A stretch of DNA of 64,000 nucleotides, taken from Lama guanicoe (taxonomy: Eukaryota). The stretch is from contig MU053352.1 of the NCBI GenBank assembly GCA_013239625.1, positions 877,079 through 941,078 on the forward strand, in the 5' to 3' direction. The notes beneath the pieces are model-generated. The model was not told the DNA's origin. It was given only the letters and a program-made list of their open reading frames with translations, and did no database searches. Each line of letters opens with the position of its first letter. Position 1 is the stretch's first letter. Below are positions 1 through 64,000 of this stretch, one piece after another. The position numbers were made by a program, and so were the translations under genes.

Positions 1-183
1 CATCGGGTTGAAGGGCTTGGCGATGCGGTGCACGGTGGTGGAGTAGGAGGACACGGAGAAGGCGGCCACCAGGCACATCTGCTCCACTGAGCTGGTGCAG
101 TGCACCGCCTTGTCCAGCAGGTGGTGGTACTCCAGGTCCTCCGTCAGCCGCTGGAGCATGGACAGGGGCTCATTAAAGTTGAC
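1..183 (-). CDS. OSBP2: OSBP2 coding exon (~exon 8, truncated by window edge); start of the oxysterol-binding domain
   Basis: Acceptor cctgcccacag|GTC at 183, phase 0. Translates VNFNEPLSMLQRLTEDLEYHHLLDKAVHCTSSVEQMCLVAAFSVSSYSTTVHRIAKPFNPM, with the ORD motifs FNEPLSMLQR and KPFNP. Confidence 0.98.
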
Positions 184-1033
184 CTGTGGGCAGGCAGGAG
201 AGAGTCAGGTCAGGGTGTCTGGGTTGGGCGTCCGCTGCTCCCAGCACAACAGACCTGGGGTCAGTCCGCACAGTGCCCTCAGAGATGTCACCGCTCAGAC
301 CACCTTCACAGTGAGGCTCCTCTGGTGACCTCAAACCGCAGCCCCACTCCTCACCTGCCTCCGGGCCCTCACCACTGTCTGACCTGCTGGCGTCTTGCAG
401 ACTTTTATTACATTTCCTGTCAGTCTCCCTTCCTGGGATGTGAATGCCAGGAAGGCCAGGGTTTCTGGCTTATTTTGGCAGTGCGTCATAGGAATCAGTG
501 AACGAGTGAACAGATGAAGTGGGTCTTCCTCATATTGAGCTATTATGCAATTTTTCTATCCTGGTCACACAGTGAAACCAAGTCTGGCCTAGAACCCCCA
601 GCTCCCTCTCCATGGAGATGCCACTGTGGTCCAGCACCACGAGGATGCCAGCCCTGCCCTCAGCCCGGTGGTGACCTCGCTGGGGTAGGCACTTGGGGCA
701 GTGCCCAGCATGGAGGAGGGCCCACCTGGCCCCACACAGCCCAGTCCTGCTGCTCCCCCTCTGTGAGGCGGGAGGTGCTCTGCAGGTCCCTACGTCTGAT
801 CAGCACAGAACCCCTCCTGGCTCCTTCCCTCTGAGCCTGAGCCCTCAGCTCCAGGGGGATTTCGGCAGTGCCAATGAACATGATTCTGTAATGCATTCCG
901 TGCTCCTCAGGTGTCATTAAGAAGATGACACCCAGGGCTGCCTGTAATTCCCATGGGCCATTACTGCTGTCCACGCACAAGGAAAGCTCCACAGGACACC
1001 CACCCTGTCCCGGCACCCCGCTGCGCCCCCTAC

Positions 1034-1180
1034 CGGCATGGGGATCTTAGAGAGCTCCCGGCCGATGCAGTTCTTCATGATGCTCCAGAGGTTAAGGCTG
1101 TAGTTGGGCTTGTCAGGGATGCGGACACGCCTCTTGACTTTGGAGGGGCCCTTGGGGACAAGCGAGGCGCCATCCAGCAC
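1034..1180 (-). CDS. OSBP2: OSBP2 coding exon (~exon 7, 147 nt)
   Basis: ttctctggcag|GTG ... ATG CCG|gtaggg, phase 0/0. Translates [49 protein letters not shown], containing the ORD lid motif [10 protein letters not shown]. Confidence 0.98.
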
Positions 1181-1392
1181 CTGCCAGAGAAGCAGAGTGT
1201 GCCTGTCAGCAGAGGCCAGAGCATCTCCTCAGCCCCCTAGGCCTTGCCCTGGCTGTGACCTGGGTGCTGGCACGTGGCTGGGGGGAGAGGCAGACTCTTC
1301 CTGAGTTCAGATGAAGGCATCCAGGGTGAGGGGCCTGAACTCCCCAAGTGCCAACCTCCCCCTCGGCCCCTCTCAGGGTCCCCCCTCCTTAC

Positions 1393-1444
1393 ATTGTCTG
1401 ATGAGGTCCAGTCCACAGAGCCTGTGGTCCCACCCTCAGCTTTT
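1393..1444 (-). CDS. OSBP2: OSBP2 coding exon (~exon 6, 52 nt)
   Basis: tgtttgccacag|AAAAGCT ... GACAAT|gtaagg, phase 2/0. Translates (R)KAEGGTTGSVDWTSSDN and restores the frame between the flanking exons. Confidence 0.93.
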
Positions 1445-1887
1445 CTGTGGCAAACACAAGAGGGAAGGCAAGTTATTTACAAATCCTGAGGCCTCCCAGG
1501 GACCTATCCAGCCCTTGGTGAGGTCCGAAGGGCAGCCCACATCTCCAACAGGGGCTTCTCCGGTTCAGGACTCAGGTGGGGCTGAGGGACTCGGGTCAGC
1601 GATTTGGAGGGGCTCCCACCCACTGACAACAGCTGCTGCTGCTGTCCAGCAAAGTCCTCACCAGGGGCCCCTGCTCTGGAATGCTGACCCTGGACGCAGA
1701 GGAGCCAAGGGGTGGGCATCTTGGAGAGAGCCCCATGGAGCTCCGCGGGCCCCCTCTGCCACAGACAGACCCCACTGTGTCCCCTGTGCTGGTTTGATTC
1801 CTGCACTGGACTGAGGTTGGGAAGGGAAGGAAGCGGGTCAGGTGCATCTCTGTTTCCAGGAACACCTGTGGCGAGATGGGGGCCAGA

Positions 1888-1903
1888 GCAGCAGGGGGCG
1901 CTA
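1888..1903 (+). promoter_or_regulatory. Candidate CTCF site
   Basis: GCAGCAGGGGGCGCTA; one mismatch to CCAGCAGGGGGCGCTA. Confidence 0.55.
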
Positions 1904-2113
1904 TGGCTGTGGGTCAGAAGCTTGAGGGCCCAGGCAGGGTGCTCTATTTGGGCATTTTTGATTTAAGTAAGAACAGAACCAATCTAAGCAAAAACACCAT
2001 CTGAAGCAAGACTTAAAGAAAAAACCCTGAGTGCAAAGAAGACGAACAGGTGGGGCTGAGGACGGGCGGGAGAGGCTGACCCAGGAGGGGTTCCACCTCC
2101 TCTCAGAGCCCAC

Positions 2114-2231
2114 CTGTCCTCCTTGGCCTCGGTGATCACAGTGATGAAGGACGTGGAGTCTTCCATGGCGTCAAAGTACTCGGTATCTTCATCTTCCTCA
2201 CTGTCCTCGCCTTTGGTGGTTAGGAGGCTTC
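2114..2231 (-). CDS. OSBP2: OSBP2 coding exon (~exon 5, 118 nt) carrying the FFAT motif
   Basis: tgtgtctctag|GA ... GACAG|gtgggc, phase 1/2. Translates (G)SLLTTKGEDSEEDEDTEYFDAMEDSTSFITVITEAKED; EYFDAME with an acidic flank is a FFAT VAP-binding motif. Confidence 0.98.
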
Positions 2232-2717
2232 CTAGAGACACAAGGAACCACTGCCTCAGTTTGCGGCCTCAAAGATCGCGGCTGCCCGAGAGGGAAGCCC
2301 AGAGTCCGTGCCCTGTGTCCCCTCCCCACCTCAGTCACTCAGCTGGGGGGCCCAAGCTCACTTTCCTGGGACACACTTTTTTTCAACCCTCATGCTCAGA
2401 GCCTCTTTCCTTCTGGAAGCTTCCCTGATCTCTAAACATGCTGGTCAGTCTGGCCCAGCTTCCCTTTCTGACAGACCCCTTTCCCGGGGTACCTGTGACC
2501 TCGAGCCCAGGCAGCCCTGCCACAGAGGGGACAGTTGGGGTCGCCGAGGTTTGTGTCCTGGATACTGGGAGACTGCCTGTCTGGGGCTGTGGGGAGAACA
2601 AGCCACACGGGCAGCCAGTGTCAGCCAAGGTGAGCCCAGCCGTGGGCATGTGGAGGGGGTGGGTCCCGGGGGCTGTGTGCGGGGACGCCCGGGCAGAGGC
2701 CACCTGCGCCCGCTCAC

Positions 2718-2910
2718 CCTCGCTGAAGCTCTTGCTGGGGTTGGCGGCCCGGCCAGGGGCGCTGCGGAAGGCGCGCTCGAGGCTGTTGTGCTGCTTGGCC
2801 AGCTGCTCGATGGTCTCCTCCAGGTGGATGCGTTGCTCCTGCTCATACTGCAGGGCACGCTGCCATTTCCGGCTGTGCGTCTCTGCTAGTTCCAGGAAGT
2901 CCCTGCAGGC
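2718..2910 (-). CDS. OSBP2: OSBP2 coding exon (~exon 4, 193 nt), coiled-coil/dimerisation region
   Basis: cgccccccag|GCC ... GAGG|gtgagc, phase 0/1. Translates ACRDFLELAETHSRKWQRALQYEQEQRIHLEETIEQLAKQHNSLERAFRSAPGRAANPSKSFSE. Confidence 0.98.
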
Positions 2911-5449
2911 CTGGGGGGCGGGAGACTGTGAGCACAGGGCCGGGAGCACCGTCTCCCCTCCCCCTCCCCCTGCCAGGTGGGTCAGATACACCTGTGCTGC
3001 CCCCTTTGGCTTCCTCAGAGCCAGTCTGGCATCTGCCCTGGTGGGTGCCCCACACTCAGGACGCCCTTTGAGGGCACTGAACCCCAGTGTCACTGCCAGC
3101 AGCAGCTGGGGTGCTGGCTGTGGGTTCCTCACAGCTGGGGCCCAAGCGCTCAGCTGCCGTGCCCTCACCAGGGCTGGACCTGAGATTTGTCACGACCCCT
3201 GTCCCCACCGGAACCAACACACCCCTGGCAGCTCAGGCCAGACCCTGGCATTGGCACAGAAGGAAGGAAAGTCACCTTCTGCTATACTGCCTGGCTCAGA
3301 AGTAACAAACAGTTCTTGTCTGGCAGAGGAACTGGGACTGGAAGTTTCTACCAAGTTAACTCAAAGTCTGTATCATATAAACTCTGCTTTAAAGGTCCCC
3401 CTTCAAACTTGTGGCCTACTATGACATCCAGATTTTCAGCTGCCTGAGCACATGCCTTCACCAACCCGCTACCTCCTGCTGCTCCTCAGGCCTCTCCCAC
3501 ACCCCCCAAGGGAAGGCTCCGCCCCTGCTGGGTCAGGCCCCTTCTGACCCTTGCCTCCACTGCAGTCTCACCGGCCAGTTAGTTTCTCTAGTGACTATGC
3601 CTGTTTCTCTTCATCCCACGGAATCCCCCAAGCTCAGCAGCTGCTCCAGAGCATTTGCTGGATAACTCAACATCCTGCCAGAGTGGGGCACCTGCCTGGG
3701 CTTGGCTGGCTCTCCCACCCAACAGAAGCCAGGCCCTGGGAGCCGGTCTGGCTTAGTGGAAAGGGCCCCAGGCCGGGGCTCCAGAGGGCTGACTGCTCAG
3801 CTGGCCCCGGGCATGATGCTCCTTAACAGGCCCTCCCTGGGTGACTTCCTTGTGTCCCCCCATCTCACCCCCCAGCACCGTGCAGGGTGGGTGGGGCAGG
3901 TGCTCCCCCCTCCTCGCCGTCCTCAAGATATGGAAGCAGAGGCCCAAGGAAAACCAGCAAAGTGTAGTGGGAAAGGCATGGGCAGGCCAAGGTTCCCACG
4001 AGCCATCCAGCCGCTCTGAGCCCACGTCCCTCCATGAGCTGCCACAGTACTGCCCCCACAGACCGTGTCTCACAGGCACCCTGTCTCAGCTCACCCAGCA
4101 AAATCCTCAGAGGGAGGAGAGGGATTTTCCCTATTTGACAGACGAAGAAACCAAGGCTTAGTTCCCAGCAGCCCCACGAGGCTCTGGGGAGGAGACACAA
4201 TCAAGGGTCTCCTGCCCTCCCCGGGACATCTGGGTGCTGGTCCCTGTCCCCTCCCTGGCCACACCTAAGCCACCCTAACCCGCTTCTCCAGAAGGGTCAG
4301 GGATTTATGCTGACAGGTGTCCTGGCACATGTTGGGGGTTGGGGGAAGAAATCTCCTTATGCACTTAGCAGGCTCTGGAGGCGAGGAAGGCTGCATCCAG
4401 GGCCGTTGCAGGTCTGGGGCTATTTTGGGTCTACAGGGCTCGCCCACTGGTGCGGAGCTGCAGTCACTGGCTATCATGCAATTTGGGGACCCCCGAGGTG
4501 GGCCTTGGGAGACCCAGCTCCAAGCCTGGCTCTCCCACTCCACAGTTTGAGGCCTGGAGCCAAGCCTTCATTGTCCTGGGTCCCACAGTGGTTTCCAGCT
4601 TCACCCTGCATCCCTGCCCCTCCATCGCTGCAGACCTCAGGGTGGGGACCCTAACAGCAGACACAGTGACCACCCACCCCGGCGACCAGACTGGAAGGCA
4701 CCTCTGCTGGGTCAGCACCAGTGGGTTAAGAGGTGGCAGGGGTAGGAAGGCAGAGTATCCCTCTGGGTACCTCAGAATCGCCCCACACCCTTACAGGAGT
4801 CCCATAAGATGAGGGGACTGGGACCCCTACCCTATCCCACAGACAGTGAACAGAGCCTCTGAGGTCATACTGGGTCCTTAACCAGAGCTTGGTCCACTCC
4901 GAGCTGCTACTCCCAAGTGACCTCTGTCCATGTCATCGTTGCTTCCCCTGACCCTAAGCTCAGGCAGCCCCAGCACCCAGGCAGGTTAGTCTCGGCTCCT
5001 GCCACCTGTCCACTAACCAGGGTAGGAGCCCTAACAGCAGGGGCCCAGGCTCCTCTCCCTGGGAGAGCACTGGGCACTTCACTTCAGGGAAGCCCCTGGC
5101 CAGGTCCTCCTGTCCCCAGATACCAAGGCCCAGGGAGCAGGGGCTGCCAGGTCAACAAGGGGCAAGCAGGACAGGATCCCAGTCCACACAAGGCACGGTC
5201 CCCTTGCCTGCTCGCCCGCCTGCCTTGGGGAGAGGCTGCAGGGGCCCCCGCAGCGTCACACACGGAGCCTTATTACAGGCGAGACACGTGACCGGCACTT
5301 CACAGTGTTCCAGTCCTTATGGTCTGTGGGTGCCCTGCCTGCGCCTGCCCCACCCAACTGGCTCAGCGGCTGCACAAGGCCTCTCAGCTTCCTTAGTACT
5401 GCTTCATCACTCCCTGCTGACCAGTCACAGCTCCTGCAGGCATCTCTAT

Positions 5450-5680
5450 GACCATGAGTTTCAACACAACACAGACTTTGCTTTCATATAACACACAGCA
5501 TTTGAAACAAGGCTTGTAAATGAGCTACAAACAGTATAAAATAGCAGCCAAAAGTCATGGTAAAGAATTCCACAAACTCATGTCAGAGAGCCCTGTAGAC
5601 CATGTGGCCTCTGAGCTTCCTAGCAGCAAAAGCAAAGAAGGAAACACAATTGTAGTGCAAAGATGAACTAGGCTCCCTTC
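5450..5680 (+). mobile_element. Ancient LINE remnant (L4/RTE-X-like)
   Basis: AT-rich island in a GC-rich intron; ggcctctgagcttcctagcagcaaaagcaaa resembles L4 from memory. Confidence 0.35.
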
Positions 5681-8600
5681 CTCCTACCCTTGATATCTGT
5701 GAGCTCTAAATACCATAGAAACAACCGTTTTCTCTTTCTGCGGAAAAGGGGACTTTTGTTGTATTTTCTGGGGCAGCTGATGGCTTCTTACAGACCTGTC
5801 CCAGATCCTCTCCAGACTCATCACTGAGGCCCTGCCTTCCCCACTTCCCTCACAGTGCACTCCTGCTGTGGGTCAGGGCTGTCTGGGGCATTCTCACCAG
5901 CACTGAGGTAGCCGTTTGAACAGCATGACTAAGGAGAGAATGGTGGCTCAGGGAGGCCAAGGGACTTGCTCAAGGCCACAAGGCAGTGTGTGCAGGGCCA
6001 GGGTCCAGGTCCCCACAGACCCCCACCCTCAAGTCTCCCAGGGCATGGAACCAGTGCTGTCACTGGTTTTTTAAGCTGGATCCTTACTGCCATCTGGGTG
6101 CCCCTGGAGGCGGTGTGGGATCACGCAGCCTTCCTGGGGTGGAGCTAGGCTCTCAGAGACGCTCACTAACCAAGGATGTCGGGGAGTAACCCTGTTCAAG
6201 CAGGAGGACCTGGCCCTGCCTACCTCCCAGCACCATCCCTGCAGGTGAGGATGCTGCCCATGTGGCCTGGGCTGCCGGCCGCCAGCCTGAGTAACCTCCA
6301 CCTTGCTGCCACTGCAGGTCTGGCCAAAGTAGGGTAGCAGAGGGACAGGAATCAAATCCCCAGGACCGCAGGAACCTCATTTGGGCCACATGTGGCTGGA
6401 CTGGGCACAGGAAGATCAGACAGTGTACAAGTGGCCTGAAGACTGGGGCACAGTGGAAGCTGCTGTATCCTGCTTCCCAAGATTGAGGGGCTCACGTGGC
6501 TGGACCAGGGCCTTTTACACTGTCACTTGGTGCGGGGGGTGAGGGGGACATCTGTAGTCAATGAGCTGCCTGGTCACCCTGTGGGCTGTGGCGAACCCAC
6601 CTGCCCCCTCTGCCCTAAGGTGCCTACCTGGTGTCCATCTCCAGCTGCCCCGGTTTCCTCTGATGTTGCCAACCTTCAGGCCCCATCCCTGCCAGCCATG
6701 GAGGGAGCAGGCACTGGCCTGGCCCCGCCACTCTGGAATGCTGAGCTGGGCTGTGCACTGTGTGCTTGCTAAGCTGGATTAGGCCTGGGGCCCAGCGATG
6801 TGGGGGTGGCTGGGGGCGGCTCCCAGGGGCCCAGGGAGGGCCTGGCTGACCCGAGCGCTGGACACAGTCACATTTCCCCTGAGGCGTGGCCTCAGCTCTC
6901 AAGAGAACTCATGCCCGGCCCTGAGCAGGAGCAGAGCCTCAGGCCACCCCAAAGCCCTCGACCCACACCACACACACCAGGCCCTTCATGGCACTGCCTT
7001 GCTGCCCACCCTGAGGCAGGCAAATAACCTCCTGGGCGTTGGTGTCCTCGTGAGATGTACTGGGAGCTGAATGCCAGGACTCCTGCAGAGTCCTCCATTC
7101 TGGGACCCAGAGTGTGATCGTCCTCTGGACGGGAACAGGGTTCCAGTCTCAGCCTGGCCTCTTCCACCCCGAGGGCTGTTGAGAGGGTCCCTGAGATGGA
7201 AGAGGTGCGTGATCCTGAGGGCAGAGCAGCTTTGCCTCTGTGGGGAAGGCGGGGAGCCTGTTGACGTGGCCAAAGCAAAGTGAGAACTGAAAAGCCCAGG
7301 AGGAAAAAGGCGGCCTGGCCACCCCTCACTGGGCTGGGCCGCCCACTAGGGACTCGCTCTTCCCAGAAGCCTGGCCTGTGAGGGCTGCCCCCCAGGGGAG
7401 CGCACTGGGGCCAAGCTGTGTGAGTGCCAAGGGGTGTGGCTGCTGGTCACCCTGACAGGTGTCACACAGACAGACACAGAGCATGTCTGAGCTGGAAACC
7501 TTGTCCAGCTGTGCCCAGGAGGAAGGAGGACAGACTAATCGCTTTTGCGGGTCCTGATCCTAATCCCGAATGACCTTGCCACTCCCCAAACATGGGTGGG
7601 CAAGCTGGGCTACCGTCAGTGGCCTGGGTCTCATGCCTGCTGTGTGTGTGGCCCGGGAAGCCTCTCGAGCTCTGGAAGGGTCTGCAGGGCCAGGACCTGG
7701 CTCAGGCCCGGCCTTCAGTGGCGGCTTGGAAATCATCAACCTCCTGCAGTATCACTGCCGTCTGTGCCGGGGCCATGAGAACGGTGCCAGGGAGCCACAG
7801 AGGAGGGGAGGGGGTACCACATGCCTAATGCCTGGTGGTTCCAGGCTGGGCAGGCACCCTGGGCCAACAGGACCAGCTAGGTGACTGGCTCTGTCTCTAG
7901 CCGTTAGCACATGGCAGGTTCCGGGGCCCCAACCAGCTGGGACCTGCTGGGTGGCTGACGGGTCACGTGACTGGCCTGCAGCTGTTCTTGGGCTTCAGGG
8001 CTCCAGGTTGGTGGGTGGCTGAGGCTGCCCCACCATCTACCCCCTACACCGAGCCTCACGTGGCCAGCATCACTGTGGACCCGCCTAACACTAGCCTGTG
8101 GTGCTAAAGGTGGCGAATAGGAGAAAATCGTGCAGAGTCCTGGTTCCCTGAGCCCCTCTGCCTTGCCAGCAGCTCACACCGGGGACACACTGGGGTCTCT
8201 CCTTCCCCTCCCTCCAAGGAGCAGAAGGCTGGCCTGACAGCAGGAAGGGGCTGAGATTCAGGCCTGGCTCAGAGGCAGCCGGACTGGAAGAAGCACGTGC
8301 ACTTCAGCACCCCCCAGGGCCCCGAGCTGGGCCCCCAGGAGCTGTGATGAGGGTGCAGGGCCCTCCAGCCCAGCCGCCGTGCTGCAGCCCCACCACCCGC
8401 TCGCCCGCCCCTTGAGGTTGGGCAGCTCCAGGGCCAGGCCCCCTCCTCCCAAGGCCCTCAGCACAGGCTGCTGGCACCCAGGGGCCAACCCTTCCCAGAC
8501 ACTGAGGGGACGGTCACAGCTTCTCCTTGATGTGACTCACGGCAGTGGGGAGGCAGCTTCGCACTTCAGTTCAAACTTGAAAATAGCCCTTTCCACGTTC

Positions 8601-11600
8601 AAAATAGTTTACCCCTTGTGCACAGGAACTGGCACCATCTGGCCACCCGTTTGCCAACTGATTTTAGACAGTTCTGGAGTCTATTTTTACCCATCTCCCC
8701 AGGCCCCAAATGAGCAAGCTGTCAGGAGCAGAACAGTGGTCAGCTGGACCGGAGCCTGTCCGTGGGGCCCAGGAGCATGAGGGAAGGCACCTCTGGGGCC
8801 TCTGGCTGCTGCTTCACTGGGGTGGGTGCGAGGAGCCCAATATGTCCTCCAAGCGGGGCTCAGAGAAGCCTCCGAGCATTTCCAGCGGTAACGGCCCTTG
8901 TTTCTAGGATGACCCGGCCTTCGTTTCTATTATGCCCCAAATCTGAGGCCTTAGCCAAGTGCCCTGAGGTACTGTCTCTACATACCAGCCCCACCTGGCT
9001 CTACCTGCCCCCACCTCTCCTCACCTGCCTGTCCCCAAGGCCTCTACCCTCCCCGTGCTGCACTGTGCTCCTGCGGCTCCTCCCACCAGAGCTGGAGCCA
9101 ACTTCCTGAGTCCAGCGGTGCTGGGCCCACGTCCAGCACAGCTTCCCCACCCTTGCTGTCAGGATCTGCACCCCATCCCACCAGCCAGCTCTCCCGCCAG
9201 CACCAGGTGTGTCCCTCCTGTGCTGCTGTCCTTTTTGGCAAACTGAGGGACCCAGAGTGCAGGGTCTGTATCATCACGCCCTTTGAGCTGAGCCTGGTGG
9301 GTGCGACCTTGTTGGCCACTCCCCCCAGCTTTCTGCAGCTCCAGTGTGGGGGCTGAGTCAGGAGGGGCCTGAAGAGCAGTGGCAGGGAGCAAGCCCCCAG
9401 GCTGCCAGCCCAACGACTGGCTCAGCACCTTCACACTGGGACTGCGGCTCCCTCGGCCCCAGGCAGGGCTGAGAGGAGGAGGCCCTGTGAGCAGTGGGAT
9501 TAGGACCTGGGGGCTCAGCAGGTGGGGAAGCAGGCCTGCGTGGAAGTCACAGAAGCAGCCCTTTCCCACCAGGCTCCCTGCTGGCTGACGGACAGAACCT
9601 GCTTCCACCGGCCGGGGTGGGGCACGTGCAGCCCACTCACCAGGGCAGGTTCGCCTCGAAACAATCGTCGCAATACCGTGGGGTCTTCTGCCTGCCATGG
9701 GGCCAGGATGCAGGGCCCAAGGCCAACCCGTAGGGGAGCCCAGGTTACCCAGGAGAGATTACCCAGGTGTGCTGGGTCTGGCAACAGGTGATGCAGTCCT
9801 GGCCCTTCTGCACAGATCCCAAGGCCAGCAGTGGGGACAGCCCAAGGGCCAACGGCTGTGACCCCATGTGCTTATGCAGGGGCCAGGCCTGCTACCCTTG
9901 GGCAAGATGACTGCTCTGGGCCTCAGAATGGCACCTGAATAATATAAACGATGGTGACAAGCTGTAATGACCCCAACCTCACGTGGCCATCGTGAGGAAC
10001 AAAGAAGTGGCAGAAACTGGGGCAGGCGTTTGTGGTCATAGTGCTAGCATCCCAGAGGCCCACCCTCCAAACCAGGGCTTCAAATTCTGCTTCACCACAA
10101 AGATAAACTCACAGGAAAGGGGAATAAAACAGGAGTTCATCCTTTTCGCTTTATGGAAACAAATAATCAAACATGAACTAGTAACGTGAGTTATTAGCTC
10201 AGCCGTTCTCCACATTAAACCTCAGGGCAGATCTAGTGCTGTACCACCAGCGCCTGGTTCTTGGGGATGGGCGCAGTTCCTGGGGGGCCCTGTGCACGGC
10301 GTGCAGAGCTGCAAGGCTCAGTGCAGGAACCACAGTCGTTCTTGTGCTGTGGGTTTCCTTCTAAATGGCAGCAAATGCACAGCTACCCGGACAGAGATCC
10401 AAGTGTGGAACTGCTGGGCTGCCCGTGATCAAACTCACAAAATCACCCACTGGGGAATTCTGCCAGACACTAAGCGACTCATTCAGTCGCTCCTGTGTTC
10501 CTTCGCAATCTTCTCTCTCTCTCTCTTGTTCAATGAAGCTCTGTGGATGCCAGGCACCAGGCCAAGCACAGAAGCGTCAGGCTACCAGGATTGCGGTGCC
10601 CTGCCCAACAGGGAGGACGGCCTAATGCCATGGCAGAAAAGCCCAGGAGACATGAGGACCCGTGGACAGGGCGACAGTCAGCAGAGCTGGGGCAGGGAGT
10701 GGGGCAGCGGGGGGCTGGGGTGTGGTTAGAGAGTGGGCAGACAAGGCTTCCTGACCCCCCCTCCCCCCAGCCTCTTTCCAATGGGCACTAAGCATCCTAT
10801 GGTACTAATGAGGCTGTGGGGTGGGGGGCAGGCTGGGAAGGTGGTCCTGGGGTGGGGGATGGGCTCCCTGGGGATTGGGGGCTGGAGCTGCAGGGGTTGC
10901 TTAGTTACAGCTCCCTGGTCCACCTCCTCCTCATGGCAGAGGTGGCCCTTCTGCACACGGTGGGGTCTGGGTGCTTGCTGTCTCACAGCTCTGTGAGCTG
11001 CCTTCCCAGAACCGAGTTGGCTCCTCGCAGGTGAGGAGTAGCTGTCAGGAAGGGGCCCTGTAAGAAACGTGGGCCTGTGCACTAGCCCAGGCTGCTAGCA
11101 CAGCCTTGGGGGCCAGCACCTCATTTCTGTGCTCCCCATAGAGGTGGACGTGGCGAGGCTCTCACGTTAGGTTCACGCGAGCAGGTGGGCAGAGCTGGGC
11201 CCTGGGAGCAGGCACCATCGCTCAGGTCCAACCCTCCTGGTGCCAGAGTTGCAAACAGGCTTCCTCATCAACCCCAGGGGCCTGCCCATCAAACAATTCA
11301 TCATGACCTGCCTCTGTTGCCTGATAAAATACTGTTGTGAGAGGTGCCAGCTGAGAAGCTCATCACCTGGGAAAAGCTCAAACTGCTTAGAGAGACGTGG
11401 CTTTGGCCTGGGCAGACAGGGAGGCAGTGCCAGGGGGCAGGGGGACACAAACGCATCATTACGCCATGAAATGCCTGACGTCAGTGCCTGTCCCATGAAG
11501 AAGTGCAGTGATGAAGGCCCCCAGAGTCTGGGGACTGTAAGGAGGCCAGTGGGCTGAGCAGGTGGACAGAGGAAGACAAGAGAGCAGACCAACAATGGAG

Positions 11601-12842
11601 CCAAATCACGGGGTGGCTGCAGAGCTGTGGTCCAGCAGCCCCTCAGCAGGCGGGCACCAGCTGCACTCCCCAAGTGCTGGGGACAAAGGTCCACCTGTGT
11701 GACCACCTGTGCATGTTTCCCTGTAGTCTGGGAAGCAGGTGCCCCTCTCCTGCACCCCAGCAGCTTCAGGCCCAAGCCTGTCTGTGGCGGGAGTGGTCCA
11801 CGCCCCTCAACACCCCCCAAAATCATGCTGCCCCCACAGTCCCAGTGAAGAAGGATTGGGGCAAGTCTCCCACACCCAGGATTTCATCTGAGGGTCTCGC
11901 TCAGGCTCCAGCCTCCACCTTCCCACCCTGCCCCCAGGTTTCCTGGTGTTGGGCGTAGAGCCTGGTCCCAACTCCTGACCCTGCTCTGGTCTGAACCCCT
12001 TGCTTCAGAGGCTGGGTCCCCAAGCTGGAGCTCACCTGGGCACCAGTACAGTCTGCCTGTACCATGTTTTCTGGACCTGGGCTGCCTCCTCTGTATTGGC
12101 CTCCATCTCCCCACACCTCCCCACTTTGGCCCCCGGGTCCGAACATGCCATCCAGAGCCCAAATGTGCCCCTCCCGGGGGCTGCCCTGGGGAGGAGGCCA
12201 TCGCAGTCAGACCTCTGTCTGCTGTGGGAGGCCTGGAGGAGCACAGGTGCCTCTGGGAAACACTGGGCAGAAAGAGGAAGGGCCTGCAAGTGTTATCGGG
12301 CACTGTGCTCTCTGCCGCCACGGAGAGACCCTCCCCATTCCAGAACCCTGTGGAAAGAGGTGACTCCTGGGGCTGAAACCCCCGAATTCAGCTACTATCA
12401 GGTGGGCACGGCCGCAGCAGGCGCAGCTCGAAAGCTCTTCTGACTGAGCGGCCCCTGACACCAGCACCCCCACGTGCCCGTCCCCACGGTTACAGGTCCT
12501 GACCCTGCTGCGTCTTGGCGGCAAATGTATTTGGGGAAGGAGCGGCGGCAGCTGCTGTGGGATGGCACGGCTGTGGTGTCCCTGCTGTGGGCACAGAGCC
12601 ATCCGCTCAAGCTGGGGCCTCAGCCTTCCTCACCCAGGCCCGCAGGCCTCAGCTGGATCCCACACCCCACCCTGGTTTCCACCTGACGATTAAAAACTCT
12701 CCTTGCCCATCGACACCACGTGGCTGAAGTGACACAGGATGGGGAGTGTGAGAGGGAGCCCTGGTCTGTCCAGCACCCCGGCCACCCGCTCGGGGACCGA
12801 GGTGCCGTGGTGACCCTGGGCCAGGACGTAGGCGACACTCAC

Positions 12843-13096
12843 GTTGATCATAGCATTGGATGTGATGCGGAAGAGGGTGGCCCGCTCGTTCACCGCCTTC
12901 AGCTTCTCGCTGCTCTCGTAGGGGGTCCGGAGCCCGTCCAGCTCACTCAGGGAGCGCTGCAGCGCTGCGCCGTGCTTGGCCACCAGCTCATTGCATGTGC
13001 TGAGGTCGTCCAGCTTCAGGGAGAGGTTCCGGACGGTGTCGTGTAGCTCGGTCCTGTCCGTCGGGGAGGCAGTGTCGTCGTCGTCCCCAGAGTCAT
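12843..13096 (-). CDS. OSBP2: OSBP2 coding exon (~exon 3, 254 nt)
   Basis: gtctctccacag|AT GAC ... ATC AAC|gtgagt, phase 1/0. Translates (D)DSGDDDDTASPTDRTELHDTVRNLSLKLDDLSTCNELVAKHGAALQRSLSELDGLRTPYESSEKLKAVNERATLFRITSNAMIN. Confidence 0.98.
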
Positions 13097-14597
13097 CTGT
13101 GGAGAGACACGGGGTGGCTGGGTTATCAATAACCAAAAGGTTCTGGCACCGGAGACCCGACGGCCAGGCCCAGGAGGGAGGGGTGGGCAGAGCTGCTAGG
13201 GAGATAACCAGCCTGGGTGGTGCTGCTCCAGCACCCTACTAGGGCAAGGTGGCCACCAGCCTCCTAGGGTGGGGGGTGTGGGCCCTCCTGAGTCAGTGGA
13301 GGTGATGGAGGAGGGACCAGCTGGAGCGACGGCCTGGGCTGTGCTCTGCAGGGGGCACCTGTGCCCCCACGCTGCAGTGCAGGCCGGGGTGGGCTGTCTG
13401 GGCAAAGAGGCAGAGGGTGCACCCAGAGGGTGCAGATCCCGAATGAAGCCCGGGCACCGTCCCTACATGGCAGGCCCAGCCCGGCTGATCTGACTCGTGC
13501 TTCCCCTGCCAAGCTGACCTGCTCCCCGCTCTGCGCCCACCCTTAGCCACACCAAACTGCCCCGTTCCCTGCAAACACGAGTGCTCGCGCTTGAGGCCTT
13601 TCTGTGTCCCCACTGCCTGGAGCTTCGTCACCACCTCACCTCCTCAGAGGCCTCACCCCCTACCCAGTCCAACGCCATCCTGGCTTCAAAGCCTATCTGA
13701 AGATCCCCCAGGCCACAGTCACAGCTCCCCTCCCTGCTGCTGCCCAGGGCCTCCCTCCTGCAGGTCTTCGCTTGTCTCCCCTGAGGAGCAAGGCCACACT
13801 CACCTATGGGGTCTTTGGTGTGGAGACACTGGCTGTGGCCTCTCAATGGCCTTGTCAGGGTAGGAACTGTACCATCCCCAGGGGACAGACAGGTAACGAG
13901 GCTCAGGTAGGTGAAGTCATGCCCCGGGCCACCCAGCTGGTCTGTCTGCATGCAGGGCCACCCTCTTCCTGCCAGGCTGCACTCACTAACCTCCCCACCT
14001 CACCTCCCACGCAGCCCCAGGTGCCTTGGTGCCTTTCCTGGGAGTCTGGGGTACCTTGGAGCCTGGCCTGCTGCCAGCCCAGCAACCCTGTGTCCAAAAG
14101 GGTTGCAGGGGGGCTGTGGGAGCCTCTGGGGTGCACTGCGATGAGTGGGGTGGGGTGGGCAGCCAGCCTGGGCCCTTCTGCTGCTTTGACCCAGGCCTAT
14201 CAGTGTCAGAGCCTACAACTGCCTAGGGCTTTCTGAGATGCCTTGTTTCAGAAATAACCAGGAAGAAACTTTTGTTTTGGCAAAGAAAATCTGTAACCCA
14301 GTATATAAAATTTCTGAGAAAGATACACATTGTGAGAGAATGGGCTTCTTCCCATGGCAAACAGGGTGTGTGGGGGTGGCCACAACTGAGTCATTGCTCT
14401 GCACATGCCCGGAGCTGGGGGCAGTGCCCAGCCAGCTGGCAGAGTGGAGTCCAAGCTAGGTGGGGCTGGGGGCAGGGCCTGCCCCCACCTCAACCAGCCC
14501 AAGTGCAGCCCCGAAATGACCCAGGGTCTGGAGGCCACACGTGCTGGGCCGGGCCCTGGGCCATTGGCTTGACCAGTGTCAGCGCGTAGCCTCACAG

Positions 14598-14615
14598 TGG
14601 CCAGCAGATGGCAGC
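14598..14615 (+). promoter_or_regulatory. Candidate CTCF site
   Basis: TGGCCAGCAGATGGCAGC matches the CTCF core CCASYAGRKGGCRS. Confidence 0.6.
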
Positions 14616-17441
14616 TGTTCTTCCTGCTCTCCTGGCAGGGCCACTGGTTTAGGGCAGAGCTGGATCTGAACCTGGGTGGGTCTTCCCAGAGGCTCTTCCT
14701 CTCTGGATGGCCTTAGTAATCTTGCCTTTCCGGGTGCCAAGCCCTGGGCCAGGCGCTGCCTTGGTTAATGCACGTTGACCCACTGAAGTAGGTGTGGGGG
14801 CAGAAAGATGCCTTGAAATTGCCCAGGGCCGTAGCTGGGGGAATTCTGGAGCCTCCAGGCCTGTTCAGCTTCAGAGCCTGGGCTCTTAGTGACAACATAC
14901 CCTCCTCCCACTTTCAGGGTTCCATATGTCTAGCAATCAGAATGGCCACCAACCGTGGCTATTGCTGTGCACTGGGTGGGACGCGTTGGGGCATGCTGGC
15001 CACAGGTCAGCCTGACTGTGACCCCCTGTGCACAGCCTAACTCTGACTGTCTTCCTGTGGGACGGGAGGAGGGTGGATAACCGCAACTTAGCAAGCAGCT
15101 CTTAGGGTCTGAGTTCAGGTCTAGCTGCCAGGGACACAGGAATGTGCTCTGCTCCTAAATCCCTGGCTGTTTTGTTGGGGACACAGGCCAGCGTTGCTGA
15201 CCAGCACAGTCTGTTCTGTGGGGATGGATGGAGTCCCTCCCAGAGGGACAGTGAGATCAGAATGAGGGAGGGCCTGCAAGGTGAGAGGGGTAGTGAGTAG
15301 TTGAGTGAATGGGTGAATGATCTTGGGCGCATCCCAGGAGGCCTGCACGGAGGTGGCAGGTCCCACACAGGGGGAGGGTCTAGAGAAGGACATGAGCAGT
15401 AGGGGTGGGGCACAGGGGAGCTAGCTGGAGACAGGAGAGGGCACAGCTAAGAAGCCTGGGCCTCCATCCCTTGGCAAAAAGGAGTGTGTGGGCATCTGAG
15501 CAGAGGTCCACAGAAAAGAGGAGGTGGGTGGCCGGTGGCAGGATGAGCAGACTGAAGGGACAGAGAAGCCAAGAGGTCTGACAGGGCCGTAGCTGGGAGA
15601 GCCCCAGGAAGCCAGGGGCTGGAAAGAGCAGGAGTCCTGAACCCAGTACAGGCAGGCTGACGTCAGCACCCACCCAGCTCCAAGGCCATGGACAACCAGC
15701 CACGGCCACGCTCTGGGGCCAGCTCCCAAGAATGTGGGAGGGGGAGGGGGTATCGCTCAGAAGCTGACATGTGGCCCAGCCTCCCATGTTCCCACAGCAT
15801 GTGGGGCTGTTCACACACTGAGCTTGGGGTATGAACCCCACCTCCAGCCCGGCCAGAGGCAGAGCTGAACAAAGAAGGTGACTCTGGCTCCTAAATGGTG
15901 AACTCCGGCCACACTGAGTCCCCAGTCTTGGGGTTCTCGCAAGGCGCAAACCCACACTGGAAACAGAGATGAAGCTCAACGTGAGAGATGCAGGTAAAAC
16001 CACTCAATGTGATGGTCCTCAAATCAGAAAAAAGAACGAAGGACATTCACTTGGCATGTGCTTTCCAACAGATAAGGTGGCAGGTACCCATCAAGAGCGG
16101 CCTCCCCGACATCCCCTCCCCCATGGGAGCTCTGCTGGTGGGGCACGGGGTCCAGGCAGGAACACACTTTACATGCAAAGGTTCCCAAGCTCGTAGCCTT
16201 GGGGGTTTTCTCAGGCTTTTATGACCCTGACACATCCTCTCCGTCCTAACTTCCGCTGGGAATGAAACTCAGCCACAATGAGCATGCGAGGAACAAAGTA
16301 ACAATCTGCATCTCCACGACACGGCAGACACTGAACTCTGTGTGGACGCAGCACCCTACAGAAATTCTGCAGCGGTATGAATACAAGAATAGCAGCAGCT
16401 GAAATCTAGGACCAGGTCAACGCCACACTCCGGCGTTCAAGGGAGCCCCTCGCCTGCCTCAAAGCCCCCAGGAAGGCCAGGACTCAGCACAAAGCAGCTG
16501 CCTGGGGAGGGGCTGCCAGGCTGCGCCGGGTCGGAGGGAAAAATGAGGTGGTTGGAGAACAGAGGCTTGAACTCTGAATTCCTCGTGCACTCCCCCAGGA
16601 TGCGGCCTCCTCTGCTCACACGTGCACCAGCTGCTGAAGACAGGAGCTGCTGCCCTGCCAGTCTGCTCGGGTGCCTCGCTCTCCCCTCCCCCCCCAGCAC
16701 AGGGTGCGGGTGGGTGAGGCAGGAGGGGACAGGAGACTCCCTTTACTGGGCACTGTGAGTGAGAGGCCAGTTAGGGGAGCCCAAAGCACACCCGCACCTG
16801 CCCTCTGCCTGGCGAGGATTATTCCTCCATCCTTCATGTCAAATCTCAGCCCCTGAACCCGAGGCGCGTCTCCCCCACTCTCTCTGGGACCCGCTGTCCT
16901 GCTAGCCCTGCAGGGCCCCTTGTGATCAGCTGCTCTGCCTCACGCGTGCTGGCCTCTGGCTAGCCCTGCACCAGATGGTGTGCCCAGGAGACAATGCGTG
17001 AACTGCCTGTAGACCCAGCCCAGGGTCTCAGCAGCTCGGGAAGCAAGCTCTGGAAGAGGCAGCTGCACGCTGCCCAGCAATGAAGTGGCTGGGTGGGAGC
17101 CTGTTCTCAGACATGACCACTTCTAGAAAAGCACCGACTCCTAAAATACCCGCGATTTTCCCCAGCTAAATGCAAGAATGAATTCTCCTTTTCATTAGAA
17201 GAGAATAAACCCATAAAATGTGTTTACACAGCAGCAGTCACAACTTCTCCATCTACCCCAGCCAGGTCAGCAGCAGCCTCCCGTCCATGGTGAGCTTCCC
17301 ATGTGTGTCCATTTCCAACCCTTAGGGACTATCCTGGGTTGGCTAGTGTCTCCCCAAATCCAGGCTCTTCCTGGAACCTCAGAATGTGACCTTATTTGGA
17401 AGGACTGATACAGGTATAATTAGTTAAGAAGTAGTCATCTT

Positions 17442-18066
17442 CACTCTTGGGCTTATATCAGGAGAAAACTCTAATTCAAAAAGATACATGCACCCCAATG
17501 TTCACAGCATCAATATTTATAATAGCCAAGACATGGAAGCAACCTAAATGTCCATGGACAGATGACTGAATAAAGAATATGTGGTGTATATGGAACATTA
17601 TATTATATATAATGGAATATCAGTCAGCCCTAAAAAGGAATGAAATAATGCCATTAGCAGCAATATGGATGGACCTAGAGATTATCACACTAAGTCAGTC
17701 AGAGAAAGACCTTGTATGATATCACTTACATGTGGAATCTAAAAAAAAGATACAAATAAACTTATTTACAAATCAGAAATAGACTCACAGACATAGAAAA
17801 CAAACTATGGTTACCAAAGGGGAAGGGGGTTGGGATAAAATAGGAGTTTGGGATTAACAGATACATACTACTATACATAATACCAGATAAAAACAAGGAC
17901 TTGTTGTATAGCACAGGGAACTATATTCACTGTCTTGTAATAACCTATAATGGAAAATAACATGAAAAAGAATAGATATATGTGGATAACTGATTCACTT
18001 TGCTGTACACCTGAAACTAACACATTGTAAATCAACTATACTTCCATTAAATATATATATATATAC
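17442..18066 (+). mobile_element. L1 3' end (ORF2 tail and 3'UTR)
   Basis: aaagatacatgcaccccaatgttcacagca...aacctaaatgtcca...aatcaactatacttc followed by an AT tail. Confidence 0.92.
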
Positions 18067-18110
18067 ATGAGGCTACCTTGGAACAGGACGAGTCCTTAAT
18101 CTAACACAAC

Positions 18111-18207
18111 TGACATCCTTCTAGGAAGAGGAACTAAGACACAGAAACACTAGCGATGACATCCTTCTAGGAAGAGGAACTAAGACACAGAAACACTAGC
18201 GATGACA
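18111..18207. repeat. Exact 46-bp tandem duplication
   Basis: tgacatccttctaggaagaggaactaagacacagaaacactagcga at 18111-18156 and 18157-18202, then a trailing tgaca. Confidence 0.97.
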
Positions 18208-18421
18208 CAGAACAGAGCCATGTGTCTCCAAGCCAAGGCTGGCCAGCAACACAGAAGCTGAGAAAGGCCTGGAACAGATCCTCCCTAGGCCTTCAGAGAA
18301 CGAGGCTCTGCTGACGAGTTGATTTTGGACTTCTAGCCTCCAGAGCGGAGAAAGAATACAATTCTGTGGTTTGGAGCCGTGGGTTGATGGGAATTTTTTA
18401 TGGTGGCCGTGGGAAACCAAC

Positions 18422-18838
18422 CCTGTGGCTTAAGCCAACACAAACGTATTTTCTTGCAGTTGTGGAGGTCAGACGTCCTAAGATCAGGATGGTGGCCGGG
18501 CTGTGAGCCTTCCAGAGGCTCCAGGGGGGAGTCTGTTTCTTTGCCTTTTCTGGCCATTAGAGGCTACCCTCGTACCCTGGCTCACGGCCCCTTCCTCCAT
18601 CCACACAGCTAGCCAGCATCTTCCAGCCTCTCTCTGACTCTGACCCTCCTGCCTCCCTGTTGTAAGAACCCTTGAGATTCCACTGGGCCAGCTGGACAGT
18701 CCAGGATTCTCTCCCCATCTCAAGATCCTTAACTTGATCACATCTGCAAAAACCTCTCTGCCCTGTGAGGTAACACAGTCACAGGTTCTGGGAATTAGGA
18801 CGTGGACGTCTTCGGGGGCCATCATTCCAGTACCCCAG
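18422..18838 (-). mobile_element. MaLR (MLT1C/D-like) LTR
   Basis: gtggcttaa...ttcttgcagttgtggaggtcag...cttaacttgatcacatctgcaaa...acaggttctgggaattagga...gggccatcattc. Confidence 0.85.
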
Positions 18839-19399
18839 TGAGCGGCTGTGTTCTCACCTGTCACGGGTCAGTACGTCCGACTGACTGCCCTGGGGGGTGG
18901 TCCCCGGATGCTCTCTGGTTAAGCACTGAGACGACTACCTGGGCGGAGAGACCTCACAGGCCCTTTGCGCTCTCCTCCAAGCCTGGCACACATACTCAGG
19001 GAGGTGGCCTGGGGCAGGCGAGGAGCCCAGTTCTGGGCCAGGCAGTCCAGGTTTGCCCCCACGTGGCCTTGGCTGTATGCTCTTCTGTGCACTGGGGACA
19101 CTGGAACCTCCCTTGGAAAACGATTTAAGCACCTGGTGTGCAGCCAGGGCAGAGCTGGGGCTTGCTGGACCCTCGCCCACCAATATCCCTGTCACCTCAT
19201 CAGCGCAGCTCACTTCTGCACAAAACCAGTCTCAGGTTTACTTCAAATCATAGCCAGAGGGAGCCCCTGTGTGCCTGCTGCACCCCACTCTCGGGGGCTC
19301 TCCTTGAACCTTTCAAGAGTTGGCTGTGGCTGAGGAGCCAGTGGGCACCCACACCAGGGCCAGGGCCCTCTTTCACCTGCAACTCCTGGGAAGGAGTGG

Positions 19400-19448
19400 G
19401 TTGCTATGGAAACAGCCAGCAGAGCAGAGCCAGGTGGGCTATTTTTAG
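19400..19448. promoter_or_regulatory. RFX X-box plus MEF2 site
   Basis: GTTGCTATGGAAAC at 19400-19413 and CTATTTTTAG at 19439-19448. Confidence 0.55.
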
Positions 19449-22400
19449 AAGTGGAGCTTTTCCCCCCATCTTTGAGGAAATGGATCAAGTTTCTGGGTGA
19501 GGAAGCCCTGTCAGGGGGCAGCTTTTGGAAACGAAGGAACCAAAAGCTACACAGACTGGTCTGGAAGGTGGGGGAGGTGACATGGTGGGGACGTGGGAGT
19601 CAGGGGCCCTGCTGCCACTCTATTTCTCTGGAGAACCTGGCTTTGCCCTCACCTGCCCACGACCTCCTCGGGGTCATGGAACAGGGTGACCAGGGGACCT
19701 CTTCCCCTCACTCACTGTGGCTGGAAGTGAGAACAGCCCTGGCTGAGGAGACTCAGGACCTGAGAGGTCAAGGCCGAGGGTGGGGGGAGCCCAGCACTCA
19801 CCCCTCCCCCTGCACCTTCACCCAGTACTGGGCTGGACCAGGTTTGGAGGGAGTGCTGAGATGGGCCTGGCAGAGGGACAGGACTACAGTGGAAGGGGAC
19901 AGGCCTATGTGGGTGAGGGGACAAGCACAGGGGCACCAGCAGGGTCCTGGGCACGGAGAGACATTCAGATGGCTCCTCCACCTCTAGGTGATTATCCACC
20001 TCTAGGGGGGCCCCCCACCCCATGCCCAGACCCCCAAGTGCCCCATGCCCTTTCTCCCTCTTGACTCTTCAGCTCACCCAGTGCCGCAGGAAGGCCCTTC
20101 GGCCCAGGGCTTTCCCACGCCCACCTGCGCCAGCCCCTGGATTTCCTCCCTCCTCTCCTGCAGACGGCTGCTCCCCGAGGCCTGGTACCCATCACCTCTC
20201 CTGAGCACTGCCCTGAGCCCTGGGCCCCCCAGCCTCCAGCTGATTGGAGTAAACACCCAAAAATGTCAAGAGAAGCTGGTGGCTTCTTGGAGGACAGACT
20301 CATAGCTCCCTCACCTCTGCAGGGTCAGCAGCAAGCCAGGCACTAGGCCAGAGATCGGGCAGGGCGCTGGGATCAGGGGATGAAGAGAGGAATCTTGTCC
20401 CACCCACTAGGAGCCTGGGGGAGGAGGCAGCCATGCAAAGGGACCCACAGCCGTCTGTGGGATGGCAGCGCAAGGCAGGTGGAGGCCAGCAGACGCCAAG
20501 GAGAGACACTGGAATCAGTGGGGGGAAGCAGGGGGACAGGACACATGCTGTCTGAGTGCCTGTGTCCTTGCTCACCTCAGGCTGGCCCCACTGGCCCTGT
20601 CCCGGCCCCCCTGCCACTCCACAGAGGAGGGGGCACAGAGACGGTGGTGAAGGAGCCCCGCTCCCTGTCCTACCGAGGCAGGGAGCCCACATCCCTGCAT
20701 TACAGACCCTGCTGTGCCTGCAGCCTGAGACCCCGCCATCCAGTGGCAGCTGATGGTGCTTACATCTGGGGCGGGACTAGCCCTGACCGAGTGGTGCTCC
20801 CTGACCCAGCAGCATGGTTAGTGGGGACGGGCACTGTTCCCCTCCTTCTCTCAGATCAGGGAGGGGACAAGGCCTAATCCCCAGCCCTGCAGCTTTCCAG
20901 CCGCCCCTGCCCCTGCTGTGGCCACACCTCCCTGAGGCCCCAGGCCCCCCAGAGGAGGCTCTCATCCCCAGGACAGAGCAGGGGAGCCTCCTACTTTTCT
21001 GTGGTCTGGCTGTGCAGAGATACCTTGCTGCAAGGCCTCTGGGAGACAAGCACAGCTCCGGGAGGGGGGGGTGTTGGGGGGTGCAGATGAGAACCGAGGG
21101 GGAGGGGGGACAAGGGCGCTACACTCTTGGCAGAAAACAGCCATTTCCAATCTGCAACGTTAGTGCCTCAAAAATCCAATTACAGCGGGTTTAGTGATTG
21201 TTACTTAGATTTCAGGAGGTTTGTGAAGCTGCCCAAATTCCATCACAGAATCCCATCAGCCAGATGCTGACAGCAGGCAGAAATAGGCCTGAGGCAGGTC
21301 CATGGATGTCAAGTGACTTCAGCAGGTCCGAGAAGGAACAGCCCTGTGGCTCAGGGACAGCTTATCCTGCACTTCCTCATGTCCTGTCATCGCCACGGAT
21401 GACACCATTTGCTGCAAGAATCATGCCCAGAAGAAGGGGCGGCGTGGAGAGTTAAGGATTGTGCCCAAGACCCCATGGCTCCTGAGTGGTGGAGCCAGGA
21501 CTGGCCAAGTGGTCTTTACAGAGAGTTTGGCGACACTTGCCACCTCCATGGCCCTGGGGGCTGAGAGACTGAGGAAGCGCCCCAGCACCCAGCCTGAGAT
21601 GAAGCCCGTGCTGGCTGGTGCCCTCCTACCCGGCCTGAAGTGGGATGTGACCAGGCGCCACCCAGGGACCCCAGCAACAGGAGGGACCCCAGAAGGAGAG
21701 CAGGTCTGCCTTCCCCAAAGTAGGTCCTGTGAGACACTAGTCCCACAGGGGCCTCTGCCAAAACAAAGAATCAGTGATTTAAAAAAAAACAACTTAAGAA
21801 AACAGGATGAATGGCATCCCTTCCCCAAGGAGGTAGGTGACTAGAGGCTCTGAGAAGCTCTGCCTTGAGGACCCTGGAAGGCGTGTCAGGATTGAATCGG
21901 ATGGAAAACCAGAGAACAATACATGATAAATTGTGAGGCCTGGCAGGCAGATAGAAAACACAAGCCACAGAACCAGGGCCGTAGGACCTCGGTGGCCCCT
22001 CTGGCCCACCTCCCCTCCTCTCTCACGGGCGAGCAGCACAGGGTGTTGAGGGAACCGGGTGAGACCCCATTCGGGCTCTCCAGCAGCTCCCGCTGCAGAG
22101 GGGTGCAGGGGTGGCATCCCACCCTGGACGGCTGTCAACAAGGCCATGGTGGGGCCTCCCGCACGGGCACCCCGGGCTGACACAAAAGCCGGGCTTTGCT
22201 TCCGTTCCAGCGGAGACGCAGGGACAGGAACCACAAACCCACAAACACCAATCTGTAGGTCAGTATCTGTGGTGACTGAACTGCCGATGTTCCCAGGGAA
22301 AACTACCCCTGGGGACCCCTGGGTCAGCCGGAGAGACCAGCAAGCAACGGAAGGCCGGGCAAAAATCTCAGAGAGCAGAGAAACACACCTCCGTCCTCTC

Positions 22401-24829
22401 ACTGGAGGGGGCAGGGCACAGGCCACAGGGTCAAAGCCACGAGCCACAAGGACCGGTGAAAATAAGTGTGTGCAAGTGATGGTTAGGTCGCCCACAGGCC
22501 TGGGCACCCCGCTTAGCAGAAGGCTGTGACCTGGAGCCATGCAGCATCCTCTGGATAATGGAACGCTGAGGGAGCAGGGCCCACCTCCAGGAAAAGAAAC
22601 ACCAGTGCAGAGATGGAGCATAAAAATAGAGGCGCGTGCTCCAATTACAGCATCTGCTGTAATGCTGACGGCAACCCACCACCCACAGCCTCCTCCAGCC
22701 CACCCAGAGCTTCCGCCCTAACTGGGGTTTCCACGGGGCCTACTGAAGCAACGGGGGTGCCCGTCCCGGATACAGCACTCAGGGAGCTGGCGTCCTACCC
22801 CTTGGGCCTCCAGGCTCATTCACCTGCCTGTCCTGGTTTGAGTCTTGCCCCAGGGTCCCAGGGAGCAGAGGTAGGCTGCCCCTCCGCTGCTGGAGGTAGG
22901 CCTTTGAGGACTGTTTGGGCGGAGACATGGCGGCCCAGCCCTGGTGTGAACTGACCGGGGCGGGTGCTGCTGCTCTCGCCTGAGCCCTTGTTTAAGGGGG
23001 CACAAAACAGGCAGCTGGAGCACTGACGCTCCTTTCCTCCCTGTTGGTGTCAAGACTGGGAGCCCACCCATGTCTCAGCACAGTGGGTGCCTCCCCACCG
23101 AGGCACCGGCCCCCCAGGCTGGCTGGTTTCACGAGCCCACCCCAACCAGACAAGAGTGGGCCTCCTGGGGCTGCCCTGCTCCTCCCAGCCTCCACTGAGG
23201 CCTCCACGCTGCCACCCACCCCACCAGTCTGCAGGCTCCTGGGGACCACCTGGTGACTTGGTGGTAGGGAGGGCATCAGTATTTTTAAAAAGCTCCTCCA
23301 GGAGATTTTATGCTACAGCCAGGTGAGAACTGCTGGGTTAGATCACCGGCTCTAACACCTCCTAATCCAGGCTCCAGCCCCGCACACTGCCTCAGGGCTC
23401 CCTATGTCCCCTGCACCCCAGCTCCAGGGACTAGGGAACCGAGGCTGAGGGCCTCACGTGACCCCCAGGCCTCGCTCTCTCCGGGGCCCAAGGCTGCCTC
23501 CTGGGTACCTAAGAAAAGCAAAAAAAATTCTCTTGTGATCTTGCCAGCTCAGGAAATTAAACAACTCCCATTTCTGCATTGAAAGCCAGGCTTTGCCCAC
23601 AACATGCAAGTTCGGTTTGGGTGCAGCCTTCTCACTTCTGCTCGGTAAGCCTCTCAGGTCTGCACGACTTCACTACTTGTGAGCCGCCGCCCTGGATCCC
23701 GCCGGGTTATGAGCCATGGCCTCGCCCGGCACCAGCTGCCGGGGACGTGGCGGGAACACCACAACAGGGCTCCTCTCTGCCCTCGCGGGCACGTGGGGCA
23801 CCACTGCCTGTGGCCCAGCTCGGAGCGCTGACCCCTGGCCTCGCTTCTCCGGGCCAGGCACCCCCCGCCCCGGGCCCCAACCTCGGCTGACTCGTGAGGC
23901 CAGCGAGCCCTCACCGGAGAGAAGGAGCCTTTAATGGACAACAAGGAGCTCCACCTGTGAGGGGGTTTCATTTCACTCAGCACAAACGCCTGTCTCCAGG
24001 CCAGAGAGGTCTGGCAACCCACACGCGACAGCCCGCTGATCTGTCCTTGACAGCCCAGTGCAGCTGAGCCAGTCACTGGAAACTGCGGGGTTACACAGTC
24101 TTGGCCCGAACAGCCACAGTTGCTTCCCCTTGGAAACCACTGGACGCCTGTGTAATCACACTGAAGAACTTTCTGCGTGCAGCTGCCTCGGGCGTTGATG
24201 ACAGAGTGACTGAGCAGGGGGCCTGGGGTGGGGAGAGGGGTCCCACCACCTAGGAGCCATGGGGCCCTGGAGGGGCTGGAGCTGTATCTGCACCTGGCGG
24301 ACCCCCACCTCCCAGGCCGCATGCAGGAGGTGCCAAATAGAAACCCAGTGAATGAACCAAGGACATGAGGGATGGTGGTGAGAAGAGTTTTCTGGGCTGC
24401 ATGGCATGTGCAGGTGAGTGCTGAGGGGGATCGCAGTGCTTTGAGGTTTGGAGAAGAGGTGGGGTTCACGGTTTTCCTCTGTGCAGACCCTGGCTTGAGC
24501 TAACACAGGAACACAACCTGATCACCTTGTGACCCGCCCCCCCACCAGGCCTTGGCTGCCCAATCCCTGCAAAGTTCCTCTTTCCTCCCTGCAGAGCTTG
24601 GGGCGCCCTCCTGTCTCTTATGGCTGCAGGGCCATAAGTAGGGGCCTGGCTGTGGGCTGAGCTCTGCAGGGAGGGTGAGGACGTGACCCATAGTCCCTGA
24701 CGGGTGGACTCTCATACTCCTCTTCGGGCAGACAGGCCAAGCCGTGTCTTAAACAGGAAGGGGACAGAGCCGCCCCTTTCATTAACTGTCCAAGTAAGAG
24801 ATGCCTCTCCCCTTTAGGAATCAAGCAGA

Positions 24830-24960
24830 ACTTCAAGTCCCACTTAGCTGTTTATCACCCCTGCAACCTTGCAGTTACTTAACTTCTTAACCTTCAGTTC
24901 CTCATCTGTAAAATGGGTCTATGTCTGTAAAGTGCTTAACACGATGCCTGCCCCACAGTG
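24830..24960 (-). mobile_element. MIR SINE
   Basis: MIR core ttacttaacttc...cagttcctcatctgtaaaatggg...tgtaaagtgcttaaca. Confidence 0.75.
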
Positions 24961-26669
24961 AGGCCACCAACTTCAGTCCTCATTACCTAGTTATAAAAAA
25001 GAGCCACACTGAAGGTAAAAAAGTTGAAAAGCATAAAGTAGCAAAGTAAGGATCACCAGCCATCCTCCTCAAGACAACCTCATTAGTGTGTCTGATGCCA
25101 GGGGCAACTCTTGCCACCCGCTCCAGCATCCTGCGCAGAATGGGGACCGCCTCCCTTGTTCCAATTCCATGACTGCTGGTGACCAACAACATAGAAGCAA
25201 GGGACATTTCTTAGGCCAGGAGGGCAGATGGGAACTCTCATCCCTTGAAAGGCATGTGCCCTGGGACCAGGCACACCTGTAGCCAGGTTACCATGACTAC
25301 CTCCTCCCTGCAGATCTGGGTCCCTGAGCCCTGAGCAGCCAGGTCTGCAGAGCTGAGGACAGGACAGGCATAGGTGGCCACCTGAAGTGTCACCTGGAGA
25401 AGCCACCCATCTTTAAGGGCGACACCAGAAGTCAACTTGGCAGAATGTGCTTAAAGTGACCACGCTCAGGGTGAGGCCATGAGAAAGGGGCAGAGGGTAG
25501 GGCTATTTTTGGAGGCTGTTTTGGCCCCTCCGAAGGCCCTTTTATTCCTCTCCTAGTTCTGGGTCACTGTCCATGCAGCTGGGAGCCTGGCACAGGCCCT
25601 GTATTTGGAGGCATCTGAACATTCCTCCAGGAGGACACTGAGCGCCATGGACAGTCCTCATGGTGACCCATCACCCTCAGCAGCCAAACGCGCTCTCGAG
25701 CTGCCAGGACCTTCCCCCCCACTGTAGAGCCCGGGGACCTCTCACACTGGCTTGGATGCACCCACACATAGTACACTGTCTGTGAGGGCACACAGTCCCT
25801 CTGTGCAGGAACACAGTCCAGCACAACCTGAACCCCACAGCCAGGTGGGCTTGAATTACAACCCAACAGCCTGCAGGGACTCAACATCTCGGGGCCAAGT
25901 TTCCATCTGAGACCCATTTCAGGTTGGCTCCATGGTGGCCGGGGCTGGGGCTGGGGGTGGGGGTCTGCATAAACAGGTCACTGTGGCTGAGAACTTTCTG
26001 GTGTCCCTGTCCTGGGCCTACCTGTGCTGGAAGGGGGAAGGACTGATGGAGCAGGGAGTGGGGAGCCCTGAAGCCTTTAGGGGGCTGCGCTAAGGCATAT
26101 CCAAGACCATTTAGGACCAAAGGACCTTGGGACGGTGGAATGGCTATGTCCCACAAAAGGCCCTGTTTTGGAGCAGGAGAACGTGAGGCAGAGGCCCAGG
26201 CAACAACAGAGGGTTGCTGCCTGCTGACAGCACAAGTCACCGTGCAGCTCACGAACCGCTCTGCCAGGCAGTCCCCCCCACTTCATGCCCCCTTCAGTGC
26301 TGGGGGTGCTGGGGTTCTGGAAGGTGAGGGGCCTGCCACGGTCACCTGGTGGGCAGCTTGACTCTGGGGTTCGGATGCTGGGGCCCTGAAGCAGGGTATG
26401 TCAGGTGGTAGGCACATAAAGCAGAGGACAAGGAGGGAGCAGCTGCTTTACAGTGCTGAGATGGGAAGAAACCTAGAATGTAGAGCTCAGAAAAATGTCC
26501 TTCGAAAATAAAGGCAAAATAAAAACACAATCAGACAAACAAAGCTTGGGAGAATCTGTGGCTTGCTGACCTGTACTGCAAGACATGCTAAAGGAAGTGC
26601 TTCAAACTGAGAGAAAACAGTACCAAATGGAAACTCAGATGCACGCAGAGGAGTGAAGAGGGCTGGAAA

Positions 26670-27245
26670 TGAAACTGGGTACAAAAGCTCCTCTGTGTCT
26701 TGTTTGTAGGAAAAAGGCCTTCCCCGAATTCCAAAGAGCAGGCATGAGCATTTACTAGTCAGGGAAGTGAGGGAACGCAGGAATAAAGGGAAAGCAGCTA
26801 AGTGAGCGAAGCAACAACAACAGTTCAGCGTAAAACAGTCCTTGTTCCTCCTCAGGGGACATACACAACAACCTGACACAGATCTTTGAGTTGTTCTGTG
26901 GGAGGGTGACCCTCGCCCAGGTGGAGGTACGGGCTGACCACAAGCACGCAGACCCCAGGCTAGCTGGAACCAGAAGGTTGATTAAGATTCCTGAAATATC
27001 ACCCTGTTACCTCACCACTGACCAATCAGAACAAAGTTGTGCACTCTGCACTTCTCACCCCAAATACTGCCTTTAAAAACTCTTCCCTGAAAGCCATCAG
27101 AGTTTGGGTCCTTTGTGCATGAGCTGCCTATTCTCCTTGCTTGGCACCTGCAATAAACGCTGAACTTTCCTTCACCACAACCCAGTGTCAGTAGATTGGC
27201 TTTGCTGCGTGTCAGGTGAGAGGACCCAAGGTTGGTTCAGTAACA
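26670..27245 (+). mobile_element. ERV1-class solo LTR (576 bp)
   Basis: Termini TG...taaCA with a 4-bp TSD GAAA (26666-26669 and 27246-27249); CCAAT at 27022, TTTAAAAA at 27072, AATAAA at 27152. Confidence 0.85.
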
Positions 27246-27851
27246 GAAAAGATGAATATGTAAGTAAACACAAAAGGTGCTGGTTTTCTCTCTTTTAAAT
27301 TTCATTTAAAGATAACTGACTGTAAAGAGCAAGTTACCAAAAAAAATAAGCATATTGTATGGTTCATACCATCTTCAAAAGTAAACCCGGACACAGTAGA
27401 AAGGGTGGGGGCCGTGGAAGTACATGGTTGTAAGGTTCTTACTTACAGTTAAAATGGCATACGATTTAATGAAAAACTGTGACAAGTTAAAAATGTATCA
27501 TGTAAAACCTAGAGCAACCACTGAGAAGAGAGACGTGCAGCTCGCCAAGACAGAGCAACGCGGGGCCATGAATCAGTTCTCAAATTTAAAATGATAAAAT
27601 CCACGTTCTCTGCCTACTACAGAATTAAATTAGAAAGCCAGTAGCAAAAAGGTACCTGGAAAATACCTGAATACATGAAAATTAAACCACACGCTTCCAA
27701 ATGACTAATGAGTCAAATAAAAACTTCAAGGAAAACTAGAAAATATTTTTGAAATGAATGATTAAAAAAAACACAACATATCAAAATTTACAGGAGGTAG
27801 CTAAAGCAGCATTTGGAGGGAAATGCGTAACTTTAATAGCTTATTACAACT

Positions 27852-27989
27852 GGGGAGCTCAGTGTTAAGAGTGCATGCCTAGCATGCATGAGGTCCTGGG
27901 TTCAAGTCCCAGTACCTCCATTTTCAATAAATAAATAAATAAATATATAAATAAATAAATAACCCTAATGAATCTCCTCCCCCCAAGAA
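27852..27989 (+). mobile_element. Camelid Vic-1-like tRNA-derived SINE
   Basis: agctcagtg...ctagcatgcatgaggtcctgggttcaagtcccagtacctcc, then (AAAT)n; TSD aatagctta(t/c)ta. Confidence 0.85.
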
Positions 27990-29000
27990 AATAGCTTACT
28001 ATAGAAAAGAGAAGAGGTTTAAAATGAATGATCCGAGCTTCTATCTTAATGAACAGAAAAAGAAGGGGAAACTATACTCAAAGTAAGTAGAGGGAATAAA
28101 ATGATAAAAATAAGAGCAGAAACCAATGAAATAGAAAACAATAACAATGCAAAAATTAAAAGCTTTGAAAGATCAGTGAAATTGATAAGCGTCTGCCTAG
28201 AATAACTAATAAAGAAAGAAAATACAAATTACCAATAACAGGAATGAAAGAAGGAACATCACTACAGATCTATTGACAGTAAAAGGATGTTTAAAAAATA
28301 TGTACAATATTATGCCAATAAGTTTGATACCTTTGATGAAATGGAAAATTCCTTGAAAGGACACGTTACCAAAAATGACACAAGGGGGAAAAAAGCCTTT
28401 TTTAAAGAAACTGAATTTTAAATTAAAAACCTTACTCTCCACGAAAACTCAGGCCCAAATGGCTACAATCGACCAACTATTTAGGAAAGAGATAATACAA
28501 TTCTTATACAAACTTTGTAAAAAAAAAAAAAACGGAAGGAGACAATTCACAATCTTCTTTGGAGGCAGTATCACCTCATCTTACGAGGAACCAGTATTAC
28601 ACTGATACCAAAAGCAACAAAGACATTACAAGAAACAAAACTATAGCCCAGGATTATTCATCAATGTAGATGCCATATCCCTTGACCAAATATTAGCCAA
28701 TGAAATTCAGCTAAAACGGCTGAAACATCGTGAACAAGAGAGGCTTATCTCAGGAATGCAAGGTTTAACATTTGAAATTAATACAACTCATATTAACAGG
28801 ATAAGAAAAATATAATCAACTCAATACATACTGAAAAAGCAGTTGACAAAATTCAACACCGATTCAAGATTAAAAACTCCAAAGACTTGGAAGAAAAAGG
28901 AGCTTTCTCATCATTATAAAAGGCATCTATAAAAATCCTATGGCTGTCCTCACACTTAATGATGAAAAGTTGAACTTTTCCCCTCAGTTTGGCAGTTCCT

Positions 29001-29143
29001 TTTTTTGGGTGGTGGGGATTAGGTTTGTTTGTTAATTAAATTAATCAATTAATATTTAATTAATGGAGGTACCAGGGATTAAACCCAGGACCTTGTGCAT
29101 ATGCTAGGCACACACACTATTACTAAGCTATACCCTACCGCCC
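29001..29143 (-). mobile_element. Camelid Vic-1-like SINE
   Basis: Reverse complement of the same SINE head; TSD ttggca(g/a)tt(c/t)ct. Confidence 0.8.
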
Positions 29144-29715
29144 TTGGCAATTTCTTATAAAGCTAAACATACACTTACAAAATGATCCACAATTTCACTT
29201 CTAGGTATACCTAAGAAGCAAAAACTTACATCTACAAAAATATGTGTATTTGAAATGTTCATAGCAGCTTTATGGCTCGTAGCAGCCCCAAACTGGAAAC
29301 TGTCCAAATGTCCATTAACAAGTGAATGAATAACTGTAGTATGTTCACACTATGAAAAATCAGTCAGCAATGAAAAGGAACAAATTATGTATCCATACAA
29401 TAAGAATGAACCTCGAAAACCCATTATGCTGAATGAAAAAAGGTCACACATACTACTGTTTGATTCCATTACATGAAATCCTGGAACGAATAAAACTACA
29501 AAATATCAGTAGCGGTCTGGGGCTGGGTGTGAGGGGCTCTGACTGCAAAGGGACATGAGGAAACCATTGGGGACAATAAAAATGTTCTGGATCTTATTTG
29601 GAGTGGTGGCTACACAGGTGTATACATTTGTTAAAACTCACAGAACACTTAAAACTAGTTCATTTTATCGTATGTAAATTGTACATCAATAAAATTGATT
29701 TAAAAAGGAAAAAAG
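29144..29715 (+). mobile_element. Old L1M 3' end
   Basis: aatgttcatagcagcttta...caaatgtccattaaca...gactgcaaagggacatgagg...aaattgtacatcaataaa. Confidence 0.85.
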
Positions 29716-29904
29716 AGGATAACAACCTACTAATCCAGTTCTAGGAATGTCTCCTACTGACCAGCAAGATACACATGCAGATATGTGACTTCTATGCGAC
29801 ATGAAAAAACCTTCAGACATAGTCGAGTAAAAAAACCAAGGAGCAGAACAGAATGTATAGTCTGACTGAATTAGCCTTTTGAAGGTTATCTATATTATAT
29901 ATGT

Positions 29905-30400
29905 TTTTAAAGAGCAAGTAAGAAAAATAGTAGGTAAAACCAATGAAACCAAAATCTGATTTTTTGAAAATATGAATAAAGGCTATACACCTCTAGCCAG
30001 ATTGAAGAAGAAAAATAATATGACCAATGACCAATATCAGCAAAGAAAGAGGGGGCATCACTACAGATCTTACAGACATTGAAGAAAATACCACTAACAA
30101 CTGTGTATGCACAAAGCCAACAACTTAGATGAAATAAATCTTTGCAATACAAAAGCATCACAACTAACTCACCTGAATTAACAAACACACATTACTATCT
30201 ATAAAACAGATAAACAACAAGACCCTACTGTAGAGCACAGGGAACTACATTCAATACCTTGTAATAACCTGTAATGAAAAGAATATGAAAAATAATATAT
30301 ACGTGTATATGTATAACTCAGTCACTGTGCTGTACACCAGAAACTAACACAACACTGTAAATCGACTATACTTCAATAATTTAAAAAAGAAAAAAAAGAA
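29905..30400 (+). mobile_element. L1 ORF2 fragment plus younger L1 3' end with poly-A
   Basis: gcatcactacagatcttacagacattgaa; agcacagggaactacattcaatacc...atcgactatacttcaataa then an A tail. Confidence 0.85.
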
Positions 30401-33400
30401 CATTGAAAATAAAGAAAGAAAGACTTTTTCTTTACTAAATTTTCTACAAAGAGCATGAATTATCTTTGAAGTCTGGAAAAATGTAAAATTATTTTAACCA
30501 CCAAATGGCAATGATTTGGGATGGCGTTCTCTGATTCCTATCTCTGGCTGTGCACCACTGCCTTCGTGGCTTTCCGACTACTTCCAGGCCTCAGTGTCCT
30601 TGTCTGCACCCTAGGGCTTGGGTAAATCATCTCCAGATCCCGCCTGGCTGTGACAGTCGGGGATTCTACGGCTGCATGACTTTCCTTTGTGTGGGTAACT
30701 GAACCCTTCTCAGCTCAATGTGAGAAAGCTTACTTACATCGACACCTTCCCCATTCAAACTCTGAAAAGTGTGGAAAAAGCCACGAGTTTAAGGCCACAT
30801 TTCCCATGACAGTAAGAGCTAAATCAAGCTGAGGGCCATTTAAGAAAGTTCCAAACTCTGTGCAGCCCATGGGGAGAAGCTCCCGGAGTGATGCTCCTGC
30901 AGCTGCCGGCCGGGCAGTCAGTCCCTGGGTCCTCGTCCACACAGACGCCACTTCCCGACAACCCATGGGATTACCTCCCTTCCTTTCATGGAGACCCATC
31001 TAGTCCGTGTGGAGCACTGCCATGTTTCAGAGCCCCCTGCAGAGTTAACACCCACCCAAGGAACCCCTGCTGTTTGGGAGGGAGCACGAGATGGTGATCA
31101 GGGAGACAGTCTGGCGTTTCCAATTAACAGTAAGGGCCACCAGCCCGCACTGATTCTCAGCAGTTATCCCAATTACCAGCTTCTCGCTACGGAAGCAGCA
31201 GTTCCTCCTAGCCCCCAGCCAGCAAGGAGAGGGCTCAGGAGGGGGAAGGCAAGAGAGAAGTGGGCGAGGCAAAGGTGAAAACTCCCATGGGAAAAATGGC
31301 ACAAAAAATTAAATATTCAGGGCAGTAAGATGCTTCCTGCTCTGCTTGGCCAAAAAGCAGAATGGCCAGCTCTCCATCGGAAAGTAGGTACAGAAATGGC
31401 TGCAGAGAAAAGGACAGCTAACTTCAAGGCTAAGGAGCCCGGGTTGGGGGGAGGTATAGGGCCAATGACTGGTAGGAGCAGGGATGCTGGTGGCCACAAG
31501 CGGCCCTACGCAGAAGCGCCCCCACCCCATGCCTGGATCTGGAACCTCTGCGTCACACAAGGGCCTGAAATCAGAAGGGTCCTGTGCTTGGTTTAATGCT
31601 CAGCTGTCTGCCACTCAAAATTTTTGAACAAGGGGCCCCACAGGTCAGGCAGCAGACCCTGCGAGGGGGTGACGGTTCCAGGGACCACTCCTCCCAATCC
31701 CACCCACTGAGGGAAGCAGAGCAGCGCTAGGGTCCCAGGAGGTCCTGTCTGGCTGGGGGTCCAGCCACGGCTGACCAAAACCAACATTTACGATACTTCC
31801 CTTTGGGTTTCCACACAAGGGCAGGAGAAGGAGACAGATGAGTAAACACAAATAATAAAGAAACGTGCAGGGTAAATTCACCCTTTTTGGTTAGTCAGTG
31901 GCAAGCTAAGAGACTAACAAGGCACAACTTTATGCTTGATCAAAAAACGCTCTCTCAGAAAAATACTAATGCAGGGGAGGTGGCCAGAAGCAGACGTCCA
32001 CACCCGGACCCGAGAGCACTGCGGACCAGAACACTTTGGCCGAGGGTGACGGGGTGCCCGGGGGAGCAGTCACACCCGTTGACTCCGCAATCACACTCCT
32101 GGGAATCTGTCCTGGAAAGAAACAGCAGAGAAAAACTGCACATGCTGGAGACACTCGGCAGCAGTTTGGTGACAATCTGAAGAGAACTGTAATGTCTAAC
32201 CGAATGTCTGGAAAGGCACCCCACAGCCATTCGGCAGGTCCACCTCAAGCCTGCGTCCAGCCACACTAAAATGGTGATGTTTGTGTATCCCAATGACGTA
32301 AAAAGGATGTTCCCATAAAGGAAACACACTGACTGAAAACAGACACCTAAAAACGGTGACATGAGGGGTAATGAAGTGATGGAAACACCATGATCTGGAA
32401 CATCTGGAATTGCTGCCTTAATAGTAAACAACCCCTAAAAATACTGCAAAATTCAGGGTGCAGAGGACAGGACCAGATGAACCTCAGAGTCTGGCCAAGA
32501 ACAAAGCGTGTGCATGTGTTGGGGGGAGGGGTGGGCTCGAGGGGTGATTTCAACAGGCAGACGAGTTGCTGCCTAATGGTTAACGAGCTAAACATCATGA
32601 TGGCGGGAGCTGCCCACCTGGACAGACTGTGCTGCTTCTGCTGTAAAAATATCCCAGGCAGAGGGCTGTGCCCAGGGGGCTTGACTGGCTGTCAGTTCTA
32701 GCCTCTCGGGGAAAAACATTTGTCCTCTAACGCTGGGTAACTCCCACCTACAGACACAAGGACTCGGAGGGCTGCCAGGTAGGGGTCCGCTCCCTGAGTC
32801 TGTGGCCTCCTCCCACCCGAGCAGCTATTTCCGAAGACGTGCGTCAGGCGTCATTAGTCAACACACACGTCAGAGGGAAACGGGACATAAAAGGAAATTT
32901 ACCTTTGGCAGTCCGGAACTTCATCTGTATTCATATTACTCATCTATTGGATCAGAGGCTGCAGCCAGTCTGGGCTGACTGGCACTTTACAGGAAGAGGG
33001 GGACTGACTGGGTCCTCAGAGGGCAGTGCTGCCTGCGGGACCCTCCCAGCTGAGTCAGGGGGAAGGGACCCAGAGCGAACCTCTCAGTCCTGGGAGGAGG
33101 GGCTCTGGGCTGCAGCCTGACCCCGGGCCGCCAGTCTCCAGCTGCCTCCCTCTCCCCATTTCGCTCCTACCCAGCTTCCCAGGGCCGCTCTCATTCTGGT
33201 TCCCACTTTGGCCTCCTCCAGGGCCCAGGCAGGGTCACCTGTCTTGGCCTGGCAACCGGGCAGCCTATTCTCTCTTTGCCTGGAGGTGACAGAGGTCACT
33301 GTGTTTCAGGAGTCAGACGTTGCTCCTGATAAATGTTAATTCTCTGCTGCCCTCAAGGCAGGGGTCACTCCTGATTGAGACCTTTTTGACTCTATGGAGG

Positions 33401-34689
33401 CCTCACAATCCAGCATAGCCCACCCCACCTCCTCCCCTTCCCTGCCTTTAGCACCCCCCCAACTGTCAGCCTGGCCCCTACTCCTGACCCCCGCCAACAC
33501 AGTGATACCCACATGCACACATTTGGTCCTCCTCGGCACCTGGGCAACCGTATGTGCTGCCCACACAGCCCACCCCTAGCTACCTGACCACCTCTCTACC
33601 CGCAGCAGCACCTTCCCTCAGAGCCCAAGGACTCTAGGGGCCTCAGACTGTGTAATATTCTCAGATCTCCTCTGCAAGGCAGATGGGGCCCCTGGGCTCT
33701 GAATTTGGCCAGCCAGGGCTGGGCCCCACCGTCCCTTCCCATTGTCCCTTCCCAGTGGGGACACAGATATGGTAGGTCAGAAGGATACTAGCTGGGCTCC
33801 AGCACACGCAGCCCCTCCAGGCTGACTCCTATCACCTGGCTGCGGACACTGGGTCCTGAGCAGCTCCTGGGCCATTTCTTAGCACAGAGTGAAAGGCTGG
33901 CTAGGTTTTCTGCTAAATGGAAAAGACAAATGCTTCTGTTTTCCCTCACCGTTTCCTGCTCTTCACTCTGACTCAGAAGCACCCAAACATTTGAAACTTC
34001 TCCCTGGCATTTAGCCTCTTTCAAATCACCACACCAGGTTCTGCCCCAGAAATTGAGCCCCAGCCCCATCCACTGTGGCCTCCACTCAGGCCAGGCTCCC
34101 CGGGGTTCCAGCAGATTCGCAGTCTACAGTGCCCGGCACTTGAATCCTTGATTCCTTACTGTTTCCCTGACACGTCACTCAGTTTCAGCCAAGCTCATTT
34201 CAGCTCTCTGCAAACAGTGCGGCTAAGCAAAGACGGAGGCTGGCTGGTGGGCACCTGAGGTTCTTTGAGGTCCCAGATGAGAAAGTGGTGACCTCAGCAG
34301 TGTCATAAGCAGGGCCACCCAAGGCCACCCAGCCCTGACCCCTGCTAAGTCTATCTTGCCAGGGTGAGGGGTTTCCTTATTTTGTGCAATGTCAGAGCTT
34401 TATGTTCCAACCAGAAAAGATGCAGAAGTCCTATACACAGCTGTGTACACACACGTACACACAGTGCTGCGCGCACACACACAAAGGCCAAGGAGTGAGT
34501 TGCCAAGGACTGAATTCAGAGGTTTTGAGAGACCCTGGAAGGGCATTTCTGCCTTTCAGGCACCGGCTCTGTCTGGAGCCCAGAGAGAGAGAGACACAGA
34601 CAAACGGGTAAACAGACCGACTGATACGCAGGTGCAGAAGTATTTCAACTTCCCGGCCTCCTTGCCAGGTAATGCGATTTAATGCCATG

Positions 34690-34950
34690 CTTTAGGTGAA
34701 GAAATTGAGGCTCAAAACAGCTAAGGAGCTGGTTGAAGATCATGCAAGTGGTGCGGGTTGAACTTGCCACTTCCCACTCAGGAGCGGCTTCCTGTCAATG
34801 GACTCCCTGGGCTGCTCCTCCGGAGCCCAGGTCCCTGTCAACCCAATTCTGCCCTCATTTACAGAGCTAGGGGCAACTGAGGCCCACAGAGGGGCAGGCA
34901 CTTGCCCATGGTCACACAGCCTAGTGGCAGAGTCAGGACCACAACCCAGG
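34690..34950 (+). mobile_element. MIR fragments
   Basis: gaagaaattgaggctcaaa; cattttacagag...aactgaggcccacagagg...cttgcccatggtcacacagc. Confidence 0.7.
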
Positions 34951-36049
34951 TGCCCCAACGCCCCAGCTACACTGCGGGACCCTGGGAGGAGCAGCCCACA
35001 TGAAGAACCTCTACAAGCCCAGACGCTGTCCTGCACTGAAATACCCATAATAAAAGCTGGAAATTAAGACCAATCTTCTAAAATCAGAAGACATAAATGG
35101 ACAAAGATCACTTGCAAGTCTCTTTAAAGGATTTCTAAGATGGAGTTGAAGTATCAGTTCCCCGTGAAATAAATTCAAAATGTATACCATTACAAACACC
35201 CTAAGATTTCAGATGGTATTTTCAGGCAAATTTGCAAGGTTAAACATGACTCCTGGACTGAGGCTTGGAGTCTATGCTGGGCTAAGGCTTTAGGAAGCCG
35301 TTAGTGTGACTAGTCAGCAGGCAAAGTTAATTACAAGGTTTATTACAGATCAGAGAATGTTAATTTCTGAAAGAAGCTGTTTCTGAAAAATTGGTGTTAA
35401 GTGAAATTAACTGCCCCTGTGTCTTTTAAGTCTACAGGGTCAAAGAATCCTATTTCCTCCCCTCCAGTTTCAAATTATAACATAAACATTCATGAAGGAA
35501 AACAAAGCAAGTTTCACTTATACAAAAATCTCCAATAGTGAAGGTTTCAAGCATCAGAAATTGCAAGGCTTTAACCTTAAGACAGCTAAGACTCCTCTCT
35601 CAGTGCTGACAAAGGGCTCTCAGGCGACTCTGCCTGCACAGCCTGGGGCTGTCATTCAGGCCTGCTGTCCCTGGGGGCAGCATCTTCAAGGCTGGGGCCT
35701 GCTCAAACCCAGGGGGCCCCTTACGTGACCTCTCTGACCTGGCACAGCTGGCTTAAAGGGCAAAGTGGAGAGGATTGGGTCATGCACCTGGGGAAGCCAG
35801 CATCACGATGGCCCCAGGAAGAAGCCCTTGCAAGCAAAGCTGCAATTCTGCCAAGGTCCCAGGGCATGCGGGCACCAAGGACTCTGGAGCAGGAGAGGTG
35901 GGTGGGTGGATTAAACAAGGCGGCCACTTCCCCTTTTTTCCAGAAAACTCTGGAGATATTTCGGTTCCACTTTGCAGAGGTTAATCAGACAGACACGTCT
36001 CTAGCCATAGCCCCCTCTCCAAAACACCCCGCAGGTAAAGCAAGTTGGG

Positions 36050-36700
36050 AGCTCACGCCGGCAAGGTACCGGGACGGGGGTTCCCCGAGGCTCCCGCGCT
36101 CCCCACTTAGCGAGCAAGTGACATCAGAGGCTCGCGTGGACTGATCATGCAGCAAGCCCGGAGTGCGCGGGGAGCCGGCCTCCGGGCGGAAGCAGGGCGG
36201 CACTAACCCTTCTTAAATTTATTCAGGCAGCCGGAGCTGCAGAAGGAGCGCACGGAGGCCGTCTCCCAGCAGCCGCGTCCCTTCATCCCCGAGGTGGGGC
36301 GGCCTCCGAGCAGCCAGGCGTTACATGGCGCCAGGCCCTGGGGGCTCGCAGGGAAGCGCGCACACCTCGGTGGGCCGCCCGGCGGAGGCGGCGGGCGCTC
36401 GCGGGTCCCGGCACTGCCGTTACCACAATGCACCACTGCCGCCCGCCCGCCGCCCAGTGCACGAGCCCGTTGAGCCCGTTAACCCCGTCGGCGCCGCGGG
36501 AGCCGGGCGCAGGGCGAGCGGTGCTGCGGCCGCCCCTTCTCCTCCCCCGGGAGCGAGGTCTCAGTCCGCACGCCGCCTGCTAGCCCATGCGACCGACCGT
36601 CCCAGGGCACCTGGCTCCCAGGGGCCAGGCAGACTCCCCATTTAAACGTTACATTCTAATGCGAAAACCCGTGCAAAGGTGCCGCCCCTGCAGCGGCAGG
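36050..36700 (-). promoter_or_regulatory. Intronic CpG island / alternative promoter
   Basis: Very high GC and CpG density; TATA-like TTTAAAT on the minus strand at about 36640-36646, upstream of the candidate exon. Confidence 0.8.
36208..36286 (-). CDS. OSBP2: Probable alternative first coding exon of OSBP2 (MKGRGCWETASVRSFCSSGCLNKFKK)
   Basis: Lies in a CpG island. gggATG at 36286, 26 codons plus 1 nt, then donor AGG|gttagt in phase 1, in frame with exon 3. Confidence 0.65.
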
Positions 36701-36979
36701 CTTGGCCACTTTATTTCAAAGGGAAAGATGCCACTGAGAGCCAGGGGCACGTGAGAAATGGGGATGGCCCATCTGGGGCCTTACGGTGATTTCAGGAAAT
36801 CAGGGTCACCTCTGAGGCCTGCTGTGGCGGCTGGTGCACCTGTATCTGGCCACCTGCAGCCACCTGTCCACTGTCCCAGAGGAAGGCAGCTCCCTTGGCG
36901 CTGCTACCACAGGCTGTGGGCATCTCGGGACAAATGTCTGTCTCCACCCAGACCTCTGAACACAACTCGCCTGTCCAGC

Positions 36980-37660
36980 TGCCTGCAGAACTTCTCCGTG
37001 GGATGTCTGATGGGCATCATAAATCCAGCTGTCCAAATCTGAGCTCCTCAGGGCAGCCCTAGACCTGTGTCCCCCACCCCTCCCCCAGTCCTCCCCGCCT
37101 CAGCATATCCTCCCAGTTACTCCAGACAGACACCTTGGAGTCGTCCTTGACTCTGACTCTGTCCCTTAGACCCTTCTCCAGGTGGTCAGCACACCTCGGC
37201 AGCTCTGGCCTTAGAATACAGCCAGGATCCTGTCCGTTCTCACCACCGCACTGCTGCCACCTGGGCCTAACGGGCCCTCATCTTGCCCGTGGACTCTCCC
37301 AGAACCACCCAGCAGGACTCCCCCATCCACTCCGGACGCCCCAGTCTATGCTTAATACGACATCCTGAGAGCGCCTTTTTCAGACTCTGTCACCCTTCCC
37401 CTCAGCAGTCTCCAAATCCCCACAAGCAAGCCTATTGTGCTCCCCTCCCTCTGCTCCGGCCACTGTGACATTTTGGCTTCAACACAGTCGCTCGCTGCAA
37501 GGCAGTCCAAGCCAGGACCAGCCCCACTTGTTAAGCCTCAGCCTCTACCTCACTCTGCCTTGTCTCTCCCACTGGACTGAGCCCAGGAACTGCATTCTAG
37601 CCGCTGTTCCTCCCCGACACCATCACCTCATGGGAGCTCAGTCCATGGAATTTTTCAAAT
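36980..37660 (+). mobile_element. L2 LINE fragments
   Basis: ggatgtct...gtccaaatctgagctcc; gacaccttggagtcgtccttgactc are typical L2 motifs. Confidence 0.6.
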
Positions 37661-40600
37661 GTTAACTGATTGAAACTGAATTAATCAACCTTCACCAATT
37701 TAAAGGTTTTCAAACATACAACAAAGTTCCTGTTACGACATGTAATGGACTCAGGAATGGTGGTGCTGGGTCAGTACTTCCCATCCTGGCCTTTGAAGCA
37801 ACTTGCACTTCTTCCATCTAGAGAATAAACCCTTAGGAGTTGTGTCAGAGTCACTGGTGGGGGCGGATGAGGCATTAGCCACTCTGGGCCTTGATTTTCT
37901 AGCTACAAAATGAACAGCATGACAACGAAGCAAATGGCTGTGGGTGGCAGGGTGTGGATCCAGTGCCAAGTGTTGGGCTGCAGGCTCTGCCTGCCTTCTC
38001 TGCGTTTCTTCATTTAATCCCCAGGAATATGTTCCTTAAACACCCTTTCGACAGGTGGGGATGCTAAGGCTCTGAGGTACAGTGACTCGTGCAAGATCGA
38101 CATGCTTGTTCTGACTGACCTTGGAGGCTTCACTCTGGGCAGTGCTCTGTGGGGTCCCCATAAACAGGATGCTGCCCCCTGGCTCCCAGGGGCCTCGGAG
38201 GAAAGGTGAGGTGAGGTGGGCGTGGTGTCCTGGATGCTTTGGGAAAGGCTCTAAATACGCAGGTGACTTTTAACAGGATGATCAGGTGCAAGAATAATTC
38301 AACCCAGGACACTGAACACTGAGTGTCACGGACTCTGGAAGCTGGAAGAATCTTTCGAATGCAGAGCCATGCCATGCCCTCCATTCTCAGAGCTGAGACA
38401 CGGGGATGCAGGGGCTGCGTGCCTCGTGCTGTCCTCACTGGGAGCCCTGGGGCCACTGGCCTTGTCTCTTCTGTCTGCCCGCCCTCACCTGGCTGACAGC
38501 CGTGTCACGGAGAAGATAGTGAACAAAGCACACTGAGGGGGAAGCTAAAATAGTGAAAAAAATCCAGAGGAAAAGCAAGCAGTCCTACTAAGGCAAACAC
38601 ACACACACCCACACATACACACACAGTTCTCCTTCCTACCTAGTTCTTTTATGCTGTAAGTCACATCAAACAATGATCAGATTCTGCTCAAGTGAAATAC
38701 TTAAAAATCTACAGCCTAGCTTCAGAGGTCCCCAGAACAGGTACCCAGAAGGGTGCCAGTTTGTCCTTCAAGAAGGAAATACTTTAGCTGAAAAGTCTTA
38801 GATGACCCAGCAGTGAGAAGGCCAGACATACGATGACCTCCAGTAATTCCATCCACTCTGCTGGCTGCCCTGAGCCCTGTACAAGTTTCCCTCTGTCCAC
38901 GTGTGGGTGAGGCTGAATCCCAGCTCTGAATCTGCCCCCATCTGCATTCACCACTGAGGACACCTCCCAGCAGATGGCTCCTAACAGTCTAGATGTAACC
39001 TTCTGAAACTGAGGGCACGAACTCTGCGACCTTCCTGAGGTCCACTCACCCCAAATATCCCATACTGGCAACCCTCCCCAACAAGTTCTATCTGACTTCA
39101 CATCAAGACCAGTTGATCCGGTCACTTCAAAGTGGTTGGTCTCATGTCGACAGTGACCACTCCCTTGTCATGTCCCACCTGGATGGCGGCTGTTGCAAGT
39201 CTCCCTAGAGGCCAGCCTTCTTGCTTCCACTTGCTACCAGAACACTATTCATCAGACTCTGGTTCCAGCATGTTCCTTCCTTTATTCAATAATACAGCAC
39301 ACACTCCCACTCAACTAAAATCCACATATATGTACGCATGTGTGTCAAGGGGTGGGTGGATCTATTGCTCATCCCAGAGAAATGGGTGCCTGGAAACCAG
39401 TGTGACTCTATGGGCACCCTGCCACTCATCCGGAGCCCGTCATGGCTCAGCCTCCACACCCACACCACCTTCTGGCCTTCCCAAGCCCCCCACCGCTGAC
39501 CCTGCTCCCTGACCCCTCACAGAGGGCATTTCTCATGCATCACACACCACACAGCCTCTTCCCCTTTGCACCTCTGCCCTTGACTGGACCTTAACTGGAC
39601 CATGCAGAGGTGAGATCAGGCTTTGGAGTCCCACAGGGGCAAGATTCTTCCGTGACGTGAAGGACCAGTGGTTCCCCCTCTGGGCCTCAGGCTCATCACT
39701 GATGAGTGGCTCGGGCCCACAGGAGAGAAGCACTGACCTTCTCTGTGTTGTCTGGGGGATCAAGTCCTCCAAGGGTACCATCTAGCATCCACATTCCTTG
39801 TGGGGATAGCTTAAGAACGAAGCCCTTTAGAGCAGCAGTGTTCTAAGAATAGCTACGCACAAATGCTGAATGCCGCTGTCATTAATAAATGATTCTGCAC
39901 CGAAGCCAAAGAATTAATTTGAGAGCAGTTTATGATAATGTGCTGCTAGTCAATTAAAATAAACTTCCGAGAGGGGAAAAACGTTCAATTTATCGTTGAT
40001 TGTTTTAGAGCAGAAAAATGGAATGGGGGAGAGTGCACCATTCAAGTCAGTTTGAAAAAAGGCAAAAAGGAGACAGATTCCATGCGGGACGGTGCCTCAG
40101 CCTGACTCTGCCCACACGTGGCCTCCGCCACAAGGGGCCTCCAAAGAGGTGGGGGCTGCCGCTCTGGGAGCTGAGCCTCGGGACTTTACCCTCGAGTGAG
40201 CCAGGGCCTGCACTGCACCCTGCACACGCCTTGGGAAGGAGTGACCTGCCTGAGGACCAGGCCGCCTGGAGGAACCCACAGAGAATCGTGGTCAGGACCT
40301 ACCAAGTGGCTCTGGGGACATGGCCTCTTCTCAGCCCCTTCTGCTGTCAGGAGTGGCTGGCTCAGCTGGCCCCACTCAATTGCTTATGTCCATTATTGAC
40401 CTAAAGGCCTTCTGCTTGGCCTTGAAGTCTAAATACTACTTTCACCAACAAGTACCTCAAGCCAACCAAAGAAAAAATGTGATTCCCAATAAATTAATAG
40501 TCATTTGTCTAATCTCCAATTATGCCTTTAAAAAAAAGTGACAACAAAAAGAATTGAAAATACAAATCTACTGTGGAATGTTCCTCCTCCTTCATTGGTT

Positions 40601-41513
40601 ATTAAAGGAGTACAAATTAAAGCCGCCTTGAGGTAGGTACCCTTTTAAATATACTAAAATGGTCAAACACCTAGTGCCAGTGAGAGTACAGTGAGGCTCT
40701 CAGACCTCCACAGGCCCCTTCCATACAGAGACAGGCTAGCCCATCAAGGCGCCATGATGGTACCTGGCCCTTAACTCAGTAATCCAACTCCTGGGGATTT
40801 TCCCTCAGGAGACAATCCAAGAGAAGCAAAGAGCTTTCGGTCCAAAGACATTCATTGCATCCTTATCTGTAATAGTGCAAATGGGAACCTCAAATGCTCC
40901 ACAGTTGGAGGATGGGTCAAACCATTAGAGGACCTCAACTCAGTGGAATATTATGCAGCCATTAAAGTGATCTTTATAAAGACGGGGAATCTGTTAGCGA
41001 TACTGTGGGGTAACAAGGGCAGAGCATGCAGGGTGCTGTCTAATGTGATAGAAAAGCTGTGAAACACAAGTGTACGTGCGGGGTGGGGGCAATCTGGTGA
41101 GTGTGTGGGGTTGCTGGGAGACCTCCTCTGTTCCCACTGCTCTTCATCTTACTGTGCAATCTTTCCCACAACAATGAAAACTGAACAAGCTACATCCAAT
41201 CAGTTGAATTATTTGAAACCCTCCCCTAAGGGGACAAAGGAGATGCAGAGGAGTCGGCTGGGGCTAGGTGTCCTGCTCAGGAAGTGTGAGTTACGAGGCC
41301 ACAGGATGGCGGGGATAGAGGCCGGCGGGTGGCCCGTGAGCAGGAAGCAAGGGCACTGAAGCCTAAACAGTCTTAACATCAGTCAGGCTGCCTGGGGAGG
41401 CATGGGTTTGGGGGTCAAATATGCAACCCATTCACTGGGTGGCTTGAAACAAGTGCAAGAGCCTCTCTGAATCTCACTTCCCCGATGCTCATCAAGACAC
41501 GGGGCTGTTGTCC

Positions 41514-41888
41514 TGTTACATGCTAAACTGTGACCCCAAATTCATATGCTGAAGTTGAAACCTGTAGGACCTCATTATGTGAATGTGTTTTGGAGACAGG
41601 GCCTTTAAAGAGAGGGTGAAGGTACCATGGGTCAGACACTGGGCCCTAATCCAATAGGCCTGGTATCCTTATAAGAGGAGGAAATTAGGACACACATCAA
41701 GGCATCGATGACCATGCAGGAGATAGGGAGGCGGCAGCCACCAACAAGCCAAGGAGAGAGGCTGCAAGATGAAACCAACTCTGCTGACAACTTGACCTTG
41801 GACTTCTGGCCTCCAGCACGGTGGGAAAATACATTTCTGTTGTCCAAGCCTGTGGTATTTGGTTTGTCAGCCTGAGCGGACTAATCCA
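41514..41888 (+). mobile_element. MaLR (MLT1A/B-like) solo LTR
   Basis: tgttac...aaattcatatgctgaag...gccctaatccaata...ttgaccttggacttctggcctcca...ggactaatcca. Confidence 0.85.
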
Positions 41889-42249
41889 CTTCCCTTTGCA
41901 GAGTCACGAGGGTGACGTCACCAGCACAGGGCGGCCAGGCAAAAAACACCTGGAAAGGCGGGCTGGGTCCTGGTGCCCGAAAACCACTGACCCAGAAGAG
42001 GCCTGTGCTGGAAGATGGCTCTCGGTGACCATCAACAAATCAGAGACAGCTTCTCTCCTGATCCTCGCGGCAGCTGGGGGAGGTTGGGCAGGACAGACAG
42101 TGCTCTGACACAGCTGGCAAATGGAAGTTCAGTGAAGTTAAGGGCTTTTGTTCAAAGTCAAAGAGCAAGAACGGACTGAAGAAGGGTCAAGATGCAGCAT
42201 TTTAAACTTCCAAGCTTCATTTTTCCCCTCTACTGAAAAGCAAGCTTCT

Positions 42250-43150
42250 GATGGACAGATCTTACAACATAAACATTTAAAAATTCCACGGCAACGTGAC
42301 CACCATAAACAGAGAAGCAACAAAGAGCAAATGCTTGCAAGACATATAACCAACAAAGGAGAAATAACCAGAACTTCAAATGAGCTCCTACATATCAGCC
42401 TAAAAAAAACACGTATCTAAACAATAGGAATATAATGAGTCGCAAAATGGACATGATTGGTCAACAAACAGAAAAAAGGATGCTCAGTCTCATGGGTAAT
42501 AAGAGAAATGAAAAACAGAGCAAGGAAATGCCTCTTCATTCTCTCACCAGAGTCACAAAGAGTAACAGGAATGATGGGGCAGCCTCTGTCGACAACCCAC
42601 GAGTTCCGGAGATACAGATCTACGCATTCTTTGTGGGCGACTATGTGGATGTGTCTGTTGATATGCATCACGGGCATGCCCTGGTAACCCAGCAATTCCG
42701 CTCCTAGGAACCTATGCTTTGGAAACACTGACACACGTGCAGGAAGAGGCATACACAAGCAGGTTCACTACAGCGCTCCCCGCAATAGGAATAAAAGGTA
42801 AAGGAACGAACTGTCCATCAAGAGGAAAATGACTGAATAAATTGTGACCCACTACGGAATTCCAGGCTGGCATTTAAAAAATGAGATAGGCCCATTTGTA
42901 TCATCATGTAAAGATCTCCAAAATATCCTGGTAGGGGAAAAAGCAAGCCGTTTATCAATACGCACAGGATGATCTCAGAGACGTGTAAATGCGGATGCGC
43001 GGGTGCATGTGGACCGACGTGGCTTTACAAATGCAGGGGAAAGTCTGGAAAAGTGCCACTGTTAACAAATGGGTGTGTGTCTCTCTTTGGCGGGGTGTGA
43101 GACGGAGGTAATGAACGATGACTAAATTTTATGTTATGTACTCTAGAATC
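42250..43150 (+). mobile_element. Old L1ME 3' fragments
   Basis: acccagcaattccgctcctagg; aactgtccatcaagagg...gaataaattgtg. Confidence 0.65.
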
Positions 43151-44904
43151 ATTTAGAGATTTTATCATCTTTTTTTATTTTTGAAGTATAGTCAGTTTAC
43201 AATGCTGTGTCAGTTTTAAAGATTTTACAAGCGTATGTCTCCTAACCTAAAGTCATCTCTCAACAAATTACCACTGGAAAGAGTGTGCCAGAATCAACTC
43301 CTGCTCGGGGTGAAATGTAGGGGACCCTATGGAAGACTGTCTCGTGGTGGAAGGTCAGGCACAAAGGAGGTGGATGAGGAGTGAGTTTGAGGGCAGGAGG
43401 GCCCAGAAGTCACATCAGAGAAGCCACCACATCAGTGCACACAGACCAACCTGGCAGGCAGCAATCAGAGAGGGGCCGGATCATTTGCCGCACCCGTGGC
43501 ACAATCCCCAGGAGGCGGAGGAGCAGAGCCGCCCATGGTGATGGGCCCTGCAAAGAACGGACACAGCTGCAGCAGATGCGGGGCAGGGGGCACAGGCGCC
43601 TGTCATCCGGCCGGGCAGCGGACCTCGACCCACCCGTGGCTGCCACGCTGCCACAGACCCCGGTGACCTTGAGAGTGACAGCTGTGGCTCAGGGATGAGG
43701 CCAAGCAGAGGCCACCACGTGGGTGGCCGGGCATCCACCTGTGTTCACCTCACCAGGTCTGCTCTGGGAGAGGTGTCAGGAGTGGTAGCAGAAAAGGACA
43801 GAGGATGCTGCAGGCGAGTGTGGACGGAGATGCAGGGAAGGCGAGACGTGACAGAGGCTGCTCAGAAGGGTCACCCCTGAGCGTGGCAGCCCTGTCTGAT
43901 GCCCTCCGAGGGCCCTTCCTGGGCCCCACTCACACCAACCATCCCTCTTTGAAACTCCCTGTCTCCTGGTTCTGTTACCACATGCCCACTGTCCTCCAAC
44001 CTCCTCCGTCCTGGCTCCCAGGGAGGGGTCAGTCCCACTCATGCTGGGGCCCAAGTGACAGTGTCCACACCCAGGGCTCCATGTTCTACCTCCTGGTTCA
44101 TGTCTCCCCATCTGTACCATCAGAATAGTCCTCCCCTCCAAGCTCCAGACCTCGATGTCCCCTAACTCAACTTATCCTCAACTGAGCCAGCAGCTCTCCT
44201 CTGCTCCTTCCTACAACCTTTCCCTTTCCAGACAATTCTTTCTGCCCTCCGGCACCAGGCTGGAGGGTCAGCTCCTGCGGGTCCTCCTCTCCGTGAGCCC
44301 CTACACTCGGAGTCTCCAAGTCCTGATGATGTTAAATTCAACCGAGTCTGCACACCCACACCTTCTTCTCCACCCAGGGCAGAGGTGAGCCACCCCCGGC
44401 TCACTTCCAAGGTCTCAGCTTCCTCTACCCATTCTGCCCCATCTTCCATGCCGCCAGGAAACAGTCACTAAAGGTATCATACGCTCACCTCCTTTCCCTG
44501 GTTCCCTGAAACCCACAGCAGTAATTTTAAGTTCAAACTCCTTGGCAAAACACAGTCCACTAGGAGTGAAGCCTTGTGGGCCTCAGCAACCCCCTACTCC
44601 CACTCCTGGGCTCCACCCACTTTTCTTCCCTCCTATCTGTACTGCCTTGGCTCACCTGGCCTGTGATGCCCTGCCCTACTCCCCCTCGGCTGGCTCCTGT
44701 CATCTCTGGACACTGGGCTGTGGGCCTCCTAAGGGAGCCTGATTGACTGTTGTCACCCCCGGGAGGGCTGGAAGGCTACTCAGAGGAGGGCCCTCCCTCA
44801 GGGTCCTCACCACATCTGTGCACACCTCTTGTGCACTCAACACATGAACTCACAAGCATCTTATCTACAAATGATCAGCGCCTTTAGGAACAGGAAGGGG
44901 TGGT

Positions 44905-45364
44905 ACTCTGCATTAGTTTTCTACTGGGTGGCTTCAAACAACAGAAATATATTCTCTCGCAATCTGGAGGCTAGAAGTCCACAACCTAGGTGTTGGAGGG
45001 TCCTGCCCCTCTGAAGGCTGAGGGGAGGTTCCTTCCTTATCTCTTCTAGCTTCTGGGAGCCCCATGCTTTCTGTGGCTTGTGGAACATCTGCACGTAGCC
45101 TTTTCCCGTGCGTCTGGGTCTCCACATGACCTTCTCCTCTGTGTGTGTGTGTGTGAGTGTGTGTGTGTCTGTGTGTGTGTGTGTGTGTCTGTGTCCAAAT
45201 CTCCCTCTTTTTACAGGACACCAGTCATACTGGATGAGGTACCACTCTCTTGACTTCATCTTGATCACATCTGCAAAGACTATGTCCAAAAAAGTCACAT
45301 TCACAGGTCCTGGGGGTTAGGATTTCAACATATCTTGGGGGGGAACACAATACACCCCACAACA
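44905..45364 (-). mobile_element. MaLR (MLT1-like) LTR containing (TG)n
   Basis: ggtggcttcaaacaacagaaat...ctggaggctagaagtcc...gatcacatctgcaaagac...ggggttaggatttcaacatatc; (TG)n at 45140-45193. Confidence 0.85.
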
Positions 45365-48300
45365 CTCACTTTGGCATTCCTGGTGCTCAGCACTGAACTA
45401 GACCCACAGCAAGGCTCTGCTGGCCCTGTGAATGGATGTCTGAGCCAGTGTGCTCTGGGTCCGGGCAGTGGAGGAACAGTCGGAGCAGAAAGGCAGCTGG
45501 GAGGAGGCCTGGAGGAGGTGGGAGAGGGGAGGGATGGGTCCAGGTGTCGGGAGAGCACTGCGTGGGAGAGGCCTTGGCTCTGGGCTTTGCAGTGCAGGGA
45601 GCTGGGCCATCCTGAGACATCTGCCCCCATGCTGGAGGCAGGGAGGGGCCTGGAAGACCTGTCAGGAGAGCAGTGACAAGAGCAGAACCAGTGTTCCTGG
45701 AAGACTAACCTGCCTGGAGCACACTGAGGCAAGTCTAAAAGGGTCCCGCCCAGGGCAGGGAGGCAGCTAGGTCCAAGGATAGTGCAAAAAGTTAGCAGCT
45801 AACAAGGAACTGAATCAGGGCAGTGGCAGCGTGGCCAGAGGGCAGGGACAGAATTCACAGGAAGTGGGGCAGAAGACAGACAGAGCATGGCCTGAGGCAG
45901 TAAGGAGAGGAAGGAGTCCAGGCTCCTGGGGGCTGAGGTTCAGAATGCAAGACTTAAGAGGCAGGGGGCCAGCGACTGGAAACGGTGGCCCAGGAAGAGC
46001 AGTAGGCCCACAGGAGCTGCGATCTGTTTAGGCTCATGAAATGTTGTTCAATTAAAAAAGCAAGCTCACAGGTACACTCATTAAGTAACCACTGAGACGG
46101 GGCATATGTGCAAAGCATCTATAAGACAGCCATGTGCTTCGTAAAAATTCAAGTTGACGGGCAACAAGCATGGCTTTTTTTTTTTTAAATCAATGCCTGG
46201 TGCCCAGGCTGTTAGCAGCAGGTGTTTTGGAGAAAGGCCTCAGGCCAATGGAACTAGAAATTTAACTTATTTGAATAACCTTTAAATTACCTCATCACCC
46301 CAGGAAATGGGAATCAATACAGTCTGCAGACGCATCCATGGGCCAGCAGAGACCAGATGGAGCTGCTAACCCAGGGGGGCAGCCGGGACCCAAGGGAGCT
46401 CGGGGTCATCTCTGGGATTGCAGGGGTCCCTGGTCTCAGGAAGCGCTTTCTGACAGAGCCACCAGCAAACCCCAGGCTCCCCAAAGAGGCAGTGCTGGAG
46501 TGGTCCATTAGAGGGGGCTCTTCCCCTGGGAGATGGAAGAAAGACCCCCCTCCCAAGGATGAGTCATTCCCTCTCTGGGCCTCAGTCTCCTGCTGTCAGG
46601 AGAGGTCACTGATTTCCTTCACCTTCCAGCTCTGCTCCCAGCTGCCACTGCTGTCCCTTGGCCAGATCACAAGCCCCACCCCTGGGTGAAGAGGAGCCCA
46701 TCTGGCAGGCCTGGAAAGGAAGGTCTCATGACACTGACCCCTCCTCGTTGTGATTGTGTCCAGCAGACCCTAACCTCTGCTTCTCCTTCCTCCTGCTGCT
46801 GCCCAGCAGTGGGTGCTGTCACCACGGTGGACTGTGAGCCTGGAGATCAGGGTGACTCCCCCTTTCTGTGCCACCGGCTCATCTGGGAGGCCCTGTCCTT
46901 GTGCTGGAGAAGCATGTGCCGCAGTCAGACCCTGAGCACCTGTCATCTAACCTCTCCCAGCTCCGGTCTCCTCCTCTGTATCCCAGGGGTGCTGATGGTT
47001 CTTATCTCACCGGGCTGTCAGGAGGATGGAGTCACTATAGGGAAGCCTGGCCTGAAGTAAGACCCCATCTAGTGTCAGCTGCTGTCACTGCAGAGCACGT
47101 GGGACAGACGCAGGAGGAGAAGAGACACAACATTGGAGGAAAACCCTGTTTTACAGAGAGAGAACCTCAGGGGACAGCAGCAGCCACAGAGCCTTTCCTG
47201 GAAGGGCTTTCTCTGAACAGAGACCCCTTGTGGCCTCGGGCATTTAGGCTCCCTTCCTCCTGGAGGGAACAGTCCCCTGGTCCCTTTGCCCAGGCTCCAC
47301 TCTGGCCAACCAATGTCCCTGGATGAGGGCAGACCCAAGGACAGCCCCCACCTCGGGAACACCACCTCCAGCAGGACCAGGCTACCCATGGCAAACTACT
47401 GAGTCCTTTCATAGCCCTCATGGTTGGAGTCTAAACTCCAATATGTGGGGATTCTGTCTCAACACACTCAATACACTTGGTGATTCGTCTGCTAACTGGT
47501 GGTGGCAGACTACGGCAGGAGATACATTAAGGATAACTCAGAGAGGCTACGTCACAGCATACAGTTAGTTAATGAGAGGTAAAATGGGAATCTGGACCCA
47601 GGTCTCTCAAACTAAAAGCTGGGCCTCTTTTCACTCCTTTACCTGACGCAGCTGTTGCCACCCATCCCTAACGCCATTCTACGAGTAAACTAAGATCAAC
47701 TGCCTTCACCAAAATAAAATTTATTACGTTGCTAAATATTCATCACTTTACTTTCTGCCTTGGCCTTGAGAAATCCAGTCAGAAAGGTTCTGTTCCTACG
47801 TTTCATACCCATTTTACAACTGTGCACAGAGAGGCAGTCTTGTATGATACAACCAAGTGCAGGACTTCTGAGCAGAGACTGAGAACCGGATCTAGGACCG
47901 TGTCTTGCTCAGCCAACTCTCAAATGTTATCTTCCTCCGGTACAGAGAACTTGAGCCCAACTTAATTATTGAAGAGGTTTTAAGTTGCTCAGACTAGGAA
48001 TAAAAATAGGTAGCCTGATTGCATTACAGGTGTGGAGCATGCTAAAAATATACCCCAAGTTGATCTAGTTATGGAAAACTTTGGGGCTATGAACATATTT
48101 TCAAAACAAACCATGCAAAGCTCAAATACACTCTTTTCCAAAAAACAGAAGCAATGGCCTGCTGCTTAGCTGGCCTGCCATTATACATTCTGAACTTCAG
48201 ATTTTTACAAAACAAGTCAACAACAATGTCAAAGTACAGTTATGAGTCAGCCATCCTTCCTGACAATTACACTCTAAAGAGGTTTATTCATCTGGCCAAA

Positions 48301-49196
48301 AATACAAAGTGTTTACACAGTAGGAAAAAACTTACCTCCCAAAACAAAAGTGCTTTTGGGTGGAAAAACTGATCAAGAATAATGTAAATTGAGTCTATGT
48401 CAGCTGTGCAGTTACCATACTTTCCTCCTTATGACCTTTCCCCTCTACAGATCATTGGCCAGAAGCGAATGGTACCTGGTACCCAGTGGTCGACTTTATG
48501 CAAGCAATGCTAGCACATCCTTGGCATGCATTTCCATCAGCACTGCAGCGCTACTGCAGCTCACACTGACCCTAAAATCTGCACATCATCTCACACATCT
48601 CTTCCATCTCTCTATCATTTCACTGGCACCATCAGGCACCCGATGATCCAAGGAAGTGGTCCACCAGAGTCATTGCTGGTGCCCACAGCTTAGGCTAGAC
48701 AGACAGAACAAAACACAGACCTCAGTCCTCCAGCACAAGCCTGTGGAGATTTAGAAGCTTCATTTACATCCATCAGGTTAAAACAGGCGCCTCACTCCAG
48801 CACAGCTAGACTTCTCCATGGTCCCCCTTCCTTCCAGGCCCTCACCTCCCCAACATACCAAAAGTCCTTTGTCAAGACAGTAAAGCTCCCCTCAACAGCC
48901 CGCCCATCAGGTTTTAGGAATCAAGAGGTCTCTGTCTGACCTTGCCAGGTGATGGAGATGGGAACCGAATGGTGGTGGGATCGAAGGCAGAGGTGACCCA
49001 TCAAGTTTAAACACATCTCCCACTTCAGCTGAGGCAGGATGGGGGCAGCTTTAGGGATCGAGGAAGCCCAAGGCTCCTCTGACTGGGTAGTTACCCAGCG
49101 TGACCCCAAACTGCTTACTCAGAGGCACAGACCGGCTGGAGAAGGGCTTTTCCTGTGACAGGCACCACCGGAGTTTAAATCTCCTTTGCGTGCTGG

Positions 49197-49200
<4 letters not shown>

Positions 49201-49240
<40 letters not shown>
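49201..49240. repeat. (AC)20 microsatellite
   Basis: Perfect dinucleotide run. Confidence 0.97.
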
Positions 49241-49245
<5 letters not shown>

Positions 49246-49849
49246 GGGAGTGCCTGCCCAGTATCCACTCCAGAGCTCCTCTGCCTGAATCCAGCTCACT
49301 CACAACAGCCAGGTGCACTATGTGACCCTTGTCCCTGAAACCCTGGTCGTGGCAGCTCAGGTGCCCAAGGAGACTGGAGGAAGGCAGGGAAAGGGCTTTA
49401 CCTCTCGCTTGTGGCCCCAATGAAGGCTCAAGCCTGTCTTCTCTGCTAAAAGATGGCTGGCCTCTGTCTGGGCTGAATTTCAGTGGCTGCCCAGAGCCAG
49501 CCCCCTACACAGAGTGGGAAAGGTGTCACCCTCTGACAACAGTCTGGACAAACAGCCCTTCCCAGTGCCATGCAGTGAGCTGCACCCAGGGTGGGGAGGA
49601 GGGCATGCCTTGTGACTGTCCTTAGACTTCTGGCTGAACCCTTTGTCCCCTGTCTTGTGAGGGAAGGGGGGCCTGCCCTCTATCCCAGGACTAGGTAAGT
49701 ACCAGGACAGACATCTGAGCCATCAGCCCTGTAGGCTACTCAAGATCAGGACTGGAAAAAATGTACAATGGGGAAGGAAAAATTTAAAGCCCAAGAGAAC
49801 TCCATGCCCCAGGACTCGCCTGCCCCATCTCTGCTCTGCCTGCCCCAAC

Positions 49850-50450
49850 TCACCCCAGGGAGGGGCTCCCGGGTGTGGAAGTGGGCCTGGCCCCGAGGCT
49901 GCGGGGGTTCTTCCAGTTGCCGCCGCCGCCTTCCCGTCGCCGCGCTCTCAGTCCATCTCGGTGCAGTGCTGGCTGCCACCGCCGCGCCGAGCAAGGGAGA
50001 AGGAGGGCGGTCCCCGGGTTGGGTGTATGCTGCCCAGCGGCCCGGGGCCCGCCTCTCCGCCGCGGCCGCCCCTTCAGCACCGCGGACAGCGGCCAGCCCG
50101 CGCTCTCCGAGCGCAGCCAAGCCGAGAGGAGCTGTGCGCCCCGCTCCGCCCGCCAGTCGGTCAGCCTGAGCGTGGCAGGGGCGCGGCGCGCCGCGTACTC
50201 ATTCCTCCAGCCTCTTCCTCACCAGCCTTAGGAGGCCACCTCTGCCCCGCCAGGGCTCCGCTCCAAGAGCGAAGGGCCGCCCGCGAGGCCCCCCGCCAGT
50301 CCCCGGAGGACCGGACGCACCTCCTCCAGCCCCGTCCTGAGCAGGGATTAGCTCTCAGCCCTGCAGTCTAGACAAAGGCAAGTTCTCCTGATGGGACGCG
50401 GCCGGTCAGGCGGCGGAAAGCGCAGCTCAGCCCCTTGAAATACTCGAGCT
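49850..50450 (-). promoter_or_regulatory. Intronic CpG island / alternative promoter with first-exon donor
   Basis: Very high CpG density; minus-strand donor GGG|gtgagt with exon end at 49854. Confidence 0.8.
50073..50093 (+). promoter_or_regulatory. RE1/NRSE (REST-binding element)
   Basis: TTCAGCACCGCGGACAGCGGC versus consensus TTCAGCACCnnGGACAGCGCC; both half-sites and the 2-bp spacer are intact. Confidence 0.9.
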
Positions 50451-51941
50451 TTGCCCGGAACCCAACCTGGCACTAAGGGCGCTATCTCAGTCCAATCGAG
50501 GCCAAAGAAGGCTGCCCTTCACTCAGGCCCAGAGAGGGAGGAGCCCTTGGCTCAAGCCCTCATTTCTCCACAGTCATATGCCCTGGGGTTGCAAGGAGTT
50601 AACCAATTAAGAGTCTGTTTCAGAACCCAGGGAGGGAGAGCTGTTGGGCTCCCATCCCCACCTGGAATCCACTTCCTTCCCCCACATTCTTGGTGCCAGA
50701 GCGTCAATCAACCAACAGATGGGACTGCTAGAGCCTGGTGACATCACACAGAACTGCTTCCGTGTTTTTCATTTCTGTTCAAATCCCTCCCACTGCTCCT
50801 CACCCCCAGCCAGGAAAGTCCCAGACTTAGATTGGGTGGGGGTGGGAGGGGGTGGTTCTGATTTAGCCTATGCCACAGACCGGAAACAGGAGCACCATGT
50901 GGTCACCCTCACCTCTGCCCTCAGTGAGCCTCAGCTTCTCTGGGACCTGGAGGGGGTGAGGGGGCTCCCTCTGATTCATAGTCTGAGATAACTAGGCCTG
51001 TCTGGGCAAGCAGAAAGGACTCCACAGACTGGACAGTCACTTTGGGCCCTGCCCACGTCATGGCCTCCCTCAGGCCTTTCTGCAGTCCAATGATTAGGAG
51101 ACCCTTCCCTTTACTGGGCTAAACTGGCGACTCTTGCCTAATTTGTTCTAGAGCAACAACTTCTATGCCTCATTAATTCAAGTCCAAAGATACCTTCATT
51201 TTTACCATTTGGCTGAGAACCCAGTCTGAATGGAAAACCAAATGGAATGAGCTCAAGCCGAGGTTATTAAACACTGTCCAAGCAGGCAGGAGGCACTCTG
51301 CTCAAACACTCGTGGATCGTGGTTGTTACACAGAGAGTGCGGAGCTGAGGCGTCCATGAAGGGCACGGTGGGAACAGGATCAGGCATCTGCCACTCAGGA
51401 AATGCGGCTGGCGGGGCGTGGGGTGGGGGTGGTGGTGCCTTCAGTCTTCACATCATGGAAGAAGAATCACAATCCACTCGTGATGTCTTAAATTTTAAGC
51501 AAAATCCCTACCTCCTCTACAATCTTTTTAACTTAACACCTTTTTTTTCTGAAAATATTTCCAACACTTTTGTTTTTTGTTTTGTTTTGTCTTGCTTTAA
51601 GGTAGCATACCATCAAAATCCAAAGACAAGAAACAAGTCCAGTGCCAGGAGCACCAGGTTGTGTGGGCTTCCTGCTGCAATGGTCACAAGCATCAGACGA
51701 CAGGGGTGGGGTGCCCAGCTGCCTTCCAAACACCCAGCATTTGCCAAGTGGACATGTTGACACAAGGAGAGTCTCAAGTGTTTCTTTGTGTACCTCCTCA
51801 TTTGGAATGAGTTTCTTGAGCATTTTGTGACAAATGATTCCTTCAATCTAGTTTCTTTGTTTAATTTATGGCAATATTAAGCTGTAAGTCTGCATCCTAA
51901 CCTTTAGGGAGGCCAGTGAGGGATTTGGAGAAGTCCATTTC

Positions 51942-51942
<1 letters not shown>

Positions 51943-51983
<41 letters not shown>
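51943..51983. repeat. (AC)n microsatellite
   Basis: Near-perfect dinucleotide run. Confidence 0.95.
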
Positions 51984-51986
<3 letters not shown>

Positions 51987-52817
51987 CACACTAGCACAAA
52001 GCCCAGAATTTCTATTGACATGACATCTGCATTTATATTGAAGACCCCCAAAGATTCAGGATTTGGAACTAACAGAAACAAACTAAGCCATACAGTTACT
52101 CAGTTATTTTCTAGGTTCTGGTAAAGCCTTCTTCCATTGATTCTCATCCACAAAGGCAGGAAGACAATTCTGCCCCAGGCCCTCTTTCTCCCTCTGCCTA
52201 AGGGCTCAGGCCTCCCTCTTTGACCTTCTCACCACCTACTCACATTCTGGTGGGCAGACTGACAGCCACTGCTGCTGACAACTAGCAAGCCACACCTGAC
52301 CTACCTGAAATGTCACCCCTATTACTGACGTTGCTGTTAACTCCCAAACAAATCCACCCTCTGCCTCCTCAGCCCAGCTGTGTTCTGTTCCCTCTGTTGT
52401 GCCTTGAAAACACAAGCACGTCCATGGTAGATCCCTTCCACCTCCCTCATGACCAGCCTGCCCCAGGTTCCATCAGCCCTTGGCCCATTCTTTCCTTCTG
52501 ACCCTACTGGGAACCTGGACCTAGCCCTCCTCCCCTCTCCCTGGTACACCACGCAACCTCCTCCCTGGGACCTGTCTCCTCTCTGGCCATGTTACTCTTC
52601 CTCAGACACCTGGTACAGACTGCCACTCCCCCTGCTATGAACCTGAAATGCCATCGTCCTGCTTCTGACCAAGTAAGGTTCAACTTCCAAGCCTAATCCT
52701 GTGGGTCCCAGGCAGATGTCCCCTCTCTACCCCAATTCCCAGGCCCCCCACCAGTGATAGCTCTGCCCTCTGGCCATGATCACAAGTCTTTGCCTCATGG
52801 CCTTGACTGTCCTTTGT

Positions 52818-53482
52818 AATATGGTGCAGCTGCTATGGAAAACAGTATGGCAGTTCTTCAAAAAGTTAAAACTAAACAAAGAAAAAAAATTTAAGAAAAA
52901 GAAAAAAGTTAAAAATAGAATTATCATATGGTCTAAAAATTCCATTTCTGGGTACACACTTGAAAGAATGTAAAGTGGGGTCTCAAAGAGACATTTCTAT
53001 ATGTTCATAGCAGCATTATTCACAATAGCCAAAAGAAGCGACCCATGTAAATACCAACAAATGAAAGGAGAAGTAAATGTAGTATATACACACACTGGAC
53101 TATTACGCAGCCTTGAAAAGGAAGGAAATTCTGACCCATGCTACAAAAGGGATGAACCTTGAGCACATTATGTTAAGTGAATCAAGTCAGTCAGAAAGAA
53201 CATACATTGTATGATTCCATTTATACGAGGTACTTAGGGCAGTCAAATTCATAGAGACAGAAAGTAGCTGGTGATTAGCAGGGATTGAGGGGAGGGGTGG
53301 GGAACAGAGTTATTGTTTAAGTGGTATAGCGTTTCAGTTTTGCAAGACAGGAAGAGCTGTAGGATGGATGGTGGTGATGGTTGTACAACAAGATGAAAGT
53401 ACTCTATACCCCAGAATTGTACACTTAAAAATGGTTGCGAATGCAAATTTTGTTATGTATATTTTACCACAATAAAAAATTT
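52818..53482 (+). mobile_element. L1MB-like 3' end
   Basis: atggtgcagctgctatggaaaacagtatggcagttc...ggatggtggtgatggttgtacaaca...tattttaccacaataaaaaa. Confidence 0.9.
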
Positions 53483-53934
53483 TAACCCCCAAATATATGT
53501 GTGTGTGTGTGTGTGTATGTATCTTATCTGAAGTACCTATGTTAACAGAGTGGAAGAGAATTAAAAAAACATTAGGTAGTTGAGCTTAATATTAGTTATT
53601 TCCCTTGCAAATCTGTTTATAATGTTAAAAAACTTGTGATATACAAGGAATATTAAGTAGGAAAAGCTAACAAACTCAACCCTGAATACCATCCTTGCAG
53701 TCCTGACTGCCCAATGGGCTCGCAGGTAGGTGGCTGCAAGCCTAGGAGACCAGCATTCCCCTCGGCAGTCACCAAGCAGCCACGCCTCCATCAATTTAGG
53801 GGCTTGTGTCCCCACAACTCCTGGGAAGTTCTCAGATACTTCCTGCTCTCCCTGCACGAACCACGTCGGCAGTTAGGGAAACCAAGGAAAACACTACAGA
53901 AGAGAAACATAACCTTGCAAAAATACAGGTGGCT

Positions 53935-54112
53935 GGGGAGAGGATATAGCTCAGTGGTAGAATATGTGTTTAGCATGCACAAGATCCTGGGTTCGAGCCC
54001 CAGTACCTCCTTTAAAAATAAATAGATAAGTAAATAAATGAACCTAATTACCTCTCACCCCCCCTAAATAAATAAATGAACGAATGAACGAATGAATGAA
54101 TGAATGAATGAA

Positions 54113-54147
<35 letters not shown>

Positions 54148-54163
54148 ATATATCCTTTAAGAT
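53935..54163 (+). mobile_element. Camelid Vic-1-like SINE with (GAAT)n(AAAT)n tail
   Basis: A box tagctcagtgg, B box ggttcgagccc, aacctaattacctc; TSD aaa(t/c)acag(g/a)tggct at 53921-53934 and 54164-54177. Confidence 0.88.
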
Positions 54164-54249
54164 AAACACAGATGGCTGAAACGAAAAGAGCTACTCAGCA
54201 TTTCTGGTGTGTCTTAACCAGCTTGGCTGGCAAGAAGCTAACTTCAAAA

Positions 54250-55435
54250 TAACATGATAACAAGTCCAAAAGAGGAAAAAAAAAAGGACAAGATGGATAT
54301 ATAGGTGGAGCATTTCAACAGAATTGGAGATCTATAAAAAATTATCCAATAGATATGCTAGGTCTTAAAGATACAGTATCTGAAATTAAGACTTCCTTGA
54401 CTAGGTTCCACAGCAGAATGGTGAAAGCAGAAAATACAATTAATCAACTCAAAACCTGGTTAATCAAATATCCAGAGAGAATACAGATGGAAAAGACAGA
54501 AGAGTGCGTACAAGACGCGTGGGAGACAGTCAAAAGGTCCAGCATATGTGTAATTCGAGTCCCACAGTGGGAAGAGAGAAGAAGCAGTCTGGGAAGGAAT
54601 AATGGCCGTAAGTTTTCTCCAATCTGATGAAAGAAACTAGCCCACAGAATCCAGAAGCTCAGTAAGCCCCAAGAAGGAAAAAATATAAACCAACCTTACC
54701 TAGCCACATCATTGTCAGTCCTGAGAATCAAATACAGAGGAAAAAAACTTAAAAGTAGCTAGAGAAAAGAAAAGAGATATTTTCAAAGGAATAATAAGAC
54801 GATTACCTTCTTTTCAATATAAAATATAGTAGAAAGAAGACAATAGGATATTTAAAACATAAAAAAGGAGGGAAGGAAGTAAAGAATGAAGGACAGCTAA
54901 TCTAGAATTCTATGCCCAGTGACATGATCCTTCAAAAATTAAGGTGACATTAAGATGTTTTCAGGCAAAATAAAAAATCAAAAAGCAACGAATTCTCCAC
55001 CAGCAGACGTTCATCACAAAAAATACTAAAGGAGTTCTTTAGACTAAAGAAAAATGGTCCCAGGTGGAAGCAAAGAAATACAGAAAGGGATAAAGAACAT
55101 CAAAACTATTTTTTTAAATGTAGTTACTTATAAATAAATATTGTTTAAAACAACAGTAACAATTACAGTGCTTCGTGGAATTTACAACACACATGAGTAA
55201 AATACATAACAACAGTAATATGATGCAGGAGAGTGGATAAATGGAATTTAACTTGTGAGGTTCTTCAATTATTTAGGAAGTGGTAAAAGTACAATTTAAA
55301 GTAGACTATAATACATCAAACATTCATACTATAGTCTCTTTTATTAAAAGAATGAAAGAAGGTAAGAATAAGAACGATAGAGGAAAGAATGAAATCATTA
55401 AAAAATGCTTAATTATTGAAACAATGAGAGAGAAG
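54250..55435 (+). mobile_element. Old L1M ORF1-region fragment
   Basis: Degenerate ORF1-like peptide (LKDTVSEIKTSL...QDAWETVKRSSICVIRVP); tagaattctatgcccag...tccttcaaaaat. Confidence 0.8.
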
Positions 55436-55509
55436 GAATATCATGCTGCAGTGTCAGAACTCCCTTCCTTTTGAAGACTGCATAATATTCCATTGTGTGG
55501 ATTTATCAT

Positions 55510-56036
55510 ATTTTTTAAACATTTTTTATTGATTTATAATCATTTTACAATGTTGTATCAAGTTCCAGTGTAGAGCACAATTTTTCAGTTATACATTAAC
55601 ATATATATACTCATTATCACCTTTTTTTCTCCGTGAGCTACCATAAGATCTTGTATATATTTCCCCGTGCTATACAGTATAATCTTGTTTATCTATTCTA
55701 CACTTTTGAAATCCCAGTCTATCCCTTCCCACCCTCTGCTCTCTTGGCAACCACAAGTTTGTATTCTATGTCTATGAGTCTATTTCTATTTTGTATTTAT
55801 GCTTGGTTTGTGTGTTTTTTTTTTTTTTTAGATTCCACATATGAGCGATCTCATACGGTATTTTTCTTTCTCTTTCTGGCTTACTTCACTTAGAATGACA
55901 TTCTCCAGGAGCATCCATGTTGCTGCAAATGGCATTATGTTGTCAGTTTTTATGGCTGAGTAGTATTCCATTGTATAAATATACCACATCTTCTTTATCC
56001 AGTCATCCGTTGATGGACATTTAGGCTGTCTCCATG
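55510..56036 (-). mobile_element. Young 5'-truncated L1 nested in an older minus-strand L1 (~55460-56150)
   Basis: Perfect 17-bp TSD ttgtgtggatttatcat at 55493-55509 and 56037-56053; L1 3'UTR and ORF2 tail. Confidence 0.9.
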
Positions 56037-56219
56037 TTGTGTGGATTTATCATGTTTTGTTTATCCACTGACTGTTGATGGACGCTAGGACTGCTTCCAC
56101 CTTTTGGCGATTGTCAATAATGCTTCTATGAACATTGGTGTGCAATCTAAATCATTTTTTAAATCATCCTTTTAGCTGAAATAGAACCTTAATCACTCCT
56201 GCTTTCAGTTTTCAGACAA

Positions 56220-56390
56220 CATGGTAGACAGGAAGTATAGTATGCAGTCAGACAGACCTGGGTCCAAAAGCCAGGCTCTGCCACTCACTAGCTCAGTGGC
56301 CATGGGTAAGGTCCTTGGAAGATTGCACGTAAAGCATGTAAACCTGCTAGGCACATGGCAGGTGCACATGGCAGCAATTACTAACATTCC
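56220..56390 (-). mobile_element. MIR SINE
   Basis: agtcagacagacctgggtcc...ggctctgccactcactagct...cacgtaaagca. Confidence 0.75.
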
Positions 56391-57742
56391 TCTCACGAGT
56401 GCAGAGCCCCTCTCTGATGGCAGGCGGGCTGGGGAGTGTCAGAGACTCTGGGTTCTCCAAATGCCCTGAAGATCCTTGACGCTTGTGTGTTCATTTTCTC
56501 CACAACAGACAGGAAGACAAACCAAAACTTGTAACAGCTGCCAATCAACCTCCATAAAACATGCTGTCAACCAATGATAACTGGCAAGAGTATTTTCCAT
56601 TCTGCTTGAAAATACTGTTTCTATTCATATGACTTTAACTGCTATGTGCTAGAGGCAAACCCAGATTATGAATGATTCACTCATAGACACAATGACTAAT
56701 TAAATGCCAAAGAGACGATTCATTAAAAAATATAAATGCAAACTTTTTACCCATGGGCTTGCAAGTAGATGTCTGTGGGAAGCAACTGCAGGAAGGTTTA
56801 TAACCTCAATCTCCTCAGTAAACAATACTGCAGGTGGCAAAGGGAAAAAAAAATACCTGTACTCATAAACTATTTCTTATCATGCAAACCATGATAAATG
56901 AAGCTTCTGTATGTGGTTCTTAAACACGTAAGTTTTTTGCTGTTTTGATAAATGCTTACAGATTTTTTTTTTATCTTCAGCCCTCTGACCCTATTGCTGT
57001 ATTTTAGTGATATCTACCTAGAGGAGACGGCTAGTTGGGTTCTAAATCAAACCATTCACCACAGAGGCTCCTGAAAGCCCCACTGGCCCGCACCTGACCC
57101 TGGGAGATGACTGTGATACTCATGGTCTCACTGCGCTGCGCTCACTAAGGCACTCTCCCATTCTATACATTTTTCTCCATCCACAAAGTAGAATTAAGAC
57201 TGACAACATATTTCACAAGACTGTGGCACAGATATCGTAAAGAGCCAGGACTGATAGTATTTAGAATCCCCCGATCAATGTAAGCTCTCACAACCTGGGG
57301 AAGGGCAGTGTTTGAGACACAGTTCATGTTGGCTTTGACTGTCAAAGTCATTCCAACCAATGGAATTTAAAAATCAGTTCTCAGATCCTATTCCCTTTAG
57401 TTTCAGGGCAGCTGTGTGATCAATGAGGCAAGCAGAGAGATAACAGAAGAAACACCCGCTAACTGATTTTTAAATTGCTGATCCAAAAGCTTACTGGTCT
57501 TGAAACGACCCTTAACCACATTTGCCAGTGGATTCTCAGCAAGTTATCGCATCTCAAACAAACAAAATTTAACTTATCCAGTCTTCCCTCACTTCTCTCT
57601 CTCTCTCTCTTTTGGTAAAATGCACTTTGCTACATCCCTTCAGGCTTGTTTTTTGCGTCTTGCTTAGTCTTGCTATTTTATATCGCCTGAAAGCTACAGG
57701 AACACAAGTTATAAGAGCAAGTGGCAGTAGACAGTGCAGCAA

Positions 57743-57808
57743 ACACACACTCATACACACACACACACATACACACACACTCACTCTCTCTCTGCCTCTC
57801 TCTCTCTC
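57743..57808. repeat. Compound (CA)n(CT)n microsatellite
   Basis: Visible imperfect runs. Confidence 0.9.
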
Positions 57809-59809
57809 CCCAAATCCAGCCCCCAAGCTGAGAACTTGAATTCTCAAGACTAACAAGGAGCCTCTGGCTTTGTTCTTTCCTGTCTCCCTCCATATCCATC
57901 ATGGGATCATGTGTGTGTGAGTAGAGGCAGCCAAAACCTCTACAAAACTGACAGTTTCAGGTTGTCAAATCTTTTCTATCCCTTCTTTCTCTCTCTCCCT
58001 TAAAAGGGGGTGGAGGTGGTCAACAGCAGTGTCACGTGGGGCTACAGATCCAAAGTCTCTCCTGACCCGGGAATGCCTGCAGGCTGAGGGTGAACTTGAG
58101 AATAAGCCCTCAAGAGGTGTCATCCAGCCATCCTCTGGCTCCAGCCCAAGGATCCCACACCCAGTGGGCCGCTGCGACAGAACCACACATCTGCCAACCC
58201 CAGGGCCTCACACCCTCCTCCTATAGCCCGATTGCTTGGAAGCAGGGAGACCGTCACCCCTGCTACCTCTGTTTCTGATGAAAGCCAGTGTCTCATGTAC
58301 GGAGAGGTGCACAAGAAACACGTGTTCGCACCGAGATTTGCATCTCTCCTACCCCCAAATAACATGGCACAAAATAAAATTAAGCTGCGTTCTAAAACAG
58401 GAACAGAGGAGGAGGCAAAGCTGTTACAGGGAAAGAATCTCAAGGAGAGAAAATTTCACTCTGCCCTGTGCTCTTGGGGCTAGAACTGAGGTCAATCCTC
58501 CTTCTGGTCCTTGAGGCTGCCTTCTGGAAGGGCTGCACCCAAGCCACCTCCAATCAAACCATTTCTCTCCCCTTAGGGTCTCCAGTGGACTCGGGAGCCC
58601 AAGCAAACACCTGTTCTATGTGGTGAATCCCCCCAGAGAGCTCTGGGTTGTCCCGGGGCTCTTTCGAGTTTTTCCCAGGATTTTTGTGTGCCCCGTAAGT
58701 TGATTTTTCTCTCTGTAAGTATCTGAGCTGAGTTGGTGGGGTCAATGGAGAGGAAACTTCATTTGCCTGTGTCAGCTCCTGGAAAGACTGGAAGACAAGA
58801 AATCTGGAAAGAACACGGGCCAGGTCATTTCTAAGGGAGGCCCATCTCACTGCCCCCAAATTCTGGCCTTTGAGTCTGCAGAGAACGTGGTCCCCCACCT
58901 GCTTGCCAGACTCAGGCCTTTGCCCTCTGGTCAAGGTTGGGCTTCTTTCAGAACCTCTCCCTGCAGTCTCCGGGATGCATCTCAGAGATGGTACAGTAAA
59001 CCCTCCAAGAGCTTCCTTTCAAGCTTAAAAATAGGGCAGCTCTTTCAAGAGGGGACAACAACCATCACTGGGAGCACAATCTTCGTGCTTCCTTTACGGC
59101 ACAGACTCTGAGACGCCAGCAGAGGTCAGGCATCCAGCTAATGGGCAGATGCCAAGCCATTTTTTTCGCCCTTTCAGGATACTGCATGAAGATTTGCCCA
59201 AAGCTATTAAAAATTAATTATTCACCCCCCTAAGAAGGCTTGAATCAAAAGTCAACATTTACAACTTATTAATTACAACATTCCCTGGCATTAGAGACTC
59301 ATTATACTGGAGCTGCAGTGCTAATCTAATTTTACATGAAAGGGGACGTGTAATTGCAGAAGCCCTGCAAGTCTGTGCCATAGCAAAGTCATTTTATGCT
59401 CCTCTTTGAGTCTGTCAAAGTTGATCACACCAAAGGCCTCGGCTGGTTTGTCAGTCACCCTGGAGCACATTCAGCCTTTGGACTGGGGGCCCCAAGTGAA
59501 AGCGATGGAATGTGGCTAAAAGCCCAGGGCCCAGCTCTGAGCACAGTGTCCACCATCCATTCTCCATGCTGCAGAGGGCTGGGGGCTTGCTACTGAAGGG
59601 TTATCCTTGCAGGAAAAGCCCCCTGCGAACTGAGTGGGATTCTGCACCTGTGCCTCAGCCATGGTCGCAGAGGGATTGACAAGATGCTGGGGAAACAGTG
59701 CATCAAAGGAGAGGGCACCACTCCTTCCCTCCCCTTTCGTCATCCGCAGGACACTTTGCAGCTGATCAAACTGTCCCCACTACCACCATCGCCACTGTAG
59801 CCTGTACTG

Positions 59810-60450
59810 GTGCCATAAGGGCCAGGCACAGTGCTGACACTTCACATATCCTCACAACAGCCCAATTCTTCAAATAAAGGAACTAGGGCTGAGGGGGGAG
59901 GGGCACTGGTTAGATCACTTGTCCCAGGTCATGTGGCTGCAAAGTGACACAGCTGGGATCCCAGTTTGTCTGGGTGCTGGTACCACAGACGCTATAAGGA
60001 ACAAACAGGACACAGAGCCCGGCTCTGCCCCTGAAGCTTTCTCAAATCCCAGTACTCTCTTCCCCACTGCCACCACCCCTGGCCAGCATTGCCTGCCACC
60101 TGGATCCACTGGCCCCTCTGCCACTGTCTGGCCTCACTCTGACATACTCTCCACCCTGTAGCCCTTAGGATCTGAGGGGAAGGCTTTTCATGATCCATGA
60201 TCTGGCCCCTGCTGGTTTCTCCAGCCTCAACTTGGGACATCCCCACCCCCCACACCCCTCCCTGCTCCTGCCACTGTGAACTGTCCTCATCTCTCCAGAC
60301 CACCAGGCTCTCCTCCACTTCTGGGCCTTGCTTTCTCCAGGCTATGTGACTCACCTTCACCAGGCTACTTCCTCCCGGCCCTGTGGGTCTCAGCTAATGC
60401 ATCACTTCCTCCAGAGAGCCTTCCTTGACTATCCAGGCTGGGTTAGGTGC
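59810..60450 (+). mobile_element. MIR (~59810-59990) and L2 (~60150-60450) fragments
   Basis: atcctcacaacagccc...cacttgtcccaggtca; catgatctggcccctgc...atcacttcctccagagagccttccttgact. Confidence 0.65.
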
Positions 60451-61560
60451 CTCTCCTTGTGCTTTCTTTGCAAGGGTGAAGCTGCAAAAATCTTCACTTG
60501 GATTTCCCTCCAGCCCAAGGTCAGAATGTTTCAACACACTTTTGGGGCATCTTACACAAAGAAACCCAGAGTCAGCATGTCTCTGGGAAGTAAGGCTCCT
60601 GGGGAGAGGTGGACGCTGGGCATACAGGCTGAGACACTCCCAAGAACCAGCCTTTCCACACCCACAACTCAAGTTGGGGTCTGAGCCCAAGGACAAATGA
60701 CCGTGTGTGAAACCACAGCACTAACCAAACACATGAATGATGGGGAGGAGGTGAGGCCCCGCTTTCCATTATTAGCACTACTTTCACTACTCTTTTCCTA
60801 TATGCATGTATTAATGAGATTTAAAAATCCCATTTTTAATATTAAAGTAAAATTGGTGCATGGTATTTATTTTTGGGTTGCTTGAAATGCAGTGATGTCA
60901 CAGAAATTAGATTCATAAATAACAAAGAGATCAAATTAAAAGGGTTTGCCAGTATTTTAGTGGCCCGGGTGCATTACAGCAGAAGGTGGAAAATGGCCGA
61001 GCCACGACGCTGTGGCATTTATCCCCATCTCACAAGCAACGGGGCTGTTACACAGTCGAGGCTGATAAAAACCCACAGGTGAGAGTTTCAGCAGCCACGC
61101 CACGCACTAGTGACTGACTCTGTCCCCAGCACCTGCTGCTGGATAATCACCTTGTCATATTCTGAGAGGAGACGGATCACTGTAGCATATTTATTGCAGA
61201 AGTGCTGGCAGTGGAATCCAGAAAAACAGTATCGGGTGAGTTGCAGTTTTTAAATAACACTAAATAAGCATGCCTTTCTGCTCGCCGAGGGCTGTGAGGC
61301 CCGTAAGGATTGAGTGCTCAGCCTGAATGATCGTTCTATTCAGGCATCTTCATTTGGTTTTAAACAGACCATACATAGATTAAGGAGTTTTGCTTCATAT
61401 TAAATGAGAATCTGACTGGCACACGTGAAATACATGTCTAAAAGGAAAAATAACGAGCCAAGGAAAACTGAAAAGCAAGAGATGAGACCGCAGGGAGGGG
61501 ATAAGCTGGATTTCGGTGCTACAGAGGAGTTGGGTACGGGTGAGAGGGAGGGAGGAGCAA

Positions 61561-61588
61561 GGGGCGGGGCCGCGAAAGGGGGCGGGGC
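61561..61588 (+). promoter_or_regulatory. Tandem GC boxes (Sp/KLF)
   Basis: GGGGCGGGGC at 61561-61570 and 61579-61588. Confidence 0.5.
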
Positions 61589-62259
61589 CAGGTAGCAAGG
61601 ATGGCCCACTGGCCCGGAAAAGAGCACCCGACCACCAAAGGGGCCACAGTTTTCCTGCCTCAGGCCCCATCACCCAAGCACGCAACTGAACCCTTCCTCT
61701 GTCCCCTCCACTCTATTGCTACTTCATTCTAGAAAGAAACTGCGTACATATTTTTAAAAACATGCTCCCTTTCTTTCTGGGCTCTCCCAGAGAAGGGCAG
61801 GATGTGGGTTCTTGTTCCTTGGAATCACATCTGTCCAGCTCCCATAGCCACAAGTGCACCCCAGGAAGTGCAGGGAGGCCCAGGCGGCTGAGGCAGGAAG
61901 GTGGCAGAGCAGCCTGGGACCACGTTTTGGAAGCATCTGTCAAATGTCTGTGGAATGCGCCAGTGGCGGGCACGGAGAGTCAGACCACCAAATTGTTATA
62001 ATCACACCCATGCGAAAAAAAGAGTTTGATCGTGTGCCCTCAATATATGAATAATTCTTTCTAGATTATACATATGGTATACTACTTCACTTCTGCTTTA
62101 CATGATCATGTGCCCTCCTGGGGGGTACTGGTCCCCTTCTTGGAAACGGTAAGGCTAGGGGACAGTGGAATCAACAGCCACAATACCATCACACCCCCTA
62201 CCCAACGCAACTTTTCTAGTAAGATATCAGAGAAGAGAGGGGAGCTACCGCACGACACA

Positions 62260-62720
62260 GTACCTGGGGCGTTAAGCTCACAACAGGCCATAACCTGAAT
62301 TTGCTTGGTGCCCAGCCAGAGGATAGCAGGGTAAGAAAACTTGGGCTGGGCTCTCCACAGGGCAGACGCAAGCATAAAAAGTGACAACCGAGGCTGCAGA
62401 GCACTCGCCGGAACACTGATGCTGTAAAGCCGGGTGAGAGGAGAGCTCCTGGAAGGTGGCTGCGACCTCCGCCGTGCGTGGGTGTGCGCGTGCGCAGTGA
62501 GAGCGGAGCCGGGATGGCAATGTCTGCAGTGTTTTCACTGCTTCTTTTATATTTCTTTTGCTATCACTGCAATATTTTAATAGCACAGGAAGTCAAGTTT
62601 AAGTGAAGAGCGGCAGGTGATTTTACTCGCCAGTTTCCTCTCCTCCGAAACACAGCATCGATTTCCTCCCACGGCTTCCCCAGCTACCAGACGGATGAGT
62701 GTGTTGGAACCAGCCCGGCT
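62260..62720 (-). promoter_or_regulatory. CpG-enriched promoter-like region with NRF1 and EGR motifs
   Basis: TGCGCGTGCGCA at 62485-62496 (NRF1-like) and GCGTGGGTG at 62476-62484 (EGR-like); minus-strand donor CAG|gtactg at 62264. Confidence 0.55.
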
Positions 62721-62999
62721 CCGCTAATGGGGCCTTCTGTCTTCCTGCTCACGAGGCTGCCATCATCACTCTCCCAGACAGCTCGGTGCCCTCCTCGGCG
62801 CAAGGGCTGCGTGGGCTGTCACCATGGGCGAGGAGGCATTTTTCTCCCGTGTCGGCTTATCAGTTGATGGCCTTGAGCTGTGATAGCATCTGGGAGACCT
62901 TGAGCCCCCCTGCGACGGGAGCACCTCTGTGCAAACCGAAAAGCCAGCGGCACTTCTAGGTAAGTTATGGCAAGGGCTCACATGAGACTATTTGTGGGC

Positions 63000-63870
63000 G
63001 TGCCTTCCCTTAATCAAGCTGTGCATTTTCTGGTGAGGGAGTGTTAACTGGAACAATCTTTATGGAGGATAACTCGCCAGCAGCATCAAAATGGAAAGCA
63101 TGCACTTGACTTAGTAATCCTTTCTCTAAGACTTTACCCTTAGGAAATAATCACACACTGCGGGGGGTGGGGGTGGGGAGTAGTGGAGGAGAAAAAGAAA
63201 AAGAAGAAAGGGAAAAAAAAGTGAGAAAAGAAAAAGAAACACCTGTCCCAGTGCTTTTCTGGATATGAGGGGAACACTGCAAGCAACCTGAATGGCTAAA
63301 AAAATGTTTAATTAAATTATTGCTGTATCCAATCAATAGAGTATTATGCATCATTAAAAATGGTATTATAGTTATTTGAACAGGTAATGATATTAAAGAA
63401 CTGTTATTTAAGGTGTGATATTGGTCTTGAATTGATCCTTTTAAAACAGCTCTTGTTTTTGAGAGACAACACAGTAAAATGTTTGCAAATCGGTTTTGCT
63501 TTAAAATAATGGCAGGGAGCAGATTAGTGATTGCCAGTAGCAGAGGGAAGGGGGAATAGGGAGTGAGTGCTTAATGGACATTAGGTTCCTTTGGGGGTGA
63601 TGAAAATATTCTGGAATTGGAAGTGATTGTTACACAACATTGTGAATGGCAAAATATCACTAATGGTGAATTTTATGTTATGTGTATTTACCACAGTAAA
63701 AAAAATAATGGAGGGACCAGAAGATGGAGTGAGATGAAATGAGATTGGCCATAAATTGATAATTGTTGAAAGGTGAGCTGTAAGAGCATGGGCCATATGT
63801 GTACATGTGTATATATGTATATATATACATGTATGTAACTTATTAGAAAGTTTCCATAATAAAAAGTGAT
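63000..63870 (+). mobile_element. Nested old L1M 3' fragments
   Basis: agcagattagtgattgcc...gggggtgatgaaaatattctggaa...aatggtgaattttatgttatg; gattggccataaattgataattgttgaa...ttccataataaaaag. Confidence 0.8.
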
Positions 63871-64000
63871 GCCACAGATGTACGTTTATTGGCACAGTAT
63901 GTCCACAACATGTTGAATTTAAAGAGCCAATATGGGGAATTCCCCACTGATGTGAAATTGTATACCTAGATCTAAATGCAAACACATGCATAAAGAAATG

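Follow-up and report, generated by a model that had tools for sequence, protein, structure and literature searches.

A conserved alternative first exon in intron 2 of camelid OSBP2 is predicted to replace the PH domain of ORP4 by a short cysteine-bearing peptide

Does the long second intron of OSBP2, the gene for ORP4, carry alternative first exons that would exchange the PH domain for short cysteine-bearing N-termini? This question was raised by a 64,000-nucleotide stretch of the Lama guanicoe genome (the window; contig MU053352.1, positions 877,079 to 941,078), the minus strand of which is camelid OSBP2. A preliminary description of this DNA had proposed four such exons, with minus-strand donors at 62264, 49854, 36208 and 30738. 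Our analysis indicates that intron 2 very probably does carry alternative 5' exons that can be spliced in frame to exon 3, bypassing the PH-coding exons 1 and 2; foremost among them is the exon at 36286-36208. The idea of an array is partly right, but such exons are already contained in the public annotation of other species.

The identity of the host gene rests on exon 3 and the exons downstream of it, which show 90-100% identity with two lengths of camelid OSBP2 protein, 913 and 917 aa; the window exons matching the lipid-binding ORD part (Oxysterol_BP, PF01237) of camelid OSBP2 are 98-100% identical to it, and an FFAT motif and upstream PH-domain exons are both present. Exon 2 (PH) is located 10.3 kb past the window end, with exon 1 further up on the same contig. 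Intron 2 is 61.2 kb long, of which 50.9 kb lie inside the window, and none of its ten longest ORFs, inspected for a nested gene, matched a Pfam family. ORP4 has been described as required for sperm to develop and for some proliferating and leukaemic cells to survive (PMC5025801). The two exons of the window that every PH-less form discussed below would share are the following.

12843..13096, minus strand: OSBP2 exon 3 (DSGDDDD...NAMIN), the shared acceptor exon with phase 1 start; 100% identity to camelid OSBP2 proteins P0002-P0005.
2140..2238 (coordinates approximate), minus strand: FFAT-motif exon (EYFDAME) further downstream, kept by all PH-less forms.

Exon 3 (13096-12843) is preceded by the acceptor ...ctctccacag and opens with xAT GAC TCT GGG... 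(D-DSGDDDD), so that one base is required from the preceding exon. Full-length camelid proteins read ...MMSSHS-D-DSGDDDD across the exon 2/3 junction, and the phase 1 start previously assigned to exon 3 is confirmed by the acceptor and by this protein junction alike.

Among the four proposed donors, the one at 36208 closes a frame with counterparts in other species and lies within the strongest CpG island of the window.

36208..36286, minus strand: coding part of the putative conserved alternative first exon, MKGRGCWETASVRSFCSSGCLNKFKK plus G, donor G/GTTAGT; matched by N-termini across species.
35901..36700, no strand assigned: strong CpG island enclosing the 36286-36208 exon, likely promoter; GC 0.67, o/e 0.86, 77 CpG.

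From an ATG at 36286, 26 codons run to the phase 1 donor at 36208, forming a frame orthologous to the annotated MKGRGCW... N-terminus, with complete identity (26/26 residues) to P0092, P0095 and P0107 and an E-value of 1.8e-16 within the window. Joining AAG G/GTTAGT (36208) to AT GAC (13096) yields ...KK-D-DSGDD, with the same phase 1 Asp as in the annotated models. The exon is single copy in the genome, and its donor, GTTAGT, scored only 2.13 on the approximate weight matrix that was used for donor scores. When residues 1-40 of one PH-less isoform were used as query, 17 of 22 candidate clusters were retrieved at E <= 0.001, and all 17 start with a MKGRGCWETASVRSFCSSGCLNKFKK-type peptide; their named sources are Chrysochloris, Tenrec, Ochotona, Capricornis, Propithecus, Gracilinanus (a marsupial), Anas (a bird) and Anolis (a lizard). 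Among the 205 proteins compared, the MKGRGCW-type N-terminus was carried by 29 full-length sequences and by 2 that are cut at their N-terminal end, and no camelid model carrying it was seen in that set. We count 36208 as a true exon because isoforms annotated in placentals, a marsupial, a bird and a lizard match it; judged by this comparison, the preliminary proposal was borne out here, and the site appears to be a genuine alternative first exon conserved from lizards to mammals.

The matching proteins are annotated PH-less models named 'oxysterol-binding protein 2 isoform X2/X5', which share the 26-residue N-terminus (up to 26/26) and the DSGDD... junction. They come from Chrysochloris asiatica, Ochotona curzoniae, Capricornis sumatraensis, Tenrec ecaudatus and Moschus berezovskii, and further from Mirounga angustirostris, Phoca vitulina, Anolis carolinensis and Anas platyrhynchos. 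Their length of 651-697 aa is similar to the approximately 654 aa predicted here, and Pfam calls only Oxysterol_BP in them (P0092 vs PF01237: 7e-139). There is no difference of substance between these models and the window exon, which is their camelid orthologue. The sequence features and the cross-species peptide match are direct observations, from which we infer use of the conserved exons in guanaco. Transcription from the strong CpG island as an internal promoter would thus start at the main first exon and give a PH-less protein of approximately 654 aa that keeps the exon 3 region, FFAT and ORD, with the MKGRGCWETASVRSFCSSGCLNKFKK peptide standing where the PH domain was.

Conservation of the peptide was assessed in an alignment of 21 sequences, in which 15 of its 26 positions do not vary, C6, W7, C16 and C20 among them, and 6 more are at least 90% conserved; invariant positions other than cysteine include G3, R4, G5, W7, S11, R13, S14, F15, S18 and L21. 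In the same alignment the next 26 residues, encoded by exon 3, contain 8 invariant positions. The conservation of the cysteine codons at 36208, which had been named as a check, was verified at the protein level, with C6, C16 and C20 kept in every full sequence (29/29). The MKGRGCWETASVRSFCSSGCLNKFKK peptide has been retained almost unchanged for more than 300 million years. One might argue that conservation at 36.2 kb concerns a promoter or CpG element only, and that the 'isoform X2' proteins are untranslated gene-model artefacts, given that the exon sits in a CpG island and that the supporting proteins are mostly automatic gene models ('isoform X2', 'X5'). Against this, mammals, duck and lizard alike retain the ATG, the open 26-codon frame and the phase 1 junction, the changes are few and mostly conservative (E/D, T/S/A, V/L) with all cysteines kept, and the peptide is better conserved than the adjoining, certainly translated exon 3 residues. 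We therefore regard a pure promoter element as very unlikely and favour a translated first exon.

Comparison with annotated N-termini of other species revealed two further exons of this kind in intron 2, both absent from the preliminary description, and a second strong CpG island lies upstream of one of them.

48941..49029, minus strand: second conserved alternative 5' exon, acceptor cctcag/, ATG at 49016, MCLNLMGHLCLRSHHHSVPISITWQ plus G, donor G/GTCAGA; N-terminus matches P0106.
49851..50500, no strand assigned: second strong CpG island, possible promoter of the 49029-48941 exon; GC 0.71, o/e 0.79.
43451..43547, minus strand: third conserved alternative 5' exon, LGIVPRVRQMIRPLSDCCLP plus G, donor G/GTTGGT; N-terminus matches P0124, P0139 and P0194.

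The peptide of 49016-48941 opens with MCLNLMGHLCLRS..., is cysteine-bearing and ends in phase 1; positions 49016-48942 match P0106 in 22/25 residues (E 3e-13), and P0179 and a squirrel fragment, P0093, have the same N-terminus. This MCLNL/MGHLCLRS... type was found in 3/205 proteins compared, its annotation being limited to 2 clusters (360-1147 aa) and one fragment. At 43.5 kb, positions 43511-43452 match P0124, P0139 and P0194 in 18/20 residues (E 1.75e-10), and the ...PLSDCCLP N-terminus was found in 5/205 proteins. Where other species have their first ATG, the guanaco sequence reads CTG; an ATG at 43484 would yield MIRPLSDCCLP (43484-43451), again cysteine-bearing and in phase 1, and an out-of-frame upstream ATG at 43536 overlaps this frame. 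Use of the 43.5 kb exon in guanaco is doubtful, since the first ATG is lost and the upstream ATG is out of frame. In one species, all three N-terminus types are annotated on one contig (P0175, P0179, P0204). The exons at 49016-48941 and 43484-43451 could likewise join exon 3 in place of the PH domain: each alternative exon leaves a single base of an incomplete codon at its 3' end, which would permit an in-frame junction with PH-domain exons 1 and 2 skipped. The proposed array of phase 1, PH-replacing cysteine exons in intron 2 thus stands for 36208 and gains the unlisted 49016-48941 and 43484-43451, while the other three proposals were not supported.

49854..49956, minus strand: candidate 49854, ATG-GAC-TGA, non-coding; strong donor GGG/GTGAGT, score 5.06, at the CpG island edge.
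62264..62291, minus strand: candidate 62264, MACCELNAP; weak donor and weak CpG island, unsupported.
30738..30807, minus strand: candidate 30738, MGNVAL...RCR; good donor, no CpG island, unsupported.

The phase 1 frame opened by the ATG at 49956 meets TGA at its third codon, and zero ATG-open phase 1 frames reach the 49854 donor. The stop at codon 3 rules this site out as the source of an N-terminus, so that it cannot code for the Cys-rich first exon that had been proposed; at best the site might serve as a leader exon without coding function. At 62264, an ATG at 62291 opens a 9-codon frame followed by G/GTACTG in phase 1, with a donor score of -0.05; at 30738, an ATG at 30807 (or 30999) leads to T/GTAAGT, also in phase 1. 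The 30.7 kb and 62.3 kb sites, examined for a repeat origin, are each single copy in the genome. No annotated N-terminus mapped to either site among the alternative N-termini compared with the window. With about 100 chance sites in the intron equal to them, and with the -0.05 donor in the case of 62264, both were dropped as first exons; they are most likely chance ATG-donor pairs.

How often such pairs arise by chance was estimated from the intron itself. Among its 150 GT sites scoring at least 2, an ATG-open frame in phase 0, 1 or 2 was found for 38, 32 and 37, respectively. With the threshold lowered to -0.05, the donor score of 62264 as the weakest candidate, 108 of 396 donors in the 50.9 kb of intron 2 were ATG-open in phase 1, approximately 2 per kb; chance alone should therefore place a phase-matched ATG-donor pair beside each CpG island. 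CpG o/e is 0.29 over the whole window, the region at 62301-62800 is a weak island (GC 0.56, o/e 0.67), and no CpG island was found in the 10.3 kb of intron 2 outside the window. The three CpG regions that had been singled out do each have a phase 1 ATG and a donor, but the one at 62301-62800 is weak, the 49854 frame is stopped and the pattern as a whole is at chance level. As a rule for picking real exons in the window, CpG island plus phase-matched ATG plus donor is no better than chance; it is the cross-species comparison, not the sequence rule, that separates one true and two missed exons from approximately 100 look-alikes. That all four proposed sites are working alternative first exons with Cys-rich palmitoylated N-termini is consequently most improbable. 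Each does have a phase 1 ATG and a GT donor, three follow CpG-rich regions and 36208 is real, but this reading has to accommodate the TGA at the third codon of 49854, the weak donor (-0.05) and 9-codon frame of 62264, the lack of a match for 62264 and 30738 among the alternative N-termini compared with the window, and 108 equally phase-matched ATG-donor pairs in the same intron.

Other sequences were also tried in the intron. The 151-aa N-terminus of a related camelid model of 780 aa (P0133) has a counterpart with a broken frame.

23980..24431, minus strand: counterpart of the P0133 N-terminus, frame not intact.

This segment was rejected as an intact exon, having Ile for Met, an in-frame stop, a frame shift and CT in place of the donor GT. 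Positions 62425-62384 were considered as a possible decayed copy of the MKGRGCWETASVRSFCSSGCLNKFKK exon on account of a weak protein-level resemblance (E 0.49), which is attributed to chance given that 24% of random intron segments align equally at the DNA level. For the N-termini MDTEQA, MGR, MGCAEQPCCPST, MSPLAAK... and MLPADIYLQAH, no convincing counterpart was found in the window or the rest of the intron; the best, at 56785-56753, is without start codon and without donor.

What could a 26-residue peptide do in place of a PH domain? Its cysteines, C6, C16 and C20, are set among the basic residues K2, R4, R13, K23, K25 and K26, and S-acylation commonly occurs where cysteines cluster close to basic residues. 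It is conceivable, if somewhat unlikely, that S-acylation of the MKGRGCWETASVRSFCSSGCLNKFKK cysteines, combined with the neighbouring basic residues, provides a membrane anchor in place of PH targeting. Consistent with this, the three cysteines are present in all 29 full sequences, the peptide contains six Lys/Arg and one Glu, and the other two conserved leaders are also cysteine-bearing (CC, or C2 and C10). On the other hand, there is no Gly2 for myristoylation, and the many invariant non-cysteine positions exceed the usual needs of a simple lipid anchor.

The peptide might instead form a small metal- or protein-binding knuckle resembling the second half of an FCS/MYM-type zinc finger (TRASH clan), which we consider rather unlikely. 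Residues 15-24 show the F-C-S-x2-C-x3-F pattern of that second half, the FCSX2C knuckle reading F15-C16-S17-S18-G19-C20, and there is little or no variation at F15, C16, C20 and F24. Searched in isolation, the 26-aa peptide matched Pfam zf-FCS (PF06467) with E 0.0045 (residues 11-24 on profile positions 26-39 of 39) and YHS, of the same clan, with E 0.044; zf-FCS was matched at E <= 1 in 17/21 orthologues. The zf-FCS score of 17.2 bits is, however, below the curated gathering cut-off of 22.4, and the unrelated Flu_B_NS1 matches as many members with similar E-values. The published consensus for zf-FCS is CX2CX14-30FCSX2C (PMC4047054); the peptide differs from it in having no CX2C first knuckle and too short a spacer, its sole upstream cysteine being C6, 9 residues before C16. 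Moreover, the lizard, marsupial and duck sequences have H or N at the 'S' of FCS. A PDB search with the peptide gave 0 matches and one with a 10-sequence profile no zinc-finger chain, its single match being an irrelevant designed repeat protein (E 0.71); for residues 1-30 of P0092, the ESM Atlas yielded no usable match. More broadly, and only tentatively, the peptide may act as a self-contained targeting unit that depends on lipid or metal; together with the two other Cys leaders, it would then let promoter choice determine which membranes or partners are reached by the lipid-transferring, VAP-binding part of ORP4. Any such function, like the role of the CpG islands as promoters, is suggested by sequence.

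Loss of a PH domain through an internal promoter is known from the related ORP1S and ORP9S, which leave the ORD, with or without FFAT. We know of no description of either form gaining a conserved cysteine-bearing leader peptide. In the searchable literature on OSBP2 promoters, isoforms and palmitoylation there was no mention of these exons or of this isoform class, and the string 'MKGRGCW' was absent from the searchable literature. Work on ORP4 has centred on ORP4L and the plain truncations ORP4M and ORP4S; should the leader have a targeting or regulatory role, simple-truncation experiments would have missed it.

ORP4M and ORP4S are described as truncated human OSBP2 variants from alternate transcription start sites (PMC6440634, PMC5323197), so that, together with the annotated models, the earlier statement that PH-less ORP4 variants exist is upheld. 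They resemble the predicted form in arising from the same gene at alternate start sites and in losing a working PH domain. The ORP4S reverse RT-PCR primer lies in exon 3 (PMC6440634, PMC5323197), and the ORP4S transcript includes exon 3 (also PMC5025801). Human ORP4S and ORP4M forward RT-PCR primers (PMC5025801) had no match in the window at <=3 mismatches; non-coding leaders diverge, and the mismatch therefore does not tell which camelid exon corresponds to ORP4S. In the available text, the descriptions of ORP4S and ORP4M mention no unique N-terminal peptide, whereas the predicted form comprises all of exon 3 plus 26 new residues. ORP4S was built as a plain N-terminal truncation without the PH and dimerization domains (PMC6440634), and the predicted form does not fit its definition as given there (no PH, no dimerization region, no unique N-terminal residues). 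Among the 205 proteins compared, ORP4M, which is described as retaining part of the PH domain, finds its likeness in 15 'MAHTCRG...' models, and ORP4S, as described, resembles twelve models of 535-549 aa starting with MINACRDF.

OSBP2, the gene for ORP4, is encoded on the minus strand of the window. The translation of exon 3 is 100% identical in two partial Camelus ferus proteins and in two full-length OSBP2 proteins (913 and 917 aa), and the exons downstream of it, including the one with the VAP-binding FFAT motif, match these same camelid proteins. In the assembly from which the window comes, PH-domain exon 2 was located 10.3 kb past the window end, with exon 1 farther up; intron 2 is therefore 61.2 kb long, of which 50.9 kb lie within the window. 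At the canonical junction into exon 3 (...MMSSHS-D-DSGDD) the Asp codon is split G|AT, in agreement with the phase-1 start given in the preliminary description.

Reference exons of OSBP2 and CpG-rich regions of intron 2
13096-12843, minus strand: exon 3, translation DSGDDDDTASPTDRTELH...ITSNAMIN
~2238-2140, minus strand: downstream exon with the FFAT motif (EYFDAME)
35901-36700: strong CpG-rich region
49851-50500: strong CpG-rich region
62301-62800: weak CpG-rich region

The CpG o/e of the whole window is 0.29. The three CpG-rich regions described earlier in the intron were recovered, two of them strong and one weak (62301-62800), and no CpG island lies in the remaining 10.3 kb of intron 2 beyond the window. 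The four ATG-plus-donor pairs proposed as alternative first exons (donors at 62264, 49854, 36208 and 30738) were likewise all found. Scored with an approximate donor matrix, 150 GT sites of the intron reach at least 2; ATG-open frames lead into 38 of them in phase 0, 32 in phase 1 and 37 in phase 2. With the threshold lowered to the score of the weakest candidate donor, the number that qualify in phase 1 is 108, out of 396 sites. A phase-matched ATG and donor is thus expected about twice per kb, and this pattern alone therefore carries no weight.

Exon 3 was used as a query against a protein collection to find longer proteins; of 1524 candidates, 1385 were hits at E ≤ 0.001, and from the best 120 of these we fetched 17 with an Oxysterol_BP domain (ORD) and no PH domain called. 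Nine of the 17, one of them N-terminally cut, begin with MKGRGCW[ED]xAS[VL]RSFCSSGCLNKFKK followed by D-DSGDD. By tblastn the MKGRGCW N-termini map in the window to 36286-36209, with up to 26/26 residues identical (E 1.8e-16), which bears out the candidate at 36208 as the source of a 26-residue leader. A search with residues 1-40 of one MKGRGCW protein gave 22 candidates, of which 17 clusters passed E ≤ 0.001. The leader was present in all 17; its named sources are golden mole, tenrec, pika, serow, sifaka, the marsupial Gracilinanus, the duck Anas and the lizard Anolis. In an alignment of 21 such proteins (two with aberrant bodies, two N-terminally cut sequences and one near-duplicate were omitted, and six more were found afterwards), 15 of 26 positions are invariant (M1, G3, R4, G5, C6, W7, S11, R13, S14, F15, C16, S18, C20, L21, K26) and a further six are at least 90% conserved; the 26 residues that follow contain eight invariant positions. 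C6, C16 and C20 are thus invariant in the 21 aligned proteins, and the cysteines are also kept in P0199, a database protein found after the alignment with changes at K2, F24, K25 and K26. The exon at 36286-36208 lies within the strongest CpG island, is single copy in the genome and is preceded by no acceptor-like tract; its frame, donor phase, CpG island and deep conservation are direct observations. A minimal upstream ORF (ATG-TAA, 36321-36326, minus strand) lies within the island 40 bases before the leader ATG, and is the sole upstream ATG within 300 bases of it.

We infer that transcription would start from an internal promoter in this CpG island and that the resulting first exon would be spliced to exon 3. 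The encoded protein would lack the PH domain and retain the FFAT motif, the ORD and the acidic, coiled region that exon 3 encodes. The leader may be S-acylated via its cysteines, as had been suggested; this fits the cysteines together with six basic residues but leaves the invariance of ten other leader positions unexplained, and judged from the peptide it is a possible, somewhat doubtful reading. It is improbable that the leader forms a metal- or protein-binding knuckle: the isolated peptide matches the FCS/MYM zinc-finger motif in its second half (Pfam zf-FCS, E 0.0045), and 17 of the 21 orthologues hit zf-FCS with E ≤ 1, but the match is weak and under the family cut-off, an unrelated family matches the orthologues as often, the first knuckle CX2C is absent, the spacer is 9 residues versus 14-30 in the consensus of PMC4047054, and a PDB profile search with the leader returned no zinc finger.

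The array of alternative first exons is real, but its members differ from those proposed: only one of the four holds, and two conserved exons had been missed. The original observation is partly confirmed and its interpretation partly supported.

Further conserved leader exons
49016-48942, minus strand: second conserved leader exon, encodes MCLNLMGHLCLRSHHHSVPISITWQ
43511-43452, minus strand: third conserved leader exon, encodes LGIVPRVRQMIRPLSDCCLP, ends in phase 1

The 49016-48942 peptide is identical at 22/25 residues to the leader of the 655-aa database model P0106 (E 3e-13) and also closely resembles a squirrel UniProt fragment; its exon has a good acceptor (cctcag|) and a GT donor in phase 1, and leaders of this type occur in only two clusters among proteins of 360-1147 aa. 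The candidate at 49854 fails as the source of an N-terminus, its frame reading ATG-GAC-TGA. Because the 49016-48942 exon lies 824 bases downstream of the strong GTGAGT donor at 49854, which borders the second CpG island, this donor may belong to a real, non-coding leader exon that splices to 49016-48942 and not to exon 3. The 43511-43452 peptide shares 18/20 residues with MGIVPRVRQMIQPLSDCCLP, the leader of several models. In the window its first ATG is CTG, and an ATG at 43484 would yield MIRPLSDCCLP, as in model P0128; since an out-of-frame ATG at 43536 overlaps the 43484 frame, use of this leader here appears doubtful. Two Camelus ferus ab initio models (P0002 and P0003) splice the exon at 43.5 kb (43452-43601, minus strand) as an internal coding exon between PH domain and exon 3; counted from its cag| acceptor, this exon would span 97 bases and would shift the frame, and these models therefore look mis-built. 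All three leaders (MKGRGCW..., MCLNL... and MGIVPRMRQMIQSLSDCCLP) are separate annotated isoforms of one gene on one contig of one species (P0175, P0179, P0204). In the paralogue OSBP of the same genome (contig C7465:1942530-1945255), the intron from the PH exon to the DSGDD-type exon measures only ~2.2 kb versus 61.2 kb in OSBP2, and the leader-exon array is therefore specific to OSBP2.

N-termini of 205 fetched proteins
MKGRGCW leader: 29 full and 2 cut
PLSDCCLP leader: 5
MCLNL / MGHLCL leader: 3
Start within PH exon 2: 15
Start at MINACRDF (535-549 aa): 12
Single-species leaders: ~14

According to PMC6440634 and PMC5323197, ORP4M has a partial PH domain, ORP4S lacks both the PH domain and the dimerization region, and both arise from alternate transcription start sites; the ORP4S construct in the former is a plain truncation of ORP4L. 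The reverse primers published in PMC5025801 lie in exon 3 for ORP4S and at the end of exon 2 for ORP4M. The MAHTCRG... models are therefore the counterpart of ORP4M, and the MINACRDF models, made from a non-coding leader, that of ORP4S. Neither description fits the 654-aa form, which carries the 26-residue leader. Since public annotation already contains the array and PH-less variants of ORP4 have been published, the array is not new as a kind. No paper with the string MKGRGCW was found in the searchable literature, outside which lie the primary ORP4 variant papers, which may describe the leader. For the cell biology of ORP4, this very well conserved, unstudied peptide offers a fair lead.

At the two remaining proposed first exons (62291-62264 and 30999-30738), no counterpart was found among the compared N-termini, which were searched as cluster representatives behind which a camelid-only model could be hidden. 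The donor of the first is weak (GTACTG, score -0.05); the second has a good donor, several upstream ATGs and no CpG island; each is single copy in the genome. The start of the 780-aa model P0133 of a related camelid, with a 151-aa N-terminus, is the counterpart of 24431-23980 (minus strand), where an intact leader is ruled out in the window by Ile for Met, a stop and frame shift, and CT at the donor position; species-specific leaders are therefore unstable. LLPTDIYLQAH (56753-56785, minus strand) resembles the leader MLPADIYLQAH of the database protein P0123 at 9/11 residues (E 8e-4), and the exon is unusable here, with ATG changed to TTG and the donor GT to AT. At 33730-33742 (minus strand), ATG-GGG-AGG-GAC with a phase-1 donor gives MGRD, like the four-residue leader of protein P0066, and is too short to be told from chance. 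The intron also contains two tRNA-model matches on the plus strand, at 27852-27920 (43.5 bits) and 53940-54011 (42 bits); both lie in AT-rich sequence and are probably tRNA-derived SINEs and not genes.
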